DNA from: Prevotellaceae bacterium
Lineage (GTDB): Bacteria > Bacteroidota > Bacteroidia > Bacteroidales > UBA932
DNA length: 64,000 bases
NCBI GenBank assembly: GCA_031280885.1
Contig: JAITGD010000140.1
Coordinates: 1,123-65,122 of the forward strand
Direction: 5' to 3'
In this document: positions 1-64,000 of the stretch, one piece after another
Layout of the letters: each line of letters starts with the position of its first letter
How positions within the stretch are numbered: position 1 is the stretch's first letter
The notes under the pieces: model-generated
Database searches by the model: none
Told to the model about the DNA's origin: nothing
The model's input: only the letters and a program-made list of their open reading frames with translations
Made by a program: the position numbers and the translations under genes

Positions 1-2709
1 ACGCTGCATACGTTTACGGGCGGTAGCCTCCGTTGCCGCTCGCGCAATTTTGCGGCGTTTGACTAACTCCTCTAAAACCTGCACGTACATCGGTTGAATC
101 ACGTAGCTATTATAATAGTCGAAAGCGAAATGCTCGCCGTCGGAATACCAGCCGTCGCCCACATACCATTCGTTTATCTTGCGGAGAGCGCTGTGGATGC
201 GATAAGCGTCGTATTGCGCGCCAGCCGTCAGCAGAAAAGTTTCGACAGTTGCCGAAAACAGCAGCCAATTATTGTATGGCGTGTCGATGCGTCGCAATTG
301 TTGAAACTCGTCGATATATCGTTGTTTGGTAAGCGAGTCTAAAGGCGTCCAAAGCTGTTCGTAAGCGCGTAGGAAAGAGCTTGCCAGAAAAGCGGCGTCC
401 ACCAGCGGCTGCCCCTCCTTGCGCCAGAGCAGATAGTCGGGGCTTTGTGGATCGACCGCGTGGGTGTAGCTTTTCAAAGCCCATTCGCGGAGTTTTCGGC
501 GCTGTTCTCCTTCTGATGAATCGTCGTCGGGCAAGGCGAGCCATGGAGCGAGGCCGTCCATCAGACGTCCGAAGGCCTCCATGTAGGCTACCCGCGTGTC
601 GCGTCCGTCCCAGGAGGGACTTAGCTCTAACTGCATTTTCTTCGCCAATTCGCCCCGACTCATGTTTTCAAGCACCGGAGCGGCGATGCGATACGCCAAA
701 TCAGCCCAAAATTCTCTGTCGCTTTTCTGCGGATTTTTCTGCGGACGACTTGCGTTCACCTCCATCGGCAACCATACGTCCATTTTGCCTTCGCCGCGAT
801 GCGCCCAGGCGTAATATGGAATCAAGGTCAGTTTCACGTCCTTTGCGGCAAGTTTGCCGGCAGTGTCGTAGCTCAACGATTGAGCTTGGGTAGTGATTTC
901 GTGAACGCCGTAGAGCAAATCGGGTTTTCCCGTAATCTGAAATTTTGGATATTGATTCAACATGACGCTCTGCACATCGAAATTGTTATCGGGCCATTCG
1001 GCGCAGTAAACAAGCGGCCCGCGCTCGATGGCTACGCGCCCTCGATTGGCTTCGACCTTCCGGTTTGCCTTCACCACGCGGGGAAACATATCGAAATGAA
1101 TTTCTACGACGTCGCCTTTTTTCCATTGACGGCTGATGCTGAAATAGCCTTTTGCGAGTTCTCCATGCACCTCTTGACCATTGACCTGCACTCGGTACGT
1201 TGGATTTTGATCGTCGGCATAGGAATACAAATCGCCCGGAAGCACGCTGTTGCGCACCCATCCGGGGATGCGGACATTCAGAGCGAAGGCTTGATTGCCC
1301 TTCGTTATTGTCAAACGAATATCTCCATTCCAGGGATAAGCAGTCGTCTGTTCTATTTCGATGCTTTTACGGTTTACTTTCAATTCTGCTTTATTAGAAA
1401 GGAAAAGGTTTACATATACTTGATTTTCTTTTACGGCATAGACGTATCCCGGAAGCGAGGGGATGAAACGGCTGATGTTTGACGGACAGCAGGCGCAGCC
1501 AAACCATGGTTTTCGACTGTAATTGCCGTTGGACGAAAGGGGATTCGGATAGAAAAAAGACCCTCCGTCGAGCGATACTCCGGAGATAAGACCGTTGTAA
1601 AGCGTACGTTCCAGCACGTCGAAATACTTAGCGTCGGCGTGCAGCAGGAAAAGACGGTAATTGACATACACATTTCCGATGGCTGCACAGGTTTCGTTAT
1701 AAGCCGAAAGGTTCGGCAATTCGTAGTTATCTCCAAAGGCCTCGCCCTGATGACGCGCTCCTATACCTCCGGTGATATAAATTTTGTGATTTACGATATT
1801 CTCCCAAATCCTGTCGATAGCTTTGATGTAAGCGCTATCGCCGGTAAGGGCGGCCACATCCGCCATTCCTGCATACATGTAAGTAGCGCGCACGGCATGT
1901 CCTACTGCTTCATTCTGTTCGATAACCGGTTTATGCGCCTGGCTGTATTCGTCCTTACGCCGGGTGGTTCCACGCGCATCGAGGAAGAATTTTGCCTGTT
2001 TGAGATATTTCTCATCGCCCGTTGCCAAATAAAGTCGAACCAGCGCCATTTCTGCAATTTGATGTCCGGGAACAAGTTTTTTCTGATTCGCATCCTCTCC
2101 AATGGCCTTGCACACGCAGTCGGCATATCGGATGGCGAGGTCAAGAAAATTGTGTTTTCCGGTGGCTTGACAGTGAGCGACGGCGCCCTCTGTCATGTGT
2201 CCCAGATTATAAAATTCATGGCTTAGATTTTCAACTTCTTCCCAGCGTTCCTTACCCGCCCACTGATGCGGATGTTTTGGATTCATCGTGCGAGCGGTGT
2301 AGAGATAACCGTCCGGCTCCTGCGCTCGGGCAACGATTGTAAGTATGCTGTCGATATACTTTTCCAAGTCCTCGTCGGGATAAGTTTGCAGAGAATAGCT
2401 TGCTCCTTCGATGGTTTTATACACATCGGTATCATCAAAAGAGAAGCCCTCCGCCTTATGTTCGTCGCTGGGATGCGCCGCTTTCACAAAATTATCGTAA
2501 CGTCCCGTCTCCTCGCATTTACTAAAAGCTAAGGGGATAGTTATTTCGCGATTTGCTTTCAGGCGCTGTCCCCAAAATCCATCAGTTACTCTAACAGAGG
2601 TAAAAGGCACCGGTTCGACAGGGTATCCCGAAGAAGCCGTCGGCTGTTTCTGCGCCGAAAGATTACCGACAATCAGCAGAGTAAAAAATAATATCGAATG
2701 TTTGTTCAT
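1..2709 (-). CDS. Glycoside hydrolase family 127 (DUF1680, beta-L-arabinofuranosidase-like) continuing in frame into a DUF2264-like domain. The 3' end runs off the window.
   Basis: The ATG is at 2707-2709 and the protein starts MNKHSILFFTLLIVGNLSAQ (signal peptide). It is absent from the ORF track because no stop lies inside the window. I checked the frame by hand from nt 960 down to nt 1 and found no stop, and the track lists no competing same-frame ORF. GH127-like motifs are present: HAVRATYMY, YNETCA, FGCACCPSN and a C-terminal IPYYAWAHRGEGKMDVWLP. Below about nt 740 the sequence resembles DUF2264 (FWADLAYRIAAPVLENM, AYMEAFGRLMDGLAPWL, WYVGDGWYSDG). Confidence 0.8.
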   Translation of the reverse strand, partial: MNKHSILFFTLLIVGNLSAQKQPTASSGYPVEPVPFTSVRVTDGFWGQRLKANREITIPLAFSKCEETGRYDNFVKAAHPSDEHKAEGFSFDDTDVYKTIEGASYSLQTYPDEDLEKYIDSILTIVARAQEPDGYLYTARTMNPKHPHQWAGKERWEEVENLSHEFYNLGHMTEGAVAHCQATGKHNFLDLAIRYADCVCKAIGEDANQKKLVPGHQIAEMALVRLYLATGDEKYLKQAKFFLDARGTTRRKDEYSQAHKPVIEQNEAVGHAVRATYMYAGMADVAALTGDSAYIKAIDRIWENIVNHKIYITGGIGARHQGEAFGDNYELPNLSAYNETCAAIGNVYVNYRLFLLHADAKYFDVLERTLYNGLISGVSLDGGSFFYPNPLSSNGNYSRKPWFGCACCPSNISRFIPSLPGYVYAVKENQVYVNLFLSNKAELKVNRKSIEIEQTTAYPWNGDIRLTITKGNQAFALNVRIPGWVRNSVLPGDLYSYADDQNPTYRVQVNGQEVHGELAKGYFSISRQWKKGDVVEIHFDMFPRVVKANRKVEANRGRVAIERGPLVYCAEWPDNNFDVQSVMLNQYPKFQITGKPDLLYGVHEITTQAQSLSYDTAGKLAAKDVKLTLIPYYAWAHRGEGKMDVWLPMEVNASRPQKNPQKSDREFWADLAYRIAAPVLENMSRGELAKKMQLELSPSWDGRDTRVAYMEAFGRLMDGLAPWLALPDDDSSEGEQRRKLREWALKSYTHAVDPQSPDYLLWRKEGQPLVDAAFLASSFLRAYEQLWTPLDSLTKQRYIDEFQQLRRIDTPYNNWLLFSATVETFLLTAGAQYDAYRIHSALRKINEWYVGDGWYSDGEHFAFDYYNSYVIQPMYVQVLEELVKRRKIARAATEATARKRMQR

Positions 2710-2728
2710 CTTGATATAAATTATTCTG

Positions 2729-2736
2729 CAAAAGTA
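2729..2736 (-). promoter_or_regulatory. Bacteroidota sigma-A -7 box (TAnnTTTG) for the GH127 gene
   Basis: The minus strand reads TACTTTTG about 20 nt upstream of the ATG at 2709. Confidence 0.45.
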
Positions 2737-2756
2737 GGCGAAAAACGTTTTAAAGC

Positions 2757-2926
2757 AATTATGAATTATGAATTATGAATTATGAATTAGCTACGCAGGC
2801 TGATTTGATAGTCTTTTTGCACGCAGGCTGGTTCGATAGTCATTTTGCACGCAGATCTTTTTTGAATGTAAGATGCTTTCCTGGTTCCAGACTGCGTAGC
2901 TAATTCATAATTCATAATTCATAATT
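2757..2926. repeat. Nested palindromic intergenic element (copy E1): (AATTATG)n arm, GCTACGCAGGCTG core, interior, CAGACTGCGTAGC core, (CATAATT)n arm
   Basis: I read directly (AATTATG)x4-AATTAGCTACGCAGGCTG ... CCAGACTGCGTAGCTAATT-(CATAATT)x3. The interior holds a direct repeat of ACGCAGGCTGrTTyGATAGTC. It lies in the divergent promoter region between the GH127 gene and giant gene 1. Confidence 0.9.
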
Positions 2927-2989
2927 AAAAATTTGTATTACTTTCGCGGCTTAGAATAATAGCGACTTAGTAACATAATAACAAAAATC

Positions 2990-5900
2990 ATGAGAAAATT
3001 CTCTTTCGTCGGTATTCGCATCGCTATTGCGGTGCTTTTTACAGCAGGATTCATCTCTGCACAAGCGCAACCCTTTGTTGCCGTTGACGACAACGCTACT
3101 ACAGGTCCCTTGCGGAAGTTACGTATCAATGTTCTGCTCAACGACACTATACCATGTTCGAACCCCACTCTGGGGATAGTCCAACCCGTGCCGGCTGCCA
3201 CCTTAGGCACTATCGAAGTCAAATCGGGCGGATACATTGAGTTTACGCCCAGGCTGGCCGCACGAAACAGTACGGTGCAAATCAACTATTCGGTAAGTTG
3301 CTCCGGCAAGTCGGTAAAGGCCAAACTCACGATACGGGTATCGGAATACAATTATCCGGTAAACGTTGTCCCTGTGGACATAGTTTGTTACGACACGGTG
3401 AAGACGGTAACTTTCTCTCCCGATCTGAAATACATTTCGGGTAACGACGGCGTCGATCTGAAGAAGGCTTCTACCGATTTGCCTCTCGACGGTTTTTCGC
3501 TGCCTTTGGTGGGCGACATCAACGGAGACGGCAAGCCCGAAATCATAGCTCTGGGACTGGGAACTTGGGGAAGTTTCACCGATGGCACCGGTCTGGAAGG
3601 CCGCGCCTGGTATGTCCATATCTTCGACGGTCAGACGGGCGTAAGGCTTTGGTCGGTCAATTTCGGCCCCGACAACTCGGGACATGTTCCGCTGACGTCG
3701 CAAATAAGCTATCTGGGTCATGCGGGCATTATCCAGAATAGCAACGATAACAGCGACCAGTTTCAGCTGCGTTACGACCCGCGACATAATTCGCCCGGCC
3801 ACTTGGCTATCGCCGATTTGGACAACGACGGAAAAGCCGAAATCGTGGTGGTGGAAACAGGAAGTATGGGACGTATCTACGCTCTGACGCCGAGGCTGGG
3901 AGCCAAACGCGAAATTATAGGTTTCAGCAAGATGTGGGAAGGGAACGACAACGGAGCGGCATATAGTTACAAAGATCCGCTGGCCAGAGGTGAAAGCGTC
4001 AGCGCAAGCAATTTGAAGCATTTCGGAGCCGGTATTCCTTACATTGCCGACATCAACGGCGACGGTAAACCCGAAGTGATTGTTTATAACAAGATATTCG
4101 ACGGACTTACGGGCAATAAGGTCTGCGTGCTGGAAACACTGGATCACTTCAGTTTCACCACGAACAGCAACGATAACAAAACACGTTTCAACTCTTACGC
4201 CTTCGTCGGTCGCCGCGTCGGTCTTTCGTGGGACGAGGACGGTATTCCCTGTATGGCTATCGCCGATATTAATGCCGACGGAATCCTCGACATCATCGCA
4301 GGAAGCAAGGTTTATATAATGAAGGATTCGGGCGGCAAACCCGCTCTCGACCGCATCATCGCAGGCCCATCGGAAGTCAAGATGCAAAAAGGAAAAGCGA
4401 CGGCCGAAACAACAACGCAGGTAAACGACGGTTTTACGGCGGTGGCAGACATCGACGGAGACGGATTGCTTGACGTCGTTGTGATTGCGCCGGCTAAGAA
4501 CAATACTTACGAAGACATGGAGAATCTGATTTATGTGTGGACGCCGATGTCCTCCTCGCCGACGACGCCGAAAGCAGCCATGTATCTCTACACACGGTCG
4601 GGGTTGGGCAGCATATCGTATCCTTTTATCGGGGATATCAACGGAAGAAAGGACGATTACACAGGCAAAAAACGTTTACCCGAAATATGTCTCAATGTCG
4701 GGGTGCTGCAAACCAACCATGCCAACAGTTCAAAGATAGCGCGACATCCGCTTTCGACCGGACTGACGCTCGACGGTAACGGATTTCTCAATAATGCGGG
4801 TTTCAATCAGGCCTCTTCCGCCTCCGGGCGTGGACATGTGATTGCTTTTACTTTTCATGCAAACGAAAACGACCCCGTCCAAAGCAATCGAACTCCTCTG
4901 CATCAAAGGCTGAAACTTTCGTGGGCTATGGAACATCTCGACATGTCGAGCCAAACGGGTATCACCATGTTCGACTTCGATAACGACGGGGTCAAAGAAT
5001 TGGTTTATCGCGACGAGCTTTCTCTGCGGGTTATTTCTCCCGCCGGAGGAAAGCTGGATTATGTTTCCAACAGCTACGTCAATTCGCCTCCTTCTGCTGA
5101 TATTGTGCGCTTCAGTCAGCCCGGCGTGCGTTCATATACGGGATCCGAAGCTCCTGTAATTGCCGACGTAAATATGGACGGCAGCGCAGATATTGTTACA
5201 ATGGCTGTGGATCCGAGTTTGGATCCGACGAATACATCTCGATTGACCTGGTCGCGCAGTTTCGTATATGTTTTCGAGCATGCTTCGGGTACTCCCAAGT
5301 GGGCGCCTTGCCCGCCGGTATGGAATCAAACGATTTACTATCCGCTTTATATCAACGAGGATTTGACCGTGCCGGCCCGTCCGCAATCCATGTTGAAGGA
5401 GTATATCGATCCGCATACCAAAGAAAAAATCATGCCCTATAACGGACATTGGATTCAGCAACCAATTGTCAAAGACCGCGTCGATTACAGCCCCGTAGTT
5501 CGTAAGCCCGACGCGGTAATCACCGACATGCAGGTGGCTGTGCAAAATCCGCAGAACATAGCAAAGATTACTCTCACTATTCTGAATAAAGGCGCTGCGA
5601 GTATTTCTTCGTCCACGCCGATAGCTTTCTACAACGGCGGAACGAGAGGAGCAAGCACGCAGGTAGGCGCCGGAGCGACGCCTCTATACGTGCATCCTGT
5701 GGGGGTGGACATTTTCCCGGGCGAAGTTCAGACATTGACATATACGCTTACGGGCATCAATTTTAACAACCGTTTGATTTGGGCGCGTATCATGGACGCC
5801 TTCGGAGCTTTTCCTGCAAATGGTTACGACGATTGCGATCCGAAGAGTAATCTCATGGGCGGAGCCGACTGTCCTACGTTTAAATATACGGTCAAGGCGG

Positions 5901-8900
5901 CTCGAAAGCTCTTCTGCGGCGCGGGCGATTCCATTCGTCTGGTTGCACGGGCTGCGGCTGCGCAAACCGCTCCCGTTTTCGCTTGGTATCTCAACGGAGT
6001 GGCAATAAACGGAGCCGTCGATTCGGTATTTTATGCCAAATCGGCAGGCGTTTACCGATGTTATGTAATCGACGATATTTGTCGCGGATATTCTTCGGAA
6101 GAAACCATCTCTTGGTTTTCGCCTTCGGCCTACGACGACCGCACTTCTACGATGATGAACATACCTGCCAAAATCGACGTGCTGGCCAACGACAACTTGT
6201 CTCCATGCCGGCCCACGCTTTCCATAGTAACTAATCCTATGAACGGCGCCGCCGTGCCGACGGCTACGAACGACGGCATTGTTTATACGCCGCACAACAA
6301 TTTCATCGGGCATGATACGCTGGTATATGGCTTCACCGTCGGCAACTCGACGGTAAGCGCCAAGGTGTATATCACGGTAAGCAATCTTCCCGACAATATG
6401 GGCGATGCGAAATGCTACACCAACCCGCCGACAAGCGGACTGTGGACTATAGGCCGCGCGTTCAAAAGCAAGGAGAACGACAAATTCCTGTCGAACAATA
6501 TCTCGCCCGTCGCAGGGGATATCGACGGCGACAAGATTCCTGAAATCTTCGTTGCAAAATACGCGGGAAATAACCGCTGGAAAGATATATATGTGTTTTC
6601 GGGCGCTAACAGAAGCAATCCGAGGGTTATCACAACCGTCGAGGGCGACGTCAACTCCTTCGGTATGGCCTTGGCGAAACTGCCTAACGGCGTTCCTATC
6701 ATCGTAATGATCAAAGGATGTACGACACAAGGTTCTCTACAAACTAACGACGGACGTATCTACGCATACAATGCTCTTACAGGTCAGCAGTTGTGGATTT
6801 CGTCGGCAAGGATTTCGGGCTTTACCGCAAATCTGAATAACAATAACTATTCGCTTCAATTCGTTGATTTCGATGGAGACGGAACTCTGGAACTTGTCGC
6901 AGGAAAAGATATTTTCGCTGCCGAATCGGGCGTAAGGCTACTGACCAGCCCGGGTAACGGAGGCTTTGCCTCGGCCTCGAAGAACGTGTGGGCGCCCTGG
7001 GTTGCCGACATCGACGGAGACGGAAAACCCGAATATATCGCAGGAACGGAAATCTATAAAGTACATATCGACAGACAAAATTCCGGAAACTCGTCCATCT
7101 CTCTGCTGAAAAGCATCCCCGCACAGAGTTTCGGAGGAGTGAATATCGCGGACGGAATGACGCAGACGGCGGATTTCAACGGCGACGGTCAAGCCGATAT
7201 TCTTGTAGCCTGTCCTGTATCAGCCAAGAATATAGCCTTTTTTGTCTGGGATTATTCAACGGGAACGGTGTATGGTTCGGTATATCTTGCCAACGCCACA
7301 AGCGCCGGAAATATGAGTATGCCCGCAGTCGGTAACATCGACGAAAACAAGAATCCCGAAGTTCTGACCGTAGTCGATAACCGAATCAAAGGATGGAGCT
7401 ACAAGCAGGGACAAGCAAACGCTTTTTCGCAAACGGAAGATTACGATTTCCCGATAAACGATCCCTCGGGCGAAACAGGCCTTATTTTGTTCGATTTCAA
7501 TCAAGATGGAAAGAACGAGCTGGTGTATCGCGGCGAAGAGTTTCTGTATATCCTGCAAGCCGATACTCTCGGCAGAGGAACAAGAAGATTCGAGGTTAAG
7601 GATTCCATTGAATGTAAAGCCGGAACGGGCGTCGAACATCCGATAGTAATAGACGCCGACAGTGAAGGAACGGCGGCTATAGTTACCCTCGGAGGAACGG
7701 GAGGAACAGGGGCTAACGGTTTCGAGGGCTGGCTGTATATCTTCAAGTCGCAGGACGACTCGCCTTGGGCTCCGGCACGGAAAGTGTGGAATCAATATCA
7801 GTATAATGTTTTGAATATAAACGAGAATTTGAGTGTGCCGCCTGCGCGCGTCGGCCCTGCAACGATATTCCCCGGAAAGGACGGCACGCTTGGCACCGCC
7901 AGCGATCTGCAACCTTTCAATAATTTCATGCAGCAGCAAACTCTGCTGGACGCCAACGGAAATCCGATCTGGCCTACGCCAGACGTCGAACTTGACGGCG
8001 CTCCTTCGTTTACTTACGACGCAACGGGCGATTCTCTCCTCGTGGTTGTGCCGATTACGAATACCGGCGACGCTCTGTTTCAGCCGCCATCGTACATATC
8101 GGTGTACAAAGACAGCGTAATGGCAACCAATTTTATTGCTTCCAACACTCTCGCAACGGCGGTGCGAGTGAAGGCAAAGTCGAGTATGACACTGACGGCG
8201 CATAACTTTTCGAGCTATTTGCCGGCCACGAGTATAACCGTGCGTATCAACGACAGAGGCGAAGCACGATACGTGCAGCCGGAATGTGATACGACAAATA
8301 ACAATATGATTCGCTTGCTGATATTGAGCTTGCCTTTAGCCAATAACGATACCGTATCGACGGGAACCTGCGCTACCTCGGCTCCGCTAATCGTAGACGT
8401 GCTTGCTAACGACCACTATAACTGTCAGCTTGCGAATTTGACCGTGAATATCATATCCGCCCCGAAGCAGGGTTCGGCTTTCTTCGATAATTTCGACAGG
8501 ATAGTTTATACCTTTACCAACAGCGGATACGTGGGAACGGATACCGTAACTTATCAAATCGAATGTGGCGGGAATATCAGTATTGCGCATCTGTTAGTCA
8601 AGCTCGAACGCGACAGCGACGCCTTTGCCGACGATCTGTGGTACTTCGGAAACGCGGCCTCAGGAAGCGGTTCACCGGGGATTGTCTTCAAAAAGAACTC
8701 TGCGGGAAAATATGTACCTGAGGATGCTTCGGGGATTTCAAAGGTGAACACTTACGAAAACTCGCTGGTTATTTCCTCGCCTTACTGCGACGGACAGTTA
8801 ATCTTTTACTCGCATCACGATCAGCTGTTCAACAGTCTGCACGAGCCGATGCAAAACGGCAGTATCCCCGGAAATTCATCTTGTGCCGACGGTTTGGCGG

Positions 8901-10654
8901 TCTGCTACATGGGCGATAATAAATATCTGATGCTTTCGGTAACGGGCGCTCACAACGACCCGACCAGAGGCCTGAACGCATACCTTATCGATATGAACGC
9001 CGACAACGGAAAGGGCGCAATAATAGCGCCGTCGTTTACCATCGAACCCGACGACGCTGCGATGTCGGAAAGTATAGAACTGATTCCGCGCGCCGGCACC
9101 GCTACGGAATACTGGCTGATTTACCGTTTCGGAGGCGAGCTGCGATGCCGCTTAGTCGATGTGCTGAATACCGCCGCGCCCGTAGCCGCTTCATACACCA
9201 CGATGGCTATAACGAACAATCTTACACATAAATTTGTAGCCTCGCCGAGCAACGACCATTTAGCTTTGGTTTATCCGAATACCGGCGAACTCGATGTGAT
9301 AGATTTCGACAATGTTAGCGGACAACTTTCCAACCGCCGAATCGTCGGAGGGCTGAACAGAACTTACAGCGTGGCATTTTCGCCGAGCGGCAAATATCTG
9401 TATGCTTCCGAATACGAAGCCTCGCCCACCGTCCGTCAATACGACGTCAGCCAGCCCGTTCCGGCTTTGATCGGAACTCCGATTACATATTGGAATCAAG
9501 CCGCCGATCCCCGCAAGGGAGGAGGTCTGAAGCTCGGCCCCGACGGGAAAATCTATGTAGTGCAGGCTTTGTCGGATTATGTCGGAGTGATTTCCGACCC
9601 CGATTCTATTTCCGATCCGAACACTCGCTACGATATTCACGGCTTCAAGCTCGACGTCCCCGGAGGCATGTATCTGGCTTTCTCTACCGGACTTTCGCGT
9701 CCCGACGTCATTGCCTGCAGCCACAATCTGGCTCCCGTAGCCCGTCCCGATTCCGACACTATCTGCGGAGGCGGAGCTTTAGACGTGCTGCTCAACGATT
9801 ACGACCCCGACGGTAATAACGTGTATCTGACCGGAGCGCGCTTCAAAAATGAAATTGATACCTTGTATGCACGATTGATTGTGAATCCCGCGCACGGTTC
9901 GATTTCCGTAACGCCAAAGTCGAACGGACTGATGCCCTCGAACCATCTTTTCGAGATAGAATACGAAATCAAAGACGACGGATTCCCAGCCTCGATATGC
10001 GCCTCAGGAATAGCGCATATCACTATACGCCAACCAGTATCCTATCCCGACGTCCGACTGCATTTATGCCCCTCGCCCGACCGCTCGATCTTCCTAAGCG
10101 GATACCTCGATACTCTGTATCTGAAACGTGTAAAATGGAACGAAATGCACAGAGGAACAGTGAGCTTTGTGCCCGGAACCGACGCTTCCACCGGAGAATT
10201 GAGAACCGGAGCTTTCTCGCTGGGGACGCATATATACCGATACGACGCCGTCAGCGAGTGCAGCACAGGTTCGGGAAAGGTTTATATCAAAGTGTTATCG
10301 CGTAATTCCATAGCTTTGCATCCCGACACTGTGGTGGTATGCCATACGATTCCCTCGTCGGCATATATGCAATTAAATCAGATACTCGGCCTGGAAATCG
10401 ATGGAACATGGAGCTACAATGCCGACCTGAATCCATACGTTACCGTATATGCCGCGCCGTCGAACTTCGTCGGAGCGCATTTCTTCGACGCTCAAAAAGC
10501 TTGGGCCGACGGCAAAGGAACTCCGGGTAGATACAAAAGCGACCCTCTGGCACGAAGATACGAGTTCACCTACACACCGGGGCAAGGAGGCTGCCTGAGC
10601 GATAACTCGCCACGCAAAATGGTGCTGATAGTAACAAACAAACTGATGCCCTGA
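2990..10654 (+). CDS. Giant secreted surface protein 1 (2,554 aa). It contains cadherin-like domains, two FG-GAP/VCBS propellers, CARDB-like domains, another beta-propeller region and a conserved C-terminal module.
   Basis: This is one uninterrupted ORF. The signal peptide is MRKFSFVGIRIAIAVLFTAGFISAQA. There are 15 FG-GAP-type Ca-binding loops (GDINGDGKPEII, ADLDNDGKAEIV, ADINGDGKPEVI, ADIDGDGLLDVV, FDFDNDGVKELV and others) in two clusters. Cadherin-like 'V.A.DD...T......I.VL.ND' domains occur four times. The N-terminal ~1,100 aa and the C-terminal ~200 aa are paralogous to the ORF at 11798-25657. Confidence 0.9.
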   Translation: MRKFSFVGIRIAIAVLFTAGFISAQAQPFVAVDDNATTGPLRKLRINVLLNDTIPCSNPTLGIVQPVPAATLGTIEVKSGGYIEFTPRLAARNSTVQINYSVSCSGKSVKAKLTIRVSEYNYPVNVVPVDIVCYDTVKTVTFSPDLKYISGNDGVDLKKASTDLPLDGFSLPLVGDINGDGKPEIIALGLGTWGSFTDGTGLEGRAWYVHIFDGQTGVRLWSVNFGPDNSGHVPLTSQISYLGHAGIIQNSNDNSDQFQLRYDPRHNSPGHLAIADLDNDGKAEIVVVETGSMGRIYALTPRLGAKREIIGFSKMWEGNDNGAAYSYKDPLARGESVSASNLKHFGAGIPYIADINGDGKPEVIVYNKIFDGLTGNKVCVLETLDHFSFTTNSNDNKTRFNSYAFVGRRVGLSWDEDGIPCMAIADINADGILDIIAGSKVYIMKDSGGKPALDRIIAGPSEVKMQKGKATAETTTQVNDGFTAVADIDGDGLLDVVVIAPAKNNTYEDMENLIYVWTPMSSSPTTPKAAMYLYTRSGLGSISYPFIGDINGRKDDYTGKKRLPEICLNVGVLQTNHANSSKIARHPLSTGLTLDGNGFLNNAGFNQASSASGRGHVIAFTFHANENDPVQSNRTPLHQRLKLSWAMEHLDMSSQTGITMFDFDNDGVKELVYRDELSLRVISPAGGKLDYVSNSYVNSPPSADIVRFSQPGVRSYTGSEAPVIADVNMDGSADIVTMAVDPSLDPTNTSRLTWSRSFVYVFEHASGTPKWAPCPPVWNQTIYYPLYINEDLTVPARPQSMLKEYIDPHTKEKIMPYNGHWIQQPIVKDRVDYSPVVRKPDAVITDMQVAVQNPQNIAKITLTILNKGAASISSSTPIAFYNGGTRGASTQVGAGATPLYVHPVGVDIFPGEVQTLTYTLTGINFNNRLIWARIMDAFGAFPANGYDDCDPKSNLMGGADCPTFKYTVKAARKLFCGAGDSIRLVARAAAAQTAPVFAWYLNGVAINGAVDSVFYAKSAGVYRCYVIDDICRGYSSEETISWFSPSAYDDRTSTMMNIPAKIDVLANDNLSPCRPTLSIVTNPMNGAAVPTATNDGIVYTPHNNFIGHDTLVYGFTVGNSTVSAKVYITVSNLPDNMGDAKCYTNPPTSGLWTIGRAFKSKENDKFLSNNISPVAGDIDGDKIPEIFVAKYAGNNRWKDIYVFSGANRSNPRVITTVEGDVNSFGMALAKLPNGVPIIVMIKGCTTQGSLQTNDGRIYAYNALTGQQLWISSARISGFTANLNNNNYSLQFVDFDGDGTLELVAGKDIFAAESGVRLLTSPGNGGFASASKNVWAPWVADIDGDGKPEYIAGTEIYKVHIDRQNSGNSSISLLKSIPAQSFGGVNIADGMTQTADFNGDGQADILVACPVSAKNIAFFVWDYSTGTVYGSVYLANATSAGNMSMPAVGNIDENKNPEVLTVVDNRIKGWSYKQGQANAFSQTEDYDFPINDPSGETGLILFDFNQDGKNELVYRGEEFLYILQADTLGRGTRRFEVKDSIECKAGTGVEHPIVIDADSEGTAAIVTLGGTGGTGANGFEGWLYIFKSQDDSPWAPARKVWNQYQYNVLNINENLSVPPARVGPATIFPGKDGTLGTASDLQPFNNFMQQQTLLDANGNPIWPTPDVELDGAPSFTYDATGDSLLVVVPITNTGDALFQPPSYISVYKDSVMATNFIASNTLATAVRVKAKSSMTLTAHNFSSYLPATSITVRINDRGEARYVQPECDTTNNNMIRLLILSLPLANNDTVSTGTCATSAPLIVDVLANDHYNCQLANLTVNIISAPKQGSAFFDNFDRIVYTFTNSGYVGTDTVTYQIECGGNISIAHLLVKLERDSDAFADDLWYFGNAASGSGSPGIVFKKNSAGKYVPEDASGISKVNTYENSLVISSPYCDGQLIFYSHHDQLFNSLHEPMQNGSIPGNSSCADGLAVCYMGDNKYLMLSVTGAHNDPTRGLNAYLIDMNADNGKGAIIAPSFTIEPDDAAMSESIELIPRAGTATEYWLIYRFGGELRCRLVDVLNTAAPVAASYTTMAITNNLTHKFVASPSNDHLALVYPNTGELDVIDFDNVSGQLSNRRIVGGLNRTYSVAFSPSGKYLYASEYEASPTVRQYDVSQPVPALIGTPITYWNQAADPRKGGGLKLGPDGKIYVVQALSDYVGVISDPDSISDPNTRYDIHGFKLDVPGGMYLAFSTGLSRPDVIACSHNLAPVARPDSDTICGGGALDVLLNDYDPDGNNVYLTGARFKNEIDTLYARLIVNPAHGSISVTPKSNGLMPSNHLFEIEYEIKDDGFPASICASGIAHITIRQPVSYPDVRLHLCPSPDRSIFLSGYLDTLYLKRVKWNEMHRGTVSFVPGTDASTGELRTGAFSLGTHIYRYDAVSECSTGSGKVYIKVLSRNSIALHPDTVVVCHTIPSSAYMQLNQILGLEIDGTWSYNADLNPYVTVYAAPSNFVGAHFFDAQKAWADGKGTPGRYKSDPLARRYEFTYTPGQGGCLSDNSPRKMVLIVTNKLMP

Positions 10655-10659
10655 TCGCG

Positions 10660-10835
10660 AGAACCAAGAGCCAAGATTTCAAGAGCCAAGACGCTACGCA
10701 GGAAGGCAGAAGGCAGAAGGCAGAAGGCAGAAAGCAGAAAGCAGAAAGCAACACGCCTTCTGCTTTCTGCTTTCTGCTTTCTGCCAGACTGCGTAGCGTC
10801 TTGATTCTTGGTTCTTGCAATCCTGAATCTTCAAG
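10660..10835. repeat. Nested palindromic element (copy E2) with GCAGAAR heptamer arms
   Basis: The sequence reads GAACCAAGAGCCAAGATTTCAAGAGCCAAGACGCTACGCAGG-(AAGGCAG/AAAGCAG)x7-loop-(CTTCTGC/TTTCTGC)x4-CCAGACTGCGTAGCGTCTTGATTCTTGGTTC. It begins 6 nt after the stop of giant gene 1. Confidence 0.9.
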
Positions 10836-10940
10836 AATTAAATAAATACTTACCTTTACGCCGCTTTTTCGACAAAGCATTGACGAGGAAAAATTGATTT
10901 CATAATGAAGTACACGAGATGAAGAATTTAAACTGTAACC

Positions 10941-11555
10941 ATGCTCGCAGACATTTTAAGGGCAAAATCCGATAAAGAACTTGTTACCATGCTGGTATCG
11001 GGCAGCGTTTCGGCTTTTGAAGAGCTGTATGTCAGACACAAAAGCCGGCTGATGTACTTTTGTAAACGCTTTCTCAAGAACGATGATCTGGCAGAAGATC
11101 TTATACAGGACGTCTTTATAAAGATTTGGGACACAAAGGAGAATCTCGATCCCGATTTATCTTTCGCAAAATATCTGCATATCTCGGTTCAAAATCGTAT
11201 ATTAAACATGTTCAGGCAGTTTGATGTACATTCGCGTTTTGCCGATTCTGTTATCAAAGCCGCTGAGCAGGCGAACAATCAAACTGAATGTCAGGTAATA
11301 GACAATGATTATGCTGCTTTGTTAGATATGGCTATCGAAACTTTGTCGCCAAGACAGCGAGAGGTATTTTATCTCAGCCGGACGATGGGGCTGACTTATA
11401 GAGAGATTGCAAAATCGATGCAAATATCTGTGCCAATGGTGCAACAGCACGCATCCATAGCTCTCGAAAAAATACGTAAACACTTGAAACTGCATACCGA
11501 TATAGATTTCAAAACAATAATCGCCTGCTTGATTGCAGGTGAATTTTTTCACTGA
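10941..11555 (+). CDS. RNA polymerase sigma-70 family factor (ECF-type, Bacteroides-expansion-like), with no adjacent anti-sigma gene
   Basis: Region 2 reads EDLIQDVFIKIW. The region 4 helix-turn-helix reads LSPRQREVFYLSRTMGLTYREIAKSMQISVPMVQQHASIALEKIRKHL. The 204-aa length is typical of the family. No FecR-like ORF lies on either side. Confidence 0.85.
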   Translation: MLADILRAKSDKELVTMLVSGSVSAFEELYVRHKSRLMYFCKRFLKNDDLAEDLIQDVFIKIWDTKENLDPDLSFAKYLHISVQNRILNMFRQFDVHSRFADSVIKAAEQANNQTECQVIDNDYAALLDMAIETLSPRQREVFYLSRTMGLTYREIAKSMQISVPMVQQHASIALEKIRKHLKLHTDIDFKTIIACLIAGEFFH

Positions 11556-11746
11556 AAAATCGCGTTTTTCGCAGCACGGAATCGAGGTTTCGGTAGCTCC
11601 TCGCTGCTGTATTTCGTCCGAAAAACCGATAATTTTCGCCTGCCAAGTTCACGAAAACAGGTCTTTTTAATTCTGATTGACAGAATTTTGCAAGAATATC
11701 GAAAAATATCGAAGTAAAATCACATTTGCGATAACAAAATAATACT

Positions 11747-11754
11747 TATCTTTG
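11747..11754 (+). promoter_or_regulatory. -7 box TATCTTTG upstream of giant gene 2
   Basis: It matches TAnnTTTG and lies 44 nt upstream of the ATG at 11798. Confidence 0.4.
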
Positions 11755-11797
11755 CCCCCGAAACGAAATATGATTATGTTCTAACGGGAATTTCTCT

Positions 11798-14700
11798 ATG
11801 ATAAGGGATAACAGTTATTATTTGTGGATGAGTAATCGGGTATTATTCACCACGTTTGATTTTTGTAAAAGCGCGCGGATAGGTAAATTTATACTGTCTG
11901 CATGTTTTGCTTTTATATTAAACACTGTGTCGGCGCAACAAGCATTTACTGCTGTAAATGACACGGTTAAAACAGGGCCTTTGCAGTCTGTTACGGCGGA
12001 TGTTATCAAAAACGATACCATCCCATGCGAAGACTATACATGGCGAGTAATGCTGGCGCCTGCCGGCAAGGGAACCATGAGGAAACAAGGTGATAATCTG
12101 ATTTTTACACCAAGAGTCGATTGTCGAAACGATACTGTGCGCATCTCGTACGGAGTCAAATGCGGCGGCGTCGAAAAATACGCAATGGTGGTGATTATCG
12201 TATCGTCAATGTCCTTGCCTATCAATGTGATAGATCCTTATACGCCTTGTGTAAACGACATGCCATTCAATGTGGATTTTGAGCCGGCGTTGAAGTATGT
12301 GGCTTCCACCACGTCCAATTCAAACAGTATTCCTACCGACGGATTTTCTCTTCCGCTGGTTGGCGACATCAATGGGGACGGAAAGCCTGAAATTGTGGCT
12401 CTTGGACTTGGGCGCACAACCGGCTCTACCGACGGTAGCGGATTGTCGGGACGAGCCTGGTATGTTCATGTTTATAACGGCCAAAACGGTCAAAGACTGT
12501 GGTCTGTAAATCTTGGTACTGAGCCAAGTGGAGGCATATCGAATGTAACAAGTCTGGGACATTCGGGGATTACTTCAAACCTTAGCGAAACCGACGACCA
12601 GTTCCAACTGCGTTTCAATCCGCGACATAACTCTCCGGGACATCTTGCTATTGCCGACTTGGACAGGGACGGAAAAGCCGAAATTGTGGTTGCGGAAGTC
12701 GGTAATATTGGACGAATATATGCGCTGAATCCTACGCTGAATCCAACTACGCGAGCAATTACCGGATTTACAAAGAAATGGACGGGAAATGTTAATGGAA
12801 CAGCTCAATCGTACAAAGCTCCATATACTTCCATCGAAACTGTTAATAACCATGCGCGTTTTGGCTCGGCTGTTCCTTATATCACTGATCTTAATCATGA
12901 TGGACGTCCGGAGGTAATAGTCTATAATAAAATTTACGATGGAATAGACGGGCTTCTGGTCTGCGAGCTTGAGGAGCTGAATGCTTTCAACTATACAACA
13001 TCATCAAGCGCTAACAACACTAATTTCGATAAATATGCTTTTGTAGGCCGTCGTCCCGGAGCCGCTGATAAGGAAGACTTTGTTCCCTGCGTTTCTATTG
13101 CTGATATCGACGGCGACGGAATAATCGACATCATTGCCGGAAGTAAGGTGTATTTGATGAAAAATGAGGTGATTAATGGACGGTCGATGCCAAAACTGAA
13201 AAGCATCATCAAGGGGCCGTCGCAGGTTACAGCGCAGCGCGGAAAAGGCACAGGATCATTTACTTGCCAGGTGAACGACGGTTTTACTTCGGTGGTGGAC
13301 ATCGACCTCGACGGACGATTAGATGTGGTGGTCTTTGCTTCGGCTATGCCAACTTTGAATAACATCACACAATCAGTAATATATGTCTGGGATCCTTTAA
13401 ATAATCCCACCACGCCAAAGGCTGTTACTTATCTTTATACTAATGCAAATTCGGGTACTTTTTCATATCCTTTTGTGGGCGATATAAATGGACGTTTAGA
13501 CGATTGGACTGGTACAAAGAGACTTCCGGAGATTTGCATGGTTGCCGGCAGACTTTGGGCAAATGGAGGATTCGCTAACGGAGCAAACGATACATGGACA
13601 GGGTCGAAACTTGCCGTACATCCAAGTTCTTCGGGTCTTAGCCTTAGCAACAGCAGTTTTAATGCGGATAATACTTCTTCGATACGCGGACATGTGATGG
13701 CTTTTACGTATCATGCAAATCCTGATGGCAGTACGCCTATTCATCAGAGGCTCAAGCTTTCGTGGGCTATGGAGCATAAGGACGAATCAAGCTCGACGGG
13801 TATCACTATGTTCGACTTCGATAACGACGGTATAAGGGAATTAGTATATCGCGACGAGCTGTCGTTGAGGATTATATCGCCTGCCGGAAGCAATTCGATG
13901 GATCTGGTTACTAATTCTTATGTCAGCTCAAGCGGAGCCGACAAGTCGATCATACGTCTGTATCAGCCCGGAGTGCGCTCATATACAGGTTATGAAGCGC
14001 CGGTAATTGCCGACGTTGATCTGGATGGAAGCGCCGATATCATTACCACCGGAACCGACGCGACTTTCAATGCAAGTAATACAAGTTCCGATTCTCGCTC
14101 GCGAGGATATATATATGTGTTTGAACATAAGGGAGGTAAAGATAAGTGGGCTCCATGTCCGCCGGTATGGAATCAAACTATATATTTCCCGCTTCAAATC
14201 AATGAAAATCTTACAGTTCCACCATATCCACAGTCGAGATTAACGCCATATACCAACAGACATGGCGAGACAATATATCCGTATAACGGACATTGGATGC
14301 AGCAACCGATTGTGAGAGAGGGACAAAACTTTATTCCTGTGGTACGTAATCCGAATGCTGTGATTACAAACATGAAGGTCGAAGTCGGTGTGCCTGACGC
14401 CAGCAAAACTCGTGTTACACTGACAATTAAAAACATCGGATCGGCAAGTCTCAACGCCAATACTCCTATAAGTTTCTACACCGGAGGCATGCGCGGAAGC
14501 GGAGGTTACGATATAAATGATACTCAGAATACTCAGTTTATCGTCAAGATGAATCTTGGAGAGGATATTTTTCCGAACGGCCTTGCGGTACGAAGCTATG
14601 ATCTGGCACAAAATCTGAATAATACACTTGTCTGGGCGAGAGTTGTAGATAACAATCGAAATTTTCCCGCCACAGGTTATACCGACTGCGACCTCAGCAA

Positions 14701-17700
14701 TAATGCAGCTTCGGGAGCCGATTGTCCCTGGTTAGTTTATTCGATAACTGCCAGCGACACAATAATCTGTGGATCGGCTGGCGAAGCAATTCTGACCGCC
14801 GTGCCGACTAACACGCCAAACACGCCTTCGTATAAATGGTATCGAAATGATAATGAGATACCCGGCGCAACATCTGCCGTTTATGTTGCACGTCAGCCTG
14901 GTACATATAAATGTTTTATCCGAGAGGACATTTGCAGCTGTTATACGCCCGAAAAAACTATCACACGCATAGAAGCAATTGCTAATGACGACTATGCTGT
15001 TTCGGTGAATGGCGCCACGATTAAAATTCCGATACTCGACAACGATTCCGTGCGCCGATGCGTACCGATGATTCCCTCGATAAGCGTTCTGCCTTCGCAT
15101 GGTAATGCGGTCATTATCAATGATACTCTTGTATATACTCCGCAGTCGGGATACTACGGATACGACACTCTTCGATACGGAATACCGGCTGAGGCATTCG
15201 TATATATCTCGATGACAAAGATTACCGAAGCTCGCAACGACACAATTGTGGCGATAACGGCCGATCCGACAGAAGTTAATATTCTGGCAAACGACGTCAT
15301 CGTTGACGGTTGTACTCCCACTATCAGCATAAGCGTAACACCTTTGCATGGAGGAGCTTACCGATCAGGAAACAAAATTATTTATACCTCGGCGAATCAT
15401 TATACCGGATTTGATAGTTTGACATACAAGATTCAGTGCGGCAACGAGATATCCTACGCCAAAATCATAATAAAAGTCATCCGTTCACGAGTGATATACG
15501 TCAAAGAAACCGCCACCGGCGCGGGCGACGGTTCCTCCTGGCAGGACGCTTATGGCAATCTTGCCGACCCACTGCTTTGGGCTGCAGAACAGCGACTTGG
15601 AATTGCCACCGGACTTGGAGCAGTCAATTCGCAGGTCGATACCATCCGCGAAATATGGGTAGCCGCAGGCACCTATTATCCAATGCACAAGGCCGATACT
15701 CTTAGCGCTGTCAGATATCCTGAAGAACGTTACAAGGCCTTCGTTCTTGTTAATGGAGTAAAAATTTACGGAGGATTTCCCGCAAATGCAAATGACACAG
15801 ACCATAATCTGGTTTCATCGCGACATACAGCCACAGCCACCATCGCGCCAACAGTGCTGAGCGGCGATATTGGAACATCTGGTTACGATGACGATAACTC
15901 TTATAATGTGGTAATTGCAGTAAACATTCCAAATAATACAGAAACTGTGCTGGATGGTTTTATTATTTCCGATGCAAAAACTACAAACGCGCCAAGCAGC
16001 CCGCTTGTAAATGGTCATGCAGTGGATTGTATATCTGCAATATACTGTTACAATGCTTCGCCGGTGCTTGCTAATCTGAAAGTAAGCGGAAACAGCGGAT
16101 ACTATGGAGGCGGAATATATGCCCGCAATTCTTCACCGCAGATTTTCAATACTTTAATCAGCGGAAACAGTGCATCTTCCGGATGTGGATCTCTTTACTT
16201 TGCAGGATCTTCTCCGATATTAACAAATGTAACTGTATCAGGAAACTACGGCTTGCAAGGAGGAGTGCGTGCAAGCACAAACTCTAACGTTACGCTGAAT
16301 AACTGTATAGTCTGGGGAAATCATTCCACTCATACGAATGTCGCAAGTACTCCGCAGATTCACAGTGTCTTTATAGAAGGCAACAGCACTGTAAATATCT
16401 CACATTCATTGATACAGCACAGCGGAGGTAGCAGTAGCTGGAACACAGCTGCCGGTAACGATCTCGGTGGAAATATAGATACAAACCCTTATTTTATAGC
16501 TGAAATTCCGGCGGTTTCGGCGCCAAATAACAATGGCAACTACCGCATCGACTACAACTCGCCGGCGCTCAATTCAGGTAAAAACGAGCACTTTCCACAC
16601 AATTTGCAGAATATTGCATTGCTACGAAACTGCTACGACATTAATGGGGATTTCCGTCTGGTTGATAACAACATAGACATGGGCGCTTACGAGCATCAGG
16701 CATGGACGGTTCCTCCAACGCCGCGTATATTTTATGTAAAAGAAGGAGGCTCGGGCAATAAAACCGGCGATACATGGCAGGACGCATATCCAAATTTGGC
16801 CGATCCGGTTTTATGGGCATATCAGCAGCGCGAAGGCACGCTACCGGTGGTTTATCCGGGCGACACAATAGCGCAAATTTGGGTTGCAGAAGGCACGTAT
16901 TATCCAATGTATATGGCTGGTACGGGCAGTTCCGACCGCGACAAAGCCTTTGTGCTTTCCGAAGGATTAAAGATCTACGGAGGTTTTCCGCAAGGCGCAT
17001 CCGACACGCAGCACACAAGTCTCGATTCGCGTTTTACCGGCGTTTGCAAGGGAAGTCCATGCCTGTCGGAAACTATTCTTTCGGGCGATTTAGGCAAAAA
17101 CGACGCTTCGACTAACATCAAGACCGACAATGTGTATCACCTATTTATCGCAAATAATGTTACCGACAACACCGTAATCGACGGATTTACTCTGACAGGC
17201 GGACAGGCCGACGGTTCAGGAGCAATCAATCTGTCGGTCAATACAGTAAGTAGCACAGTGCCGAGAAACATGGGCGGAGCAATTTACAACGTCAAAGCTT
17301 CGCCAAGGTATTCCAACCTGCGTATCGTCGATAATTATGCCGACAGATCCGGAGGAGGAGTATATTGCGACAACGCTTCATCGGCGCCCTCGTTTATTGC
17401 CTCGACCCTCAGCGGAAACAGAGCTAAGAGAGACGGCGGAGCAATCAGCCTGAACGGTGGCGATATACGTATGATAAACAGCGCGATCACAGGCAATTGT
17501 GCCGACAGCATCGGAGGAGCCATGAACGTAATTGCCGGCAAATATTTGCTGCTGAACTCCACAATCGCCGGCAATCATGCCGACAGCACAGGCGGAGGTA
17601 TTTACATGCGTGGAAACATCATTGCAAACGTCAAAAACAGCATAATTTGGGGCAATAACACCAAATTCGGAAGAAACAGCAATATATATCGCGACACTGT

Positions 17701-20700
17701 GCAGACCGTTTATAACAATGTATCTGTTGATTATCAATATTCTATCGTTGGAGGTGCAAGATACGGACATAATCTTGGCGCATGGAATCCGTTCTTTGGA
17801 ACCGACGGAGGCAATAATTTAGATATGAATCCGCAGTTTGAAGACTATATCACCTCGCTGCAAAATGGCTGGCAAGCAACTTCTTCGGGCGATTATAGAC
17901 TGCAATACGGCAGTTCTGCTCTTGGCGCAGCCAGCGAAACCTTATACATGAACTCATTCAATCCGCCTTTGGCTAACATGCTGAATGAAGTGGATTTGGG
18001 AGGAAATACTCGCGTTTTTGGAGTTATGGACCTTGGCGCATACGAAAATCAAACGATTCCTCCTCCCACTTCTTCGATTATGTATGTGAAAACCAACGGA
18101 AACGGCGACGGATCATCCTGGGATAACGCCTATCCGAATCTTGCCGACCCGCTGTCGTGGGCAAACATGCAACGTAAAGGAGCTTTCGGGCCGGTGGCAA
18201 TAAACGATACTATTCGCGAAATCTGGGTGGCAGCCGGCACATACAAACCCATGCATCGAGCAGCGCTTCACAGAGATACGCTGAATCAAGCAACAACGGA
18301 TCGCGACAAAGCTTTTGTGCTTGTGGATGGTGTGAAAATATATGGCGGATTTCCGGCAAATGCAAGTACTGCAGCCAATTCTGCTCTCGAATCGCGTTTT
18401 CCAGCGGGATGCTCCTCTCGCGGATGTCTTGCTCCGACAATTCTTTCCGGCGATCTTGGCCTTGCAGATATTCCCGGAAACATGACAGCAAACAAAGCCG
18501 ATAACGCCTATCACGTTGTTATTGCGGCTGGTACATACACAAACGCTCTTCTCGACGGCTTCATCATCGAAGGAGGAAATGCCAACGATAACGCCGGTAA
18601 CTTCGTAGTAGTGAATAAAATATTTGTCGATAGCGACAAAGGCGGAGGTCTCTACTGTGTCGATTCCACTGCTACATCTTCGCCGCAGTTCAAAAATCTT
18701 GTTTTTCGCGGCAACATCGCACGAAAATATGGCGGCGGTATTTACATCGGCAAAAGTTCGCCAATTATCACACATTCACTTGTTTCGGGAAATATCGCAA
18801 CAGGTTCTACCGGACAGGGAATTGGCGGCGGAATGACCGTATTCAATGGTAATGCTTCGCTTACCGACGTGAGAATCAGTGGAAACCAAGCGCTGACAGG
18901 CGCCGGCGCGGCTCTTATTTCTGCATCAAATCCAAGATTTAATAATGTAACCGTCAGCGGAAACCGCGCACAGAACGCATCCGGAGGGATTTACATAAAC
19001 GGTACAGCTCATCCGACATTCAATAACTCCATTATCTGGGGCAATGTTGCTCCGCTTGCGCCGGAAGTACAGATAGTTAGCGCTTCTGCAATATTCAATC
19101 ATAGTCTCGTAAGCGGCTCGGGAGGAAGTTCAAATTGGACTTTAAGCTCGGCCACCGACGGCGGCGGCAATCTCGATGCTGACCCTCTGTTTACTGCACG
19201 TGTCAATCCTTCGCAGAGCGGCTGGCAGCCAACCGAAGCAGGCGATTACACTCTGAAACATTGCAGTCCGGCTATCGATGCCGGTAACAATGCGGCGCAT
19301 CCGAATATTAACAGCGTCGATCTGGACGGAAATGCGCGCATATCGGGCGGAAAAATCGACATGGGAGCTTACGAAAAAGCCTTAGTTACAGGACTTACTA
19401 ACGGAATTTTCTACGTAAAACAGACTTGCAGAGGCACGGGCAACGGCTCTTCGTGGAATAATGCTTATGGCAATCTCGCCGATCCGCTATTATGGGCTGA
19501 TCATCAGCATAAAGGAACTTTCGGGCCGGTAGCTGCCGGAGATACCATCCGGCAAATCTGGATTGCAGAAGGAACATACATCCCTCGTCATAAAATCGCT
19601 GATAATGACGAGAATGGCAATCCTACTACTGATCGCGATAAAGCCTTCGTATTGGTTAAAGGAGTGAAAATATATGGAGGATTTCCCGACAATGCCAATA
19701 ATACACAGCATACTACACTCGAATCGCGCGGTTCCGACATGGCTCACTTCGCCACCACTACGCTCAGCGGCGACCTCAATGGCGACGATCTTGCGGGAAA
19801 TTTCACTCAATATAAAACCGATAATGCGTATCACGTAATTGTGGGCGCCGACATTCCCGCCGACGGAAAAACTGTGATCGACGGTTTTGTGATAAGCGAG
19901 GGTCAGGCCGACGGAAATAACTACAAAGTAGAAGTGAACAACGAGCAATTTCTGCGGACGGAAGGCGGCGGAATCATCATCGTAAATGCCTCGCCTTTAT
20001 TTTCGTGCAACATCGTCGAAAGCAATTTTGCAGAATCGGGCGGAGCGGGTATATCTGCCAAACAGTCTTTGCCGCAGATAGATAAGCTCACTTTCCGTAG
20101 CAATCATTCCGAAGGCGACGGCGGCGGAATTCTTATCAAGGATAATTCTCGTCCCGAGTTTACTAACGTGAATATTTCGGGAAACCGCGCCGCAAACACC
20201 GGCGGCGGAATGATGATAGACGCTTCGGAACCTGTTTTTATTGACGCTCTTGTGAACGGAAACCTTGCGAATGAAGGCGGCGGTATTGCGATAAAAAATA
20301 ATTGTCAGCCCGACTTTGTCAATGTAACCGTCGGAGGAAATCTTGCACAGAATCGCGGCGGTGGCCTAAGTTTCGACATTTCGTCTCCGACCTTCAAAAA
20401 CAGCATAATCTGGGGTAATACGGCCAGCTTGAACTCTGCAAGCAACAGCCTGTTTATGAGCGGAGGCGCTAATCCTGAATACATTCGCAGTCTTGTGCAA
20501 GGCAGCGGAGGTAGCAGCGCCTGGCTTGCCTCCTTCGGAATAGACGGCGGAAATAATATCGACGTCAATCCTATGTTCAATGATTTGATAATCAGTGGAC
20601 ATCCCTCTGTAGCGGGCGATTATCGTCTTAAAAACGGCAGTCCGGCAATTAATCGCGGCGACAGCGTATTATACAAGCAGGCAATGTCGGCAAGTTTTCT

Positions 20701-23700
20701 GTACGGAACACAATTGCTGCAAGATATGAAAGATCTCGACGGTACTCAACGTGTACTGAATGGAAATATTGATATCGGAGCTTATGAAAAAGCTCTGGAA
20801 ATCAAACCAAACAACGGAGTATTTTATGTCAAACAGAATTTCCACGGCAATGCCGACGGCTCTTCATGGAACGATGCTTACGGAAATTTGGGCGACCCTC
20901 TGCTTTGGGCGGCTCAGCAACGCGACGGCTCGCTGGGAATTGTTGATCAGAACGATACAATCCGCGAAATCTGGGTGGCCGAAGGAAAATATCGGCCTAT
21001 GCACTTCGCCGGTCAAGCCGCCGCCGGTCAGCAAATCAATAACGACAAGGCTTTTGTTCTGGTGAACGGTGTGAAACTTTATGGCGGATTTCCCGACAAT
21101 GCCAACGATGTTGTGCATATAAATATCGAATCGCGTTTCCTTGGAAATTGCACAGGAAGAGCCTGTCTCATGCCGACAATTTTGTCGGGCGACCTTCTGG
21201 ACGACGACGATTCAACCGATTTTGCTATGACCGTAAACAAAGCCGACAACGCTGCGCATGTGATTGTAGCTGCTGATATTGACGACGATAAACAAACCGT
21301 AATCGACGGATTTATCGTAACAGAAGGATACGCCGACGGCGTCAGCTACATCGAATTAAATTCAGGAACAAAAATATACCGAGAAGACGGCGGCGGTATT
21401 TATCAGATAAATGCTTCGCCGGTGTATTCTAACCTTCGGATAATCAGCAATCGTGCTGCCGGAAAAGGCGGAGGCCTTTTTGTTAATGGTTCCGGATCGC
21501 GCTTCGAGCGTGTGGAAATAAGCGGCAACAAAGCGAAGTCAGGTGGCGGTTTACTATCCGAAGGAGATAGTATGATGCTTATAAACTGCGCTATGACAGG
21601 TAATTACTCCGAAACTGACGGCGGAGCTGTAAATGCCGCAGACAGCAAACTCGCGCTGATAAACACAAGCGTTGCAGGTAATTATGCCGACGGCGACGGA
21701 GGTGGATTGTCCTTACATCGTGGATTGCCAGAATACGCCATAACGAACAGCATAATCTGGGGAAACAAAGCGCAAAGCAATCCGACAACAAACAATATCC
21801 ACACATCCAAAGAAATAGGATACAGCTACAGCCTCGTCGAAGATGCTTTTCCAAACGGACAGTGGGACGCAAATCTCGGTACGAATCTCGTCGGAAATAT
21901 TGATCAGGATCCCACATTCGTCAATTACATCCTCCCAAGTGCGGCGACTGTACCCGTTCCCACAGGCAATTACCGTCTGATGCACGGAAGTCCGGCAATC
22001 AATGCTGCTGATACATCTTTGTATAAGAACGCTTTTGCTCCTCCTTTGACCTCCATGTACGACGAAGTGGATTTGGAAGGTATGCCTCGTCTTGCTGCTT
22101 CCGTTCTGGATATGGGCGCGCTCGAAGCCGCCACGCCAATACCTGCCACAACTCGCAGAATGTTTGTTAAAAACGGAAATCGAGGCACGGGAAGCGGCGA
22201 TTCCTGGCTAAATGCTTACGGAAATCTCGCCGACCCGCTGTTGTGGGCTTATATGCAGCGAAATAGAACTGCCGGACGTGTTGCCGCAACCGATACGATC
22301 TGCGAAATCTGGGTGGCCGAAGGAACCTATTATCCGCTTCACAAGGCCGCAAGCCACAACGGTTCCGGCCTTCCTTCCGGCAACGAACACAAGACTTTCA
22401 CCCTGGTGGACGGAGTGAAAATCTATGGCGGATTCCCCGACACAGCAAACGATAACAGACATACAACGCTGACAACTCGCGATGTAAAGCAACACAAAAC
22501 AAGATTGAACGGAGCAATCGGACAGATTAGCGGCGGCGCCGACAGCGTATATCACGTAGTTGTAGCCTCGAATCTCAAAAATTGGAACGGCGAATCGCCA
22601 ACGCTCGACGGTTTTATCATCACCGGAGGAAATGCCAAAGGCGACGGAGCTTCATTCGTTACCATCAAAGGAAACATAATTTACGACAATGTGGGAGGCG
22701 GATTGCTGGCTATTAATTCTGATATCGAATGGAATCTCGTAGAGATAAGTAGAAACGAATCGAAGGAAACCGGAGGAGGAATTTATGCCAAAAATAGCTC
22801 TATTTCAATCTCTTCAGGCTCGGTGGACGAAAATACTGCTGCGCGTCAGAGCGGCGACGGTGGCGGTGGAATTTATTCCGACAATTCGACTCTTATTCTC
22901 AACAAAGTCTTGGTCAGCAGAAACTCCGGCGGCACTGCTCTCGGAGGCGGAATTCACACTTACGACGGTACTTTCCGCGCAATCGGAACGGAAATCACAG
23001 GAAATAAAGCATCCGGAGGCGGCGGGCTTTTCCTCGACGGAACTAAGACCGATCTTATCAATGTGCTGATTGCTGGCAATGCGACAGGCACGACCGGCAC
23101 AGGCGGAGGAATCCTGTCGGCCGACAACAATGTCCGCATGACAAACGTAACCATCGGAGGGAACTCATCATCCGCCGGCTCGGCAATTTACGCCAATCAA
23201 TCAAGCTCGGTAACTGTCAATAACAGCATAGTTTGGGGAAACAAGGCGCCGACTTTTTCGCCTACGGGAACCTTCTCTTTTGAAAGTTCGCTCGTCGAAG
23301 GTTCTGGTGGAAGTACTTCTTGGACAGGCATTGCCGGAGCCGACGCCGGAAATAATACCGACGGAAATCCGCTCTTTGTTACTTGGACAAATCCAGCCAC
23401 TACAAACGGGCAGCCGGTATCGACCGACGATTATCGACTTCTGCCGGGAAGTCCGGTTGTAAATACCGGCGATAGCGCTCTCTACAAGCAGGCTTTCAAT
23501 CCTCCCTTGCAAAACATGCAGGGACAGCTCGACCTGGATGCTTTGCCGCGCGTTATCGGTTCGACTCTCGACCGCGGAGCATACGAAGCAACTACTCTGA
23601 TGCGTGCTGTAAACGACTTGGCCACAACCGATCCGCGCACTTCGATAGCTATCGACGTGCTGGCTAACGACGTGCTACTTGCCTGCAACAGAAGCAATCT

Positions 23701-25657
23701 CGCTGCAATAGCTCCATTAAGCGCTCTTTCGGCTCAAAACGGAATTTTGACGCTAAACCCCGACAGTACGATAAACTACACGCCGCCAAGCGGTTTCACA
23801 GGTATCGATTATTTCGACTACTATGTAAAATGCAACGCCGATAGTAGCGCCGCTCGTGTTACTATCGCCGTAATCAAGCCAAAAGCATGGAATTATATAG
23901 CCTGTCTCGACGCCGAAGTTACGCTTGCAGTAGATAATATTGGCGGTGTAAAATATTGGTGGTACAATGCTTTCGGAGCTTTCCTTGCGCAGGATACTTC
24001 CTCGTACACAGTAATAAAGAACAGCAATTCTGTCCAAAGTTTTCTGGTCGAACCGCACTTTCAGGGACTGACATTCCCGCGTTACAGAATCGATTTGACC
24101 CTGAGCGACGACTGCGGAAACTCGCCTTCTGCCTGTGCTACTGATGGTACTTTGCTTTTCCGCGAAGATTTCGGAGGTAACGAAAGTGATCCCGACTATT
24201 CAAACTCTCCGCTGCCACACGGAACCACTGAATATCAGCTTGTACAGGGATTGCCATCCACAGAAAATCAATATTGCCTCGCAAAAAAATCCGCAGGCAA
24301 TCAAGCCTGGTATTCCTACGACGACCACACATTTGCAGGCGATACAACGAAAGGTTACATGATGGTGATAAATGCCGGAAGCGAGAAAAAACTTCTGTAT
24401 CATACCGATTTAGATGGTCTCTGCATCGGTTCGAAGCTGAACGTCTCGGCCTGGATAGGCAACCTGACTAAGGCAAACCTCGCCCCGCAAGAGCATCCGA
24501 ATCTGCGCTTTGTGCTTACTGACCCCGCTAACGGAGACGTGCTGGCCGAATATATCACCGGTGAAATCCAACCGGAACAAACTGCCGATTGGAAACTCTT
24601 CGGATTTGCCTACACTTCCACCGGCGCTGCGGTGCAACTATCTATATACAACGCCGCTACCGGTAACGGTGATAACGACTTGGCGATAGACGACGTCGAA
24701 ATTCGCCTTTGTGTTCCGCCGGTAACGATGGCGCAGCCAGCCAACGATTTTGAAGAACTCTGCGAAGGCTCAAGTTTCTCAATCGATGGTTCTTATATCG
24801 ATAATAATACCTTCGGAACGGATTTGATTATGAGATTGGAATACAATGCCTCCGGACAAATTTACGAGCCTTCGCAATGGACTACCGTGAGCGGTACGGA
24901 ATTGACCTCCAGCGCCGGAAGCATCGATACGGTTTACTCATTCGCAGCCTCGCCGTCAAACGCCGGATATTACCGAGTGGTAGTGGCAAATCCCTTGTTA
25001 ATTGGACTGTATAGGTGTCGCTCGATGTCCCGAATCGTTTATCTTGACGTAACTAAGGCTCACGTACCGCCGGACGTCAGAATATATCTCAAGCCTGAGG
25101 CTGGCATGACGCTGAACCTCAGCGCGTATATCGATAGTCTCGACCGCCCGTACAGCCTGAAATGGACGGCCGGAAGGTCTGTGCCTTTCGTGCCGGGAAC
25201 AGAAAATACTACCGGAACTGTCGAGTTTAGCTCTCCTAACGGATATTTTTCTACTTACATATATACCTGCGACATCACCGACTCGATCTGCGGAACTCGA
25301 CAGGCAAAGGCTTATGTACGTATCCTGCAAAAAAATATCGACACCCTTACTGTCAGAATTTGCAAAGATTTACCCGAAACCGACCGGATTAATCTAAACC
25401 AAATTCTCGGACTTGAATCGCTTGGCGCTCAATGGACTTGGCTGACTAACTCAAATAATGTGTTTTCAGACAATATTACCATAATACCCGCCGGAAATCG
25501 GCACGAGGGTGCTTATCTCTTTAACGCATTGCAGGCCTTCGCTCAAGCCGGAACAGCTTATTATCACCTAAATAATCCAAACGAAAAAAAATTCGAGTTT
25601 GAGTATGCAAATCCCGCAGGAACAATGAAAAAGCGAGTCAAATTGATAGTCTATTGA
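11798..25657 (+). CDS. Giant secreted surface protein 2 (4,619 aa). It has an N-terminal cadherin/FG-GAP propeller block paralogous to gene 1, six tandem parallel-beta-helix modules, a cadherin-like domain, a jelly-roll-like domain and the shared C-terminal module.
   Basis: This is a single ORF of 13,860 nt. The signal-like N-terminus is KFILSACFAFILNTVSAQQ. Long near-identical stretches are shared with gene 1, for example DGFSLPLVGDINGDGKPEI.ALGLG, GRAWYVH, DQFQLR..PRHNSPGHLAIADLD.DGKAEIVV and HQRLKLSWAMEH...S.TGITMFDFDNDG..ELVYRDELSLR.ISPAG. The beta-helix modules carry GGG(I/L)Y and SGN.A repeats and end in D.GAYE. Confidence 0.9.
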   Translation: MIRDNSYYLWMSNRVLFTTFDFCKSARIGKFILSACFAFILNTVSAQQAFTAVNDTVKTGPLQSVTADVIKNDTIPCEDYTWRVMLAPAGKGTMRKQGDNLIFTPRVDCRNDTVRISYGVKCGGVEKYAMVVIIVSSMSLPINVIDPYTPCVNDMPFNVDFEPALKYVASTTSNSNSIPTDGFSLPLVGDINGDGKPEIVALGLGRTTGSTDGSGLSGRAWYVHVYNGQNGQRLWSVNLGTEPSGGISNVTSLGHSGITSNLSETDDQFQLRFNPRHNSPGHLAIADLDRDGKAEIVVAEVGNIGRIYALNPTLNPTTRAITGFTKKWTGNVNGTAQSYKAPYTSIETVNNHARFGSAVPYITDLNHDGRPEVIVYNKIYDGIDGLLVCELEELNAFNYTTSSSANNTNFDKYAFVGRRPGAADKEDFVPCVSIADIDGDGIIDIIAGSKVYLMKNEVINGRSMPKLKSIIKGPSQVTAQRGKGTGSFTCQVNDGFTSVVDIDLDGRLDVVVFASAMPTLNNITQSVIYVWDPLNNPTTPKAVTYLYTNANSGTFSYPFVGDINGRLDDWTGTKRLPEICMVAGRLWANGGFANGANDTWTGSKLAVHPSSSGLSLSNSSFNADNTSSIRGHVMAFTYHANPDGSTPIHQRLKLSWAMEHKDESSSTGITMFDFDNDGIRELVYRDELSLRIISPAGSNSMDLVTNSYVSSSGADKSIIRLYQPGVRSYTGYEAPVIADVDLDGSADIITTGTDATFNASNTSSDSRSRGYIYVFEHKGGKDKWAPCPPVWNQTIYFPLQINENLTVPPYPQSRLTPYTNRHGETIYPYNGHWMQQPIVREGQNFIPVVRNPNAVITNMKVEVGVPDASKTRVTLTIKNIGSASLNANTPISFYTGGMRGSGGYDINDTQNTQFIVKMNLGEDIFPNGLAVRSYDLAQNLNNTLVWARVVDNNRNFPATGYTDCDLSNNAASGADCPWLVYSITASDTIICGSAGEAILTAVPTNTPNTPSYKWYRNDNEIPGATSAVYVARQPGTYKCFIREDICSCYTPEKTITRIEAIANDDYAVSVNGATIKIPILDNDSVRRCVPMIPSISVLPSHGNAVIINDTLVYTPQSGYYGYDTLRYGIPAEAFVYISMTKITEARNDTIVAITADPTEVNILANDVIVDGCTPTISISVTPLHGGAYRSGNKIIYTSANHYTGFDSLTYKIQCGNEISYAKIIIKVIRSRVIYVKETATGAGDGSSWQDAYGNLADPLLWAAEQRLGIATGLGAVNSQVDTIREIWVAAGTYYPMHKADTLSAVRYPEERYKAFVLVNGVKIYGGFPANANDTDHNLVSSRHTATATIAPTVLSGDIGTSGYDDDNSYNVVIAVNIPNNTETVLDGFIISDAKTTNAPSSPLVNGHAVDCISAIYCYNASPVLANLKVSGNSGYYGGGIYARNSSPQIFNTLISGNSASSGCGSLYFAGSSPILTNVTVSGNYGLQGGVRASTNSNVTLNNCIVWGNHSTHTNVASTPQIHSVFIEGNSTVNISHSLIQHSGGSSSWNTAAGNDLGGNIDTNPYFIAEIPAVSAPNNNGNYRIDYNSPALNSGKNEHFPHNLQNIALLRNCYDINGDFRLVDNNIDMGAYEHQAWTVPPTPRIFYVKEGGSGNKTGDTWQDAYPNLADPVLWAYQQREGTLPVVYPGDTIAQIWVAEGTYYPMYMAGTGSSDRDKAFVLSEGLKIYGGFPQGASDTQHTSLDSRFTGVCKGSPCLSETILSGDLGKNDASTNIKTDNVYHLFIANNVTDNTVIDGFTLTGGQADGSGAINLSVNTVSSTVPRNMGGAIYNVKASPRYSNLRIVDNYADRSGGGVYCDNASSAPSFIASTLSGNRAKRDGGAISLNGGDIRMINSAITGNCADSIGGAMNVIAGKYLLLNSTIAGNHADSTGGGIYMRGNIIANVKNSIIWGNNTKFGRNSNIYRDTVQTVYNNVSVDYQYSIVGGARYGHNLGAWNPFFGTDGGNNLDMNPQFEDYITSLQNGWQATSSGDYRLQYGSSALGAASETLYMNSFNPPLANMLNEVDLGGNTRVFGVMDLGAYENQTIPPPTSSIMYVKTNGNGDGSSWDNAYPNLADPLSWANMQRKGAFGPVAINDTIREIWVAAGTYKPMHRAALHRDTLNQATTDRDKAFVLVDGVKIYGGFPANASTAANSALESRFPAGCSSRGCLAPTILSGDLGLADIPGNMTANKADNAYHVVIAAGTYTNALLDGFIIEGGNANDNAGNFVVVNKIFVDSDKGGGLYCVDSTATSSPQFKNLVFRGNIARKYGGGIYIGKSSPIITHSLVSGNIATGSTGQGIGGGMTVFNGNASLTDVRISGNQALTGAGAALISASNPRFNNVTVSGNRAQNASGGIYINGTAHPTFNNSIIWGNVAPLAPEVQIVSASAIFNHSLVSGSGGSSNWTLSSATDGGGNLDADPLFTARVNPSQSGWQPTEAGDYTLKHCSPAIDAGNNAAHPNINSVDLDGNARISGGKIDMGAYEKALVTGLTNGIFYVKQTCRGTGNGSSWNNAYGNLADPLLWADHQHKGTFGPVAAGDTIRQIWIAEGTYIPRHKIADNDENGNPTTDRDKAFVLVKGVKIYGGFPDNANNTQHTTLESRGSDMAHFATTTLSGDLNGDDLAGNFTQYKTDNAYHVIVGADIPADGKTVIDGFVISEGQADGNNYKVEVNNEQFLRTEGGGIIIVNASPLFSCNIVESNFAESGGAGISAKQSLPQIDKLTFRSNHSEGDGGGILIKDNSRPEFTNVNISGNRAANTGGGMMIDASEPVFIDALVNGNLANEGGGIAIKNNCQPDFVNVTVGGNLAQNRGGGLSFDISSPTFKNSIIWGNTASLNSASNSLFMSGGANPEYIRSLVQGSGGSSAWLASFGIDGGNNIDVNPMFNDLIISGHPSVAGDYRLKNGSPAINRGDSVLYKQAMSASFLYGTQLLQDMKDLDGTQRVLNGNIDIGAYEKALEIKPNNGVFYVKQNFHGNADGSSWNDAYGNLGDPLLWAAQQRDGSLGIVDQNDTIREIWVAEGKYRPMHFAGQAAAGQQINNDKAFVLVNGVKLYGGFPDNANDVVHINIESRFLGNCTGRACLMPTILSGDLLDDDDSTDFAMTVNKADNAAHVIVAADIDDDKQTVIDGFIVTEGYADGVSYIELNSGTKIYREDGGGIYQINASPVYSNLRIISNRAAGKGGGLFVNGSGSRFERVEISGNKAKSGGGLLSEGDSMMLINCAMTGNYSETDGGAVNAADSKLALINTSVAGNYADGDGGGLSLHRGLPEYAITNSIIWGNKAQSNPTTNNIHTSKEIGYSYSLVEDAFPNGQWDANLGTNLVGNIDQDPTFVNYILPSAATVPVPTGNYRLMHGSPAINAADTSLYKNAFAPPLTSMYDEVDLEGMPRLAASVLDMGALEAATPIPATTRRMFVKNGNRGTGSGDSWLNAYGNLADPLLWAYMQRNRTAGRVAATDTICEIWVAEGTYYPLHKAASHNGSGLPSGNEHKTFTLVDGVKIYGGFPDTANDNRHTTLTTRDVKQHKTRLNGAIGQISGGADSVYHVVVASNLKNWNGESPTLDGFIITGGNAKGDGASFVTIKGNIIYDNVGGGLLAINSDIEWNLVEISRNESKETGGGIYAKNSSISISSGSVDENTAARQSGDGGGGIYSDNSTLILNKVLVSRNSGGTALGGGIHTYDGTFRAIGTEITGNKASGGGGLFLDGTKTDLINVLIAGNATGTTGTGGGILSADNNVRMTNVTIGGNSSSAGSAIYANQSSSVTVNNSIVWGNKAPTFSPTGTFSFESSLVEGSGGSTSWTGIAGADAGNNTDGNPLFVTWTNPATTNGQPVSTDDYRLLPGSPVVNTGDSALYKQAFNPPLQNMQGQLDLDALPRVIGSTLDRGAYEATTLMRAVNDLATTDPRTSIAIDVLANDVLLACNRSNLAAIAPLSALSAQNGILTLNPDSTINYTPPSGFTGIDYFDYYVKCNADSSAARVTIAVIKPKAWNYIACLDAEVTLAVDNIGGVKYWWYNAFGAFLAQDTSSYTVIKNSNSVQSFLVEPHFQGLTFPRYRIDLTLSDDCGNSPSACATDGTLLFREDFGGNESDPDYSNSPLPHGTTEYQLVQGLPSTENQYCLAKKSAGNQAWYSYDDHTFAGDTTKGYMMVINAGSEKKLLYHTDLDGLCIGSKLNVSAWIGNLTKANLAPQEHPNLRFVLTDPANGDVLAEYITGEIQPEQTADWKLFGFAYTSTGAAVQLSIYNAATGNGDNDLAIDDVEIRLCVPPVTMAQPANDFEELCEGSSFSIDGSYIDNNTFGTDLIMRLEYNASGQIYEPSQWTTVSGTELTSSAGSIDTVYSFAASPSNAGYYRVVVANPLLIGLYRCRSMSRIVYLDVTKAHVPPDVRIYLKPEAGMTLNLSAYIDSLDRPYSLKWTAGRSVPFVPGTENTTGTVEFSSPNGYFSTYIYTCDITDSICGTRQAKAYVRILQKNIDTLTVRICKDLPETDRINLNQILGLESLGAQWTWLTNSNNVFSDNITIIPAGNRHEGAYLFNALQAFAQAGTAYYHLNNPNEKKFEFEYANPAGTMKKRVKLIVY
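15485..23590 (+). repeat. Six tandem intragenic modules (about 1.24-1.44 kb, roughly 410-480 aa each) inside giant gene 2
   Basis: Modules start near 15485, 16724, 18073, 19402, 20816 and 22153. Each opens with (I/V)(F/Y)YVK....G.GSSW..AY.NLADPL.WA..QR......DTI.EIWVA.GTY.P and KAFVLV.GVKIYGGFP. Each then has PbH1-like GGG.Y/SGN turns and closes with D(L/I)GAYE near 16690, 18045, 19375, 20788, 22125 and 23588. Confidence 0.85.
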
Positions 25658-25695
25658 TTCTGATTTCAGGAACCAGGAACCAATAGAAAATATAC

Positions 25696-25752
25696 GAAGA
25701 CACAGAAAATCACAGAGATTAAAACTCGGTGAACTCTGTGTCTTCTTTTTTT
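25696..25752 (+). terminator. Rho-independent terminator after giant gene 2
   Basis: GAAGACACAGA ... TCTGTGTCTTC has an inner CACAGAG/CTCTGTG pairing and is followed by T7. Confidence 0.7.
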
Positions 25753-25804
25753 GCGATTTACCCCAATAAGTTCTGCTTATCGACGAAAACTCCGAAAATT
25801 TGAC

Positions 25805-25812
25805 TACCTTTG
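25805..25812 (+). promoter_or_regulatory. -7 box TACCTTTG
   Basis: This is a perfect TAnnTTTG match 29 nt upstream of the ATG at 25841. Confidence 0.5.
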
Positions 25813-25840
25813 CCCCACAATTTTGAATGAAATTAAAAAA

Positions 25841-26926
25841 ATGAAACTCGGACTGAAGACCATTGATCGATATATTATTAGAAAGTTCATCGGCACATAC
25901 TTCTTTGCAATCCTTTTGATAATTTGCATAGTAATCATCTTCGACATCAGCGAGAAAATAGACGATTTTGTCAGCAAAAAAGCGCCTCTCGACAAGATAA
26001 TTTTCGATTATTACCTAAACTTTATACCCTTTTTCCTCAACGCTTTCAGTTCGCTTTTTGTATTTATTGCTGTTATATTCTTTACCTCGAAAATGGCATA
26101 CAACACCGAAATCATCGCAATCCTTTCAAACGGAACAGGCTTCTTACGAATGTTGTTTCCCTACTTTATTTCCGCTTCAATTATATTCACTTTCAGTTTG
26201 ACCCTGAATCATTTCATAATACCTCAAGCAAATAAAGTCAGGCTCGCCTTTGAAGATCAATACATCAACAAACCTTACCGTAAACAAAGCCTCAATTTGC
26301 ATTTGCAGGTCGAACCGGGGATATATCTCTACATCTCAAACTTTTTTCACTATAACAACAGAGCCGAAAACTTCAGCCTCGAACGTTTTGAGAAAAACAG
26401 ACTGCAATCGAAGCTCGTTTCCGAACATGCAACCTGGGACACAACATCCGGTAAGTGGAACTTACACAATTGCTTCATAAGAGATATACAGGATAGCGCC
26501 GAAATTATTTCCGCTCACCAACAACTCGATACTATGGTGAACTTTAGCGCCGAAGAACTGCGACAACGCGATAGCAAAATAATGGCCATGAATTATTTTG
26601 AATTATCACAGTTTATAAAAGAACAAAAAATGCGCGGAGTAAAATCAACAGCCGCTGTACTTGAGCAATATAATCGAACTTCGATTCCTTTCTCTGTATT
26701 CATCCTCACGCTCATCGGAGTTTCGCTGTCATCACGAAAAGTGCGCGGAGGAATCGGATTGCAAATAGGCGCAGGCATTGCCCTCAGTTTCACCTATATT
26801 CTCCTTTTGAGGTTCAGTGAAGTATTCATCCAAGTAGGCCTCGCTACGCCCCCAACTGCGGCCTGGCTACCTAACTTACTTTTCCTGATTATCGCTATAA
26901 TGCTCTACCGTACAGCGCCAAAATAA
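25841..26926 (+). CDS. LptF/LptG-family (YjgP/YjgQ) LPS export permease
   Basis: The N-terminus MKLGLKTIDRYIIRKFIGTYFFAILLI is typical of the family. The layout is several TM segments, a central periplasmic domain, then C-terminal TM segments. I chose the internal Met at 25841 (track ORF starts 25751) because the -7 box lies inside the longer ORF. Confidence 0.75.
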   Translation: MKLGLKTIDRYIIRKFIGTYFFAILLIICIVIIFDISEKIDDFVSKKAPLDKIIFDYYLNFIPFFLNAFSSLFVFIAVIFFTSKMAYNTEIIAILSNGTGFLRMLFPYFISASIIFTFSLTLNHFIIPQANKVRLAFEDQYINKPYRKQSLNLHLQVEPGIYLYISNFFHYNNRAENFSLERFEKNRLQSKLVSEHATWDTTSGKWNLHNCFIRDIQDSAEIISAHQQLDTMVNFSAEELRQRDSKIMAMNYFELSQFIKEQKMRGVKSTAAVLEQYNRTSIPFSVFILTLIGVSLSSRKVRGGIGLQIGAGIALSFTYILLLRFSEVFIQVGLATPPTAAWLPNLLFLIIAIMLYRTAPK

Positions 26927-26959
26927 AAAATCCACACATAATATACATACTTTCAAGCA

Positions 26960-27502
26960 ATGAAAAAAAGAATTAAACTCCATGACAAAGAATTTGAAAT
27001 CTACATCCCGTATTCCGAGATGTCGAAGATAATCGAAAACGTCGCAGTTCAAATAAATTACGACATGAAGAACGAGTCTGCGCCCGTATTTATCAGCGTT
27101 TTGAACGGTGCATTCATGTTCACTGCCGACTTGCTAAAAAATATCGATTTCCCCTGCGAAGTATCTTTCGTAAAATTAAAATCCTACCAAGGTACAGAAT
27201 CCTCAGGTACAATGAATCAATTGATTGGACTCAATCAGAACCTCGCAGGACGAACCGTAATCCTGCTCGAAGACATTGTGGACACCGGCTCAACCCTCGA
27301 ATTTCTGCTGACTTCAATACAAAAACACAAACCGCGACAAATTAAAATCGCAACCATGCTGTATAAACCCGATTCTTATAAAAAAAATATAAGCCTCGAT
27401 TATATAGGACTGCATATCCCAAATAAATTCGTAGTGGGATATGGACTGGATTACAACGAACTCGGACGAAATCTCCACGACATTTATACGCTTACTCAAT
27501 AA
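26960..27502 (+). CDS. hpt: Hypoxanthine phosphoribosyltransferase
   Basis: It is 180 aa with the PRPP-binding motif VILLEDIVDTGSTL and a C-terminal FVVGYGLDYNE. Confidence 0.9.
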   Translation: MKKRIKLHDKEFEIYIPYSEMSKIIENVAVQINYDMKNESAPVFISVLNGAFMFTADLLKNIDFPCEVSFVKLKSYQGTESSGTMNQLIGLNQNLAGRTVILLEDIVDTGSTLEFLLTSIQKHKPRQIKIATMLYKPDSYKKNISLDYIGLHIPNKFVVGYGLDYNELGRNLHDIYTLTQ

Positions 27503-27537
27503 ATTATTAAAAAAAATTTTTAAAACAAAACTTAAAG

Positions 27538-28143
27538 ATGTTTAACTTCGTATTATTCGGTCCTCCGGGATCAGGAAAAGGCACTCAAGCCGAAAAACTT
27601 GTAGAAAAGTACAAATTCGTACACCTTTCTACCGGAAATATGCTCCGAGATGAAATCAAAAAAAATACCGAACTCGGAAAAAAAGTAAAATCCTTGATAG
27701 ACAAAGGTGAACTCGTCCCCGACGAAATTGTAATCCAATTAATTCAACTCAAAATCGTCGAAAATAAAAATTCTCCCGGATGCATCTTCGATGGATTCCC
27801 CAGAACCGTCGAACAGGCCAAAGCCCTTGACCTTATGCTCGAAAAAGAAAATTGCAAAATCGCAATGGCCGTTATTCTAAAAGTCGATGAAGAGGAATTA
27901 ATCAAACGAATAATCCTAAGAGGCCAAAATTCCGACCGTTCCGACGATTGCGACAAACAAATTGTCGAAAACAGAATCAAAGTTTATCACCAAAAAACAG
28001 CTCCGGTTGCCGAATATTACCGTCAGCAAAGAAAATGCGTGTATATTGACAACATGGGAACAATCGACGAAACATTTGCCGAACTATCTCGCAGCGTTCA
28101 TAATATGACAGCACTCACAGTACACGACCTTATTTACCGATAA
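27538..28143 (+). CDS. adk: Adenylate kinase
   Basis: The P-loop is FGPPGSGKGTQA, followed by LSTGNMLR and GFPRT motifs. Confidence 0.9.
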   Translation: MFNFVLFGPPGSGKGTQAEKLVEKYKFVHLSTGNMLRDEIKKNTELGKKVKSLIDKGELVPDEIVIQLIQLKIVENKNSPGCIFDGFPRTVEQAKALDLMLEKENCKIAMAVILKVDEEELIKRIILRGQNSDRSDDCDKQIVENRIKVYHQKTAPVAEYYRQQRKCVYIDNMGTIDETFAELSRSVHNMTALTVHDLIYR

Positions 28144-28190
28144 AAAATCGCAGGCTAATAAGCCACAAAAATCATCGCACAAAAAATCGT

Positions 28191-28231
28191 TTTGGAGCAT
28201 CAAGAAAACCTCGGATGCTCCAAATTTTTTT
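28191..28231 (+). terminator. Rho-independent terminator of adk
   Basis: TTTGGAGCATC, a 12-nt loop, GATGCTCCAAA, then T7. Confidence 0.75.
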
Positions 28232-28260
28232 CCGGAACATCAAGCAGCTCGCCTATCAGC

Positions 28261-28305
28261 AAAAAAAACGAGAGGCGCCGGGCAAATAGCCGCTAACGCC
28301 TCTCG
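28261..28305 (-). terminator. Rho-independent terminator of eno
   Basis: The hairpin CGAGAGGCG...CGCCTCTCG is preceded on the plus strand by A8, which becomes a U-run after the hairpin on the minus transcript. Confidence 0.65.
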
Positions 28306-28339
28306 AAAAAAAAAAAGAAACAATGTAGAAAATTACATT

Positions 28340-29638
<1,299 letters not shown>

Positions 29639-29958
29639 TTATTTAAATGATTTATAAACACATCCCATCGATAACCGTAAACATCAACGATTATCAAATC
29701 GGCGGCAAAATTAATACTTCTTTACGACATACACAAAAAAACCTCAACAAAAAGTGTAACTTTTTTGTAAATCAAAAATATAAGCTCAATTCACAGCCAC
29801 ATTTCGACCTCAAAAAATATAAGAACGAAAGCATAAACCCACGCCCAGCAAGGCTTTTTAAAGACATTTCGACGGATACATCCCACCTGCAAAGGCCAAA
29901 ACTTTCTCTTCGGACGCATCAGCATCGCCTACTACCACCGATTTTTTATTTTTTGATT

Positions 29959-30210
29959 GATACATCTCGCCTACAAGAGCAAAATTATTTTCTTTGGACA
30001 AATACGTCTCGTGAACAAGTTCCAAATTATTTTTTTGGGATGAATACGTCCCGCGAACAAGCCCCAAATTATTTTTTTGGGACGAATACGCTACGCGAAC
30101 AAGCCCAAAATTATTTTTTTGGGATGAGTAGGCGTCATGTATAAGCTCCAAAATGTTTTTTCGAGGGTAATACGTATAATGTATCGATGCAAACACAATT
30201 TTCCCGCCCG
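29959..30210. repeat. 42-bp tandem repeat: four good copies (29959-30126) plus two degenerate copies
   Basis: The unit is AATACGTCyCGyGAACAAGyyCCAAATTATTTTTTTGGGAyG. Each unit contains a CCCAAA/TTTGGG mini-hairpin. A further related copy lies at 30343-30385. Confidence 0.85.
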
Positions 30211-30216
30211 ATTAAT

Positions 30217-30335
30217 CATTAAACATTAAACATTAAACATTAAACAGGCCTGTCATATAATCACATTCCATCCCTACGGGATGGTTATTTGGTGGGTGAG
30301 CGCTTTGTTCTACCAACATAGCGTCCCTACGGGAC
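30217..30335. repeat. (CATTAAA)x4 heptamer array followed by two CCCTACGGG-centred hairpins
   Basis: I read CATTAAACATTAAACATTAAACATTAAAC, then CCATCCCTACGGGATGG and GCGTCCCTACGGGACGC. Confidence 0.7.
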
Positions 30336-30389
30336 GCATCGGAAACACGTATAAGCTCCAAAACATTATTTCCGCAGAAAAAATTTTAT

Positions 30390-31523
30390 CTAATAGCTGG
30401 TTTTTTTATAATTTGCGATAGCCCAGGCGTTAAAAAAGAGGGCAAAAGCGGCGATATGCAGTAATTGGGGGATAATATCGGCGAGCGAACTGCCTTTCAT
30501 GTACACTAAGCGCATAACTTCGATAAAATATCGCACAGGGTTGAATCGTGTGATAAGCTGAGCCCATTCGGGCATGCTACTTATCGGTGTAAACAGGCCG
30601 CTCATCATGAAAAAAATCATCAGGAAGAAGAATGATAAGAGCATAGCCTGCTGCTGTGTGTTCGAGTAGGTGGATATGAGCAGCCCTAAGCCGGAACATG
30701 CCAAAAGATAGACGAATGAGAAGAGGTATAGATCCACCGTTTTTCCTTCGGGCGATAATCCGTACACAATTCTGACCACAAAAATTCCTGCCGAAAGTAC
30801 AAAGAGGCCAATGGTCCAGAAAGGAATTAATTTTCCGAGAATAAAGATGCTTTTACTCACCGGCGTAACGTTGATTTGCTCAATTGTGCCGCTCTCTTTT
30901 TCCTTAACAATATTCATTGAGGCTAACATGCCGCCGATTAAGGTAACAAGCATCACAATTATCCCCGGTACCATAAAGTTACGATAGTTCATCGCTGTGT
31001 TATAGCGAAATGAGGGACGGATATCGATTCGTCCGCGAGGATTTTGCCCTTCGTTGCTCAGCATTTCGGCGTTAATTTCGCCGATTATTTGCGATGCGTA
31101 CGACGAGCCGAGGCCGGCTTTTTGTCCATTGACGGCATTTACCGACAGCATTATCTGCGAATTTTTTTCGGAGATTAATCGGCGTTCAAAACCGGCGGGA
31201 ATTTCCAAAATCAGGTCGGCTTGGTTACGCTCAACGGCCTCAATAGCCTGTGAATAGGAGGCAGGGTAATGTGCAAGGCGGAAAAATCCGGAAGCCAGCA
31301 CCCGTTGGCTCAGCTTACGCGAGACTTCGCTTCGGTCGCCGTCCAATATGCTAAGCGAGATGTTGCGCTGCTCGAAAGTTGCCGCCCATGGTAGCACCAA
31401 TAGCTGGACGATGGGGATTACGAGAATCATCCGGAGGATAGTTTTGTCGCGAAATATTTGTAGAAACTCTTTTTGGAGCAGGTATTTCAGCGCCCGTGCG
31501 CTATTTTTTTCTTTTGAGTTCAT
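30390..31523 (-). CDS. ABC-2-type transporter permease
   Basis: It has an N-terminal TM segment, a large extracytoplasmic loop and five C-terminal TM segments (YbhR/YbhS-like layout). No ATPase gene is adjacent. Confidence 0.65.
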   Translation of the reverse strand: MNSKEKNSARALKYLLQKEFLQIFRDKTILRMILVIPIVQLLVLPWAATFEQRNISLSILDGDRSEVSRKLSQRVLASGFFRLAHYPASYSQAIEAVERNQADLILEIPAGFERRLISEKNSQIMLSVNAVNGQKAGLGSSYASQIIGEINAEMLSNEGQNPRGRIDIRPSFRYNTAMNYRNFMVPGIIVMLVTLIGGMLASMNIVKEKESGTIEQINVTPVSKSIFILGKLIPFWTIGLFVLSAGIFVVRIVYGLSPEGKTVDLYLFSFVYLLACSGLGLLISTYSNTQQQAMLLSFFFLMIFFMMSGLFTPISSMPEWAQLITRFNPVRYFIEVMRLVYMKGSSLADIIPQLLHIAAFALFFNAWAIANYKKTSY

Positions 31524-31547
31524 ATTTTTGCTCTCGTTTATTTATTT

Positions 31548-32054
31548 TTACTTTTCGACCGATTTATGATATGCACGGCGCGCGCCACGCGGGTAAATCA
31601 CTTCGCCACAGTACTCAAAGCCCGATTTTTCGAGCAATTGCAGCATATATATATTATCGAAATTTGTATCGATTCGGAAACTGCGTATTTCTCGTTGGAG
31701 GCATAATTTTTCGACTTCGCGGATGAATTTTGCTGCCATCCCTTGCCGTTTTTTTTCGTCGGCAACAGCCAGACGGTGAACGGTTACGTATGGAAAATTG
31801 TCTGTCCAGCGACCCACTATCGAATCGTAAGCCGGTTCACCGTCGAAGCACACAGCTCCATATACAATCACTTTCGACGATTCGTCGCAAATCACATATC
31901 CATAGCCCTTTAAAATGTCCATTTGCAAGGTATCGCGTGTCGGATAGTCGTCGCCCCACTGCGTACTGTTCATTTCGCGCATTTGTTGTTTAGCCTGCAA
32001 AATTATTTCCCAGATTCTAAGCGCGTCTTTTTCATCAGCTTTTCTGAATTTCAT
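31548..32054 (-). CDS. GNAT-family N-acetyltransferase
   Basis: It is 168 aa with the acetyl-CoA motif region VHRLAVADEKKRQGMAAKFI. Confidence 0.7.
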   Translation of the reverse strand: MKFRKADEKDALRIWEIILQAKQQMREMNSTQWGDDYPTRDTLQMDILKGYGYVICDESSKVIVYGAVCFDGEPAYDSIVGRWTDNFPYVTVHRLAVADEKKRQGMAAKFIREVEKLCLQREIRSFRIDTNFDNIYMLQLLEKSGFEYCGEVIYPRGARRAYHKSVEK

Positions 32055-32084
32055 GGTCTTGTTATTTCCCGCAAAGGTAGAGAA

Positions 32085-32187
32085 TTTTTTTGGGAATCAA
32101 GATTACAAGAGCCAAGAGCCAAGACATTTTTTTGGGAATCAAGATTACTTTTATTGAACCAGGATTACAGGAATCAAGAGCCAAGAC
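32085..32187. repeat. Degenerate member of the CAAGA-heptad repeat family
   Basis: TTTTTTTGGGAATCAAGATTAC occurs twice, together with CAAGAGCCAAGAGCCAAGAC and GGAATCAAGAGCCAAGAC. It lies in a divergent promoter region. Confidence 0.6.
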
Positions 32188-32319
32188 AGTGGGAGGTGTT
32201 AGTCCGTCTTTTTTGTTTTTTTTGGATTGAGCAGGACTATTGCTTACGATTTTTGATTTGATAAGCATCTAAGTATTTGTTATTTGCTTCTATTTTGCTT
32301 TTTGTTTGATTAAATATAT

Positions 32320-32327
32320 TACCTTTG
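32320..32327 (+). promoter_or_regulatory. -7 box TACCTTTG
   Basis: This is a perfect match 35 nt upstream of the ATG at 32362. Confidence 0.5.
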
Positions 32328-32361
32328 CGGCACGTTAAATTAAATCTAACATGTATTAGAG

Positions 32362-34809
32362 ATGAAGAAGATTGTTTTTTTATTTTTGGCTGCGGTAGGC
32401 TTACAGCTTAAAGCCCAGCCTGCAGAAACGGGGCTTCGCGCTCCGGCCTATCCTCTTGTAACGGTCGATCCTTACACATCGGCCTGGTCTTTTACCGACA
32501 AACTTTACGAGGATAATGTAAAACATTGGACTGGCGCCGAATTTCCGCTTGTCGGGGCGCTTCGCGTCGATGGTGTTACGTATCGATTTATGGGAGTCGA
32601 GCGCGTACCTCTCAAGGGCATAGCTCCGATATCCTACGAGGCTTCGTGGGAGGGACGTTTTACGCTCGAACGTCCCAAAGAAGGCTGGACAGAAGCAGGT
32701 TTCGACGACAGCAGCTGGGATTTGGGCAAAGCAGCTTTTGGTACTCCCGACGAGACGAATGTTCAGACTCAATGGTTAAGCCGCAGCATCTGGGTACGGC
32801 GAAATCTGACCACAGGGTCGATCGATTTGACGAAAAAACTTTTTATTAAGTATTCTCACGACGACACATTCGAGCTGTATGTAAACGGCGTCCAGATAGT
32901 TAAAACCGGATATGTTTGGCGAAAAGATGTTGTGGTCGAATTGTCCGACGAAGTAAAGCAAACATTTTCTGAGGGGCGGGCGGTTATTGCTGCGCATTGT
33001 CGGAATCGAACCGGCGGCGCTCTTGTGGATTTCGGTTTATATACCGAAGAAGAAGTTGAGCTTCATTTGGGACGCACGGCTGTTCAAAAATCCGTAAAAG
33101 TCGAAGCCACGCGCAGCACTTATGTCTTTGAATGTGGTGCGGTTGAGCTTGAGTTGTCCTTTACGGCGCCATTTTTGATGAACGAGCTTGATTTGCTATC
33201 CCGACCGGTGAATTACATTTCGTATCGGCTTTCATCGCTTGACGGTAAGGCACATCAATCGGAAATTTACTTTGAAGCCTCTCCGCAATGGGCCTTAAAC
33301 AAGGCCTCTCAGCCGAGTGAGGCAAAGTCGTACGAGTCGGGCGATTTACTTTTTGTGCGTACCGGGTCCAAAGATCAGAAGATACTGAATCGCAGCGGCG
33401 ATGACGTGCGCATTGATTGGGGATATTTTTATCTTTGCAGCGAAAAGGCCGGCTCATCCTCGTCGATTGGAAATGTTTTCGCTCTCAGGGATCAGTTTGT
33501 ACGGACGGGCGCGTTTTCCGGCAGCGATAAGTTACGGGATAATGCTTCGATAGCCATATCGCAATCAGCGGGTAAGGTAAAGACCGCGTCGGGAAAAATT
33601 CTGGTTGGATACGATGATATTTATTCCATTCAATATTTCGGCACGAATCTGAGACCGTATTGGAACAGAGACGGAAAGAAATCAATTGAGTCTATATTTT
33701 CCACCGCCAATGCCGAATTTAAAAATTTGGACGAAAAGTGTAAAAAGTTCGACGCTGCAATGTTTTCGCGAGCCGTTGAAGCCGGCGGTCGCGAGTATGC
33801 CGAGCTTTGTGCTTTGGCATATAGGCAATCTATTTCGGCTCATAAACTTGTGGAGGCTCCCAACGGCGATTTGCTTTTCCTTTCAAAGGAAAATTTCAGC
33901 AACGGGTCAATCGGTACTGTTGATGTTACGTATCCATCGGCTCCCTTGTATTTACTGTATAGTCCTGAACTTGTGAAGGGTTTGCTTAATCATATTTTTT
34001 ATTACAGCGAAAGCGGGCGATGGACAAAGCCATTTCCTGCACACGACGTTGGAACGTATCCATTGGCTAACGGACAGACTTATGGGGGCGACATGCCCGT
34101 CGAAGAGGCCGGCAACATGCTTATACTGACGGCTGCGCTGGCAAAATCCGAAGGTAATGCCTTGTATGCTTCCAAGCATTGGGATGTTTTGACGATTTGG
34201 ACTGATTATCTTGTCGAAAAAGGACTTGATCCCGAAAATCAATTATGTACTGATGACTTCGCGGGGCATTTTGCGCACAATGTAAACCTTTCTGTTAAGG
34301 CCATAATGGGAATTGCGGCTTATGCTTATCTTGCCGATATGCTCGGAAAAAAAGATTTGGCCAAAAAATACACTTCTAAGGCCAAAGAAATGGCTGCCGA
34401 GTGGATGAAAATGGCCGATGATGGTGATCATTACCGTCTTACCTTCGATAAACAGGGTACTTGGAGCCAGAAATATAATTTGGTTTGGGACAAAATTATC
34501 GGCTTGAATATCTTCCCAAAATCAGTTGTGCAAAAGGAGATTGCCTGGTATCTGCAAAAACAAAATATTTACGGTTTGCCTTTGGACAATCGGAAGAATT
34601 ATACAAAATCAGACTGGATTGTGTGGACTGCAACACTGTCGGACGATAAATCTGTTTTTGAGAAATTTATCTCGCCTTTGTACAAGTTTGTAAACGAAAC
34701 CGAAGATCGTATCCCGATGTCCGACTGGTACAATACCGATAGCAAAAAACATGTCGGATTCCGCGCCCGTTCTGTGGTCGGAGGATATTTTATAAAGATG
34801 CTTTTTTAG
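32362..34809 (+). CDS. Glutaminase-A-like (DUF4964/DUF5127/DUF4965/DUF1793-type) secreted glycan-active protein
   Basis: The signal peptide is MKKIVFLFLAAVGLQLKAQ. The C-terminal (alpha/alpha)6-like region reads DVTYPSAPLYLLYSPELVKGLL...PFPAHDVGTYP...MPVEEAGNMLIL...DPENQLCTDDFAGH. Confidence 0.65.
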   Translation: MKKIVFLFLAAVGLQLKAQPAETGLRAPAYPLVTVDPYTSAWSFTDKLYEDNVKHWTGAEFPLVGALRVDGVTYRFMGVERVPLKGIAPISYEASWEGRFTLERPKEGWTEAGFDDSSWDLGKAAFGTPDETNVQTQWLSRSIWVRRNLTTGSIDLTKKLFIKYSHDDTFELYVNGVQIVKTGYVWRKDVVVELSDEVKQTFSEGRAVIAAHCRNRTGGALVDFGLYTEEEVELHLGRTAVQKSVKVEATRSTYVFECGAVELELSFTAPFLMNELDLLSRPVNYISYRLSSLDGKAHQSEIYFEASPQWALNKASQPSEAKSYESGDLLFVRTGSKDQKILNRSGDDVRIDWGYFYLCSEKAGSSSSIGNVFALRDQFVRTGAFSGSDKLRDNASIAISQSAGKVKTASGKILVGYDDIYSIQYFGTNLRPYWNRDGKKSIESIFSTANAEFKNLDEKCKKFDAAMFSRAVEAGGREYAELCALAYRQSISAHKLVEAPNGDLLFLSKENFSNGSIGTVDVTYPSAPLYLLYSPELVKGLLNHIFYYSESGRWTKPFPAHDVGTYPLANGQTYGGDMPVEEAGNMLILTAALAKSEGNALYASKHWDVLTIWTDYLVEKGLDPENQLCTDDFAGHFAHNVNLSVKAIMGIAAYAYLADMLGKKDLAKKYTSKAKEMAAEWMKMADDGDHYRLTFDKQGTWSQKYNLVWDKIIGLNIFPKSVVQKEIAWYLQKQNIYGLPLDNRKNYTKSDWIVWTATLSDDKSVFEKFISPLYKFVNETEDRIPMSDWYNTDSKKHVGFRARSVVGGYFIKMLF

Positions 34810-34972
34810 GAACCAAGAATCAAGATTTCAAGAGTCAGGACGCTACGCAGTCAAGCAGAAAGCAGAAGGCAGAAAGCAGAAGGCAGAAAGCAGAAGGCAG
34901 AAGGCAGAAGGCATGTTCCGTGCTGCCTTCTGCTTTCTGCTTTCTGCTTTCTGCTTTCTTGGTTCTTGGCTC
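34809..34972. repeat. Nested palindromic element (copy E5) with GCAGAAR heptamer arms
   Basis: The sequence reads GGAACCAAGAATCAAGATTTCAAGAGTCAGGACGCTACGCAG-(GCAGAAR)x8-loop-(GCyTTCT)x5-TGGTTCTTGGCTCC. It fills the whole gap between two convergent stop codons. Confidence 0.9.
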
Positions 34973-34975
34973 CAA

Positions 34976-36043
34976 TCAAAAGGCGTATCCCAGCGTTATT
35001 CTGAAGGTATTGTCTAAGGGATTTTTGACGCTTGAGGTGCTTATAAGATACGAGGCGTCAAGTTGTAAAGCGCCGTACATCAGTCCTATTCCGAAGGTAA
35101 AATATCTGTATCCGGGATATTCTTTGCTGTTGTGGTATCCGCTTCGAGCCAGCAAAGTACGCGCGAAACAGTATTCGGCTCCGAATCCCCAGCAGAAATC
35201 GCCGGCCGATTTGCCAAAAGATTTTCCGATGGCTTCAAAGACAGAATAATTGCTGTCGTATCGTGTTGGCACAAGGGATTTATTGAGATCAAGCGAAAGG
35301 GAGAGGGTATTTCGTTTGTCGAAATGCACTTTCCATGTTCCGCCGATGCGGAAATTCATTGGCAAGAAATATTCGGCGCCTTCGGCTTTTTTCACTTTTG
35401 TTCCTAAGTTCGAGAGGTTTGTACCGAAAGATAGTTCGGTATTCAGTTTTCCCACAGGTAATTCGGGCATGGTGTAGAAAAAACTGACGTCGCCGGCAAA
35501 AGCGGAAGCAGGTCTCAAAGCGCCTGTTCCAGAGGCATGTTCTACTTTGATTCCGCTGGCGTATCTCAGGGCAATTCCTCCCGAAAAACGGCGTCCGAGG
35601 CGGTGCGAATATGACACATCGATGGCGTATTCGTTGGAAGATATTGTTGCCAGGAAGGTATTATCTAAGCTTCTAAGGTCGATATGTCCGATATTTAGAT
35701 ATCGCACTGAGGCTCCGACTGCGCTTCGCTCGCCGAATTTGGCATATCCGGCGAAGTATCCCATGTTCATACCTCTGGTTATGTCGCTCAGCCAGGGCAT
35801 GTACGATAGAGAGGCTTTGTAGTTAGCCTCGGCAAAAATATATTTCGACGGGTTCCAATGTTGCGAGTTGGCGTCGGGCGAGCTTGCCACACCGACGTCT
35901 CCCATGCCTGAAGCGCGTGCTTCGGGGGAAATATCAAGGATAAATAGGGCTTTGTAGGAGTCCTGTGCACGGAGGTCAGAGAATCCGAGAGCAAGGCAAA
36001 ACATTACGAATAACAAGCGATTAACGCGGTCAGAGGTAGTCAT
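34976..36043 (-). CDS. porV: Type IX secretion system outer-membrane channel protein, PorV(LptO)/PorQ family (best fit PorV)
   Basis: The motif LDISPEARASGMGDVGVASSPDANSQHWNPSKY is followed by a beta-barrel pattern ending in the aromatic terminus GYAF. I chose the internal Met (MTTSDRVNRLLFVMFCLALGF signal peptide) because a TACCTTTG box lies at 36077-36084 inside the longer track ORF (34976-36154). Confidence 0.65.
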   Translation of the reverse strand: MTTSDRVNRLLFVMFCLALGFSDLRAQDSYKALFILDISPEARASGMGDVGVASSPDANSQHWNPSKYIFAEANYKASLSYMPWLSDITRGMNMGYFAGYAKFGERSAVGASVRYLNIGHIDLRSLDNTFLATISSNEYAIDVSYSHRLGRRFSGGIALRYASGIKVEHASGTGALRPASAFAGDVSFFYTMPELPVGKLNTELSFGTNLSNLGTKVKKAEGAEYFLPMNFRIGGTWKVHFDKRNTLSLSLDLNKSLVPTRYDSNYSVFEAIGKSFGKSAGDFCWGFGAEYCFARTLLARSGYHNSKEYPGYRYFTFGIGLMYGALQLDASYLISTSSVKNPLDNTFRITLGYAF

Positions 36044-36076
36044 ATTTCTATGTTTTATTTTTTTAAATTCAAGGTT

Positions 36077-36084
36077 CAAAGGTA
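36077..36084 (-). promoter_or_regulatory. -7 box TACCTTTG for porV
   Basis: The minus strand reads TACCTTTG about 34 nt upstream of the Met at 36043. Confidence 0.5.
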
Positions 36085-36138
36085 TGAATAAATTGTGTAA
36101 GCGGAGAATCCACTGTTTTGCGAACATAAAAAAATATT

Positions 36139-36146
36139 TAATTTTG
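36139..36146 (+). promoter_or_regulatory. -7 box TAATTTTG for the amidase-mltG pair
   Basis: It matches TAnnTTTG and lies 74 nt upstream of 36220. Confidence 0.35.
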
Positions 36147-36219
36147 CGCCGCATATCGCGTTCGGTATGTTTAACATCAAGGCACGAGATTTATTCGAGC
36201 GGGATGACATAAATTTTAT

Positions 36220-37122
36220 ATGACGGTTCAATCCAGAATTTTCGGAAAAGCGATGTCGGCGACACGCAAAATATTTATAACAAGGCTGATAACTGCAATT
36301 TTATTTATGGCGATATTCGTTGTGATTGCCGATGCGCAATCGAACGATACCGGCCTGCATACGGTAGTTATAGATGCTGGACACGGCGGAAAAGATCCGG
36401 GCGCTGTGGGACGGATGTCATACGAAAAAAATATTGTACTGTCGGTAGCCTTACGGCTGGGAGCGATGATAGAAACATGGTTTCCGGACGTTAAGGTGAT
36501 CTATACAAGAAATCGAGATTATTTTGTGCCGCTTGCCGAGCGAAGCGATATTGCCAATCAAGCCAAAGCGGATTTGTTCATTTCGATTCATGCAAACAGC
36601 GTAGAAAACAACAGAACTGCAATCGGATGCGAAACCTATATCATGGGATTGCACAGGACGCAGGAAAATCTGGAGATAGCAATGCGCGAAAACAGCGTTA
36701 TCAGTATGGAAACCGACCAGTCGGCATACGAGGGTTTCGACCCTTCGTCGCTCGAATCGTATATAGTTTTTCAACTGATGCAGAACGCTTATCTGGAACA
36801 AAGCCTCAAAATGGCTGACTATATTCAGGATGAATTTTTAAAAGACAGCCCCGTAAGGATGAATCGAGGAATTAAACAGGCTGGTTTTGTGGTGCTTTAC
36901 CGAACAGCTGCTCCAAGCGTGCTTGTGGAATTGGGCTTTATTTCGAATATTGTAGAGGAAAAAACCTTGATGAACCCCGACAATCAGCAACAAATGGCCG
37001 AGTGCATATTCCGTGCCTTTAAAAGATATAAAACCGGCGTGGATGCGCAGGCAATAAGCCTGAAATCAGATACTATCCAAGATGCAGACGTCGAAATTCG
37101 TGATACTTTTATCGAAAATTAA
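36220..37122 (+). CDS. N-acetylmuramoyl-L-alanine amidase (Amidase_3 family)
   Basis: Motifs VVIDAGHGGKDPGAVG, FISIHANS and GFVVLYRTAAPSVLVELGFISN are present. Confidence 0.85.
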   Translation: MTVQSRIFGKAMSATRKIFITRLITAILFMAIFVVIADAQSNDTGLHTVVIDAGHGGKDPGAVGRMSYEKNIVLSVALRLGAMIETWFPDVKVIYTRNRDYFVPLAERSDIANQAKADLFISIHANSVENNRTAIGCETYIMGLHRTQENLEIAMRENSVISMETDQSAYEGFDPSSLESYIVFQLMQNAYLEQSLKMADYIQDEFLKDSPVRMNRGIKQAGFVVLYRTAAPSVLVELGFISNIVEEKTLMNPDNQQQMAECIFRAFKRYKTGVDAQAISLKSDTIQDADVEIRDTFIEN

Positions 37123-37131
37123 TCGCAACAA

Positions 37132-38172
37132 ATGATCAAGCGTAAACAGAAATCGAAAATAGCGGTACGGATAGTCATAATATATGTCCTTGTTTTTTCG
37201 GCGATTACTGCATATCGATTTTTAAGTTCCGACAGAATTGAGCTGAAATCAAGCAAAGTAAACGTGTATATTCCTTCGGATTCGAGTCTGGAACAAGTGG
37301 CCGATTCTTTGATGAAAAAACGTGTGTTTGCAAAGAAAAATAGATTTATGCAACATGCAAAATTACAGGGATATAGCAAAGTAAAAGGCGGACGGTACAT
37401 CGTTACGCGGGGAATGAGCTATCGAAAGCTGATAAATATGCTTGCATCGGGCAGTCAAACACCGGTAAATCTGACAATTTCGGGAAATATACGAACCCGT
37501 GAACAGCTGGCGGCAGTGGTATCGTCGCAGATTGAAGCCGATTCTGTGGCAATTCTTAATTTACTAAATAACAAACAGATGCTGGCTGAATTGGGATTCG
37601 CTCCCGAAAATAGTATCCTGCTCTTCATGCCGAACACGTACAACGTTTATTGGAACCGAAACCCAACGCGACTTTTCAAAGACATGAAAAAACAGTACGA
37701 CGATTTCTGGAACACGAAACGCACAAGCCGGCTCGATTCATTAAAAATGAGCCGAAACGAAGTGATGATAATCGCTTCGATAGCTATAGAAGAATCGTCG
37801 AATGTCGATGAGCTACCGCGCATTGCGGGAGTGTATATCAACCGTCTCAGACGCAAAATGCCGCTCCAGGCCGACCCTACTGTAAAATACGCTGTGGGAG
37901 ATTTCGCGTTGCGGCGGGTGCTGACAAAGCATACGGAACATAATTCGCCTTATAACACATACAAACACACTGGTTTACCTCCTGGACCAATCTGTATTCC
38001 TTCGCCAGTAGCAGTTGATGCGACACTGAATTATGAACATCACGACTATCTGTTTTTCTGCGCAAAAGACGATTTTTCGGGACGACATGTCTTCGCAAAA
38101 ACACTCCAGCAACACAGTCAAAACGCCGAAACATATCGACGAGCGCTTAATAAACGACGAATATACAGATAA
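37132..38172 (+). CDS. mltG: Endolytic murein transglycosylase MltG (YceG-like)
   Basis: It has an N-terminal TM segment plus IIASIAIEES, GVYINRL, LQADPTVKY and SPYNTYKHTGLPPGPICIPS. Confidence 0.85.
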   Translation: MIKRKQKSKIAVRIVIIYVLVFSAITAYRFLSSDRIELKSSKVNVYIPSDSSLEQVADSLMKKRVFAKKNRFMQHAKLQGYSKVKGGRYIVTRGMSYRKLINMLASGSQTPVNLTISGNIRTREQLAAVVSSQIEADSVAILNLLNNKQMLAELGFAPENSILLFMPNTYNVYWNRNPTRLFKDMKKQYDDFWNTKRTSRLDSLKMSRNEVMIIASIAIEESSNVDELPRIAGVYINRLRRKMPLQADPTVKYAVGDFALRRVLTKHTEHNSPYNTYKHTGLPPGPICIPSPVAVDATLNYEHHDYLFFCAKDDFSGRHVFAKTLQQHSQNAETYRRALNKRRIYR

Positions 38173-38316
38173 ATAGCCGACCTATCTGACAAAATGTCAG
38201 AAATAAATAAGATTTTTCAGGCAGATTAATACCCTGTTTTTCAGACGGAAATCTCCAATGTCCAATTCAGGCACGAATTTTGATAAAATCCATCGAAAAA
38301 CTTTAATATAATAACA

Positions 38317-40374
38317 TTGAATATGACAGGAAAAATAGGAGTAAGTACGGAAAACATCTTTCCGGTTATCAAAAAATTTCTCTATTCGGATCACGAAATC
38401 TTCCTGAGAGAGCTGGTATCCAACGCTGTTGATGCGACACAAAAACTCAAAACACTCGCATCGTCGGGCGAAGCTAAAGGTGAACTCGGAGAATTGTGGG
38501 TGCGTATCGAAATCGACAAAGAAAAGAAAACCCTTACTGTCTCAGACAGAGGACTTGGAATGACCCGCGACGAAATCGAAAGATATATCAACCAGATTGC
38601 CCTTTCGAGCGCAGAAGAATTTCTCGAAAAATATAAGGATAAAACCAACATAATCGGACACTTCGGACTTGGTTTTTATTCCTCGTTTATGGTCGCCGAC
38701 AAGGTGGAAATATTTACCCGCTCGTATCGAGATGAAGCCCCTGCAATGCACTGGGTATGTGATGGATCGCCCGAATATACGCTCACCGAAATCAAAAAGG
38801 ATGATCGCGGAACAAGCATCGTACTCCACATTTCGGACGAAAATCAGGAATTTCTCGATGAAACTCGCATTAAAACACTGTTACAGAAATACTGCCGATT
38901 CCTTCCCGTGCCTGTACTGTTCGGAAAAGAGCAGGAGTGGAAAGATGGGAAATACATCGATACGGACAAAGATCTGGTAATAAACAATGTGCAACCACTG
39001 TGGACACGAACTCCTGCAGATTTGAACGACGAAGATTACGCTCAGTTCTATCGCGAATTGTACCCCGTCAGCGACGAGCCGCTCTTCCATATACATCTCA
39101 ACGTCGATTATCCCTTCAATCTCACAGGAATACTATATTTTCCAAAACTGAAAGGAAATATCGACTTCCAGAAAAATAAGATACAATTGTATTGTAATCA
39201 GGTTTTTGTAACTGATTCGGTCGAAGGTATTGTACCCGATTTTCTCACCTTGTTGCACGGAGTGATCGATTCGCCGGACATCCCGCTAAACGTCTCAAGA
39301 AGCTATCTACAAAGCGATTCAAATGTAAAAAAGATTTCGGGACATATCACAAAGAAAGTCGCCGACAGATTGCAGGACATTTTCAAGAACGACCGCAGTC
39401 AATTTGAAAGCAAGTGGGACAATCTCAAGCTGTTCATCGAATATGGCGTCATAACCGACGAAAAATTCGCCGAACGTGCCCAAAGTTTCTGTCTTTTCAA
39501 AAATACTGAAGGTAAATACTTTACCCTCGACGAATATAGAAAATTGATAGAATCCACGCAAACCGATAAAAATAAGACTCTTGTGTATCTTTACGCTTCG
39601 GATATTCAGGAACAATACGGATTTATAAGCGCAGCCAGAAATAAGGGATATGATGTACTTCTTCTTGATGGACAGTTAGATATGCACTTCGTTAATCGCA
39701 TGGAAGAACAATGGAAAGATTGCCGATTTGTCCGTGTCGATTCCAACGTACCGGATAGGCTTATCGAAAAGGATGCCGCCCGCCAATCGAAATTATCGGA
39801 GAGCAGTCAGCAGGAACTTCAACATGTTTTCGAAGCCTGCGTACCGAACGAAGACAGCCGCTATTTCGTTAATTGTGAACCGCTAAGCGAAAGCGACGCT
39901 CCAGTCCTTATCACCCAAAACGAGTTTATGCGACGGATGAAAGATATGTCGGCCATCAGCGGAGGAATGGGAATGTATGCTCAGATGGGCGAGATGTTGA
40001 ACCTGGTAATCAACACAAACCATCCGTTGATAATAGAACTCGACAATCAGAAACAAGCCGGAATCAGTACAGAACTTGCTGCTGCGGACGATAGGATAAA
40101 TAACTGTCGATCAATATACAACAAGTTTAAGGACGAAGCCGGTGATAAAAAAGATGCAGATTTGCCACAGGAGCTGAAAGATAGTATCGATCAAGCCGAA
40201 AAAGCTCTCGAATCGGCACAGAACGAAAAGAAAGCCTTGCTTAGTTCTTTTGGACAGAATAACTCTCTGGCACAACAACTTACTGACCTTGCTTTGCTGG
40301 CAAATAACCGTCTGAAAGGTGAAGCCCTCGACCGCTTTGTGAAACGTAGCGCCGAATTGCTTAAACAGTCTTAA
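38317..40374 (+). CDS. htpG: Molecular chaperone HtpG (Hsp90)
   Basis: Motifs FLRELVSNAVDA, GHFGLGFYSSFMVADKV and IDSPDIPLNVSR are present. It is 685 aa. Confidence 0.95.
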   Translation: MNMTGKIGVSTENIFPVIKKFLYSDHEIFLRELVSNAVDATQKLKTLASSGEAKGELGELWVRIEIDKEKKTLTVSDRGLGMTRDEIERYINQIALSSAEEFLEKYKDKTNIIGHFGLGFYSSFMVADKVEIFTRSYRDEAPAMHWVCDGSPEYTLTEIKKDDRGTSIVLHISDENQEFLDETRIKTLLQKYCRFLPVPVLFGKEQEWKDGKYIDTDKDLVINNVQPLWTRTPADLNDEDYAQFYRELYPVSDEPLFHIHLNVDYPFNLTGILYFPKLKGNIDFQKNKIQLYCNQVFVTDSVEGIVPDFLTLLHGVIDSPDIPLNVSRSYLQSDSNVKKISGHITKKVADRLQDIFKNDRSQFESKWDNLKLFIEYGVITDEKFAERAQSFCLFKNTEGKYFTLDEYRKLIESTQTDKNKTLVYLYASDIQEQYGFISAARNKGYDVLLLDGQLDMHFVNRMEEQWKDCRFVRVDSNVPDRLIEKDAARQSKLSESSQQELQHVFEACVPNEDSRYFVNCEPLSESDAPVLITQNEFMRRMKDMSAISGGMGMYAQMGEMLNLVINTNHPLIIELDNQKQAGISTELAAADDRINNCRSIYNKFKDEAGDKKDADLPQELKDSIDQAEKALESAQNEKKALLSSFGQNNSLAQQLTDLALLANNRLKGEALDRFVKRSAELLKQS

Positions 40375-40413
40375 ACAGCACGTAAGTTAATCACTATCAG
40401 ACGTAAAAATAAT

Positions 40414-40445
40414 AACCGGCTCGATGTATTACCATCGAGCCGGTT
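40414..40445. terminator. Hairpin between the convergent genes htpG and a small ORF
   Basis: AACCGGCTCGATG, a 6-nt loop, then CATCGAGCCGGTT. The A-rich 5' flank gives a U-run on the minus transcript. Confidence 0.55.
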
Positions 40446-40495
40446 CACTTTACAAACCACACAAAAATTTAGAAGAAGGTTATTGAAAGAAAGTC

Positions 40496-40783
40496 TTAAT
40501 CCCGTTGATTATCTATATATTCACCAGCCTTCGGGACAAGGCGAGTCAATTCGCGCATACAGATCGAACGAAGATCGCCCGAAACGGCTGTGTTGCGTAA
40601 ACGACTGTAAACGAAATCTGTATCAATAAAGTGTACAGCAGTGCCGCAATCCACACTTAGACTGTCGGTTGCAGTGGAAATATTCGATGCCGAATTGTGC
40701 GAAACTGCTTCATCTCGCGCTGCATACATCGCTATGGAGAAACCAAGAAAAATAACAAACAAATATTTCATAACTTTTAACAC
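40496..40783 (-). CDS. Small hypothetical secreted protein (95 aa)
   Basis: The signal-like N-terminus is MKYLFVIFLGFSIAMYA. I recognise no family, so the call rests on ORF length and context only. Confidence 0.35.
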   Translation of the reverse strand: MLKVMKYLFVIFLGFSIAMYAARDEAVSHNSASNISTATDSLSVDCGTAVHFIDTDFVYSRLRNTAVSGDLRSICMRELTRLVPKAGEYIDNQRD

Positions 40784-40887
40784 TTTTACAGTAATTCAAA
40801 CAACTATATGATGCAATAAAGGGGCAAAACGTTGCATGGAATCGAAAAAAAATGTTAAAACGCAGAGCTTCATTCATAAATAAGATG

Positions 40888-40895
40888 TAGTTTTG
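40888..40895 (+). promoter_or_regulatory. -7 box TAGTTTTG for pyrD
   Basis: It matches TAnnTTTG and lies 24 nt upstream of the ATG at 40919. Confidence 0.45.
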
Positions 40896-40918
40896 CGCCA
40901 AATTGATAATGATGTATA

Positions 40919-41965
40919 ATGATGTATAAACTCTTAAAACACATGCTGTTCATCTTCCAGCCGGAAACAATCCACCACATTGTTGTGGGCGCGTTGAACG
41001 CTACTCGATATATCCCGCTAAGCCGGATTGCGATACGAAGATGCTGTAGATTTAATCACAAATCCTTGAAAAGAGAAGTCTTTGGATTGAGTTTCGATAA
41101 TCCCGTGGGAATGGCCGCAGGATTCGATAAAAATGCTCTGGTTTTCAACCAACTCGCCGATATGGGCTTTGCCTTTGTCGAAATCGGAACGGTTACACCT
41201 CTCGCTCAGGATGGAAATCCGAAACCAAGATGTTTTCGTATAACGGGCGATAGCGCCTTGATTAACCGAATGGGTTTCAACAACGATGGCGTCGAAGCTG
41301 CCGTCAAACGTCTCCGCAACTGCAAATCACGAAAACTGATTGTCGGAGGTAATATAGGAAAAAATACCCTAACCGATAATCAAAATGCTGTTAAAGACTA
41401 TGTTAAGGCTTTTAAAGCTCTGTACGACTATGTCGATTATTTTACCGTAAACCTTAGCTGTCCAAATGTATGCAACTTGCAGGCTCTTCAGAATAAAGAC
41501 ATGCTCGAAAAGATTATCCGCGCACTGATTGCCGAACGCCGCTACCGCGACCAATATAAGCCTATCCTTATAAAAATATCTCCAGATCTGTCTTTTGAAC
41601 AAATCGACGACGCTTTATATATAATCCGCGAAACCGGAATAGACGGGGTCGTGGCCGTAAATACAAGCACCTCGCGCGAGGGCCTTACTCTATCGCCGGA
41701 ATACATTCAAGTGCTTGGCAATGGAGGACTTAGCGGCAAACCGCTCACCGCCCGCGCACTGGAAATCGTCCGATATATAAGCGAACAAACTTCCGGACAA
41801 TTGCCCATAATCGGCGTCGGCGGTATAATGACCGTCGATGACGCTCTGGCAATGCTCGACGCCGGAGCCTCTCTTATACAGCTATATACAGGATATATAT
41901 ACCAAGGTCCTGCCTTCGTCAAAAAAATACTCAAAGCGCTTATTCAATTAAAAATTAAGAATTAA
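40919..41965 (+). CDS. pyrD: Quinone-dependent dihydroorotate dehydrogenase (class 2)
   Basis: Motifs NPVGMAAGFDKN, GFNNDG, VNLSCPN, GGLSGKPL and IGVGGI are present. Confidence 0.9.
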   Translation: MMYKLLKHMLFIFQPETIHHIVVGALNATRYIPLSRIAIRRCCRFNHKSLKREVFGLSFDNPVGMAAGFDKNALVFNQLADMGFAFVEIGTVTPLAQDGNPKPRCFRITGDSALINRMGFNNDGVEAAVKRLRNCKSRKLIVGGNIGKNTLTDNQNAVKDYVKAFKALYDYVDYFTVNLSCPNVCNLQALQNKDMLEKIIRALIAERRYRDQYKPILIKISPDLSFEQIDDALYIIRETGIDGVVAVNTSTSREGLTLSPEYIQVLGNGGLSGKPLTARALEIVRYISEQTSGQLPIIGVGGIMTVDDALAMLDAGASLIQLYTGYIYQGPAFVKKILKALIQLKIKN

Positions 41966-42185
41966 GAATTAAGAATTAAGAGAGATTCAGGATTGCAAGA
42001 GCCAAGAATCAGGACGCTACGCAGGCTGGTTTGCTCACACACAGCCAGGACGCTACGCAAGCTGGTTTGCTTACTATATTATCAAGCCAGCTTGCGTAGC
42101 AGTCCTGATTCTTGGCTCTTGCAATCCTGATTCTTGCATTCTTGGCTCTTGCAATCTTGGCTCTTTCTTGCAATCTTGGCTCCAT
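41950..42185. repeat. Composite palindromic element (copy E6): (AATTAAG)x4 plus two GACGCTACGCARGCTGGTTTGC cores, with CAAGA-heptad arms
   Basis: It overlaps the last codons of pyrD and the last ~37 codons of folP. The right arm reads CCAGCTTGCGTAGCAGTCCTGATTCTTGGCTCTTGCAATCC and continues. Confidence 0.85.
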
Positions 42186-43045
42186 CGCCACACCGCAATT
42201 GTTTGAGTGGCTTCTTTGACGTCGTGTACGCGCAGAATGTCGGCGCCGTTTTGCAGCGCTATAGTATTTGCAGCGATGGTTGCGGCCAGCACCTTGTCGG
42301 CCGTTGTTTCGAGCGGTTTATAGAACATCGATTTACGCGACATTCCCACAAGTATCGGGCAGCCGGCAAGTCGGAGATCGGCAAGTTGAGCAAGCAGTTG
42401 ATAGTTATTTTCGATGGTTTTGGCGAATCCGAAGCCTGGATCGATTATCAGGTCTATGATTCCGGCCTTTCGCAGCGCTTCGACTTTGGTTACGAAATAT
42501 TGAGTCAGTTCGTCGCCTATATTTCCGTATTCCGTGTATAGCTGCATAGTTTGCGGCGTTCCGCGCATGTGCATAGCGATGTACGGCAATTTCAGTCGTG
42601 CAACTTCGGGAATCATTTCGTGGTCGAACTCTCCTGCCGAGATGTCGTTTACGATAAAAGCTCCGAATTCATCATAAAGTCGTCGCACTATTTCGGCGCG
42701 GAATGTGTCTATCGATATGAATGTCTGCGGAAAATGCCGGCATACTGCCTCCATCGCTTGCCGCAGGCGGGCAAATTCCTCATCGAAGGAAATATGTTCA
42801 GCGCCTGGTCGCGACGAGTATGCTCCAAGGTCGATGATAGTTCCGCCTTCGTTGAGGATATTTTCGGCTCGGATTATCGCCTCTTTTTCTGTCTGGATTC
42901 GACTGCCGGCATAGAAGGAATCGGGAGTCAAATTCATGATTCCCATCACCTTTGGCGATGACAGGTCGAGCAATCGTCCTCCGCAGTTTATCAGTGTATT
43001 TTTTATCATTGACGGGCAGTGATGCGCCGGTTTAAAAGACCACAT
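42074..43045 (-). CDS. folP: Dihydropteroate synthase, with a repeat-encoded C-terminal tail
   Basis: Motifs GIMNLTPDSFYAGSR, DLGAYSSRPGA, IDPGFGFAK and LRVHDVKE are present. The last ~37 aa (WSQDCKKEPRLQEPRMQESGLQEPRIRTATQAGLII) are translated from element E6. The true start may be the Met at 43009 (MIKNTL). Confidence 0.85.
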   Translation of the reverse strand: MWSFKPAHHCPSMIKNTLINCGGRLLDLSSPKVMGIMNLTPDSFYAGSRIQTEKEAIIRAENILNEGGTIIDLGAYSSRPGAEHISFDEEFARLRQAMEAVCRHFPQTFISIDTFRAEIVRRLYDEFGAFIVNDISAGEFDHEMIPEVARLKLPYIAMHMRGTPQTMQLYTEYGNIGDELTQYFVTKVEALRKAGIIDLIIDPGFGFAKTIENNYQLLAQLADLRLAGCPILVGMSRKSMFYKPLETTADKVLAATIAANTIALQNGADILRVHDVKEATQTIAVWRWSQDCKKEPRLQEPRMQESGLQEPRIRTATQAGLII

Positions 43046-43898
43046 ATTGTTCGGGATTCAGCGGGGCGCCTTTGTACCACAGTTCAAAGTGCAGATGCGT
43101 TCCTGAGGAAAATTCGCCCGAATTTCCGACGATAGCCACCGCATCGCCTGCTTTTACTCTATTGCCTTGTTTTTGAAGCAGTTTGGCATTGTGTTTATAT
43201 ACCGATACAAGGTTGTTATCGTGTTGTATTTGGATGACGTTTCCTGTTTCCACCGTCCATTCCGACATGATTACCGTGCCGTCGAGCGTTGCCAGAACTA
43301 CTTGATTTGGCGCGGTAACGACGTCGATTCCCAGATGATTGACCTTTGCATCGAATCCATTAGTTATTTCACCTTTTACCGGCGGGAAAAAGTGTATTCC
43401 CGACAGATCTTTGCTTCTATTTTCGGCTCCTGTTCCGAGGTTGAAACGTTCTTCGCTTTCCACCTGCGCCCGCAGAATCGAATCGTCGGCCGAGCGGACA
43501 TCGCGAAAACTTTTATTTTTGAAACTCGAATCGGGTGTATTTTGCATAGTAGCAGGGTTATCGCCCGCAATTATGCGCAGGGTGTTATTCAGATAGTACG
43601 ACCATTCGTCGATAGCCTTATCAAGCGAATCAGCCTTCAGCAGATTATCGCGCATCGACAGCCTCATTTCGTCGCTTGGGTATCCGGGGATCAGTTTTCG
43701 CAGCGGCGTAAAGGCAATCAGCATAATAGTAAAACCTACAACAATCACAGCCAACGCAGTCATACTCAGCAACACTCCTTGCCCTGTGAGGCGGAAGTGA
43801 AAAATTTCTTCATAATTGGTATCGTTGTAAATTCCAAGACGGTATTTATCTTTCAGATTAAGGCGTTTCAGATGCCAGCGTATTCTTTTTTTACTCAT
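43032..43898 (-). CDS. M23-family metallopeptidase (membrane-anchored)
   Basis: It has an N-terminal TM segment, then HLGIDVV and GTHLHFELWYKGAPLNP. Confidence 0.8.
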   Translation of the reverse strand: MSKKRIRWHLKRLNLKDKYRLGIYNDTNYEEIFHFRLTGQGVLLSMTALAVIVVGFTIMLIAFTPLRKLIPGYPSDEMRLSMRDNLLKADSLDKAIDEWSYYLNNTLRIIAGDNPATMQNTPDSSFKNKSFRDVRSADDSILRAQVESEERFNLGTGAENRSKDLSGIHFFPPVKGEITNGFDAKVNHLGIDVVTAPNQVVLATLDGTVIMSEWTVETGNVIQIQHDNNLVSVYKHNAKLLQKQGNRVKAGDAVAIVGNSGEFSSGTHLHFELWYKGAPLNPEQYVVF

Positions 43899-43922
43899 AA
43901 AGATTCAATTTTCGTGGCGAGT

Positions 43923-44438
43923 TTATTTTTCGAGTCTCAGTCCCAGCGAAGCGACGCCTTTCAGCAGATCGTCGCGCATGCCGTGTTTTATTTTCACCAT
44001 ATAATTTCCTTTCACAGGGAAGCGGATTTTAGTACGGAATGGTACGCGGATTTCTGCAAATCGCGAAATACTTCCTCCTCCGCCTTTTCGTCCGCCGCTT
44101 TCGTCGAAAAGCTCATACTGCACCGTATCCACCGAAAAAGCGCCATTTGGCGCCTCCGTAGTAACGAATAGATACAGATTGGAATATGGATAATCGTCGC
44201 GGCTACGCAAGTCGAACAGCAAGTCGAACCATGTCAGGGTATCGTTTACGGGCATAGTGAAAATCAGGGCTTCATCGACGCGCCATTCGCAATTATTCAC
44301 CGTTTGCGATTGCTCCCACACTCTGGCCTCGTCGCTGCACGACGAAGCGAGCATAGCCAGCGCTACGGCCAGAATCAGCCTTGCGCCGCCGCGCTTGCTC
44401 TCAGTTATTTTTTGGGTTTTCCGGACGATGTTTAGCAT
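43923..44438 (-). CDS. gldH: Gliding-motility/T9SS-associated lipoprotein GldH
   Basis: The lipobox is LAMLASSC. Other motifs are DDYPYSNLYLFV, the glycine run LFDESGGRKGGGGS and GNYMVKIKHGMRDDLLKGVASLGLRLEK. It sits directly downstream of a PSP1 gene, as expected for gldH. I chose the internal Met at 44438 (track ORF 43923-44648). Confidence 0.75.
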   Translation of the reverse strand: MLNIVRKTQKITESKRGGARLILAVALAMLASSCSDEARVWEQSQTVNNCEWRVDEALIFTMPVNDTLTWFDLLFDLRSRDDYPYSNLYLFVTTEAPNGAFSVDTVQYELFDESGGRKGGGGSISRFAEIRVPFRTKIRFPVKGNYMVKIKHGMRDDLLKGVASLGLRLEK

Positions 44439-45747
44439 TAGCTTTTTTTCTTGGTGGATGTTTTTTTTGAGCCTTTTGTTTATTATTTGCCGAGTTATTA
44501 TTTGCCGAGGCGTTCTGTTTATTTTCCTGCGGACGTTTTTTTTCGGCCTCGCTGTTTGCGTTTGATTGTCCCGATGTTTTTTGTGCGACGACGGGTACAT
44601 TTCGGAAGTTTCCGGCCTGTTTTTTCTTTTTCCGTCGCGATTTATCAAAACGAGTAAGACTATCTTCTCCCACAGCGCTTTTAAATTCGCTTTCGGCGGA
44701 TTCGTCGTTTATGCAAGCGGTGAGTTCCGGTTTTTCGCCACGTTTGTTTAATTCGATTATTTCCTTGACTTTATTAACCGACAAGGCTATCATTCCCATA
44801 GATGAATACGGTTCGGGAGCGAACCACATCATGGCTTTCAGCGCGTCGGTTTTTTGGAGGAACATCGGCCCTGAGGCTGTTTGAATTGGTTCTTTGACGT
44901 GTGGAAAATCTTTGACAGCTTCGAGATAGGTATCGAGTTCAAAGTTCAGGCAACATTTGAGTTTTCCGCATTGCCCTGCAAGTTTAAGCGGATTGACCGA
45001 AAGTTCCTGATAACGTGCGGCAACGGTGGATACCGACACGAAATTTGTTATCCATTGAGCGCAGCACAATCCTCGTCCGCAGGGTCCGATACCGCCAATC
45101 AGTCCGGCTTCTTGGCGCGCGCCTATCTGACGCATTTCTATTCTGATTCTGAATGCTTCCGCCATCACTTTTATAAGTTCGCGGAAATCCACACGTTCAT
45201 CAGCTATATAATAAAATATAGCCTTGGTTTTGTCGCCCTGAAAATCCACATCGCCTATTTTCATATTCAGACCCAGCATCGAAGCCATTTGTCGCGAGCG
45301 AATCATCACCGGATATTCCAGAGCCACAGCCTCTTGCCATTTTTCTATATCGGCCGGTTTAGCAATGCGATATATCTTTTTCAATTCGGCAGTTGCTGGA
45401 TCGACGTTAGTTTTGCGCAGTTTTATTTCGGCTACAGGTCCGATAGCCGACACAATACCTATATCGTGTCCGGGCGATGCTTCGACTGCAACAATGTCTC
45501 CTTCATACAGTTCGAGATTATTTACATTTCGATAAAATCCCTTGCGGGTATTCTTGAATTGCACTTCAAACACATCGTATTTACGGTCGGCAGGAATATT
45601 CTCCAACCAATTGAACACCGTAAGTTTATGGCATCCATGTACGCTTTTGCAACAGAACTCGTCCTGTTCGTTCTTGCCAGTCATACATCCTCTCGACCAA
45701 TATAGTGTATCCTTATCAAATTTCATACTCATTCGTAAACATTTCAA
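44401..45747 (-). CDS. PSP1-domain protein (RicT-like) with a Lys/Asn-rich C-terminal tail
   Basis: PSP1 core motifs are GDIVAVEASPGHDIGIVS, QIGARQEAGLIGGIGPCGRGLCC and GQCGKLKCCLNFE. It overlaps the gldH start by 38 nt. Confidence 0.8.
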   Translation of the reverse strand: MKCLRMSMKFDKDTLYWSRGCMTGKNEQDEFCCKSVHGCHKLTVFNWLENIPADRKYDVFEVQFKNTRKGFYRNVNNLELYEGDIVAVEASPGHDIGIVSAIGPVAEIKLRKTNVDPATAELKKIYRIAKPADIEKWQEAVALEYPVMIRSRQMASMLGLNMKIGDVDFQGDKTKAIFYYIADERVDFRELIKVMAEAFRIRIEMRQIGARQEAGLIGGIGPCGRGLCCAQWITNFVSVSTVAARYQELSVNPLKLAGQCGKLKCCLNFELDTYLEAVKDFPHVKEPIQTASGPMFLQKTDALKAMMWFAPEPYSSMGMIALSVNKVKEIIELNKRGEKPELTACINDESAESEFKSAVGEDSLTRFDKSRRKKKKQAGNFRNVPVVAQKTSGQSNANSEAEKKRPQENKQNASANNNSANNKQKAQKKHPPRKKANAKHRPENPKNN

Positions 45748-45799
45748 AAAGTTATGGTTCGGTACAGCACCTCACCGAGGGTACAAAATTATTAAAAAT

Positions 45800-46170
45800 T
45801 TTTGGACTTTTGGACTTTTGGACTTTTGGACTTTTTTTGGACTTTTGGAGTTTTGGACTTTTGGACTTTTGGAGTTTTGGACTTTTGGACTTTTGGACTT
45901 TTGGACTTTTGGACTTTTGGATTATCAGAGGTGCATTAAAATTTACCATACGTGTTTTGTTGGAAAACCTCATTTTCACCTCATTTCAATTCGATTGGCA
46001 TAATGAGTTGTTTGTGGGAACTTAAATATCCAACAGTCCAACAGTCCAACAGTCCAACAGTCCAACAGTCCAACAGTCCAACAGTCCAACAGTCCAACAG
46101 TCCAACAGTCCAACAGTCCAACAGTCCAACAGTCCAACAGTCCAAAAAAAGTCCAAAGAAAGTCCAAAGA
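45800..46170. repeat. Large imperfect palindrome made of 8-mer tandem arrays: (TTTTGGAC)x15, a 107-nt spacer, then (CCAACAGT)x14 plus degenerate GTCCAAAGAAA units
   Basis: I counted the units directly. The left array is 45800-45922 and the right array 46030-46141 plus a tail to about 46170. The units are reverse complements at 7 of 8 positions (ACTTTTGG versus ACTGTTGG). Confidence 0.9.
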
Positions 46171-46183
46171 AAGAAATTTTTTA

Positions 46184-46191
46184 TACCTTTG
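46184..46191 (+). promoter_or_regulatory. -7 box TACCTTTG for tRNA-Pro
   Basis: This is a perfect match 12 nt upstream of tRNA position 1. Confidence 0.55.
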
Positions 46192-46202
46192 CGCTTCGAA
46201 AT

Positions 46203-46276
46203 CGGGGTGTGGCGCAGTTGGCTAGCGCGCTACGTTCGGGACGTAGAGGCCGTGTGTTCGAGTCACATCACCCCGA
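46203..46276 (+). tRNA. tRNA-Pro (anticodon CGG)
   Basis: I folded the cloverleaf by hand. The acceptor is CGGGGTG/CACCCCG, the D stem GCGC/GCGC, the anticodon stem CTACG/CGTAG with loop TTCGGGA, and the T stem GTGTG/CACAT with loop TTCGAGT. The discriminator is A and CCA is not encoded. Confidence 0.9.
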
Positions 46277-46311
46277 CAAATCAGGCAGATGCCTCAAACT
46301 TATATTCGTTT

Positions 46312-46998
46312 ATGTACAGTGCATATATACTTTTCGGAGCGATTGCCTTGGTCAGTTACGCTGTGTCGGCGACCTTGCATCGAAAGTTCGAGAAATATTC
46401 GCATCTACCGATGCCTTCGGGAATAAAAGGCAAAGATATTGCTTCAAAAATGCTTGCTGACAACGGCATACGCAATGTAAAAGTAACCTCGATAGCAGGA
46501 GTATTGACCGACCATTTCAATCCTGCCAATAATACCGTAAATCTTAGTTCAAATGTATATGCAAGTAACAGTGTAGCAGCGGCAGCCGTCGCCGCGCACG
46601 AATGTGGACACGCTGTGCAAAGAGCAGTTTCGTATCCCTGGATAGGCCTGCGTTCAGCGCTGGTTCCGGCAGTTAGTTTTGCCTCGCAATGGGTTCAGTG
46701 GGTGTTACTTGCCGGAATCGTTCTTCTGAATGTTTTTCCCATTCTTCTGATATGCGGCATAGCGATGTTTGCCTGCACCACCATATTCAGTTTCGTAACC
46801 CTGCCTGTTGAATTTGACGCAAGCAGACGAGCTTTGGCCTGGCTCGACAAGTCGGGCGCTATCTCGCAGCAGCACAGGGAAGCAGCCAGGGATGCACTCA
46901 AATGGGCGGCTTTGACCTACGTCGTAGCTGCGCTAAGTTCGTTAGCTACACTTGTTTACTATCTGATGATCTTCCTGAACGGGAGAAGACGCAGTTAA
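46312..46998 (+). CDS. YugP-family (Zn_peptidase_2) membrane zinc metallopeptidase
   Basis: Motifs LTDHFNPANNTVNLS and AAHECGHAVQ (HExxH) are present, with N- and C-terminal TM segments. The start is set at the Met at 46312 because the track ORF (from 45952) reads through the 8-mer repeat and the tRNA. Confidence 0.8.
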   Translation: MYSAYILFGAIALVSYAVSATLHRKFEKYSHLPMPSGIKGKDIASKMLADNGIRNVKVTSIAGVLTDHFNPANNTVNLSSNVYASNSVAAAAVAAHECGHAVQRAVSYPWIGLRSALVPAVSFASQWVQWVLLAGIVLLNVFPILLICGIAMFACTTIFSFVTLPVEFDASRRALAWLDKSGAISQQHREAARDALKWAALTYVVAALSSLATLVYYLMIFLNGRRRS

Positions 46999-47045
46999 AT
47001 ATATTATCGTTAATCTGTTCTTTAAAATAAAAAAAACAAACAGTT

Positions 47046-48071
47046 ATGGCAAAAGAAACCGACGTTAAACTTGACGTCAAAAGCGAAAAACTAAAAGCTC
47101 TTCAGGCTACTTTGGACAAAATCGACAAGGAATTTGGCAAAGGCACAGTGATGAAAATGGGCGACAAGGCTGTAGCCGATGTGCCTTTTATACCGTCAGG
47201 TTCAATTGGTCTCGACCATGCGATGGGCATAGGCGGATATCCACGCGGTCGCGTTGTAGAGATCTATGGACCAGAATCGTCGGGTAAAACCACGCTGGCA
47301 ATTCACGCCATGGTCGAAGCCCAAAAAGCCGGAGGAATAGCGGCGATTATCGACGCCGAACACGCCTTCGACCGTACTTATGCGATAAAACTCGGCATAA
47401 ACGTTGATACTCTGCTGATTTCGCAGCCCGACAACGGCGAACAAGCTCTGGAAATCGCCGAACAGTTGATTCGTTCAGGAGCGGTGGATGTAGTTGTAAT
47501 CGACTCTGTTGCAGCTCTTACTCCGAAAACTGAAATCGAAGGTGAAATGGGCGATAAAAACGTCGGTCTGCAAGCGCGACTGATGTCGCAAGCCCTGCGT
47601 AAACTCACAGCAACTATCAATAAAACAAATACCTGCTGTATTTTTATCAACCAGCTGCGCGATAAAATAGGAGTGATGTACGGCAGTCCTGAAACCACCA
47701 CCGGAGGAAATGCACTTAAATTCTACGCATCCATGAGATTAGACATCCGTAAAGCCGGCAGTCTGAAAGATGGCGAAGAACATCTTGGTTCGCGTGTAAA
47801 AGTCAAAGTAGCTAAAAATAAGCTGGCTCCGCCATTCAAAAAAGCAGAATTTGACCTGGTTTTCGGCGAAGGAATATCGAAACTCGGCGAACTTGTCGAT
47901 TGGGGAGTGGAATTTGACATAATCAAAAAAAGCGGCTCGTGGTTCAGCTACGGCGAAACTAAGCTGGGACAGGGACGCGACGCTGTAAAGAGATTATTTA
48001 CAGATAATCCCGAACTGAGCGAGGAAATAGAAACCAAGGTCAGAGAAAAACTCAAAGAAATGAAGGATTAA
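47046..48071 (+). CDS. recA: Recombinase RecA
   Basis: Motifs [28 protein letters not shown] and FINQLR are present. Confidence 0.95.
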
Positions 48072-48091
48072 TTTCCTGCCTGCTACGAATG

Positions 48092-48141
48092 TTTGGACAG
48101 CGAGTATTGACTGATTTTATGATAAATACTCACTGTCCAAA
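48092..48141 (+). terminator. Terminator-like hairpin after recA
   Basis: TTTGGACAGCGAGTATT ... AATACTCACTGTCCAAA forms a 17-bp stem with one mismatch. The U-run is weak. Confidence 0.5.
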
Positions 48142-48158
48142 ATTATAATCCTCTAAAG

Positions 48159-49004
48159 ATGACCATTCGAGACCTTCGGGATAAATACCTGAAACCTCTC
48201 ACGAAACTATACGACAAGCAGGAGGCTTGTTCATTGATTCTGCGAGTTATAACTCATTATTCGCATCTTACGCTGACGCAAATATACGCATATCCCGAAA
48301 CAAAACTTGAAGCTCGCCTCGCAATCGAAATCACTAAGGCGCTGGATGAAATATGCACAAAACGTCCACTTCAATACGTTCTGGGTCAGGCAGATTTCTT
48401 CGGACGCAGGTTCTTTGTCAATTCCGACGTACTGATTCCTCGTCCCGAAACGGAAGAGCTTGTCTGGGTAGCGATGAATGATTCCAAAGGAAAATCGCTT
48501 GATATACTTGATATTGGCACAGGAAGCGGATGTATAGCCGTCAGCCTTGCCTGCGAACTGCCACAAGCCGAAGTTTTTGCTATCGATATATCTGAACCGG
48601 CGTTGAATACCGCCGCACGCAATGCCGAGCGCAGCGACACCATAGTCCACTTTGCTAAGCACGACATCCTGAGTGATACCGAATTACCCTTCGGACGCAA
48701 GTTCGATATTTTTGTCAGCAATCCGCCATACGTGCGAATAAGCGAACAGAAACTCATGCACGACAATGTGTTACGGTACGAACCTCATATTGCGCTATTC
48801 GTGTCCGACGAATCGCCATTAATCTTCTATGAAGCCTGTATAAGGCTTGCTTTCAGGTATCTCAAACCCAAAGGCACGATTTATGCGGAAATCAACGAAG
48901 AACTCGGCGAAGCAACTCGCCTCCTCTTTACCAATGCCGGATTCGACGCAGAAATCATAAAAGATATTTCAAATAAGGACAGAATAATAGTGGCAAGAAG
49001 CTAA
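48159..49004 (+). CDS. prmC: Peptide chain release factor N5-glutamine methyltransferase
   Basis: Motifs PLQYVLGQADFFGR, LDIGTGSGCIA and SNPPY are present. Confidence 0.85.
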   Translation: MTIRDLRDKYLKPLTKLYDKQEACSLILRVITHYSHLTLTQIYAYPETKLEARLAIEITKALDEICTKRPLQYVLGQADFFGRRFFVNSDVLIPRPETEELVWVAMNDSKGKSLDILDIGTGSGCIAVSLACELPQAEVFAIDISEPALNTAARNAERSDTIVHFAKHDILSDTELPFGRKFDIFVSNPPYVRISEQKLMHDNVLRYEPHIALFVSDESPLIFYEACIRLAFRYLKPKGTIYAEINEELGEATRLLFTNAGFDAEIIKDISNKDRIIVARS

Positions 49005-49238
49005 GAGAGAGCCAAGATTGCAAGAACCAAGAATCAGGACAGCTACGCAGGCTGGTTTTCCAATTATGAATTATGAATTATGAATTGGCTACGCAGGCTG
49101 GTTTGATTGTCTTTTGTACGCAGATTTTACGGATGCACGCAGATCTTTTGTGTCAAACCATACTGCGTAGCTCTCTTAATTCTTAATTTTTAATTCTTAA
49201 TTGACTGCGTAGCATCTTGGCTCTTGCAATCCCGAATC
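49005..49238. repeat. Nested palindromic element (copy E8): an E1-like (AATTATG)n element inserted inside a CAAGA-heptad/GCTACGCAGG element
   Basis: The outer arms are AGCCAAGATTGCAAGAACCAAGAATCAGGACAGCTACGCAGGCTGG ... GACTGCGTAGCATCTTGGCTCTTGCAATCC. The inner part is (AATTATG)x3-AATTGGCTACGCAGGCTGGTTTGATTGTC...ACTGCGTAGC-(CTTAATT)n. Confidence 0.9.
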
Positions 49239-49276
49239 CCCCAAAAAGAATTAATTTTGCCGATTATTTATATCGA

Positions 49277-50197
49277 ATGATGACTTGGTCGCAAAGAATA
49301 GAAGATTATTTAATGTATCTTAGATTGGAAAAGTCGCTGGCTCGTGCATCCATAGAAGCTTATAAAACGGACTTGGGTAAATTGAACGCCTTCATGGATG
49401 AGAATTACTCACTTACGCCCGAAGAAGTAGAGCTGTCGCATCTGGAAACATTCTTATCTAATGTGCACGACGCCGGTCTTAATGCTCGCTCGCAGGCGCG
49501 AATACTGAGCGGCGTGAGAGGATTCTACAAGTATCTGCTGTTAGAAAAAGCTATTCCGACAAATCCCGCTTTGCTTCTGGATTATCCGCAGCCGGCACGA
49601 AAACTGCCGGAAGTATTCTCATCCGACGAAATCGATAAAATAATCGCAGATATAGACCTCAGTTTACCCGATGGACATCGAAATAGAGCAATAATCGAAA
49701 TGCTGTATGGCAGCGGGTTGAGGGTCTCGGAACTGGTCGATTTAAGGTTGTCGTGCTATTTTCCCGATAGCGGCTTTGTGCGTGTTACCGGCAAGGGCAA
49801 CAAAGAGCGTCTTGTGCCTCTTACCAAACAAGCAATGAGGGCGGTAAAGACTTACCTGCGGCAACGCTCAACGCTAAAAACCATCAGGAATGGCTGCGAA
49901 GATATATTGTTCCTGAATAAGAGGGGAGGTAAACTGTCTCGCGTAATGATATTTACGATTGTGAAACGATCGGCAGCCAAGGCCGGTATAAGCAAAACCG
50001 TCAGTCCGCACACTTTCCGACACTCATTCGCCACTCATCTGGTAGAGGGCGGAGCCGATTTACGAGCTGTGCAGGAAATGCTGGGGCATGAATCGATTCT
50101 GACTACCGAAATATATACGCATCTGAAACAGAAACATCTGAAAGAAACTATGCTCCAATATCACCCAAGAGCAAAAACAAGGTCGAAACATAATTAA
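49277..50197 (+). CDS. xerD: Tyrosine site-specific recombinase XerD
   Basis: The sequence contains LEKSLARASIEAYKTDL, a catalytic-region RA...GLRVSEL motif and HTFRHSFATHLVEGGADLRAVQEMLGHESILTTEIYTH. The start is moved to the Met at 49277 because the track start (49217) lies in repeat E8. Confidence 0.85.
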   Translation: MMTWSQRIEDYLMYLRLEKSLARASIEAYKTDLGKLNAFMDENYSLTPEEVELSHLETFLSNVHDAGLNARSQARILSGVRGFYKYLLLEKAIPTNPALLLDYPQPARKLPEVFSSDEIDKIIADIDLSLPDGHRNRAIIEMLYGSGLRVSELVDLRLSCYFPDSGFVRVTGKGNKERLVPLTKQAMRAVKTYLRQRSTLKTIRNGCEDILFLNKRGGKLSRVMIFTIVKRSAAKAGISKTVSPHTFRHSFATHLVEGGADLRAVQEMLGHESILTTEIYTHLKQKHLKETMLQYHPRAKTRSKHN

Positions 50198-50207
50198 TAA
50201 TAAAATC

Positions 50208-50855
50208 ATGAACAAATTTATTCTATCTCTGTGGATATTAGCCTTAGCATCGGTGGCAGTTGCGCAGGGAGATCCATCGGAAAAACTATTAGATAAACTT
50301 GCCAAAAAGCTAAAATCACACAAAAACCTTTATATAGAATACACTGTGATCGTCAGAAATAAACAGACGGAAAGCAACTCATTCGAAGACGGGAAGATAA
50401 GCTCAAAAGGAAATCGATTTAAACTTACATCGAAAACTACCGATATCTATTGCGACGGATTGACTCAATGGACTTATCTGAAGGCAGATAACGAAGTGAT
50501 GATCTCAAAAGCCGACGCTGATTCGGACGACGTGATAAGCAATCCTGTGAGATTCCTGACGGGCAAGCGTAAAGAGTTCAAATATAAATACGCCGATAAG
50601 GTCGAGGAGGATGGAAAACGATGGTCCGAAATTAATTACTTCCCCAAAGATCTTAAAACTCCATATTCGTACATAAAGCTCCGCTTCGATGAGCAGAAAA
50701 TGCAGCCATACAGCATCTTCTACTCCGGCAAAGATGGCGTCGATTACACCGTCCGCCTGAAAACATACATTCCCGATACCGATATGCCAAATGACGAAGA
50801 CTTTGTGTTCAATCCAATGAAATACCCCGATATAGTGATTACAGACTTGCGGTGA
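50208..50855 (+). CDS. LolA-like outer-membrane lipoprotein carrier family protein
   Basis: It has a signal peptide (MNKFILSLWILALASVAVAQ) and is 215 aa. The half-barrel pattern is typical of Bacteroidota LolA-like proteins (FKL....DIYCDG...W.Y), and the gene sits next to xerD. Confidence 0.55.
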   Translation: MNKFILSLWILALASVAVAQGDPSEKLLDKLAKKLKSHKNLYIEYTVIVRNKQTESNSFEDGKISSKGNRFKLTSKTTDIYCDGLTQWTYLKADNEVMISKADADSDDVISNPVRFLTGKRKEFKYKYADKVEEDGKRWSEINYFPKDLKTPYSYIKLRFDEQKMQPYSIFYSGKDGVDYTVRLKTYIPDTDMPNDEDFVFNPMKYPDIVITDLR

Positions 50856-50859
50856 AATA

Positions 50860-51050
50860 GAGCTAAGACTCTAAGGGCCAAAAGCCAAGACTGTGCATCG
50901 CGTAGGGGCGTTGCGCATCGTTGCGTAGGGGCGTTGCGCGCAACGCCCCTACTGCTGGAGAAAACGTCCCTCTAATGCTGAGGAACATGTTCCTCCAATA
51001 CTGAGGAAGCCCTTCCTCTAAGGCTGAGGAAGGGCTTCCTTTAGGGCTGA
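50860..51050. repeat. Cluster of four or five consecutive perfect hairpins between convergent genes
   Basis: GCGTAGGGGCGTTGCGC occurs as a direct repeat twice, followed by its complement GCGCAACGCCCCTAC. Further hairpins are GAGGAACATGTTCCTC, GAGGAAGCCCTTCCTC and GAGGAAGGGCTTCCT. The lead-in AGCCAAGAC resembles the element family. Confidence 0.8.
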
Positions 51051-51071
51051 ATGAATGTCCGTGATGCACTA

Positions 51072-51833
51072 TTACTGCACCTGAACCGAGAACATAGTCC
51101 GTATTTCTCTTACTCTTTTTGCTGCGACGCCGTGTCCTTTGAAGGCGCTTTGCGTGCGGATAAGAATGGTATATGCTTCTCCAGCAGGAAGCGGTTCGGG
51201 CATAAGCAGTTTCAGCATACGCTGAGTGTTATGGGCAATGGCTTTGACAGGCGTTTCGACGCCTTCGGAATCAACCAAAAACGCTCCGGTCGGAGAGGGA
51301 TATTGCGGGTTCGATTCGAGCTTCAAACCGTATCCGTGCAAGGACACGATGTTACCCGGCGTAATGAACTCGTCCACAGAGCCAGTAGCCTCGTCAAGCA
51401 CTTCGCCTATAAAGCCGTTTGAGTCTTCCACCCCGTCGAAAACCACCTCTACGTTATCGCGTACATAGTTGCGCAGGGGTTCGCTGACGGTGAGCTTCGC
51501 TTCGGGATAAACTCCTTCGGGAAGAGCTGTTTCGGTGCCATCGTACTCGCCCGGTATCCGTATGCTGAGACGAAACAGACTGCTCTTGAAGCGATAATTA
51601 TCGGCAACCAGATACATAATCAGCTTCTCGGCAGCCAGAAAGCCCTCTTCTATCACTTTCGGAGGGGTGGAGATGTTGTACAAACTTGCCTTCGACGCTA
51701 CCCCGTGAATGTCTAATTCTGATTGGAATACAGCTTTGGCGTTGTACTTTTTCTTAGCGCCGGGCAGGAAGGCCGGCACGAGCTTCGCAATGATGCGATG
51801 TACTACATCGGTTAAATTGAAATCTAAATACAT
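51072..51833 (-). CDS. Bacteroidales-type HU-like DNA-binding domain protein with a DUF4469-like Ig-fold C-terminal domain
   Basis: The N-terminus reads IIAKLVPAFLPGAKKKYNAKAVFQSELDIHGVASKA, and the C-terminal region reads ITPGNIVSLHGYGLKL. The family assignment is from memory of Bacteroides proteins. Confidence 0.5.
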   Translation of the reverse strand: MYLDFNLTDVVHRIIAKLVPAFLPGAKKKYNAKAVFQSELDIHGVASKASLYNISTPPKVIEEGFLAAEKLIMYLVADNYRFKSSLFRLSIRIPGEYDGTETALPEGVYPEAKLTVSEPLRNYVRDNVEVVFDGVEDSNGFIGEVLDEATGSVDEFITPGNIVSLHGYGLKLESNPQYPSPTGAFLVDSEGVETPVKAIAHNTQRMLKLLMPEPLPAGEAYTILIRTQSAFKGHGVAAKRVREIRTMFSVQVQ

Positions 51834-51935
51834 AGCTAATAGTTTTTAATTAATTACTCTTATTTCTTTTAATCTTATCGGATGTTTAAAAATGCGTTTT
51901 AATTTGATGCAAAGATAAGCAAATTTTTTTATGTA

Positions 51936-52150
51936 GCCAGGATTACAGGAACCAGGAGCCAAGACGCTACGCCGTTTGGTTCGATGAGTTAAGAGTTAAT
52001 AGTCAGTAGATAAGACCTGCTATGCGCTTTTGCTTGATAACTTTTGATGGCTTTGCTCTTCATCCATCCGGCCTGCGTAGCAGTCTTGATTCCTGTAATC
52101 TTGGCTCTTGGTTCCAGTCTGCGTAGCAGTCTTGATTCCTAAATCATAAT
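51936..52150. repeat. Nested palindromic element (copy E10)
   Basis: GCCAGGATTACAGGAACCAGGAGCCAAGACGCTACGCC ... GGCCTGCGTAGCAGTCTTGATTCCTGTAATCTTGGCTCTTGGTTCC is followed by a second CAGTCTGCGTAGCAGTCTTGATTCC. Confidence 0.85.
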
Positions 52151-52163
52151 CAATAATTATTAT

Positions 52164-52171
52164 TACCTTTG
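52164..52171 (+). promoter_or_regulatory. -7 box TACCTTTG for the lipoprotein cluster
   Basis: This is a perfect match 58 nt upstream of the ATG at 52229. Confidence 0.5.
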
Positions 52172-52228
52172 AGCCTTCGGAGGTAGTGGCTACCGCCGAC
52201 GTCGTTGTTAGATTTAAATACTGATAAT

Positions 52229-53677
52229 ATGAAGCTTATAGCTATTCGGCGGATCTCGATTCCGCTTATTACGGCATACGCTTTAGCGATTGCCTCGTGC
52301 AGCGACCCTGATAGGATCGCCATGCAATTGCCGTCGATAAGTATTGAACGTACAGATGCAGAGGGCGAAACGAGGCTGCACATAAGGTTCACGCCCGACA
52401 GCCGCACGGCACGATTTGTCTATGCCTTAGGACATGAATCGCACCTAAAGGATTTCGATAGCGAGACCATGTCAGGGATGCAATATTGCGAAGGTAACAG
52501 CATCACTGACATTACTTTCGATGGCTTGGAGGAGGACTATATTTACACCGTATTTGCCAGAGCCTTCGATGCGCAGGGTCGGGCAGGCGATGTGGCTTCG
52601 ATGAAGTTGCGCACCGCAACTCGCAAGTTTACAGTTAAATTGGACTTCATTTCTGACCATGCCGCAGCCTTTACCATGTCGCAATCGGGATATTACTGTA
52701 AGTTGAAATATGCTTTGGATCAGCCCTGTAAGGCAAATCTCTTCCGAAGCGGATCCCTCGATGGCCATACAGTGGAATTGCCCTCAGAATTAATCGAATA
52801 CGCAGGTGGATACACTGCTACTTTCTTCGATCTTGATGCTGCAAGTCAGTATGCTTTCTATGTGCAGGCTTACGATCGCTTTGGAGGCGTATCCGAAGTT
52901 ATCGAATTGGCTGCCAGCACATACGCCGAAGGTGCATGTCCATCGGTAAACTTGCAGTTGATTGATATCGACGTCTATAAAGGAAGATACGAGCTTGTAG
53001 CTAATGAACACTGTGGCAGATATGCGGTATGGATCGACCGTAATCAGCTCGTACAGAGCAGTATCTTCGAGGAATGGGGGGCGCGTGGAAATGCACTCGA
53101 ACTGCTCGATTCCTGGGTAAGGAATAGCAATAACTCATTGAGCATAAGCCATAACGGAGAAGATATAAGGGTCGAAACACGCTCGCCAATGTTCACTACC
53201 GACGAAGAGTTTGCAGCATACGTAATCACTTATGATAAAGCCAATAAGCCCTTTGCTATACAACGCTTTGGGACATACTCGGCGCCCTCCTACGAGCCAG
53301 CCGCAGGAGAGGCCGAAGTTACTGTGACGGTCGGCGAAGTGAGTTCATCCAGAGCTAAATACAGTTTTAGCCCAAATCAACATACAATTCTGTATCTTTT
53401 CGAGACTATCGACGCCGACTGGTGGGACGCTTTGATTGATACTGAGGAGGAAAAGTACGAGGGGCTGAGGCAGATACTCGCCTACGAATATCCGCTTGAA
53501 TATCTTGATGTTCTTTACAATGGGCATTGGATGCATCATCGCGATCAGCCTCAAAGCTGGATCGAAGATAGCCCTGACCTTCAAGCAGGTAAGCGATATT
53601 ACGCAGCCGCCTTTGCCATCAATGTCAATGGGGAATGGGGGAAACTTAGTTTAACTGAATATACCACAGCGCCTTAA
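52229..53677 (+). CDS. Hypothetical surface lipoprotein
   Basis: The lipobox is MKLIAIRRISIPLITAYALAIASC. I recognise no catalytic motif. It is all-beta-like and is the first of three co-oriented lipoprotein genes with short gaps. Confidence 0.6.
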   Translation: MKLIAIRRISIPLITAYALAIASCSDPDRIAMQLPSISIERTDAEGETRLHIRFTPDSRTARFVYALGHESHLKDFDSETMSGMQYCEGNSITDITFDGLEEDYIYTVFARAFDAQGRAGDVASMKLRTATRKFTVKLDFISDHAAAFTMSQSGYYCKLKYALDQPCKANLFRSGSLDGHTVELPSELIEYAGGYTATFFDLDAASQYAFYVQAYDRFGGVSEVIELAASTYAEGACPSVNLQLIDIDVYKGRYELVANEHCGRYAVWIDRNQLVQSSIFEEWGARGNALELLDSWVRNSNNSLSISHNGEDIRVETRSPMFTTDEEFAAYVITYDKANKPFAIQRFGTYSAPSYEPAAGEAEVTVTVGEVSSSRAKYSFSPNQHTILYLFETIDADWWDALIDTEEEKYEGLRQILAYEYPLEYLDVLYNGHWMHHRDQPQSWIEDSPDLQAGKRYYAAAFAINVNGEWGKLSLTEYTTAP

Positions 53678-53689
53678 TCCAATCAAGAT

Positions 53690-55168
53690 ATGAAAACAAT
53701 CCACACATCCAACAGTCCAATAGCCAAAGCATCCAAAGGTCTAATTCTGCTATCCGCAGTAAGCCTTATTGTAATGGAAATCAGCATAATATCCTCATGT
53801 AAAAAAGATGAATCCGCCGACCTCATTCGGCTCGATCTCGAACAGTACACCTTTCCACCCGAAGGTGGTAAGCGTAGTTTCAAGGTGCAGGCCGCCGCTG
53901 GCTGGACGGCGCTGAGCGACAGCGTAGAATGGCTACTGACGTCGAAATCAGAAAGCGAATTAATTCTGGAGGCAAAGCCTAACAGCGCCAGCGATATACG
54001 CACAGCTATCTTTACTCTTAAATCGGGGGTAGCCTCAAAGACACTTCGGATAGAACAGATTGCTAATGAGGCATATCCGCGATACGCCAGAATCGACCAT
54101 TTCTCTCCGGCTGTAATATCCCCATCGGGAAATTATATCGGCGGATTGATTTACAACACATTCCGCGATGATTATACGCCTGTGGTGATAAACATTCTAA
54201 GCGGTCTGCAAATCGAATACAGCAGTCAAAGGCTTAATTATGATGCTAATGCCTACCCTGTTGCCATAGCCGATAACGGCACTATGATTATGAACTTCGA
54301 CGATTATTTCTATAGCTATCCACTCGCTGATAATCAGCCAAAAGCAATAGCCGCGCCACAGGGAGCAACCTCCATTCTGGTATATGCTATTTCGGCTGAT
54401 GGTTCAACTATGGTTGGAGCTTCATTCTTCACTAATCCAATGCAATACCGTCCAACTAAATGGATAAACGGTCAGCCGCAGATCATGCCCATGCCACGCG
54501 ACAATTGCTTTGGCGAGGCCTTATCAAACGGCGCCTTAGCGCGTGGCTGTTCTGCCGATGGATCTGTGATTTACGGCTCGGAATGGGATGACGCAGGACT
54601 GCTTTATTGGAAGGACGGGGAGGTGAAATACGTCGGCGCTGAACTCTGGAATAAGCATAACTTGCTGATTGACGATTGGTGGGGCACGAGCCTTAGAGCA
54701 TACGTGGATAAGGCCGAAATGGAGCATGAATTAAATCGCATAAGCCTGAATGGAAGGTACATAGTCTTCGGATACGCCAGATATTCAAGCGATGATGCTC
54801 GACAATTGATTCGAAGGATTTATCCGGGCTTTATCGATCTCCAAAGCGGGCAATGCACTGTGCTTGAGCAGGAAGACCTGGCCGACATGCTCCCTACCAC
54901 AGCCTCCGACCAAGGCATAATGTTTTATAGCGATAAGGCTATGGTTGAGGGTTTTGCTTACAATAGCTCGGATGGAGCTTCGGGCAGAATGGTAAATGTA
55001 AGAGACTGGATACATGATCAATACCATGTAAATTTGATGAGCGGTCATCTGATTGAAAGGGTATCTTCGGATGCTAAAACCATCTTTGGAAACATTCGCC
55101 TGAGGATGAACGGGCAATACACAGCATACACAGTAAATTGGTACCTTAAAGTACCAGATAATCATTAA
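53690..55168 (+). CDS. BACON-domain lipoprotein with a C-terminal repeat (propeller-like) region
   Basis: The lipobox is IISSCKKDE. The BACON-like segment reads YTFPPEGGKRSFKVQAAAGWTALSDSVEWLL...RTAIFTLKSG...LRIEQ. It is followed by repeated SxDGS.(M/I)VG-type motifs. Confidence 0.65.
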   Translation: MKTIHTSNSPIAKASKGLILLSAVSLIVMEISIISSCKKDESADLIRLDLEQYTFPPEGGKRSFKVQAAAGWTALSDSVEWLLTSKSESELILEAKPNSASDIRTAIFTLKSGVASKTLRIEQIANEAYPRYARIDHFSPAVISPSGNYIGGLIYNTFRDDYTPVVINILSGLQIEYSSQRLNYDANAYPVAIADNGTMIMNFDDYFYSYPLADNQPKAIAAPQGATSILVYAISADGSTMVGASFFTNPMQYRPTKWINGQPQIMPMPRDNCFGEALSNGALARGCSADGSVIYGSEWDDAGLLYWKDGEVKYVGAELWNKHNLLIDDWWGTSLRAYVDKAEMEHELNRISLNGRYIVFGYARYSSDDARQLIRRIYPGFIDLQSGQCTVLEQEDLADMLPTTASDQGIMFYSDKAMVEGFAYNSSDGASGRMVNVRDWIHDQYHVNLMSGHLIERVSSDAKTIFGNIRLRMNGQYTAYTVNWYLKVPDNH

Positions 55169-55198
55169 CATAACAATATCAACTTATTTAAAAAAGCA

Positions 55199-56614
55199 AT
55201 GAAAACTTCTAAATTATTAACAGTAGCCCTTTGTGGCTTACTTGCACTTGCATCGTGCAAAAAAGACGAGGAGCCGTCTAATCAATTGACGCTGACTCCC
55301 GAAAGTTTGAACTTCACCAGCGCCGAATCGACGCAGGCAATCAGCGTAAACACTGATCGTGAATGGACTGCAACGCCAAACAGTACTTGGGTTTCGCTTG
55401 ATACTACCTCCGGTTCAGGCTCCGGAACGATTAACGTTACTGTTAAGCCTAATATTTCCGTTGAGCCACGAACTACAAGTGTTACAGTGAAATCCGTAGG
55501 ATCAAACCTAACGCGCTCGGTAAGCATCACTCAAGAAGGTTCGCAGCAGGCGATTAGTGTAGAAAACAAACGTCGTTCAATCGGGTCATATCAGCAGGCC
55601 ATAGAAGTGCATCTATCTGCAAATGTGCCATATCTGGTAAACGTCATAGAGGCTGGCTGGGTGCAGCCCGAAGCCGGAGCGGGCGCGCAAACTACGCCTA
55701 TGCAGTTCTTCAATATAAATGCGAATAACACCAGCTCGTCGCGCACAGCTCGCGTAGTATTCAGTATGGCAGGCAATTCGGACATAAGCGACACTCTCTA
55801 CCTGACCCAGCTAACGGAGGTGATGACCGGCAGGCTTAAAGATAGTCTGGCTCTGGTAACTATTTTTGAATTGACCGGTGGCAATAATTGGACTGATAAC
55901 GCGGGCTGGCTGGAAGCTCCTCTTGAAGAGTGGAGTGGCGTGTCTTTGGAGAATAATCGCGTCATAACACTTGACTTACAGGGTAAATCGCTTAGCGGAA
56001 CTATCCCGCCGGAAATAGGGCATCTTGATGAATTGACGGCGCTTTATCTTGCTGGTAATTCCTTGACAGGAAACATTCCTGATAATCTGATGTATCTGTC
56101 GAAGCTCGTGATTATGTACCTTAATGACAATCAGCTAAGCGGCTCTATTCCTTCTAATTTGTTCGCTATGGATAGTCTGCAAATCGTGCATTTAGAAGGT
56201 AATCAACTCACCGGAGCAATTCCTGACCATTATGCTACTCCGTCGAGGCTTCAGGAGATATATCTGTCGTACAATAATCTAACAGGTTCTATTCCTGCGG
56301 AATTAGGTGATCTTCAAGAGCTAAGCACCATCGAAATCATTGGCAATTCGCTATCAGGAAGTATCCCGTCGGAACTTGGCAATGCTCCAAAACTCTTCCT
56401 CCTCGACCTGTCAGAAAACAATCTCACAGGCAGTATTCCCGGAGCGCTGGGCTTAGCGCCGGAGCTGACAATATTCGTTCTTGCCGGCAATCAATTGTCG
56501 GGCGCAGTTCCGCAGTCCGTCCTCGACAAGGTTAATGAGGCAGACGTATATACTTTTATAATTTGTCCACAGCAGGGAGCAGGTTTTAATAATTACACTT
56601 GTCCGGCAGAGTGA
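55199..56614 (+). CDS. Lipoprotein with two BACON-like domains and about 7 plant-type (24-residue) leucine-rich repeats
   Basis: The lipobox is LLALASCKKDE. BACON segments include LNFTSAESTQAISVNTDREWTA..STWVSL and RTARVVFSM. The LRRs read L..L.L..N.L(T/S)G.IP..L, for example LYLAGNSLTGNIPDNL, LDLSENNLTGSIPGAL and VLAGNQLSGAVPQSV. Confidence 0.8.
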   Translation: MKTSKLLTVALCGLLALASCKKDEEPSNQLTLTPESLNFTSAESTQAISVNTDREWTATPNSTWVSLDTTSGSGSGTINVTVKPNISVEPRTTSVTVKSVGSNLTRSVSITQEGSQQAISVENKRRSIGSYQQAIEVHLSANVPYLVNVIEAGWVQPEAGAGAQTTPMQFFNINANNTSSSRTARVVFSMAGNSDISDTLYLTQLTEVMTGRLKDSLALVTIFELTGGNNWTDNAGWLEAPLEEWSGVSLENNRVITLDLQGKSLSGTIPPEIGHLDELTALYLAGNSLTGNIPDNLMYLSKLVIMYLNDNQLSGSIPSNLFAMDSLQIVHLEGNQLTGAIPDHYATPSRLQEIYLSYNNLTGSIPAELGDLQELSTIEIIGNSLSGSIPSELGNAPKLFLLDLSENNLTGSIPGALGLAPELTIFVLAGNQLSGAVPQSVLDKVNEADVYTFIICPQQGAGFNNYTCPAE

Positions 56615-56630
56615 TAGCTGCTTTCTTGAT

Positions 56631-56792
56631 TGAGAATCAGTAAACAAGAATAAAGAACCAAGACACTACGCGAGCTGGTTTGATGAAAAGACCTGCATCA
56701 TTTACAATGCAAAACGAGAGTCAATCCAGCCTGCGTAGCGTCCTGATTCTTGGTTCTTGAAATCCTGAATCTCTCTTAATTCATAATTCTTA
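56631..56792. repeat. Nested palindromic element (copy E11)
   Basis: The sequence reads AAGAACCAAGACACTACGCGAGCTGGTTTGATG ... CCAGCCTGCGTAGCGTCCTGATTCTTGGTTCTTGAAATCCTGAATC, followed by CTCTTAATTCATAATTC. Confidence 0.85.
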
Positions 56793-56868
56793 CTGTCTGT
56801 TTTAATCATTGAAACAGAGGTTTAATAAAAAATTGCAAAAATTTTTGCTAAGGAATAATAATTATATC

Positions 56869-56876
56869 TACCTTTG
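56869..56876 (+). promoter_or_regulatory. -7 box TACCTTTG
   Basis: This is a perfect match 68 nt upstream of the ATG at 56944. Confidence 0.45.
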
Positions 56877-56943
56877 TAGCGAATATCAGCATAGGATAAC
56901 AGATGTTCTCTATGTGCATTATCAGACAATAACGTGATTAATA

Positions 56944-58116
56944 ATGATTATAAAAGAAGCTACTCGACTTGGAAGTGTTCAGGAGTACTACTTCTCGGGT
57001 AAAAACCGCCAAATAGCGGCGATGAATCTTAATGGAGAAAAGGTTATAAATCTGGGAATAGGCAGCCCCGACCTTAAACCCTCCGACGAAACTATAGATG
57101 TGCTGTACGCTATCGCACAGAAGGATGATACTCATGGTTATCAGCCATACAGAGGCGATTCTGCTCTTCGACAGGAGATAGCTACATGGTATGCCGATAC
57201 TTTCAAAGTGGCCTGCCTTCCTGACGAAGAGGTACTTCCCTTGGCGGGATCTAAGGAAGGAATCATGCACATCAGCATGGCCTTTATTAATCAGGGAGAT
57301 GAGGTCTTGGTACCCGACCCTGGTTATCCGACCTATTCGTCGGCAACGCTTCTTGCCGGAGGCAAAGTGCGTAATTATAAGTTAAAAGAAAGCCTTGCTT
57401 GGCAAATTGATTTCGAGGAATTGGAAGCGCAGGATCTATCGAAAGTAAAGATCATGTGGACCTGCTTTCCCAATATGCCCACAGGCGCCAGAGCTACAGA
57501 CGAAACCTATCTAAGGTTGATTGCGCTGGCAAAGAAGAATAGCTTTCTGATAGTGAACGACAATCCATATAGCTTGGTGCTTAACACTGAATACAAGAGT
57601 ATTCTGTATTATCCCGGCGGCTTCGATGTGGCTGTGGAACTAAATTCTTTAAGCAAGTCGCACAATATGGCCGGTTGGCGTGTTGGCTGGATGTTAGGGC
57701 GTAAAGCCTATATCGATGCTGTGGTAAAATTCAAAAGCAACATGGATTCGGGAATCTTCCTCGGCATCCAAAGGGCTGCTGTTGAGGCTTTGCAGAACGC
57801 TCCCGAATGGCACCTTAAACGTAATGAGACTTATTCGCTACGTCGCAAGCTCGCCGAGCAGTTAGCTAAGAGGTTGAATTTGAGCTTCGACGAATCGCAA
57901 GTAGGTTTGTTTCTCTGGTGCAAGATACCCGACAGCGTAGAATCGGGCGAGGCCGTGAGCGACATCCTTTTAGAGAAAGCGCGAGTATTCATTACGCCCG
58001 GTTTCGTCTTCGGAAGCACGGGCGAGAGATATGTACGTATCTCATTATGTACGCATCACGACAATTACATGGAAGCTATACGTCGCTTAGACAAAGCAAA
58101 AATAGAATTTAAATGA
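56944..58116 (+). CDS. Class I/II PLP-dependent aminotransferase
   Basis: Motifs NLGIGSPDL, GYQPY.G and NDNPY are present, and the PLP-lysine motif is SLSKSHNMAGWRVGW. Confidence 0.8.
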   Translation: MIIKEATRLGSVQEYYFSGKNRQIAAMNLNGEKVINLGIGSPDLKPSDETIDVLYAIAQKDDTHGYQPYRGDSALRQEIATWYADTFKVACLPDEEVLPLAGSKEGIMHISMAFINQGDEVLVPDPGYPTYSSATLLAGGKVRNYKLKESLAWQIDFEELEAQDLSKVKIMWTCFPNMPTGARATDETYLRLIALAKKNSFLIVNDNPYSLVLNTEYKSILYYPGGFDVAVELNSLSKSHNMAGWRVGWMLGRKAYIDAVVKFKSNMDSGIFLGIQRAAVEALQNAPEWHLKRNETYSLRRKLAEQLAKRLNLSFDESQVGLFLWCKIPDSVESGEAVSDILLEKARVFITPGFVFGSTGERYVRISLCTHHDNYMEAIRRLDKAKIEFK

Positions 58117-61100
58117 GATTTAAAAGTTCACATAAACTATCCTTTGTTATATTTCTGGGACTGACGTCGGCAGCGCTTAGGGCTGAACCACTGTGGCTTC
58201 GCTATCCGGCTATCTCGCCCGACGGAAAGCAGATTGCCTTCACCTATCGCGGCGATATATATAAGGTATCAGCCGCAGGCGGCGAAGCAAAGCAAATCAC
58301 TGTTCACGAGGGATATGAGTATATGCCTGTGTGGTCGCCCGACGGAAAACACATAGCCTTTGCAAGCGACCGTAACGGAAACTTCGACCTTTATACCGTA
58401 CCGTCGGAAGGCGGACAGTGGCAACGACTTACGACCTGGTCGGGAAGCGAGTCGCCATATAGTTTCACGCCCGACGGGAAGCGAGTGGTGTATAGCGCTA
58501 AAATACAGGCGCCGGCCATGAGCGCAGCCTTCCCTTCGGGGGTGATGAGCGAACTTTACAGCGTAAGCACGGACGGAAAGGGTCGTCCCGAACAATTTCT
58601 GGCTACACCTGCCGAAAATGTATCTTTCACATCCGACGGAAATCTGATGGTATATCAGGATAGAAAAGGACAGGAAGACCGTTTTCGCAAACATCATAAA
58701 TCCTCGGTAACGCGCAATATCATGCTCTATAACATTAAAACAGGGAAGCATACAGAGCTGGTTGGCGATGCCGGGGAAGACACAAATCCGGTGTTTACTG
58801 CCGACGGAACGCAGATATATTTCTTGAGCGAAAGATCAGGCATTTATAATGTGTACTCCTTTGACCTTCAACAAGCGGATAAGATACGTCAGCATACTGA
58901 TTTCAAGACCCATCCTGTACGTTTCCTGAGTTTGGCGCAGAACGGAACAATGTGTTTTTCGTTCGACGGGGAACTTTACACCCAAGAGCAAGGAGGTAAA
59001 GCAAAGAAAGTCAAAGTGATGATAAACGATTCCGATAAATCCAACGGATTGCTGCATCTTAATAACAAGAACAACTGGGGCAAGGCGGTCTCGTCAGATG
59101 GACGACAAGTGGCTGTAACAATGCGCGGTGAAATCTTCGTTACCTCTACCGAATACAAATACAGCAAACGTATAACTTCGACCTCCGCTCAAGAGGAGTG
59201 GCCATCCTTCTCACCGGATGGGAAAACTCTGGCTTATGCTTCGGAACGCGAAGGAGTTTGGAATATATACACAGCCAAACTCTTGCGTAGCGACGAACAG
59301 TATTTCTTTAATGCGACATCCATAAAGGAAGAGCCTCTCTTTGAACGATCATCAACAGAAAGGATGATCCCGAAATTCTCGCCCGACGGTACCGAACTTG
59401 CCTATATCGAAGACCGTAACAAGCTCATGGTCTATAATTTCGCTACACGTAAAACACGCCGGATTACCGACGGAAGCTATAATCCCGACTCGTCGGGAAA
59501 CATCGATTACGAATGGTCGCCCGACGGACAATGGTTCGCTCTGGTTTATGTGCCGAACAAACACATGCCATATTCCGACATAGGCTTAGTAAGCTCGAAG
59601 GGAGGCAACATAACCAACCTCACCGGCAGCGGCTATACCGATGCTAATCCTCGCTGGGTACTCGATGGCAACGCAATTTTGTTTCGCTCCGAGCGTTACG
59701 GAATGAGAAATCATGCTTCCTGGGGATCGCTCAACGATGCTATGCTGATCTTCATGAACCGGAAATCATACGACCGCTTTATGCTTAGTGATGATGACTT
59801 CAAACTACTTAAAGACAGCGAGAAAGATCAGAACAAAGCTAAGGATGAAACTAAATCGGAACAAGAAGATAAAGATAAAAAAGACAAGAATACGAAGGAC
59901 CAGAAAGCAGGAGGAAATTCTCGCAGCAAACCTTCCGACAGCATAGTTATGGAATTGGAGAACATCCTTACTCGTACCATACGGCTAACCCCCTCTTCCT
60001 CGCAAATGGGCGACGCTCTGCTCAATAAGGACGGCAGCAAACTCTACTACCTTGCATCCTTTGAAAAGGGATACGACCTGTGGTCGATAAATTGCCGGAC
60101 AAAAGAAACTAAACTCGAAGTAAAAGAGGCCGGTAGCGCTCCTCTCTACCTCGATAAGGAGGGAAAGAACCTCTTTCTCTTGGGACGAGCAATGCAAAAA
60201 ATCACATTATCAGACAATAAGAAAACAACAATAAACTGCCGCGCAGAGATGACCGTGAATCTTGCCGAAGAACGTCAATATATGTATGACCATGTTTGCC
60301 GTCAGGAAGAAAAGAGATTCTACACAGTCGATATGCACGGAGTCGATTGGCCGCTGATGAAGAAAGCTTACGCGCGCTTCTTGCCTTATATTGATAATAA
60401 TTACGACTTTGCAGAGCTTCTTAGCGAACTTCTGGGCGAACTCAACGTGTCGCACACAGGCGGACGCTATAAGCCGACTCCGGAAGATCCCGATGCTACT
60501 GCTCAATTAGGGCTGTTTTTCAACTGGGACTATAAGGGCGATGGCCTGCTGGTAGATGAAATACTGGAACTTGGCCCCTTCGACAAGGCCGCTTCCGACA
60601 TGAGGCGAGGCTGCATTGTGGAAGCAATCGACGGCGAAAAAGTGCTGGCCGACAGAGACTACTTCGCCCTGCTCAATAGAAAAGCCGGCCAAAATACCCT
60701 GATCAGTTTCCGTAATAAAGAAACAGGAAAAGTGAGCGAAGAAGTGGTCAAACCCATCAGTATATCGCAACAGAACTCCTTGTTATACAAGCGCTGGGTC
60801 AAGCAGAGAGAGAAGGATGTGGACAAGCTTTCGGGTGGACAGTTAGGCTATGTGCACATCGAAAGCATGGGAGACCCAAGCTTCCGCACCATCTATTCCG
60901 ACATACTTGGACGCTTTAACTCAAAGAAAGGCATAGTGATAGATACCCGCTTCAACGGCGGAGGGCGCTTGCACGAGGACATAGAAGTGCTATTCAGCGG
61001 ACAAAAGTATTTTACGCAGGTGATACGCGGACAAGAAGCCTGCGATATGCCAAGTCGCCGATGGAACAAACCATCGATAATGATAACCGGCGAAGCTAAC

Positions 61101-61385
61101 TACTCTAACGCTCACGGAACTCCATGGGTATATCGACATACGGGAACAGGCAAAATCGTCGGTATGCCGGTGCCGGGAACCATGACCAGCGTATCGTGGG
61201 AAACACTTCAGGACAATACCTTAGTCTTTGGAATTCCCATAGTTGGATACCGCCTGCCGGATGGCTCATACTTGGAAAACGCTCAGCTCGAACCGGATAT
61301 AAAGATCAGCAATAAACCCGAATCGCTGATCGGAGGAAAAGACGAACAGCTTGAACGCGCAGTAAAAGAACTCCTTAAATTATGA
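58113..61385 (+). CDS. Tricorn-protease-like S41 peptidase with N-terminal PD40/TolB-type beta-propellers
   Basis: PD40 repeats recur (SPDGKQIAF, SPDGKHIAFASDRNGNFDLY, SPDGKTLAYASEREGVWNIY, SPDGTELAY, SPDGQWFAL). The C-terminal S41-like region reads GYVHIESM..., DTRFNGGG. The ATGA overlaps the upstream gene. Confidence 0.8.
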   Translation: MRFKSSHKLSFVIFLGLTSAALRAEPLWLRYPAISPDGKQIAFTYRGDIYKVSAAGGEAKQITVHEGYEYMPVWSPDGKHIAFASDRNGNFDLYTVPSEGGQWQRLTTWSGSESPYSFTPDGKRVVYSAKIQAPAMSAAFPSGVMSELYSVSTDGKGRPEQFLATPAENVSFTSDGNLMVYQDRKGQEDRFRKHHKSSVTRNIMLYNIKTGKHTELVGDAGEDTNPVFTADGTQIYFLSERSGIYNVYSFDLQQADKIRQHTDFKTHPVRFLSLAQNGTMCFSFDGELYTQEQGGKAKKVKVMINDSDKSNGLLHLNNKNNWGKAVSSDGRQVAVTMRGEIFVTSTEYKYSKRITSTSAQEEWPSFSPDGKTLAYASEREGVWNIYTAKLLRSDEQYFFNATSIKEEPLFERSSTERMIPKFSPDGTELAYIEDRNKLMVYNFATRKTRRITDGSYNPDSSGNIDYEWSPDGQWFALVYVPNKHMPYSDIGLVSSKGGNITNLTGSGYTDANPRWVLDGNAILFRSERYGMRNHASWGSLNDAMLIFMNRKSYDRFMLSDDDFKLLKDSEKDQNKAKDETKSEQEDKDKKDKNTKDQKAGGNSRSKPSDSIVMELENILTRTIRLTPSSSQMGDALLNKDGSKLYYLASFEKGYDLWSINCRTKETKLEVKEAGSAPLYLDKEGKNLFLLGRAMQKITLSDNKKTTINCRAEMTVNLAEERQYMYDHVCRQEEKRFYTVDMHGVDWPLMKKAYARFLPYIDNNYDFAELLSELLGELNVSHTGGRYKPTPEDPDATAQLGLFFNWDYKGDGLLVDEILELGPFDKAASDMRRGCIVEAIDGEKVLADRDYFALLNRKAGQNTLISFRNKETGKVSEEVVKPISISQQNSLLYKRWVKQREKDVDKLSGGQLGYVHIESMGDPSFRTIYSDILGRFNSKKGIVIDTRFNGGGRLHEDIEVLFSGQKYFTQVIRGQEACDMPSRRWNKPSIMITGEANYSNAHGTPWVYRHTGTGKIVGMPVPGTMTSVSWETLQDNTLVFGIPIVGYRLPDGSYLENAQLEPDIKISNKPESLIGGKDEQLERAVKELLKL

Positions 61386-61462
61386 ATCGTGAATCGTGAA
61401 TTATAAAAAAGCATAATTGAAAAGCTGATGAATAAGAACGAAACATATATTATAAGCAAACA

Positions 61463-61960
61463 GCGTCGGAGTAGCAACGTGTTATTTGATTTAGATTGTC
61501 ATAGGATCAGAATGTTTTTTAGTTTTTGCTTCTCCGGCGCTTTATCATCAAAAGGAAATAAACCCTTGAATTATAATTATATTAAATTAATGACAAGATG
61601 GCGTCAGGACTTCAAGACTGGTGTAAACTTAGATGACATCTCACCCTCTGAACTATGCTTTTCGTCTTATCCTGACGCTTTTCTGCAAACGATAGATCCT
61701 CAGGGAAATCCACAAACGATAACCCTTAAAAATACCCCGCGTCAGAGCCCTCGTTTAGTCAAAGAAATTCTTTATTTTGTCATAGTTTTGCAAGCTTGTT
61801 TGACTGGCTCTGACGCTTTTCTAAAACCATTCAAACTGCTCTTGAAGCAGAATATAATACGAATTAAAAACACATGGCATCAGGCTTAGTAGTCGTAAGA
61901 TCTTATCACTCATAACAAAAACTGTTTTTAAATTAAACATTGCTAACCTGATGCCTTTTT
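61463..61960 (+). repeat. Four tandem hairpin units of about 138 bp in a 597-bp non-coding gap
   Basis: The stems are GCGTCGGAG/CTCCGGCGC (61463-61540), GCGTCAGGA/TCCTGACGC (61601-61678), GCGTCAGAGCC/GGCTCTGACGC (61739-61816) and GGCATCAGG/CCTGATGCC (61876-61955). Each encloses about 60 nt, and units 2-4 are followed by a T-run (TTTTCT, TTTTCT, TTTTT). The spacings are 138, 138 and 137 nt. Confidence 0.7.
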
Positions 61961-61982
61961 AGTTTGATACCAATTAGAACAA

Positions 61983-63251
61983 ATGTACAGCATACTTTTA
62001 TTTATAACCTACGGTTTACTGTGGCTTGCCTCGCCATTCAGTAAGAAAATACGCGCCTGGCTGACCATGCGCAACGGCACTATCAAAACCTTAGCAGCTT
62101 CGCTATCAAAAGAAAACCAGCCAATTGTGTGGCTGCACTGCGCTTCGCTGGGCGAGTTTGAACAAGGACGACCTATACTCGAAGCCTTTCTGCAACGACA
62201 TCCGCAGTATAAAGCCCTGATTACCTTATATTCTACTTCGGGATACGAACAAGTTAAGAAATACCATAGCGCCCATTATCTGGCTCTGCTTCCGCTCGAT
62301 ACCTGTTTCAATGCCCGTCGATTCGTAAAAACAGTAAAACCTCAAATGACGCTCTGGATACGCTACGAATTTTGGAGTAACCATCTGAAAGAGCTGAAAC
62401 GCAATGACTATCCTTGTTATCTGATCTCGGCTACCTTCCGTAAAAGGCAAATATTTTTCTACCCATGGGGATGGTTCTTCCGTGCTATACTTCGCTGTTT
62501 CAACCATATCTTCGTGCAGAACGAGGCATCGCAGGAACTACTCGCGAAAATAAACATAGCCTCGACCGTAACCGGCGACACTCGCTTCGACCGTGTTATA
62601 GAAATCGCCGCTCGCAGCAAGGACTATCCCACAGTGGCGCAGTTTGCCGAAGGCGGAAAAACCCTTATCGCAGGAAGCTCATGGCCCAGCGACGAGCGCG
62701 TACTCGCAGAGGTGATGAGGGAATTTCCTGATGTTAAGTTAATTATGGTGCCGCACGAAATCGATGAGGCTCATATCGCCGAAATTGAACAGCGCTTTAC
62801 CTATCGACGTACCATACGCTATACCGAAGCCGAGGGGAAGGACATGAAACAATATGACCTGATGATAATAAATACCATTGGAATGCTCTCGTCCATTTAC
62901 CGTTACGCACAGGTAGCCTACATAGGTTGCGGCTTCGACGATGGGATACACAATATCTCGGAAGCAGCCGTTTACGGCATACCCGTAGTGTTTGCGCCTA
63001 ACTATCATAAATTCGAGGAAGCCAACGACTTGGTAGCCATGAAAGGCGCTCTCGTTATACGCAACGCCGAAGAGCTGATAGCTGTAATTCGCTCGCTTTA
63101 TACTGACGAAAATCGCCGACAGCTTCTTGGCAAAATATGTAAGGACTATATCTTTGCCAACTCCGGCACCTCAGAGAAGAGCCTGAATAAAATCGACGCC
63201 GAAAGCAATTATTCTCATAACGAGCCGAAAGCCGAAAGCCGAAGGCAGTAA
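61983..63251 (+). CDS. waaA: 3-deoxy-D-manno-octulosonic acid (Kdo) transferase
   Basis: It has an N-terminal TM segment and the motifs VWLHCASLGEFEQGRPILEAF, PHE and ISEAAVYGIPVVFAPNYHKFEEA. The last residues (AESRRQ) lie in repeat E12. Confidence 0.85.
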   Translation: MYSILLFITYGLLWLASPFSKKIRAWLTMRNGTIKTLAASLSKENQPIVWLHCASLGEFEQGRPILEAFLQRHPQYKALITLYSTSGYEQVKKYHSAHYLALLPLDTCFNARRFVKTVKPQMTLWIRYEFWSNHLKELKRNDYPCYLISATFRKRQIFFYPWGWFFRAILRCFNHIFVQNEASQELLAKINIASTVTGDTRFDRVIEIAARSKDYPTVAQFAEGGKTLIAGSSWPSDERVLAEVMREFPDVKLIMVPHEIDEAHIAEIEQRFTYRRTIRYTEAEGKDMKQYDLMIINTIGMLSSIYRYAQVAYIGCGFDDGIHNISEAAVYGIPVVFAPNYHKFEEANDLVAMKGALVIRNAEELIAVIRSLYTDENRRQLLGKICKDYIFANSGTSEKSLNKIDAESNYSHNEPKAESRRQ

Positions 63252-63456
63252 GCACGAACGCAGAAAAGCCGAAGGCAGAAGGCACAAAAGCAGAAAGGCG
63301 GAAGGCAGAAAGCACAAAAGCAGAAAGGCAGAAGGCAGAAAGCAAGATGGTATGTTTGCTTTCTGCCTTTCTGCTTTTCTGCCTTCTGCCTTTCTGCTTT
63401 CTGCTTTTCTGCTTTCGTACATTCTTGCTTTTCAGCCTATTGCCTTCTGCTTTCGG
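63221..63456. repeat. Nested palindromic element (copy E12) with GCCGAAR/GCAGAAR heptamer arms
   Basis: The left arm is GCCGAAAGCCGAAAGCCGAAGGCAG...(GCAGAAR-type units, about 16). The right arm is (GCyTTTCT/GCCTTCT)n...GCCTTCTGCTTTCGGC. It contains the stop codons of both convergent flanking genes. Confidence 0.9.
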
Positions 63457-64000
63457 CGAATAAGTCGGAATGGTATTCAAGCAAGCCTGCCAACGGCGAC
63501 TGGTGAACTGCACCCAGCTGTAATCCCTTACGTGAGAGGACTTTTTCGAGGCTGGATCGGAAGATATATGCAATGCTGCCGGTAAAATGTATTGGAAGCA
63601 TCTTCGATTCCGGATAAAGCAGGATGTTCCTCTCGACGAAAGCATTAAAACCCTCGTCCACTAAGGCTGATATTTCGGAGCATTGGATATGCTTGGCGAT
63701 AAAGTGCGTAAAACCAGCAAGGTATCTGTTAGGTAAAGGTCTGCGATATACGCTTTCTTGGATATCCTCTTTTGAAGCATTGTACTGTCGTTCAAAATCA
63801 TCTCTTATATAACCCGGAAGCATCCCTCGCAGAAGGTCGGCCAGCAGGCGACGTCCAAGAAAAGCGCCACTGCCTTCGTCGCCCAGAATGAAGCCCAAGG
63901 GAGGGATATTGCTTACGATCTTCTCACCATCATAATAACATGAATTGGAGCCTGTTCCAAGGATACAGGCTATCCCCTCGCTATGGCCGCACAGGGCGCG
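63437..64000 (-). CDS. BadF/BadG/BcrA/BcrD-type ATPase (N-acetylglucosamine-kinase-like). The 5' end lies outside the window.
   Basis: The motifs are GFILGDEGSGAFLGRRLL and, upstream in the same frame to nt 64000, ...GIACILGTGSNSCYYDG. The Met at 63898 in the track is internal. Confidence 0.75.
   Translation of the reverse strand, partial: RALCGHSEGIACILGTGSNSCYYDGEKIVSNIPPLGFILGDEGSGAFLGRRLLADLLRGMLPGYIRDDFERQYNASKEDIQESVYRRPLPNRYLAGFTHFIAKHIQCSEISALVDEGFNAFVERNILLYPESKMLPIHFTGSIAYIFRSSLEKVLSRKGLQLGAVHQSPLAGLLEYHSDLFAESRRQ

Follow-up and report, generated by a model that had tools for sequence, protein, structure and literature searches.

What are the nested palindromes that recur between the genes of this genome, and did they reach their loci as copies of one another or arise and persist where they stand? 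We addressed this question in a contiguous stretch of 64 kb (the window), whose RecA places the host in the order Bacteroidales and which also encodes PorV and GldH. A sequence-only reading had listed eight copies (E1, E2, E5, E6, E8, E10, E11 and E12) and described them as a dispersed intergenic family of a Bacteroidota genome, its modules shuffled between copies. All eight are present, and the core statistics and profile matches given below, together with these three proteins, bear out that description. A literature search found no published account of such a family, in keeping with the statement that no described equivalent was known.

Census of the family and its building blocks

The core of the family, GCTACGCAGGCTGG, has 14 matches in the window with up to two mismatches against 0.19 expected, a count reached in none of 100 shuffles. 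At up to three mismatches there are 17 genuine copies, distributed over seven intergenic loci (E1, E2, E5, E6, E8, E10 and E11); three others, at 6958, 17326 and 39845, fall inside genes and are put down to chance. The paired-core pattern GCTACGCAGNCTGG-N60-90-CTGCGTAGC occurs three times against 0.00 expected in the window. The conserved inverted core ascribed to the copies is thus found in seven of the eight elements; E12 is core-less, and E5 carries a core on its left side only. The 14-nt core itself has no internal dyad symmetry.

The core is the inner end of a half-element of about 46 nt, which consists of a heptad arm followed by the core, with the consensus GATTCAGGATTGCAAGARCCAAGAATCARGAC-GCTACGCAGNCTGG(TTTGAT). 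An nhmmer profile of this half-element has 21 significant matches (E from 5e-17 to 8e-6), all 21 intergenic and none in the coding DNA of the window. Two half-elements in inverted orientation, flanking a variable centre, make up the basic unit. Their identity between loci is about 90-95%, with about 46 nt common to E2, E6, E8 and E11 and about 58 nt common to the left half of E6 and the right half of E11; that different loci hold the same half-element implies that sequence was copied between them. The heptad-repeat arms were likewise recovered: TRF detected arrays of AATTATG, GCAGAAR, AATTAAG and CAAG-type units with periods of 7 (also 8 and 15), and the family arrays are arranged as inverted pairs that form the inverted arms. 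The eight elements, 160-240 nt in length, total about 1.6 kb or 2.5% of the window; the coverage of about 4% originally put forward is approached (about 3.8%) when the degenerate relatives and an 8-mer palindrome are counted in.

Folding of each copy, as had been suggested, gave stable hairpins in all eight cases (-56 to -136 kcal/mol; z between -4.7 and -13.5 relative to dinucleotide shuffles). The structure predicted for single-stranded DNA or RNA is a hairpin of 40-60 bp with a stem of AT-rich heptads. ORFs and Pfam domains place the elements between convergent, tandem and divergent genes, as the sequence-only reading had it. The convergent set comprises E5, E6 and E12, the right-hand ORF of the last being putative. 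E5 (34809-34972; MFE -89.9, z -9.2) extends over all of the spacer that separates a glutaminase-A-like gene (stop codon at 34809) from the convergent porV (stop codon at 34976), with a left CAAG arm, a degenerate core (34842-34855), a (GCAGAAR)n hairpin and a core-less right arm. E6 (41946-42185; MFE -114.3, z -9.3) combines an (AATTAAG)5 array, a consensus half-element, cores at 42016-42029, 42052-42065 and 42087-42100, and a long right arm of CTTG heptads. E12 (63221-63456; MFE -135.6, z -13.5) is a hairpin of GCAGAAR-like 7/8/15-nt units only; the GCAGAAR module hence stands alone in E12 and is nested inside E2 and E5.

Among the tandem genes, E2 (10660-10835; MFE -100.4, z -11.5) begins 6 nt past the stop codon of a 2554-aa gene, with an ECF sigma factor gene downstream; its CAAG-heptad arms and cores (10693-10706 and 10784-10797) enclose a nested (GCAGAAR)n hairpin (10702-10784). 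E8 (49005-49238; MFE -86.0, z -7.9) runs from the stop codon of a methyltransferase gene to about 12 nt ahead of the xerD promoter box. Within its outer CAAG arms, core (49042-49055) and truncated core' (49204-49212) lies an inner element with (AATTATG)3 and (TTAATTC)n arms and cores at 49088-49101 and 49158-49171, that is, a core element nested at the hairpin centre of another core element, as is also seen in E6. E11 (56631-56792; MFE -56.5, z -7.7) has a degenerate left arm and core (56665-56678), a near-consensus right core (56726-56739) and a right half-element that is the best match to the profile (E 5.4e-17). Of the two elements between divergent genes, E1 (2757-2933; MFE -73.1, z -10.1) lies between a GH127 gene (start 2709, minus strand) and the 2554-aa gene (start 2990), with an (AATTATG)4.7 arm, core (2790-2803), core' (2887-2900) and (CATAATT)3 arm; its interior (2793-2854) holds 28-nt tandem duplications with the seed ACGCAG. 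E10 (51936-52150; MFE -73.8, z -4.7), between a DUF4469 gene (minus strand, start 51833) and a 490-aa gene (start 52205), has CAGG/CAAG arms, a degenerate left core (51966-51979) and right cores at 52068-52081 and 52114-52127.

The degenerate relatives that had been proposed were sustained in part. Two solo left arms in direct orientation on the forward strand (32085-32190; profile E 1e-6 and 3e-6) each stop at CCAAGAC, where the core usually starts; core, right arm and hairpin are absent from this interval (z +0.9). A degenerate forward-strand left arm ending in AAGCCAAGAC (50860-50892; a weak match, E 4.7) adjoins a GTAG-type palindrome in place of the family core. A remnant of 2.3 CAGGAAC heptads on the same strand (25660-25690; a weak match, E 0.1) follows the stop codon of a 4619-aa gene and precedes a terminator hairpin of the usual T-tailed kind. 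The 8-mer palindrome at 45800-46173 and most of 50860-51050, which had been counted among the relatives, are repeat types distinct from the family. Canonical GTAG "double-foot" palindromes, of a sequence distinct from the family, occur at 50925-50952 and also in a relative, L104; a separate array of 23-nt units occupies 50969-51050.

Gene ends, gene order and other genomes

Several elements reach into the genes beside them. The stop codon of pyrD (41963-41965) falls within the AATTAAG array of E6 and that of kdtA (63249-63251) within E12, while the right arm and core of E6 supply the last 37 codons of folP (minus strand, stop 42074). FolP homologues are 271-298 aa long, and the FolP of the window is conserved up to ATQTIAVW, from where the 37-aa tail encoded by E6 takes over. 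Elements have overwritten pyrD, folP and kdtA at their 3' ends. When the translated element was searched against a protein database, only the FolP of this organism was returned.

Reading of the sequence around E2, E5, E6, E8 and E11 revealed no target-site duplications, and sharp termini are also absent; similarity is strongest at the internal core and fades outward into variable heptads. Such fuzzy ends are also compatible with growth in place. Within each arm the 7-nt units are homogenised independently of the opposite arm, which is a signature of replication slippage. Period 7 dominates the tandem repeats; their density in the window is 3.1 arrays per 10 kb, compared with 0-2 for relatives.

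One relative, L111 (XerD 78% and LolA 84% identical to the window proteins), carries a hairpin element upstream of xerD whose outer right arm, promoter and gene align with those of E8. As far as CAGGAC, the arms of this L111 element match the window half-element at about 80% identity, but GCTACGCAGGC is missing and the centre is a different one. This comparison, the only one of an orthologous site, indicates long residence at the xerD locus and not a recent insertion. The proposed alignment of orthologous regions revealed turnover of the interior, and no clean pair of empty and filled sites was found. FolP and XerD are neighbours in L111 and lie apart in the window; a single inversion of 42.0-49.1 kb, with E6 and E8 at its ends, would reconcile the two gene orders, as judged against this single relative, L104 having a third arrangement. 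Exact-pattern scans beyond the window matched only L108, an unrelated contig of 58.6% GC with three cores, foreign arms and a nested hairpin (z -15.8) in an element of 47% GC. BLAST against plasmids and phages returned generic AATTAAG arrays only, AATTAAG-type arrays as in E6 matching cyanobacterial plasmids. Taken together, the rewritten gene ends, the L111 orthologue without a core and the presence of a copy in L108 suggest that the family may be mobile.

Hairpins and alternative readings

The elements could be selected in cis as 3'-end or mRNA-stability hairpins, as insulators or as targets of a nucleoid or RNA-binding protein with specificity for the core, with the heptad arms serving as stem only. 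Six of the eight elements begin directly at a stop codon or no more than about 20 nt from one, and the hairpin is kept though arm sequences differ completely between copies; the persistence of the xerD-upstream element since the split from L111 and the conservation of the core in L108 point the same way. However, the strong bidirectional terminators that the sequence-only reading had envisaged find no support: no T-tract follows any of the eight elements, and E1 and E10 lie between divergent promoters, both of which weaken a terminator role. Ordinary hairpin-plus-T terminators are in use elsewhere in the window (28190-28320 and 40414-40445), and a terminator scan of 40-57 kb flagged the latter, that of htpG, while leaving E6, E8, E10 and E11 unflagged. 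The arm mismatches comprise 33 G.U (G.T) and 29 A.C pairs, with 87 transversions against 62 transitions; as G.U is not in excess over A.C, the mismatches give no hint that an RNA fold is under selection. Rfam 15 had no match at gathering score, E2, E5, E6 and E12 giving sub-threshold hits to miRNA-precursor models (e.g. 46 bits versus 96). Arm-specific homogenisation, moreover, drives the arms apart, the orthologous site in L111 lacks the core, gene ends such as the FolP tail are damaged, and arms occur solo at 32085-32190. We consider selection in cis unlikely, if still worth weighing.

Rather less probable is that the palindromes were built locally by slippage and intrastrand template switching from terminator or heptad seeds, their likeness being due to convergence or gene conversion and not to transposition. 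The fuzzy ends and missing target duplications would accord with such an origin, as would the ACGCAG-seeded tandem duplications of many unit sizes, the high local tandem-repeat load of the genome and the persistence of the orthologous xerD element with a changed interior. Nevertheless, convergence cannot account for half-elements that span 46-58 nt with 90-95% identity between unlinked loci, and the same core and nested layout recur with different arms in the L108 contig of another organism.

A classical MITE, in other words a DDE-transposase insertion sequence shortened by deletion and mobilised by cut-and-paste via terminal inverted repeats, is a still poorer candidate. Long inverted terminal regions (the half-elements) and small, intergenic, multicopy units would be expected of it, and MITE-like elements with internal tandem repeats are known in Bacteroidales (BrickBuilt, PMC4596501). 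Yet the absence of flanking direct repeats at five elements and the fuzzy ends weaken this reading; conservation peaks at an internal core, the opposite of transposase-bound terminal repeats, and a partner insertion sequence is absent from the window. That the palindromes are spurious or collapsed products of sequencing or assembly is hardly credible: short-read contigs do end within elements, but two independent Logan contigs from run SRR14710902 match the window at 100% (52087-56750 and 56752-63431) and between them contain part of E10, the left arm, loop and right core of E11, and E12 almost in full, related elements occur in the samples of L108 and L111, and the copies differ in ways unlike those produced by collapse, which disposes of the concern originally raised.

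Relation to known repeats and proposed origin

The presence of GTAG/CTAC in the core had been taken as kinship with REP elements and their RAYT transposases. Canonical REPs consist of a short GC-rich hairpin whose foot bears an unpaired 5' GT[AG]G (or CGTC) (PMC3733652, PMC6006769), and RAYT-like Y1 enzymes of the Bacteroidetes subclass 2.6 go with atypical, non-GTAG hairpins (PMC6006769). In the family CTAC and GTAG are paired with each other in the middle of the 40-60 bp AT-rich stem, with the polarity 5'-CTAC...GTAG-3', the reverse of double-foot REPs; the argument for kinship from this tetranucleotide fails, and membership among the REP/RAYT elements is not supported. The family nonetheless resembles REPs, REPINs and BIMEs in being abundant (17 cores at seven loci in 64 kb), intergenic and non-coding, in forming larger hairpins from inverted pairs, in being a mosaic of shorter motifs that leaves no target duplications and acts as a substrate for recombination, in insertions that may extend or occupy genes, and in a core that contains GTAG and CGTC. 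It differs from REPs, which are 20-40 nt long with a GC-rich unique stem, in its length of 160-240 nt, its stem of AT-rich tandem heptads and its non-palindromic core.

BrickBuilt of Porphyromonas gingivalis, another Bacteroidales repeat, is likewise intergenic and has partial forms and a variable internal tandem repeat between conserved modules; it is species-restricted and strictly intergenic, with tens of copies, some without one flank (PMC4596501). By description, however, the two are set apart: BrickBuilt has a single direct 23-nt array between leader and tail with small inverted ends (PMC4596501), whereas the family has two inverted arrays of 7-nt units as its stem and a pair of 14-nt cores. 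Heptanucleotide tandem repeats are known from Cyanobacteria, Beggiatoaceae and some Bacteroidetes (STRR; TAACTGA repeats, PMC4679880) and share with the family intergenic tandem heptamers of variable copy number and patchy phylogenetic distribution, but they form direct arrays, placed as a rule immediately ahead of start codons, and have neither partner array nor core (PMC4679880). The family, in contrast, has inverted array pairs and several unrelated heptads.

BOX, RUP, Correia/NEMIS and ERIC are, like the family, modular, hairpin-forming and intergenic, about 100-250 nt long and with a variable internal module (boxB). They have defined ends, and Correia and RUP also have target duplications and insertion-sequence-like inverted repeats. 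To our knowledge, none of them is built of mirrored heptad arrays.

The reading that we favour, and deem somewhat likelier to be right than wrong, is that the elements are a lineage-restricted, non-coding family of dispersed mosaic palindromes with REPIN/BIME-like though non-canonical behaviour, which spread without target duplication and then grew in place. Spread would have relied on a mechanism acting on hairpin DNA that leaves no target duplication, the most likely agent being a trans-acting Y1/HUH (RAYT-like) enzyme that is encoded elsewhere and keyed to the core. ORF and Pfam domain searches found no transposase of any kind, Y1/HUH domains included, among the ORFs of the 64-kb window, in agreement with the sequence-only reading, and this enzyme is on that account purely inferred. 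Recombination or gene conversion between copies may have contributed. After arrival, arms and centres would have grown by slippage, tandem duplication and further insertions at the centre of the palindrome. On this account, any transcriptional effect of the elements would be secondary, and the family looks like the selfish or neutral palindromic repeats of other bacteria rather than a new kind of system.

Constitution of the repeat family and its genomic setting

The eight hairpin elements named in the sequence-only reading were recovered where it had placed them: E1 (2757-2933), E2 (10660-10835), E5 (34809-34972), E6 (41946-42185), E8 (49005-49238), E10 (51936-52150), E11 (56631-56792) and the core-less E12 (63221-63456). 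That they form a dispersed repeat family is borne out by the conserved 14-nt core GCTACGCAGGCTGG, which at up to two mismatches occurs 14 times in the window against 0.19 expected, a count reached in none of 100 dinucleotide shuffles; the paired-core pattern is found three times against 0.00 expected. At up to three mismatches there are 17 genuine cores, spread across E1, E2, E5, E6, E8, E10 and E11, and three chance matches within genes. The heptad arrays were likewise detected by TRF, with period 7 prevailing among the tandem repeats of the window, and the inverted arms by an inverted-repeat finder. The observation underlying the sequence-only reading is confirmed, and its interpretation stands in part: kinship to REPs through GTAG and a role as terminators, both discussed below, are not supported.

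The host is an uncultured Bacteroidales bacterium, whose closest RecA matches are at 95% and 93% (JGI metagenomes), followed at about 81% by genomes labelled 'Prevotellaceae bacterium'. The window carries chromosomal housekeeping genes (eno, adk, recA, htpG, pyrD, folP, xerD, porV, gldH, kdtA and lptF/G) and encodes two giant proteins of 2554 aa (2990-10654) and 4619 aa (11798-25657) with FG-GAP, Big_9/Ig-like and cadherin-like repeats; an ECF sigma factor gene (10941-11555) lies between the genes for these two proteins. As previously claimed, no transposase is encoded in the window: excepting a XerD-type recombinase, which is in conserved synteny, we found no ORF with a transposase, Y1/HUH or integrase-of-mobile-element domain. 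By our own count there are about 17 spacers longer than 100 nt, with family elements in eight and other repeats in five. The gene contexts assigned earlier to the elements agree with ours, including the location of E1 and E10 between divergent starts. All oriented copies have the same polarity on the + strand, a bias that is too weak to serve as evidence (about 1 in 16 allowing for subfamilies) and on which the GC skew of the window is uninformative.

Arms, half-elements and their propagation

We lean, by a small measure, towards the view that these elements are mosaic palindromes of a selfish or neutral family with REPIN/BIME-like behavior, which spread without target duplication and then expanded in place. 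Folding yielded a long hairpin in every element (MFE -56 to -136 kcal/mol; z -4.7 to -13.5), and the main alternative is that such structures are cis-elements maintained by selection, which we regard as unlikely. Comparison of the left arms with the reverse complement of the right arms gave 522 matches, 33 G.T, 29 A.C and 87 transversion mismatches; the absence of a G.U excess speaks against selection for a one-strand RNA fold, for which we find no support. The proposal that the elements double as strong terminators is also unsupported, as they have no T-tracts and the window has ordinary terminators at other places. The transversion excess is accounted for by arm-specific unit variants (the inner arms of E8, for instance, have AATTATG versus AATTAAG); hence, each array is homogenised within itself. 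Such a pattern suggests that slippage or unequal exchange acted on an already formed palindrome, rather than a process keeping the arms complementary.

Slippage of this kind leads to a further alternative, namely a purely local origin of each element. By aligning 70 nt outside each core, we identified a half-element of about 46 nt, a heptad arm plus core of the form GATTCAGGATTGCAAGARCCAAGAATCARGAC-GCTACGCAGNCTGG, often followed by yTTGAy, inverted pairs of which make up the elements. It is seen in E2 (right), E6 and E8 (left and right) and E11 (right); the left half of E6 and the right half of E11 have about 58 nt in common, including AATTAAGAGAGATTCAGG. A profile search of the window with nhmmer recovered 21 matches to the half-element (E 5e-17 to 8e-6), all intergenic and none coding. 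Such matches at many intergenic loci indicate that the half-element sequence was copied between loci, beyond what local slippage alone would give, and a purely local origin is correspondingly improbable. Nor did a reading of the flanks of E2, E5, E6, E8 and E11 find target-site duplications, and a DDE-type MITE, which would also account for dispersed inverted copies, appears still less plausible. That the copies might be assembly artefacts is the weakest alternative and deserves next to no credence: window positions 52087-56750 and 56752-63431 are each matched at 100% by a Logan contig of run SRR14710902, so the elements did not arise through errors in this assembly; both contigs start and stop within elements and together hold E11 and almost all of E12.

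Returning to the mosaic palindrome family, its conservation is maximal at the internal core and declines outward to the variable heptads. E12 consists of the (GCAGAAR)n hairpin by itself, and E2 and E5 have this hairpin between their cores; E8 and E6 each have a core element nested within a core element, and E1 and E8 have centers made of tandem duplications with ACGCAG as the seed. Two solo left arms (32085-32190) end at ...CCAAGAC, the exact arm-core junction. Copying between loci, slippage-driven growth and drift of the arms, nesting at palindrome centers and separability of the core from the arms are demonstrated properties of the family. The initial spread would have followed a hairpin-based route leaving no target duplication, and expansion in place would have followed arrival. 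The most economical guess for the mover is a Y1/HUH enzyme, because RAYT-like genes with atypical, non-GTAG hairpins have been reported for Bacteroidetes (PMC6006769).

Two other possibilities were discarded. A conserved small ORF (MNYELATQA..., in E1 and E8) is explained by shared nucleotides, and a contig with foreign arms (L108, below) reads the core in another frame. A tRNA-derived origin, prompted by the T-arm likeness of GGTTCGAT, was rejected as the elements have no tRNA-like fold.

Relatives, further copies and gene order

In a contig of a relative (L111), the 233-nt FolP-XerD spacer is a hairpin element (MFE -103, z -9.5) with AATTAAG-like units at the folP stop, a central (CACAGAGATC)n hairpin and CCTGG-heptad right arms. 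Its outer right arm, together with the promoter and xerD, aligns colinearly with the end of E8; through CAGGAC, the arm and the window half-element share about 80% identity, after which the arm continues as TGGTT..., and the element is without the 11 nt GCTACGCAGGC. These colinear, similar arms indicate that the arms at the xerD site pre-date the split of the two lineages, with the core and center differing. The half-element profile has no match in the contigs of three more distant relatives, L105 (20 kb), L110 (10 kb) and L122 (21 kb, GCA_031297505.1), which have few long hairpins.

The core reappears in L108, an unrelated 7.2-kb contig of 58.6% GC with a TonB-dependent receptor gene, dus, mnmG and ybeY. 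Its intergenic nested hairpin (z -15.8; 47% GC, well under that of the contig) has three core copies, including GCTACGCAGGCTGGTTT, and perfect 27-nt arms that meet the core at the same junction as in the window; the arm units, GAATTACTCGAA and GAACTCGAA, are unrelated to those of the window. It is conceivable, albeit doubtful, that the core GCTACGCAGGCTGG(TTTGAT), 14-20 nt in length, serves an undescribed trans-acting enzyme, other than a GTAG-reading RAYT, as a portable recognition module. The core would then install itself symmetrically in pre-existing hairpin arms and drive nested insertion at palindrome centers. This would explain both the core-less homologous arms of L111 and the core in the foreign arms of L108.

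The other searches for additional copies yielded none beyond these. A genome-contig scan with the 17-mer GACGCTACGCAGNCTGG was uninformative, the matches listed being single chance ones, mostly in high-GC genomes and often corresponding to the coding motif MGRYAGW of phosphofructokinase. A metagenome scan with the 23-mer AATCARGACGCTACGCAGNCTGG gave no matches, and of three loci from a gapped core-pair scan L108 alone is real, the other two (L106 and L107) being chance coding matches. Three scans of viral contigs returned only chance coding matches; a six-frame translation of E6, aimed at spurious ORFs in other genomes, matched only the organism's own FolP in the protein database; and with E6 and E8 as queries, BLAST searches of plasmid and phage sequences turned up no more than generic AATTAAG arrays. 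Separately, the genome scan showed a lone, apparently intergenic GACGCTACGCAGGCTGG preceded by AAACCAAGCT in a Cyanobacteriota genome (L084, ~150-260), probably a chance match as there is one copy only in 8 kb.

The elements also impinge on gene ends. FolP has 323 aa in the window versus 271-298 aa in homologues; it is conserved to ...ATQTIAVW, beyond which 37 codons fall within E6 (right arm and core), such that a repeat-encoded C-terminal tail of 37 aa, RWSQDCKKEPRLQEPRMQESGLQEPRIRTATQAGLII (42074-42185, - strand), stands in place of the ~6-15 native terminal residues. The stop codons of pyrD and kdtA lie within arrays. L111 has the gene order PSP1-GldH-M23-FolP-[hairpin element]-XerD-LolA (80%, 78% and 84% protein identity to the window for M23, XerD and LolA), and the window has folP and xerD on opposite strands with 7 kb between them. 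A single inversion of 42.0-49.1 kb with endpoints at E6 and E8 would restore the L111 junction. The difference in order is thus apparently one inversion, as judged from this one relative; the contig of another relative (L104, the one with 93% RecA identity) has yet a different methyltransferase-gene neighbor.

Comparison with known repeats and significance

Canonical REPs are GC-rich palindromes of 20-40 nt with an unpaired 5' GTAG or CGTC tag (PMC3733652, PMC6006769), whereas the GTAG and CTAC of the window elements, previously taken as a sign of REP kinship, pair with each other mid-stem with reversed polarity; the elements are therefore not canonical REPs. An Rfam run in e-value mode assigned them to no family at gathering score. 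The nearest described Bacteroidales analogue, BrickBuilt (PMC4596501), is a single direct array of 23-nt units, in contrast to the mirrored arrays here, and the heptamer arrays of Cyanobacteria, Beggiatoaceae and some Bacteroidetes (PMC4679880) are direct rather than in mirrored pairs. Searches of the literature available to us for the core and for Bacteroidales heptad palindromes gave nothing relevant, in keeping with the sequence-only reading, to which no described equivalent was known. Dispersed mosaic palindromic repeats as such are already known; what is unusual here is the mirrored heptad arms, the nesting and the separability of the core from the arms.

Several other repeats accompany these elements. 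Canonical 'double-foot' GTAG palindromes occur as GTAGGGGCGTTGCGCGCAACGCCCCTAC at 50902-50952 (palindrome 50925-50952) and as GTAGAGACGTTGCACACAACGTCTCTAC in L104 at 4626-4654 (also 488-504), with compensatory stem changes between the two sequences; these look like a true REP-type family of the clade, distinct from the heptad-arm elements. Small GC-rich palindromes CGTCCCTRCGGGACG (window 30268-30335; L104 918-1040 and 3668; L111 42; L110 625-700) may be a REP-like family with a CGTC tag. The window (50969-51050) and two relatives (L104 1209-1338, L105 42-132) have tandem arrays of 23-nt units, which is also the period of the BrickBuilt minisatellite of P. gingivalis. A 42-nt unit in about four tandem copies (29960-30161) lies within a 760-nt gene-free stretch; a 165-aa ORF overlapping it has no Pfam match. 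The motif TTTTTTTGGGA is common to this unit and both solo arms, at 32085 and 32127. The 8-mer palindrome at 45800-46173 comprises two inverted arrays of ~15 eight-base units, 100 nt apart (z -14), with units listed as TTTTGGAC and TCCAACAG; comparison of its arms gives TTTTGGAC versus TGTTGGAC, an identical single-base difference in every unit. It has no family core and is immediately followed by the promoter of a tRNA-Pro(CGG) gene (46203-46277; Rfam 62 bits versus a gathering score of 29). The corresponding position in L104 (1-1790) is occupied by a gene-free region of 1.7 kb preceding a Zn-peptidase gene, with dense unrelated palindromes and the 23-nt array.

Although the dispersed palindromic repeats of Proteobacteria have been studied in detail, those of the Bacteroidales, a dominant gut order, are to our knowledge barely described. 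Our analysis indicates that such repeats can constitute a large share of Bacteroidales intergenic DNA, being present in about half of the window spacers longer than 100 nt, and that housekeeping proteins, FolP among them, can have their C-termini rewritten by the repeats. Rearrangement breakpoints may also be marked by them. Short-read assemblies break at every copy, which may help explain the fragmented metagenome-assembled genomes of this clade. A portable core, if true, would make this a new class of mobile DNA in Bacteroidota that targets hairpins, and the separability of core and arms offers a concrete handle on the mobilising enzyme, if one exists.
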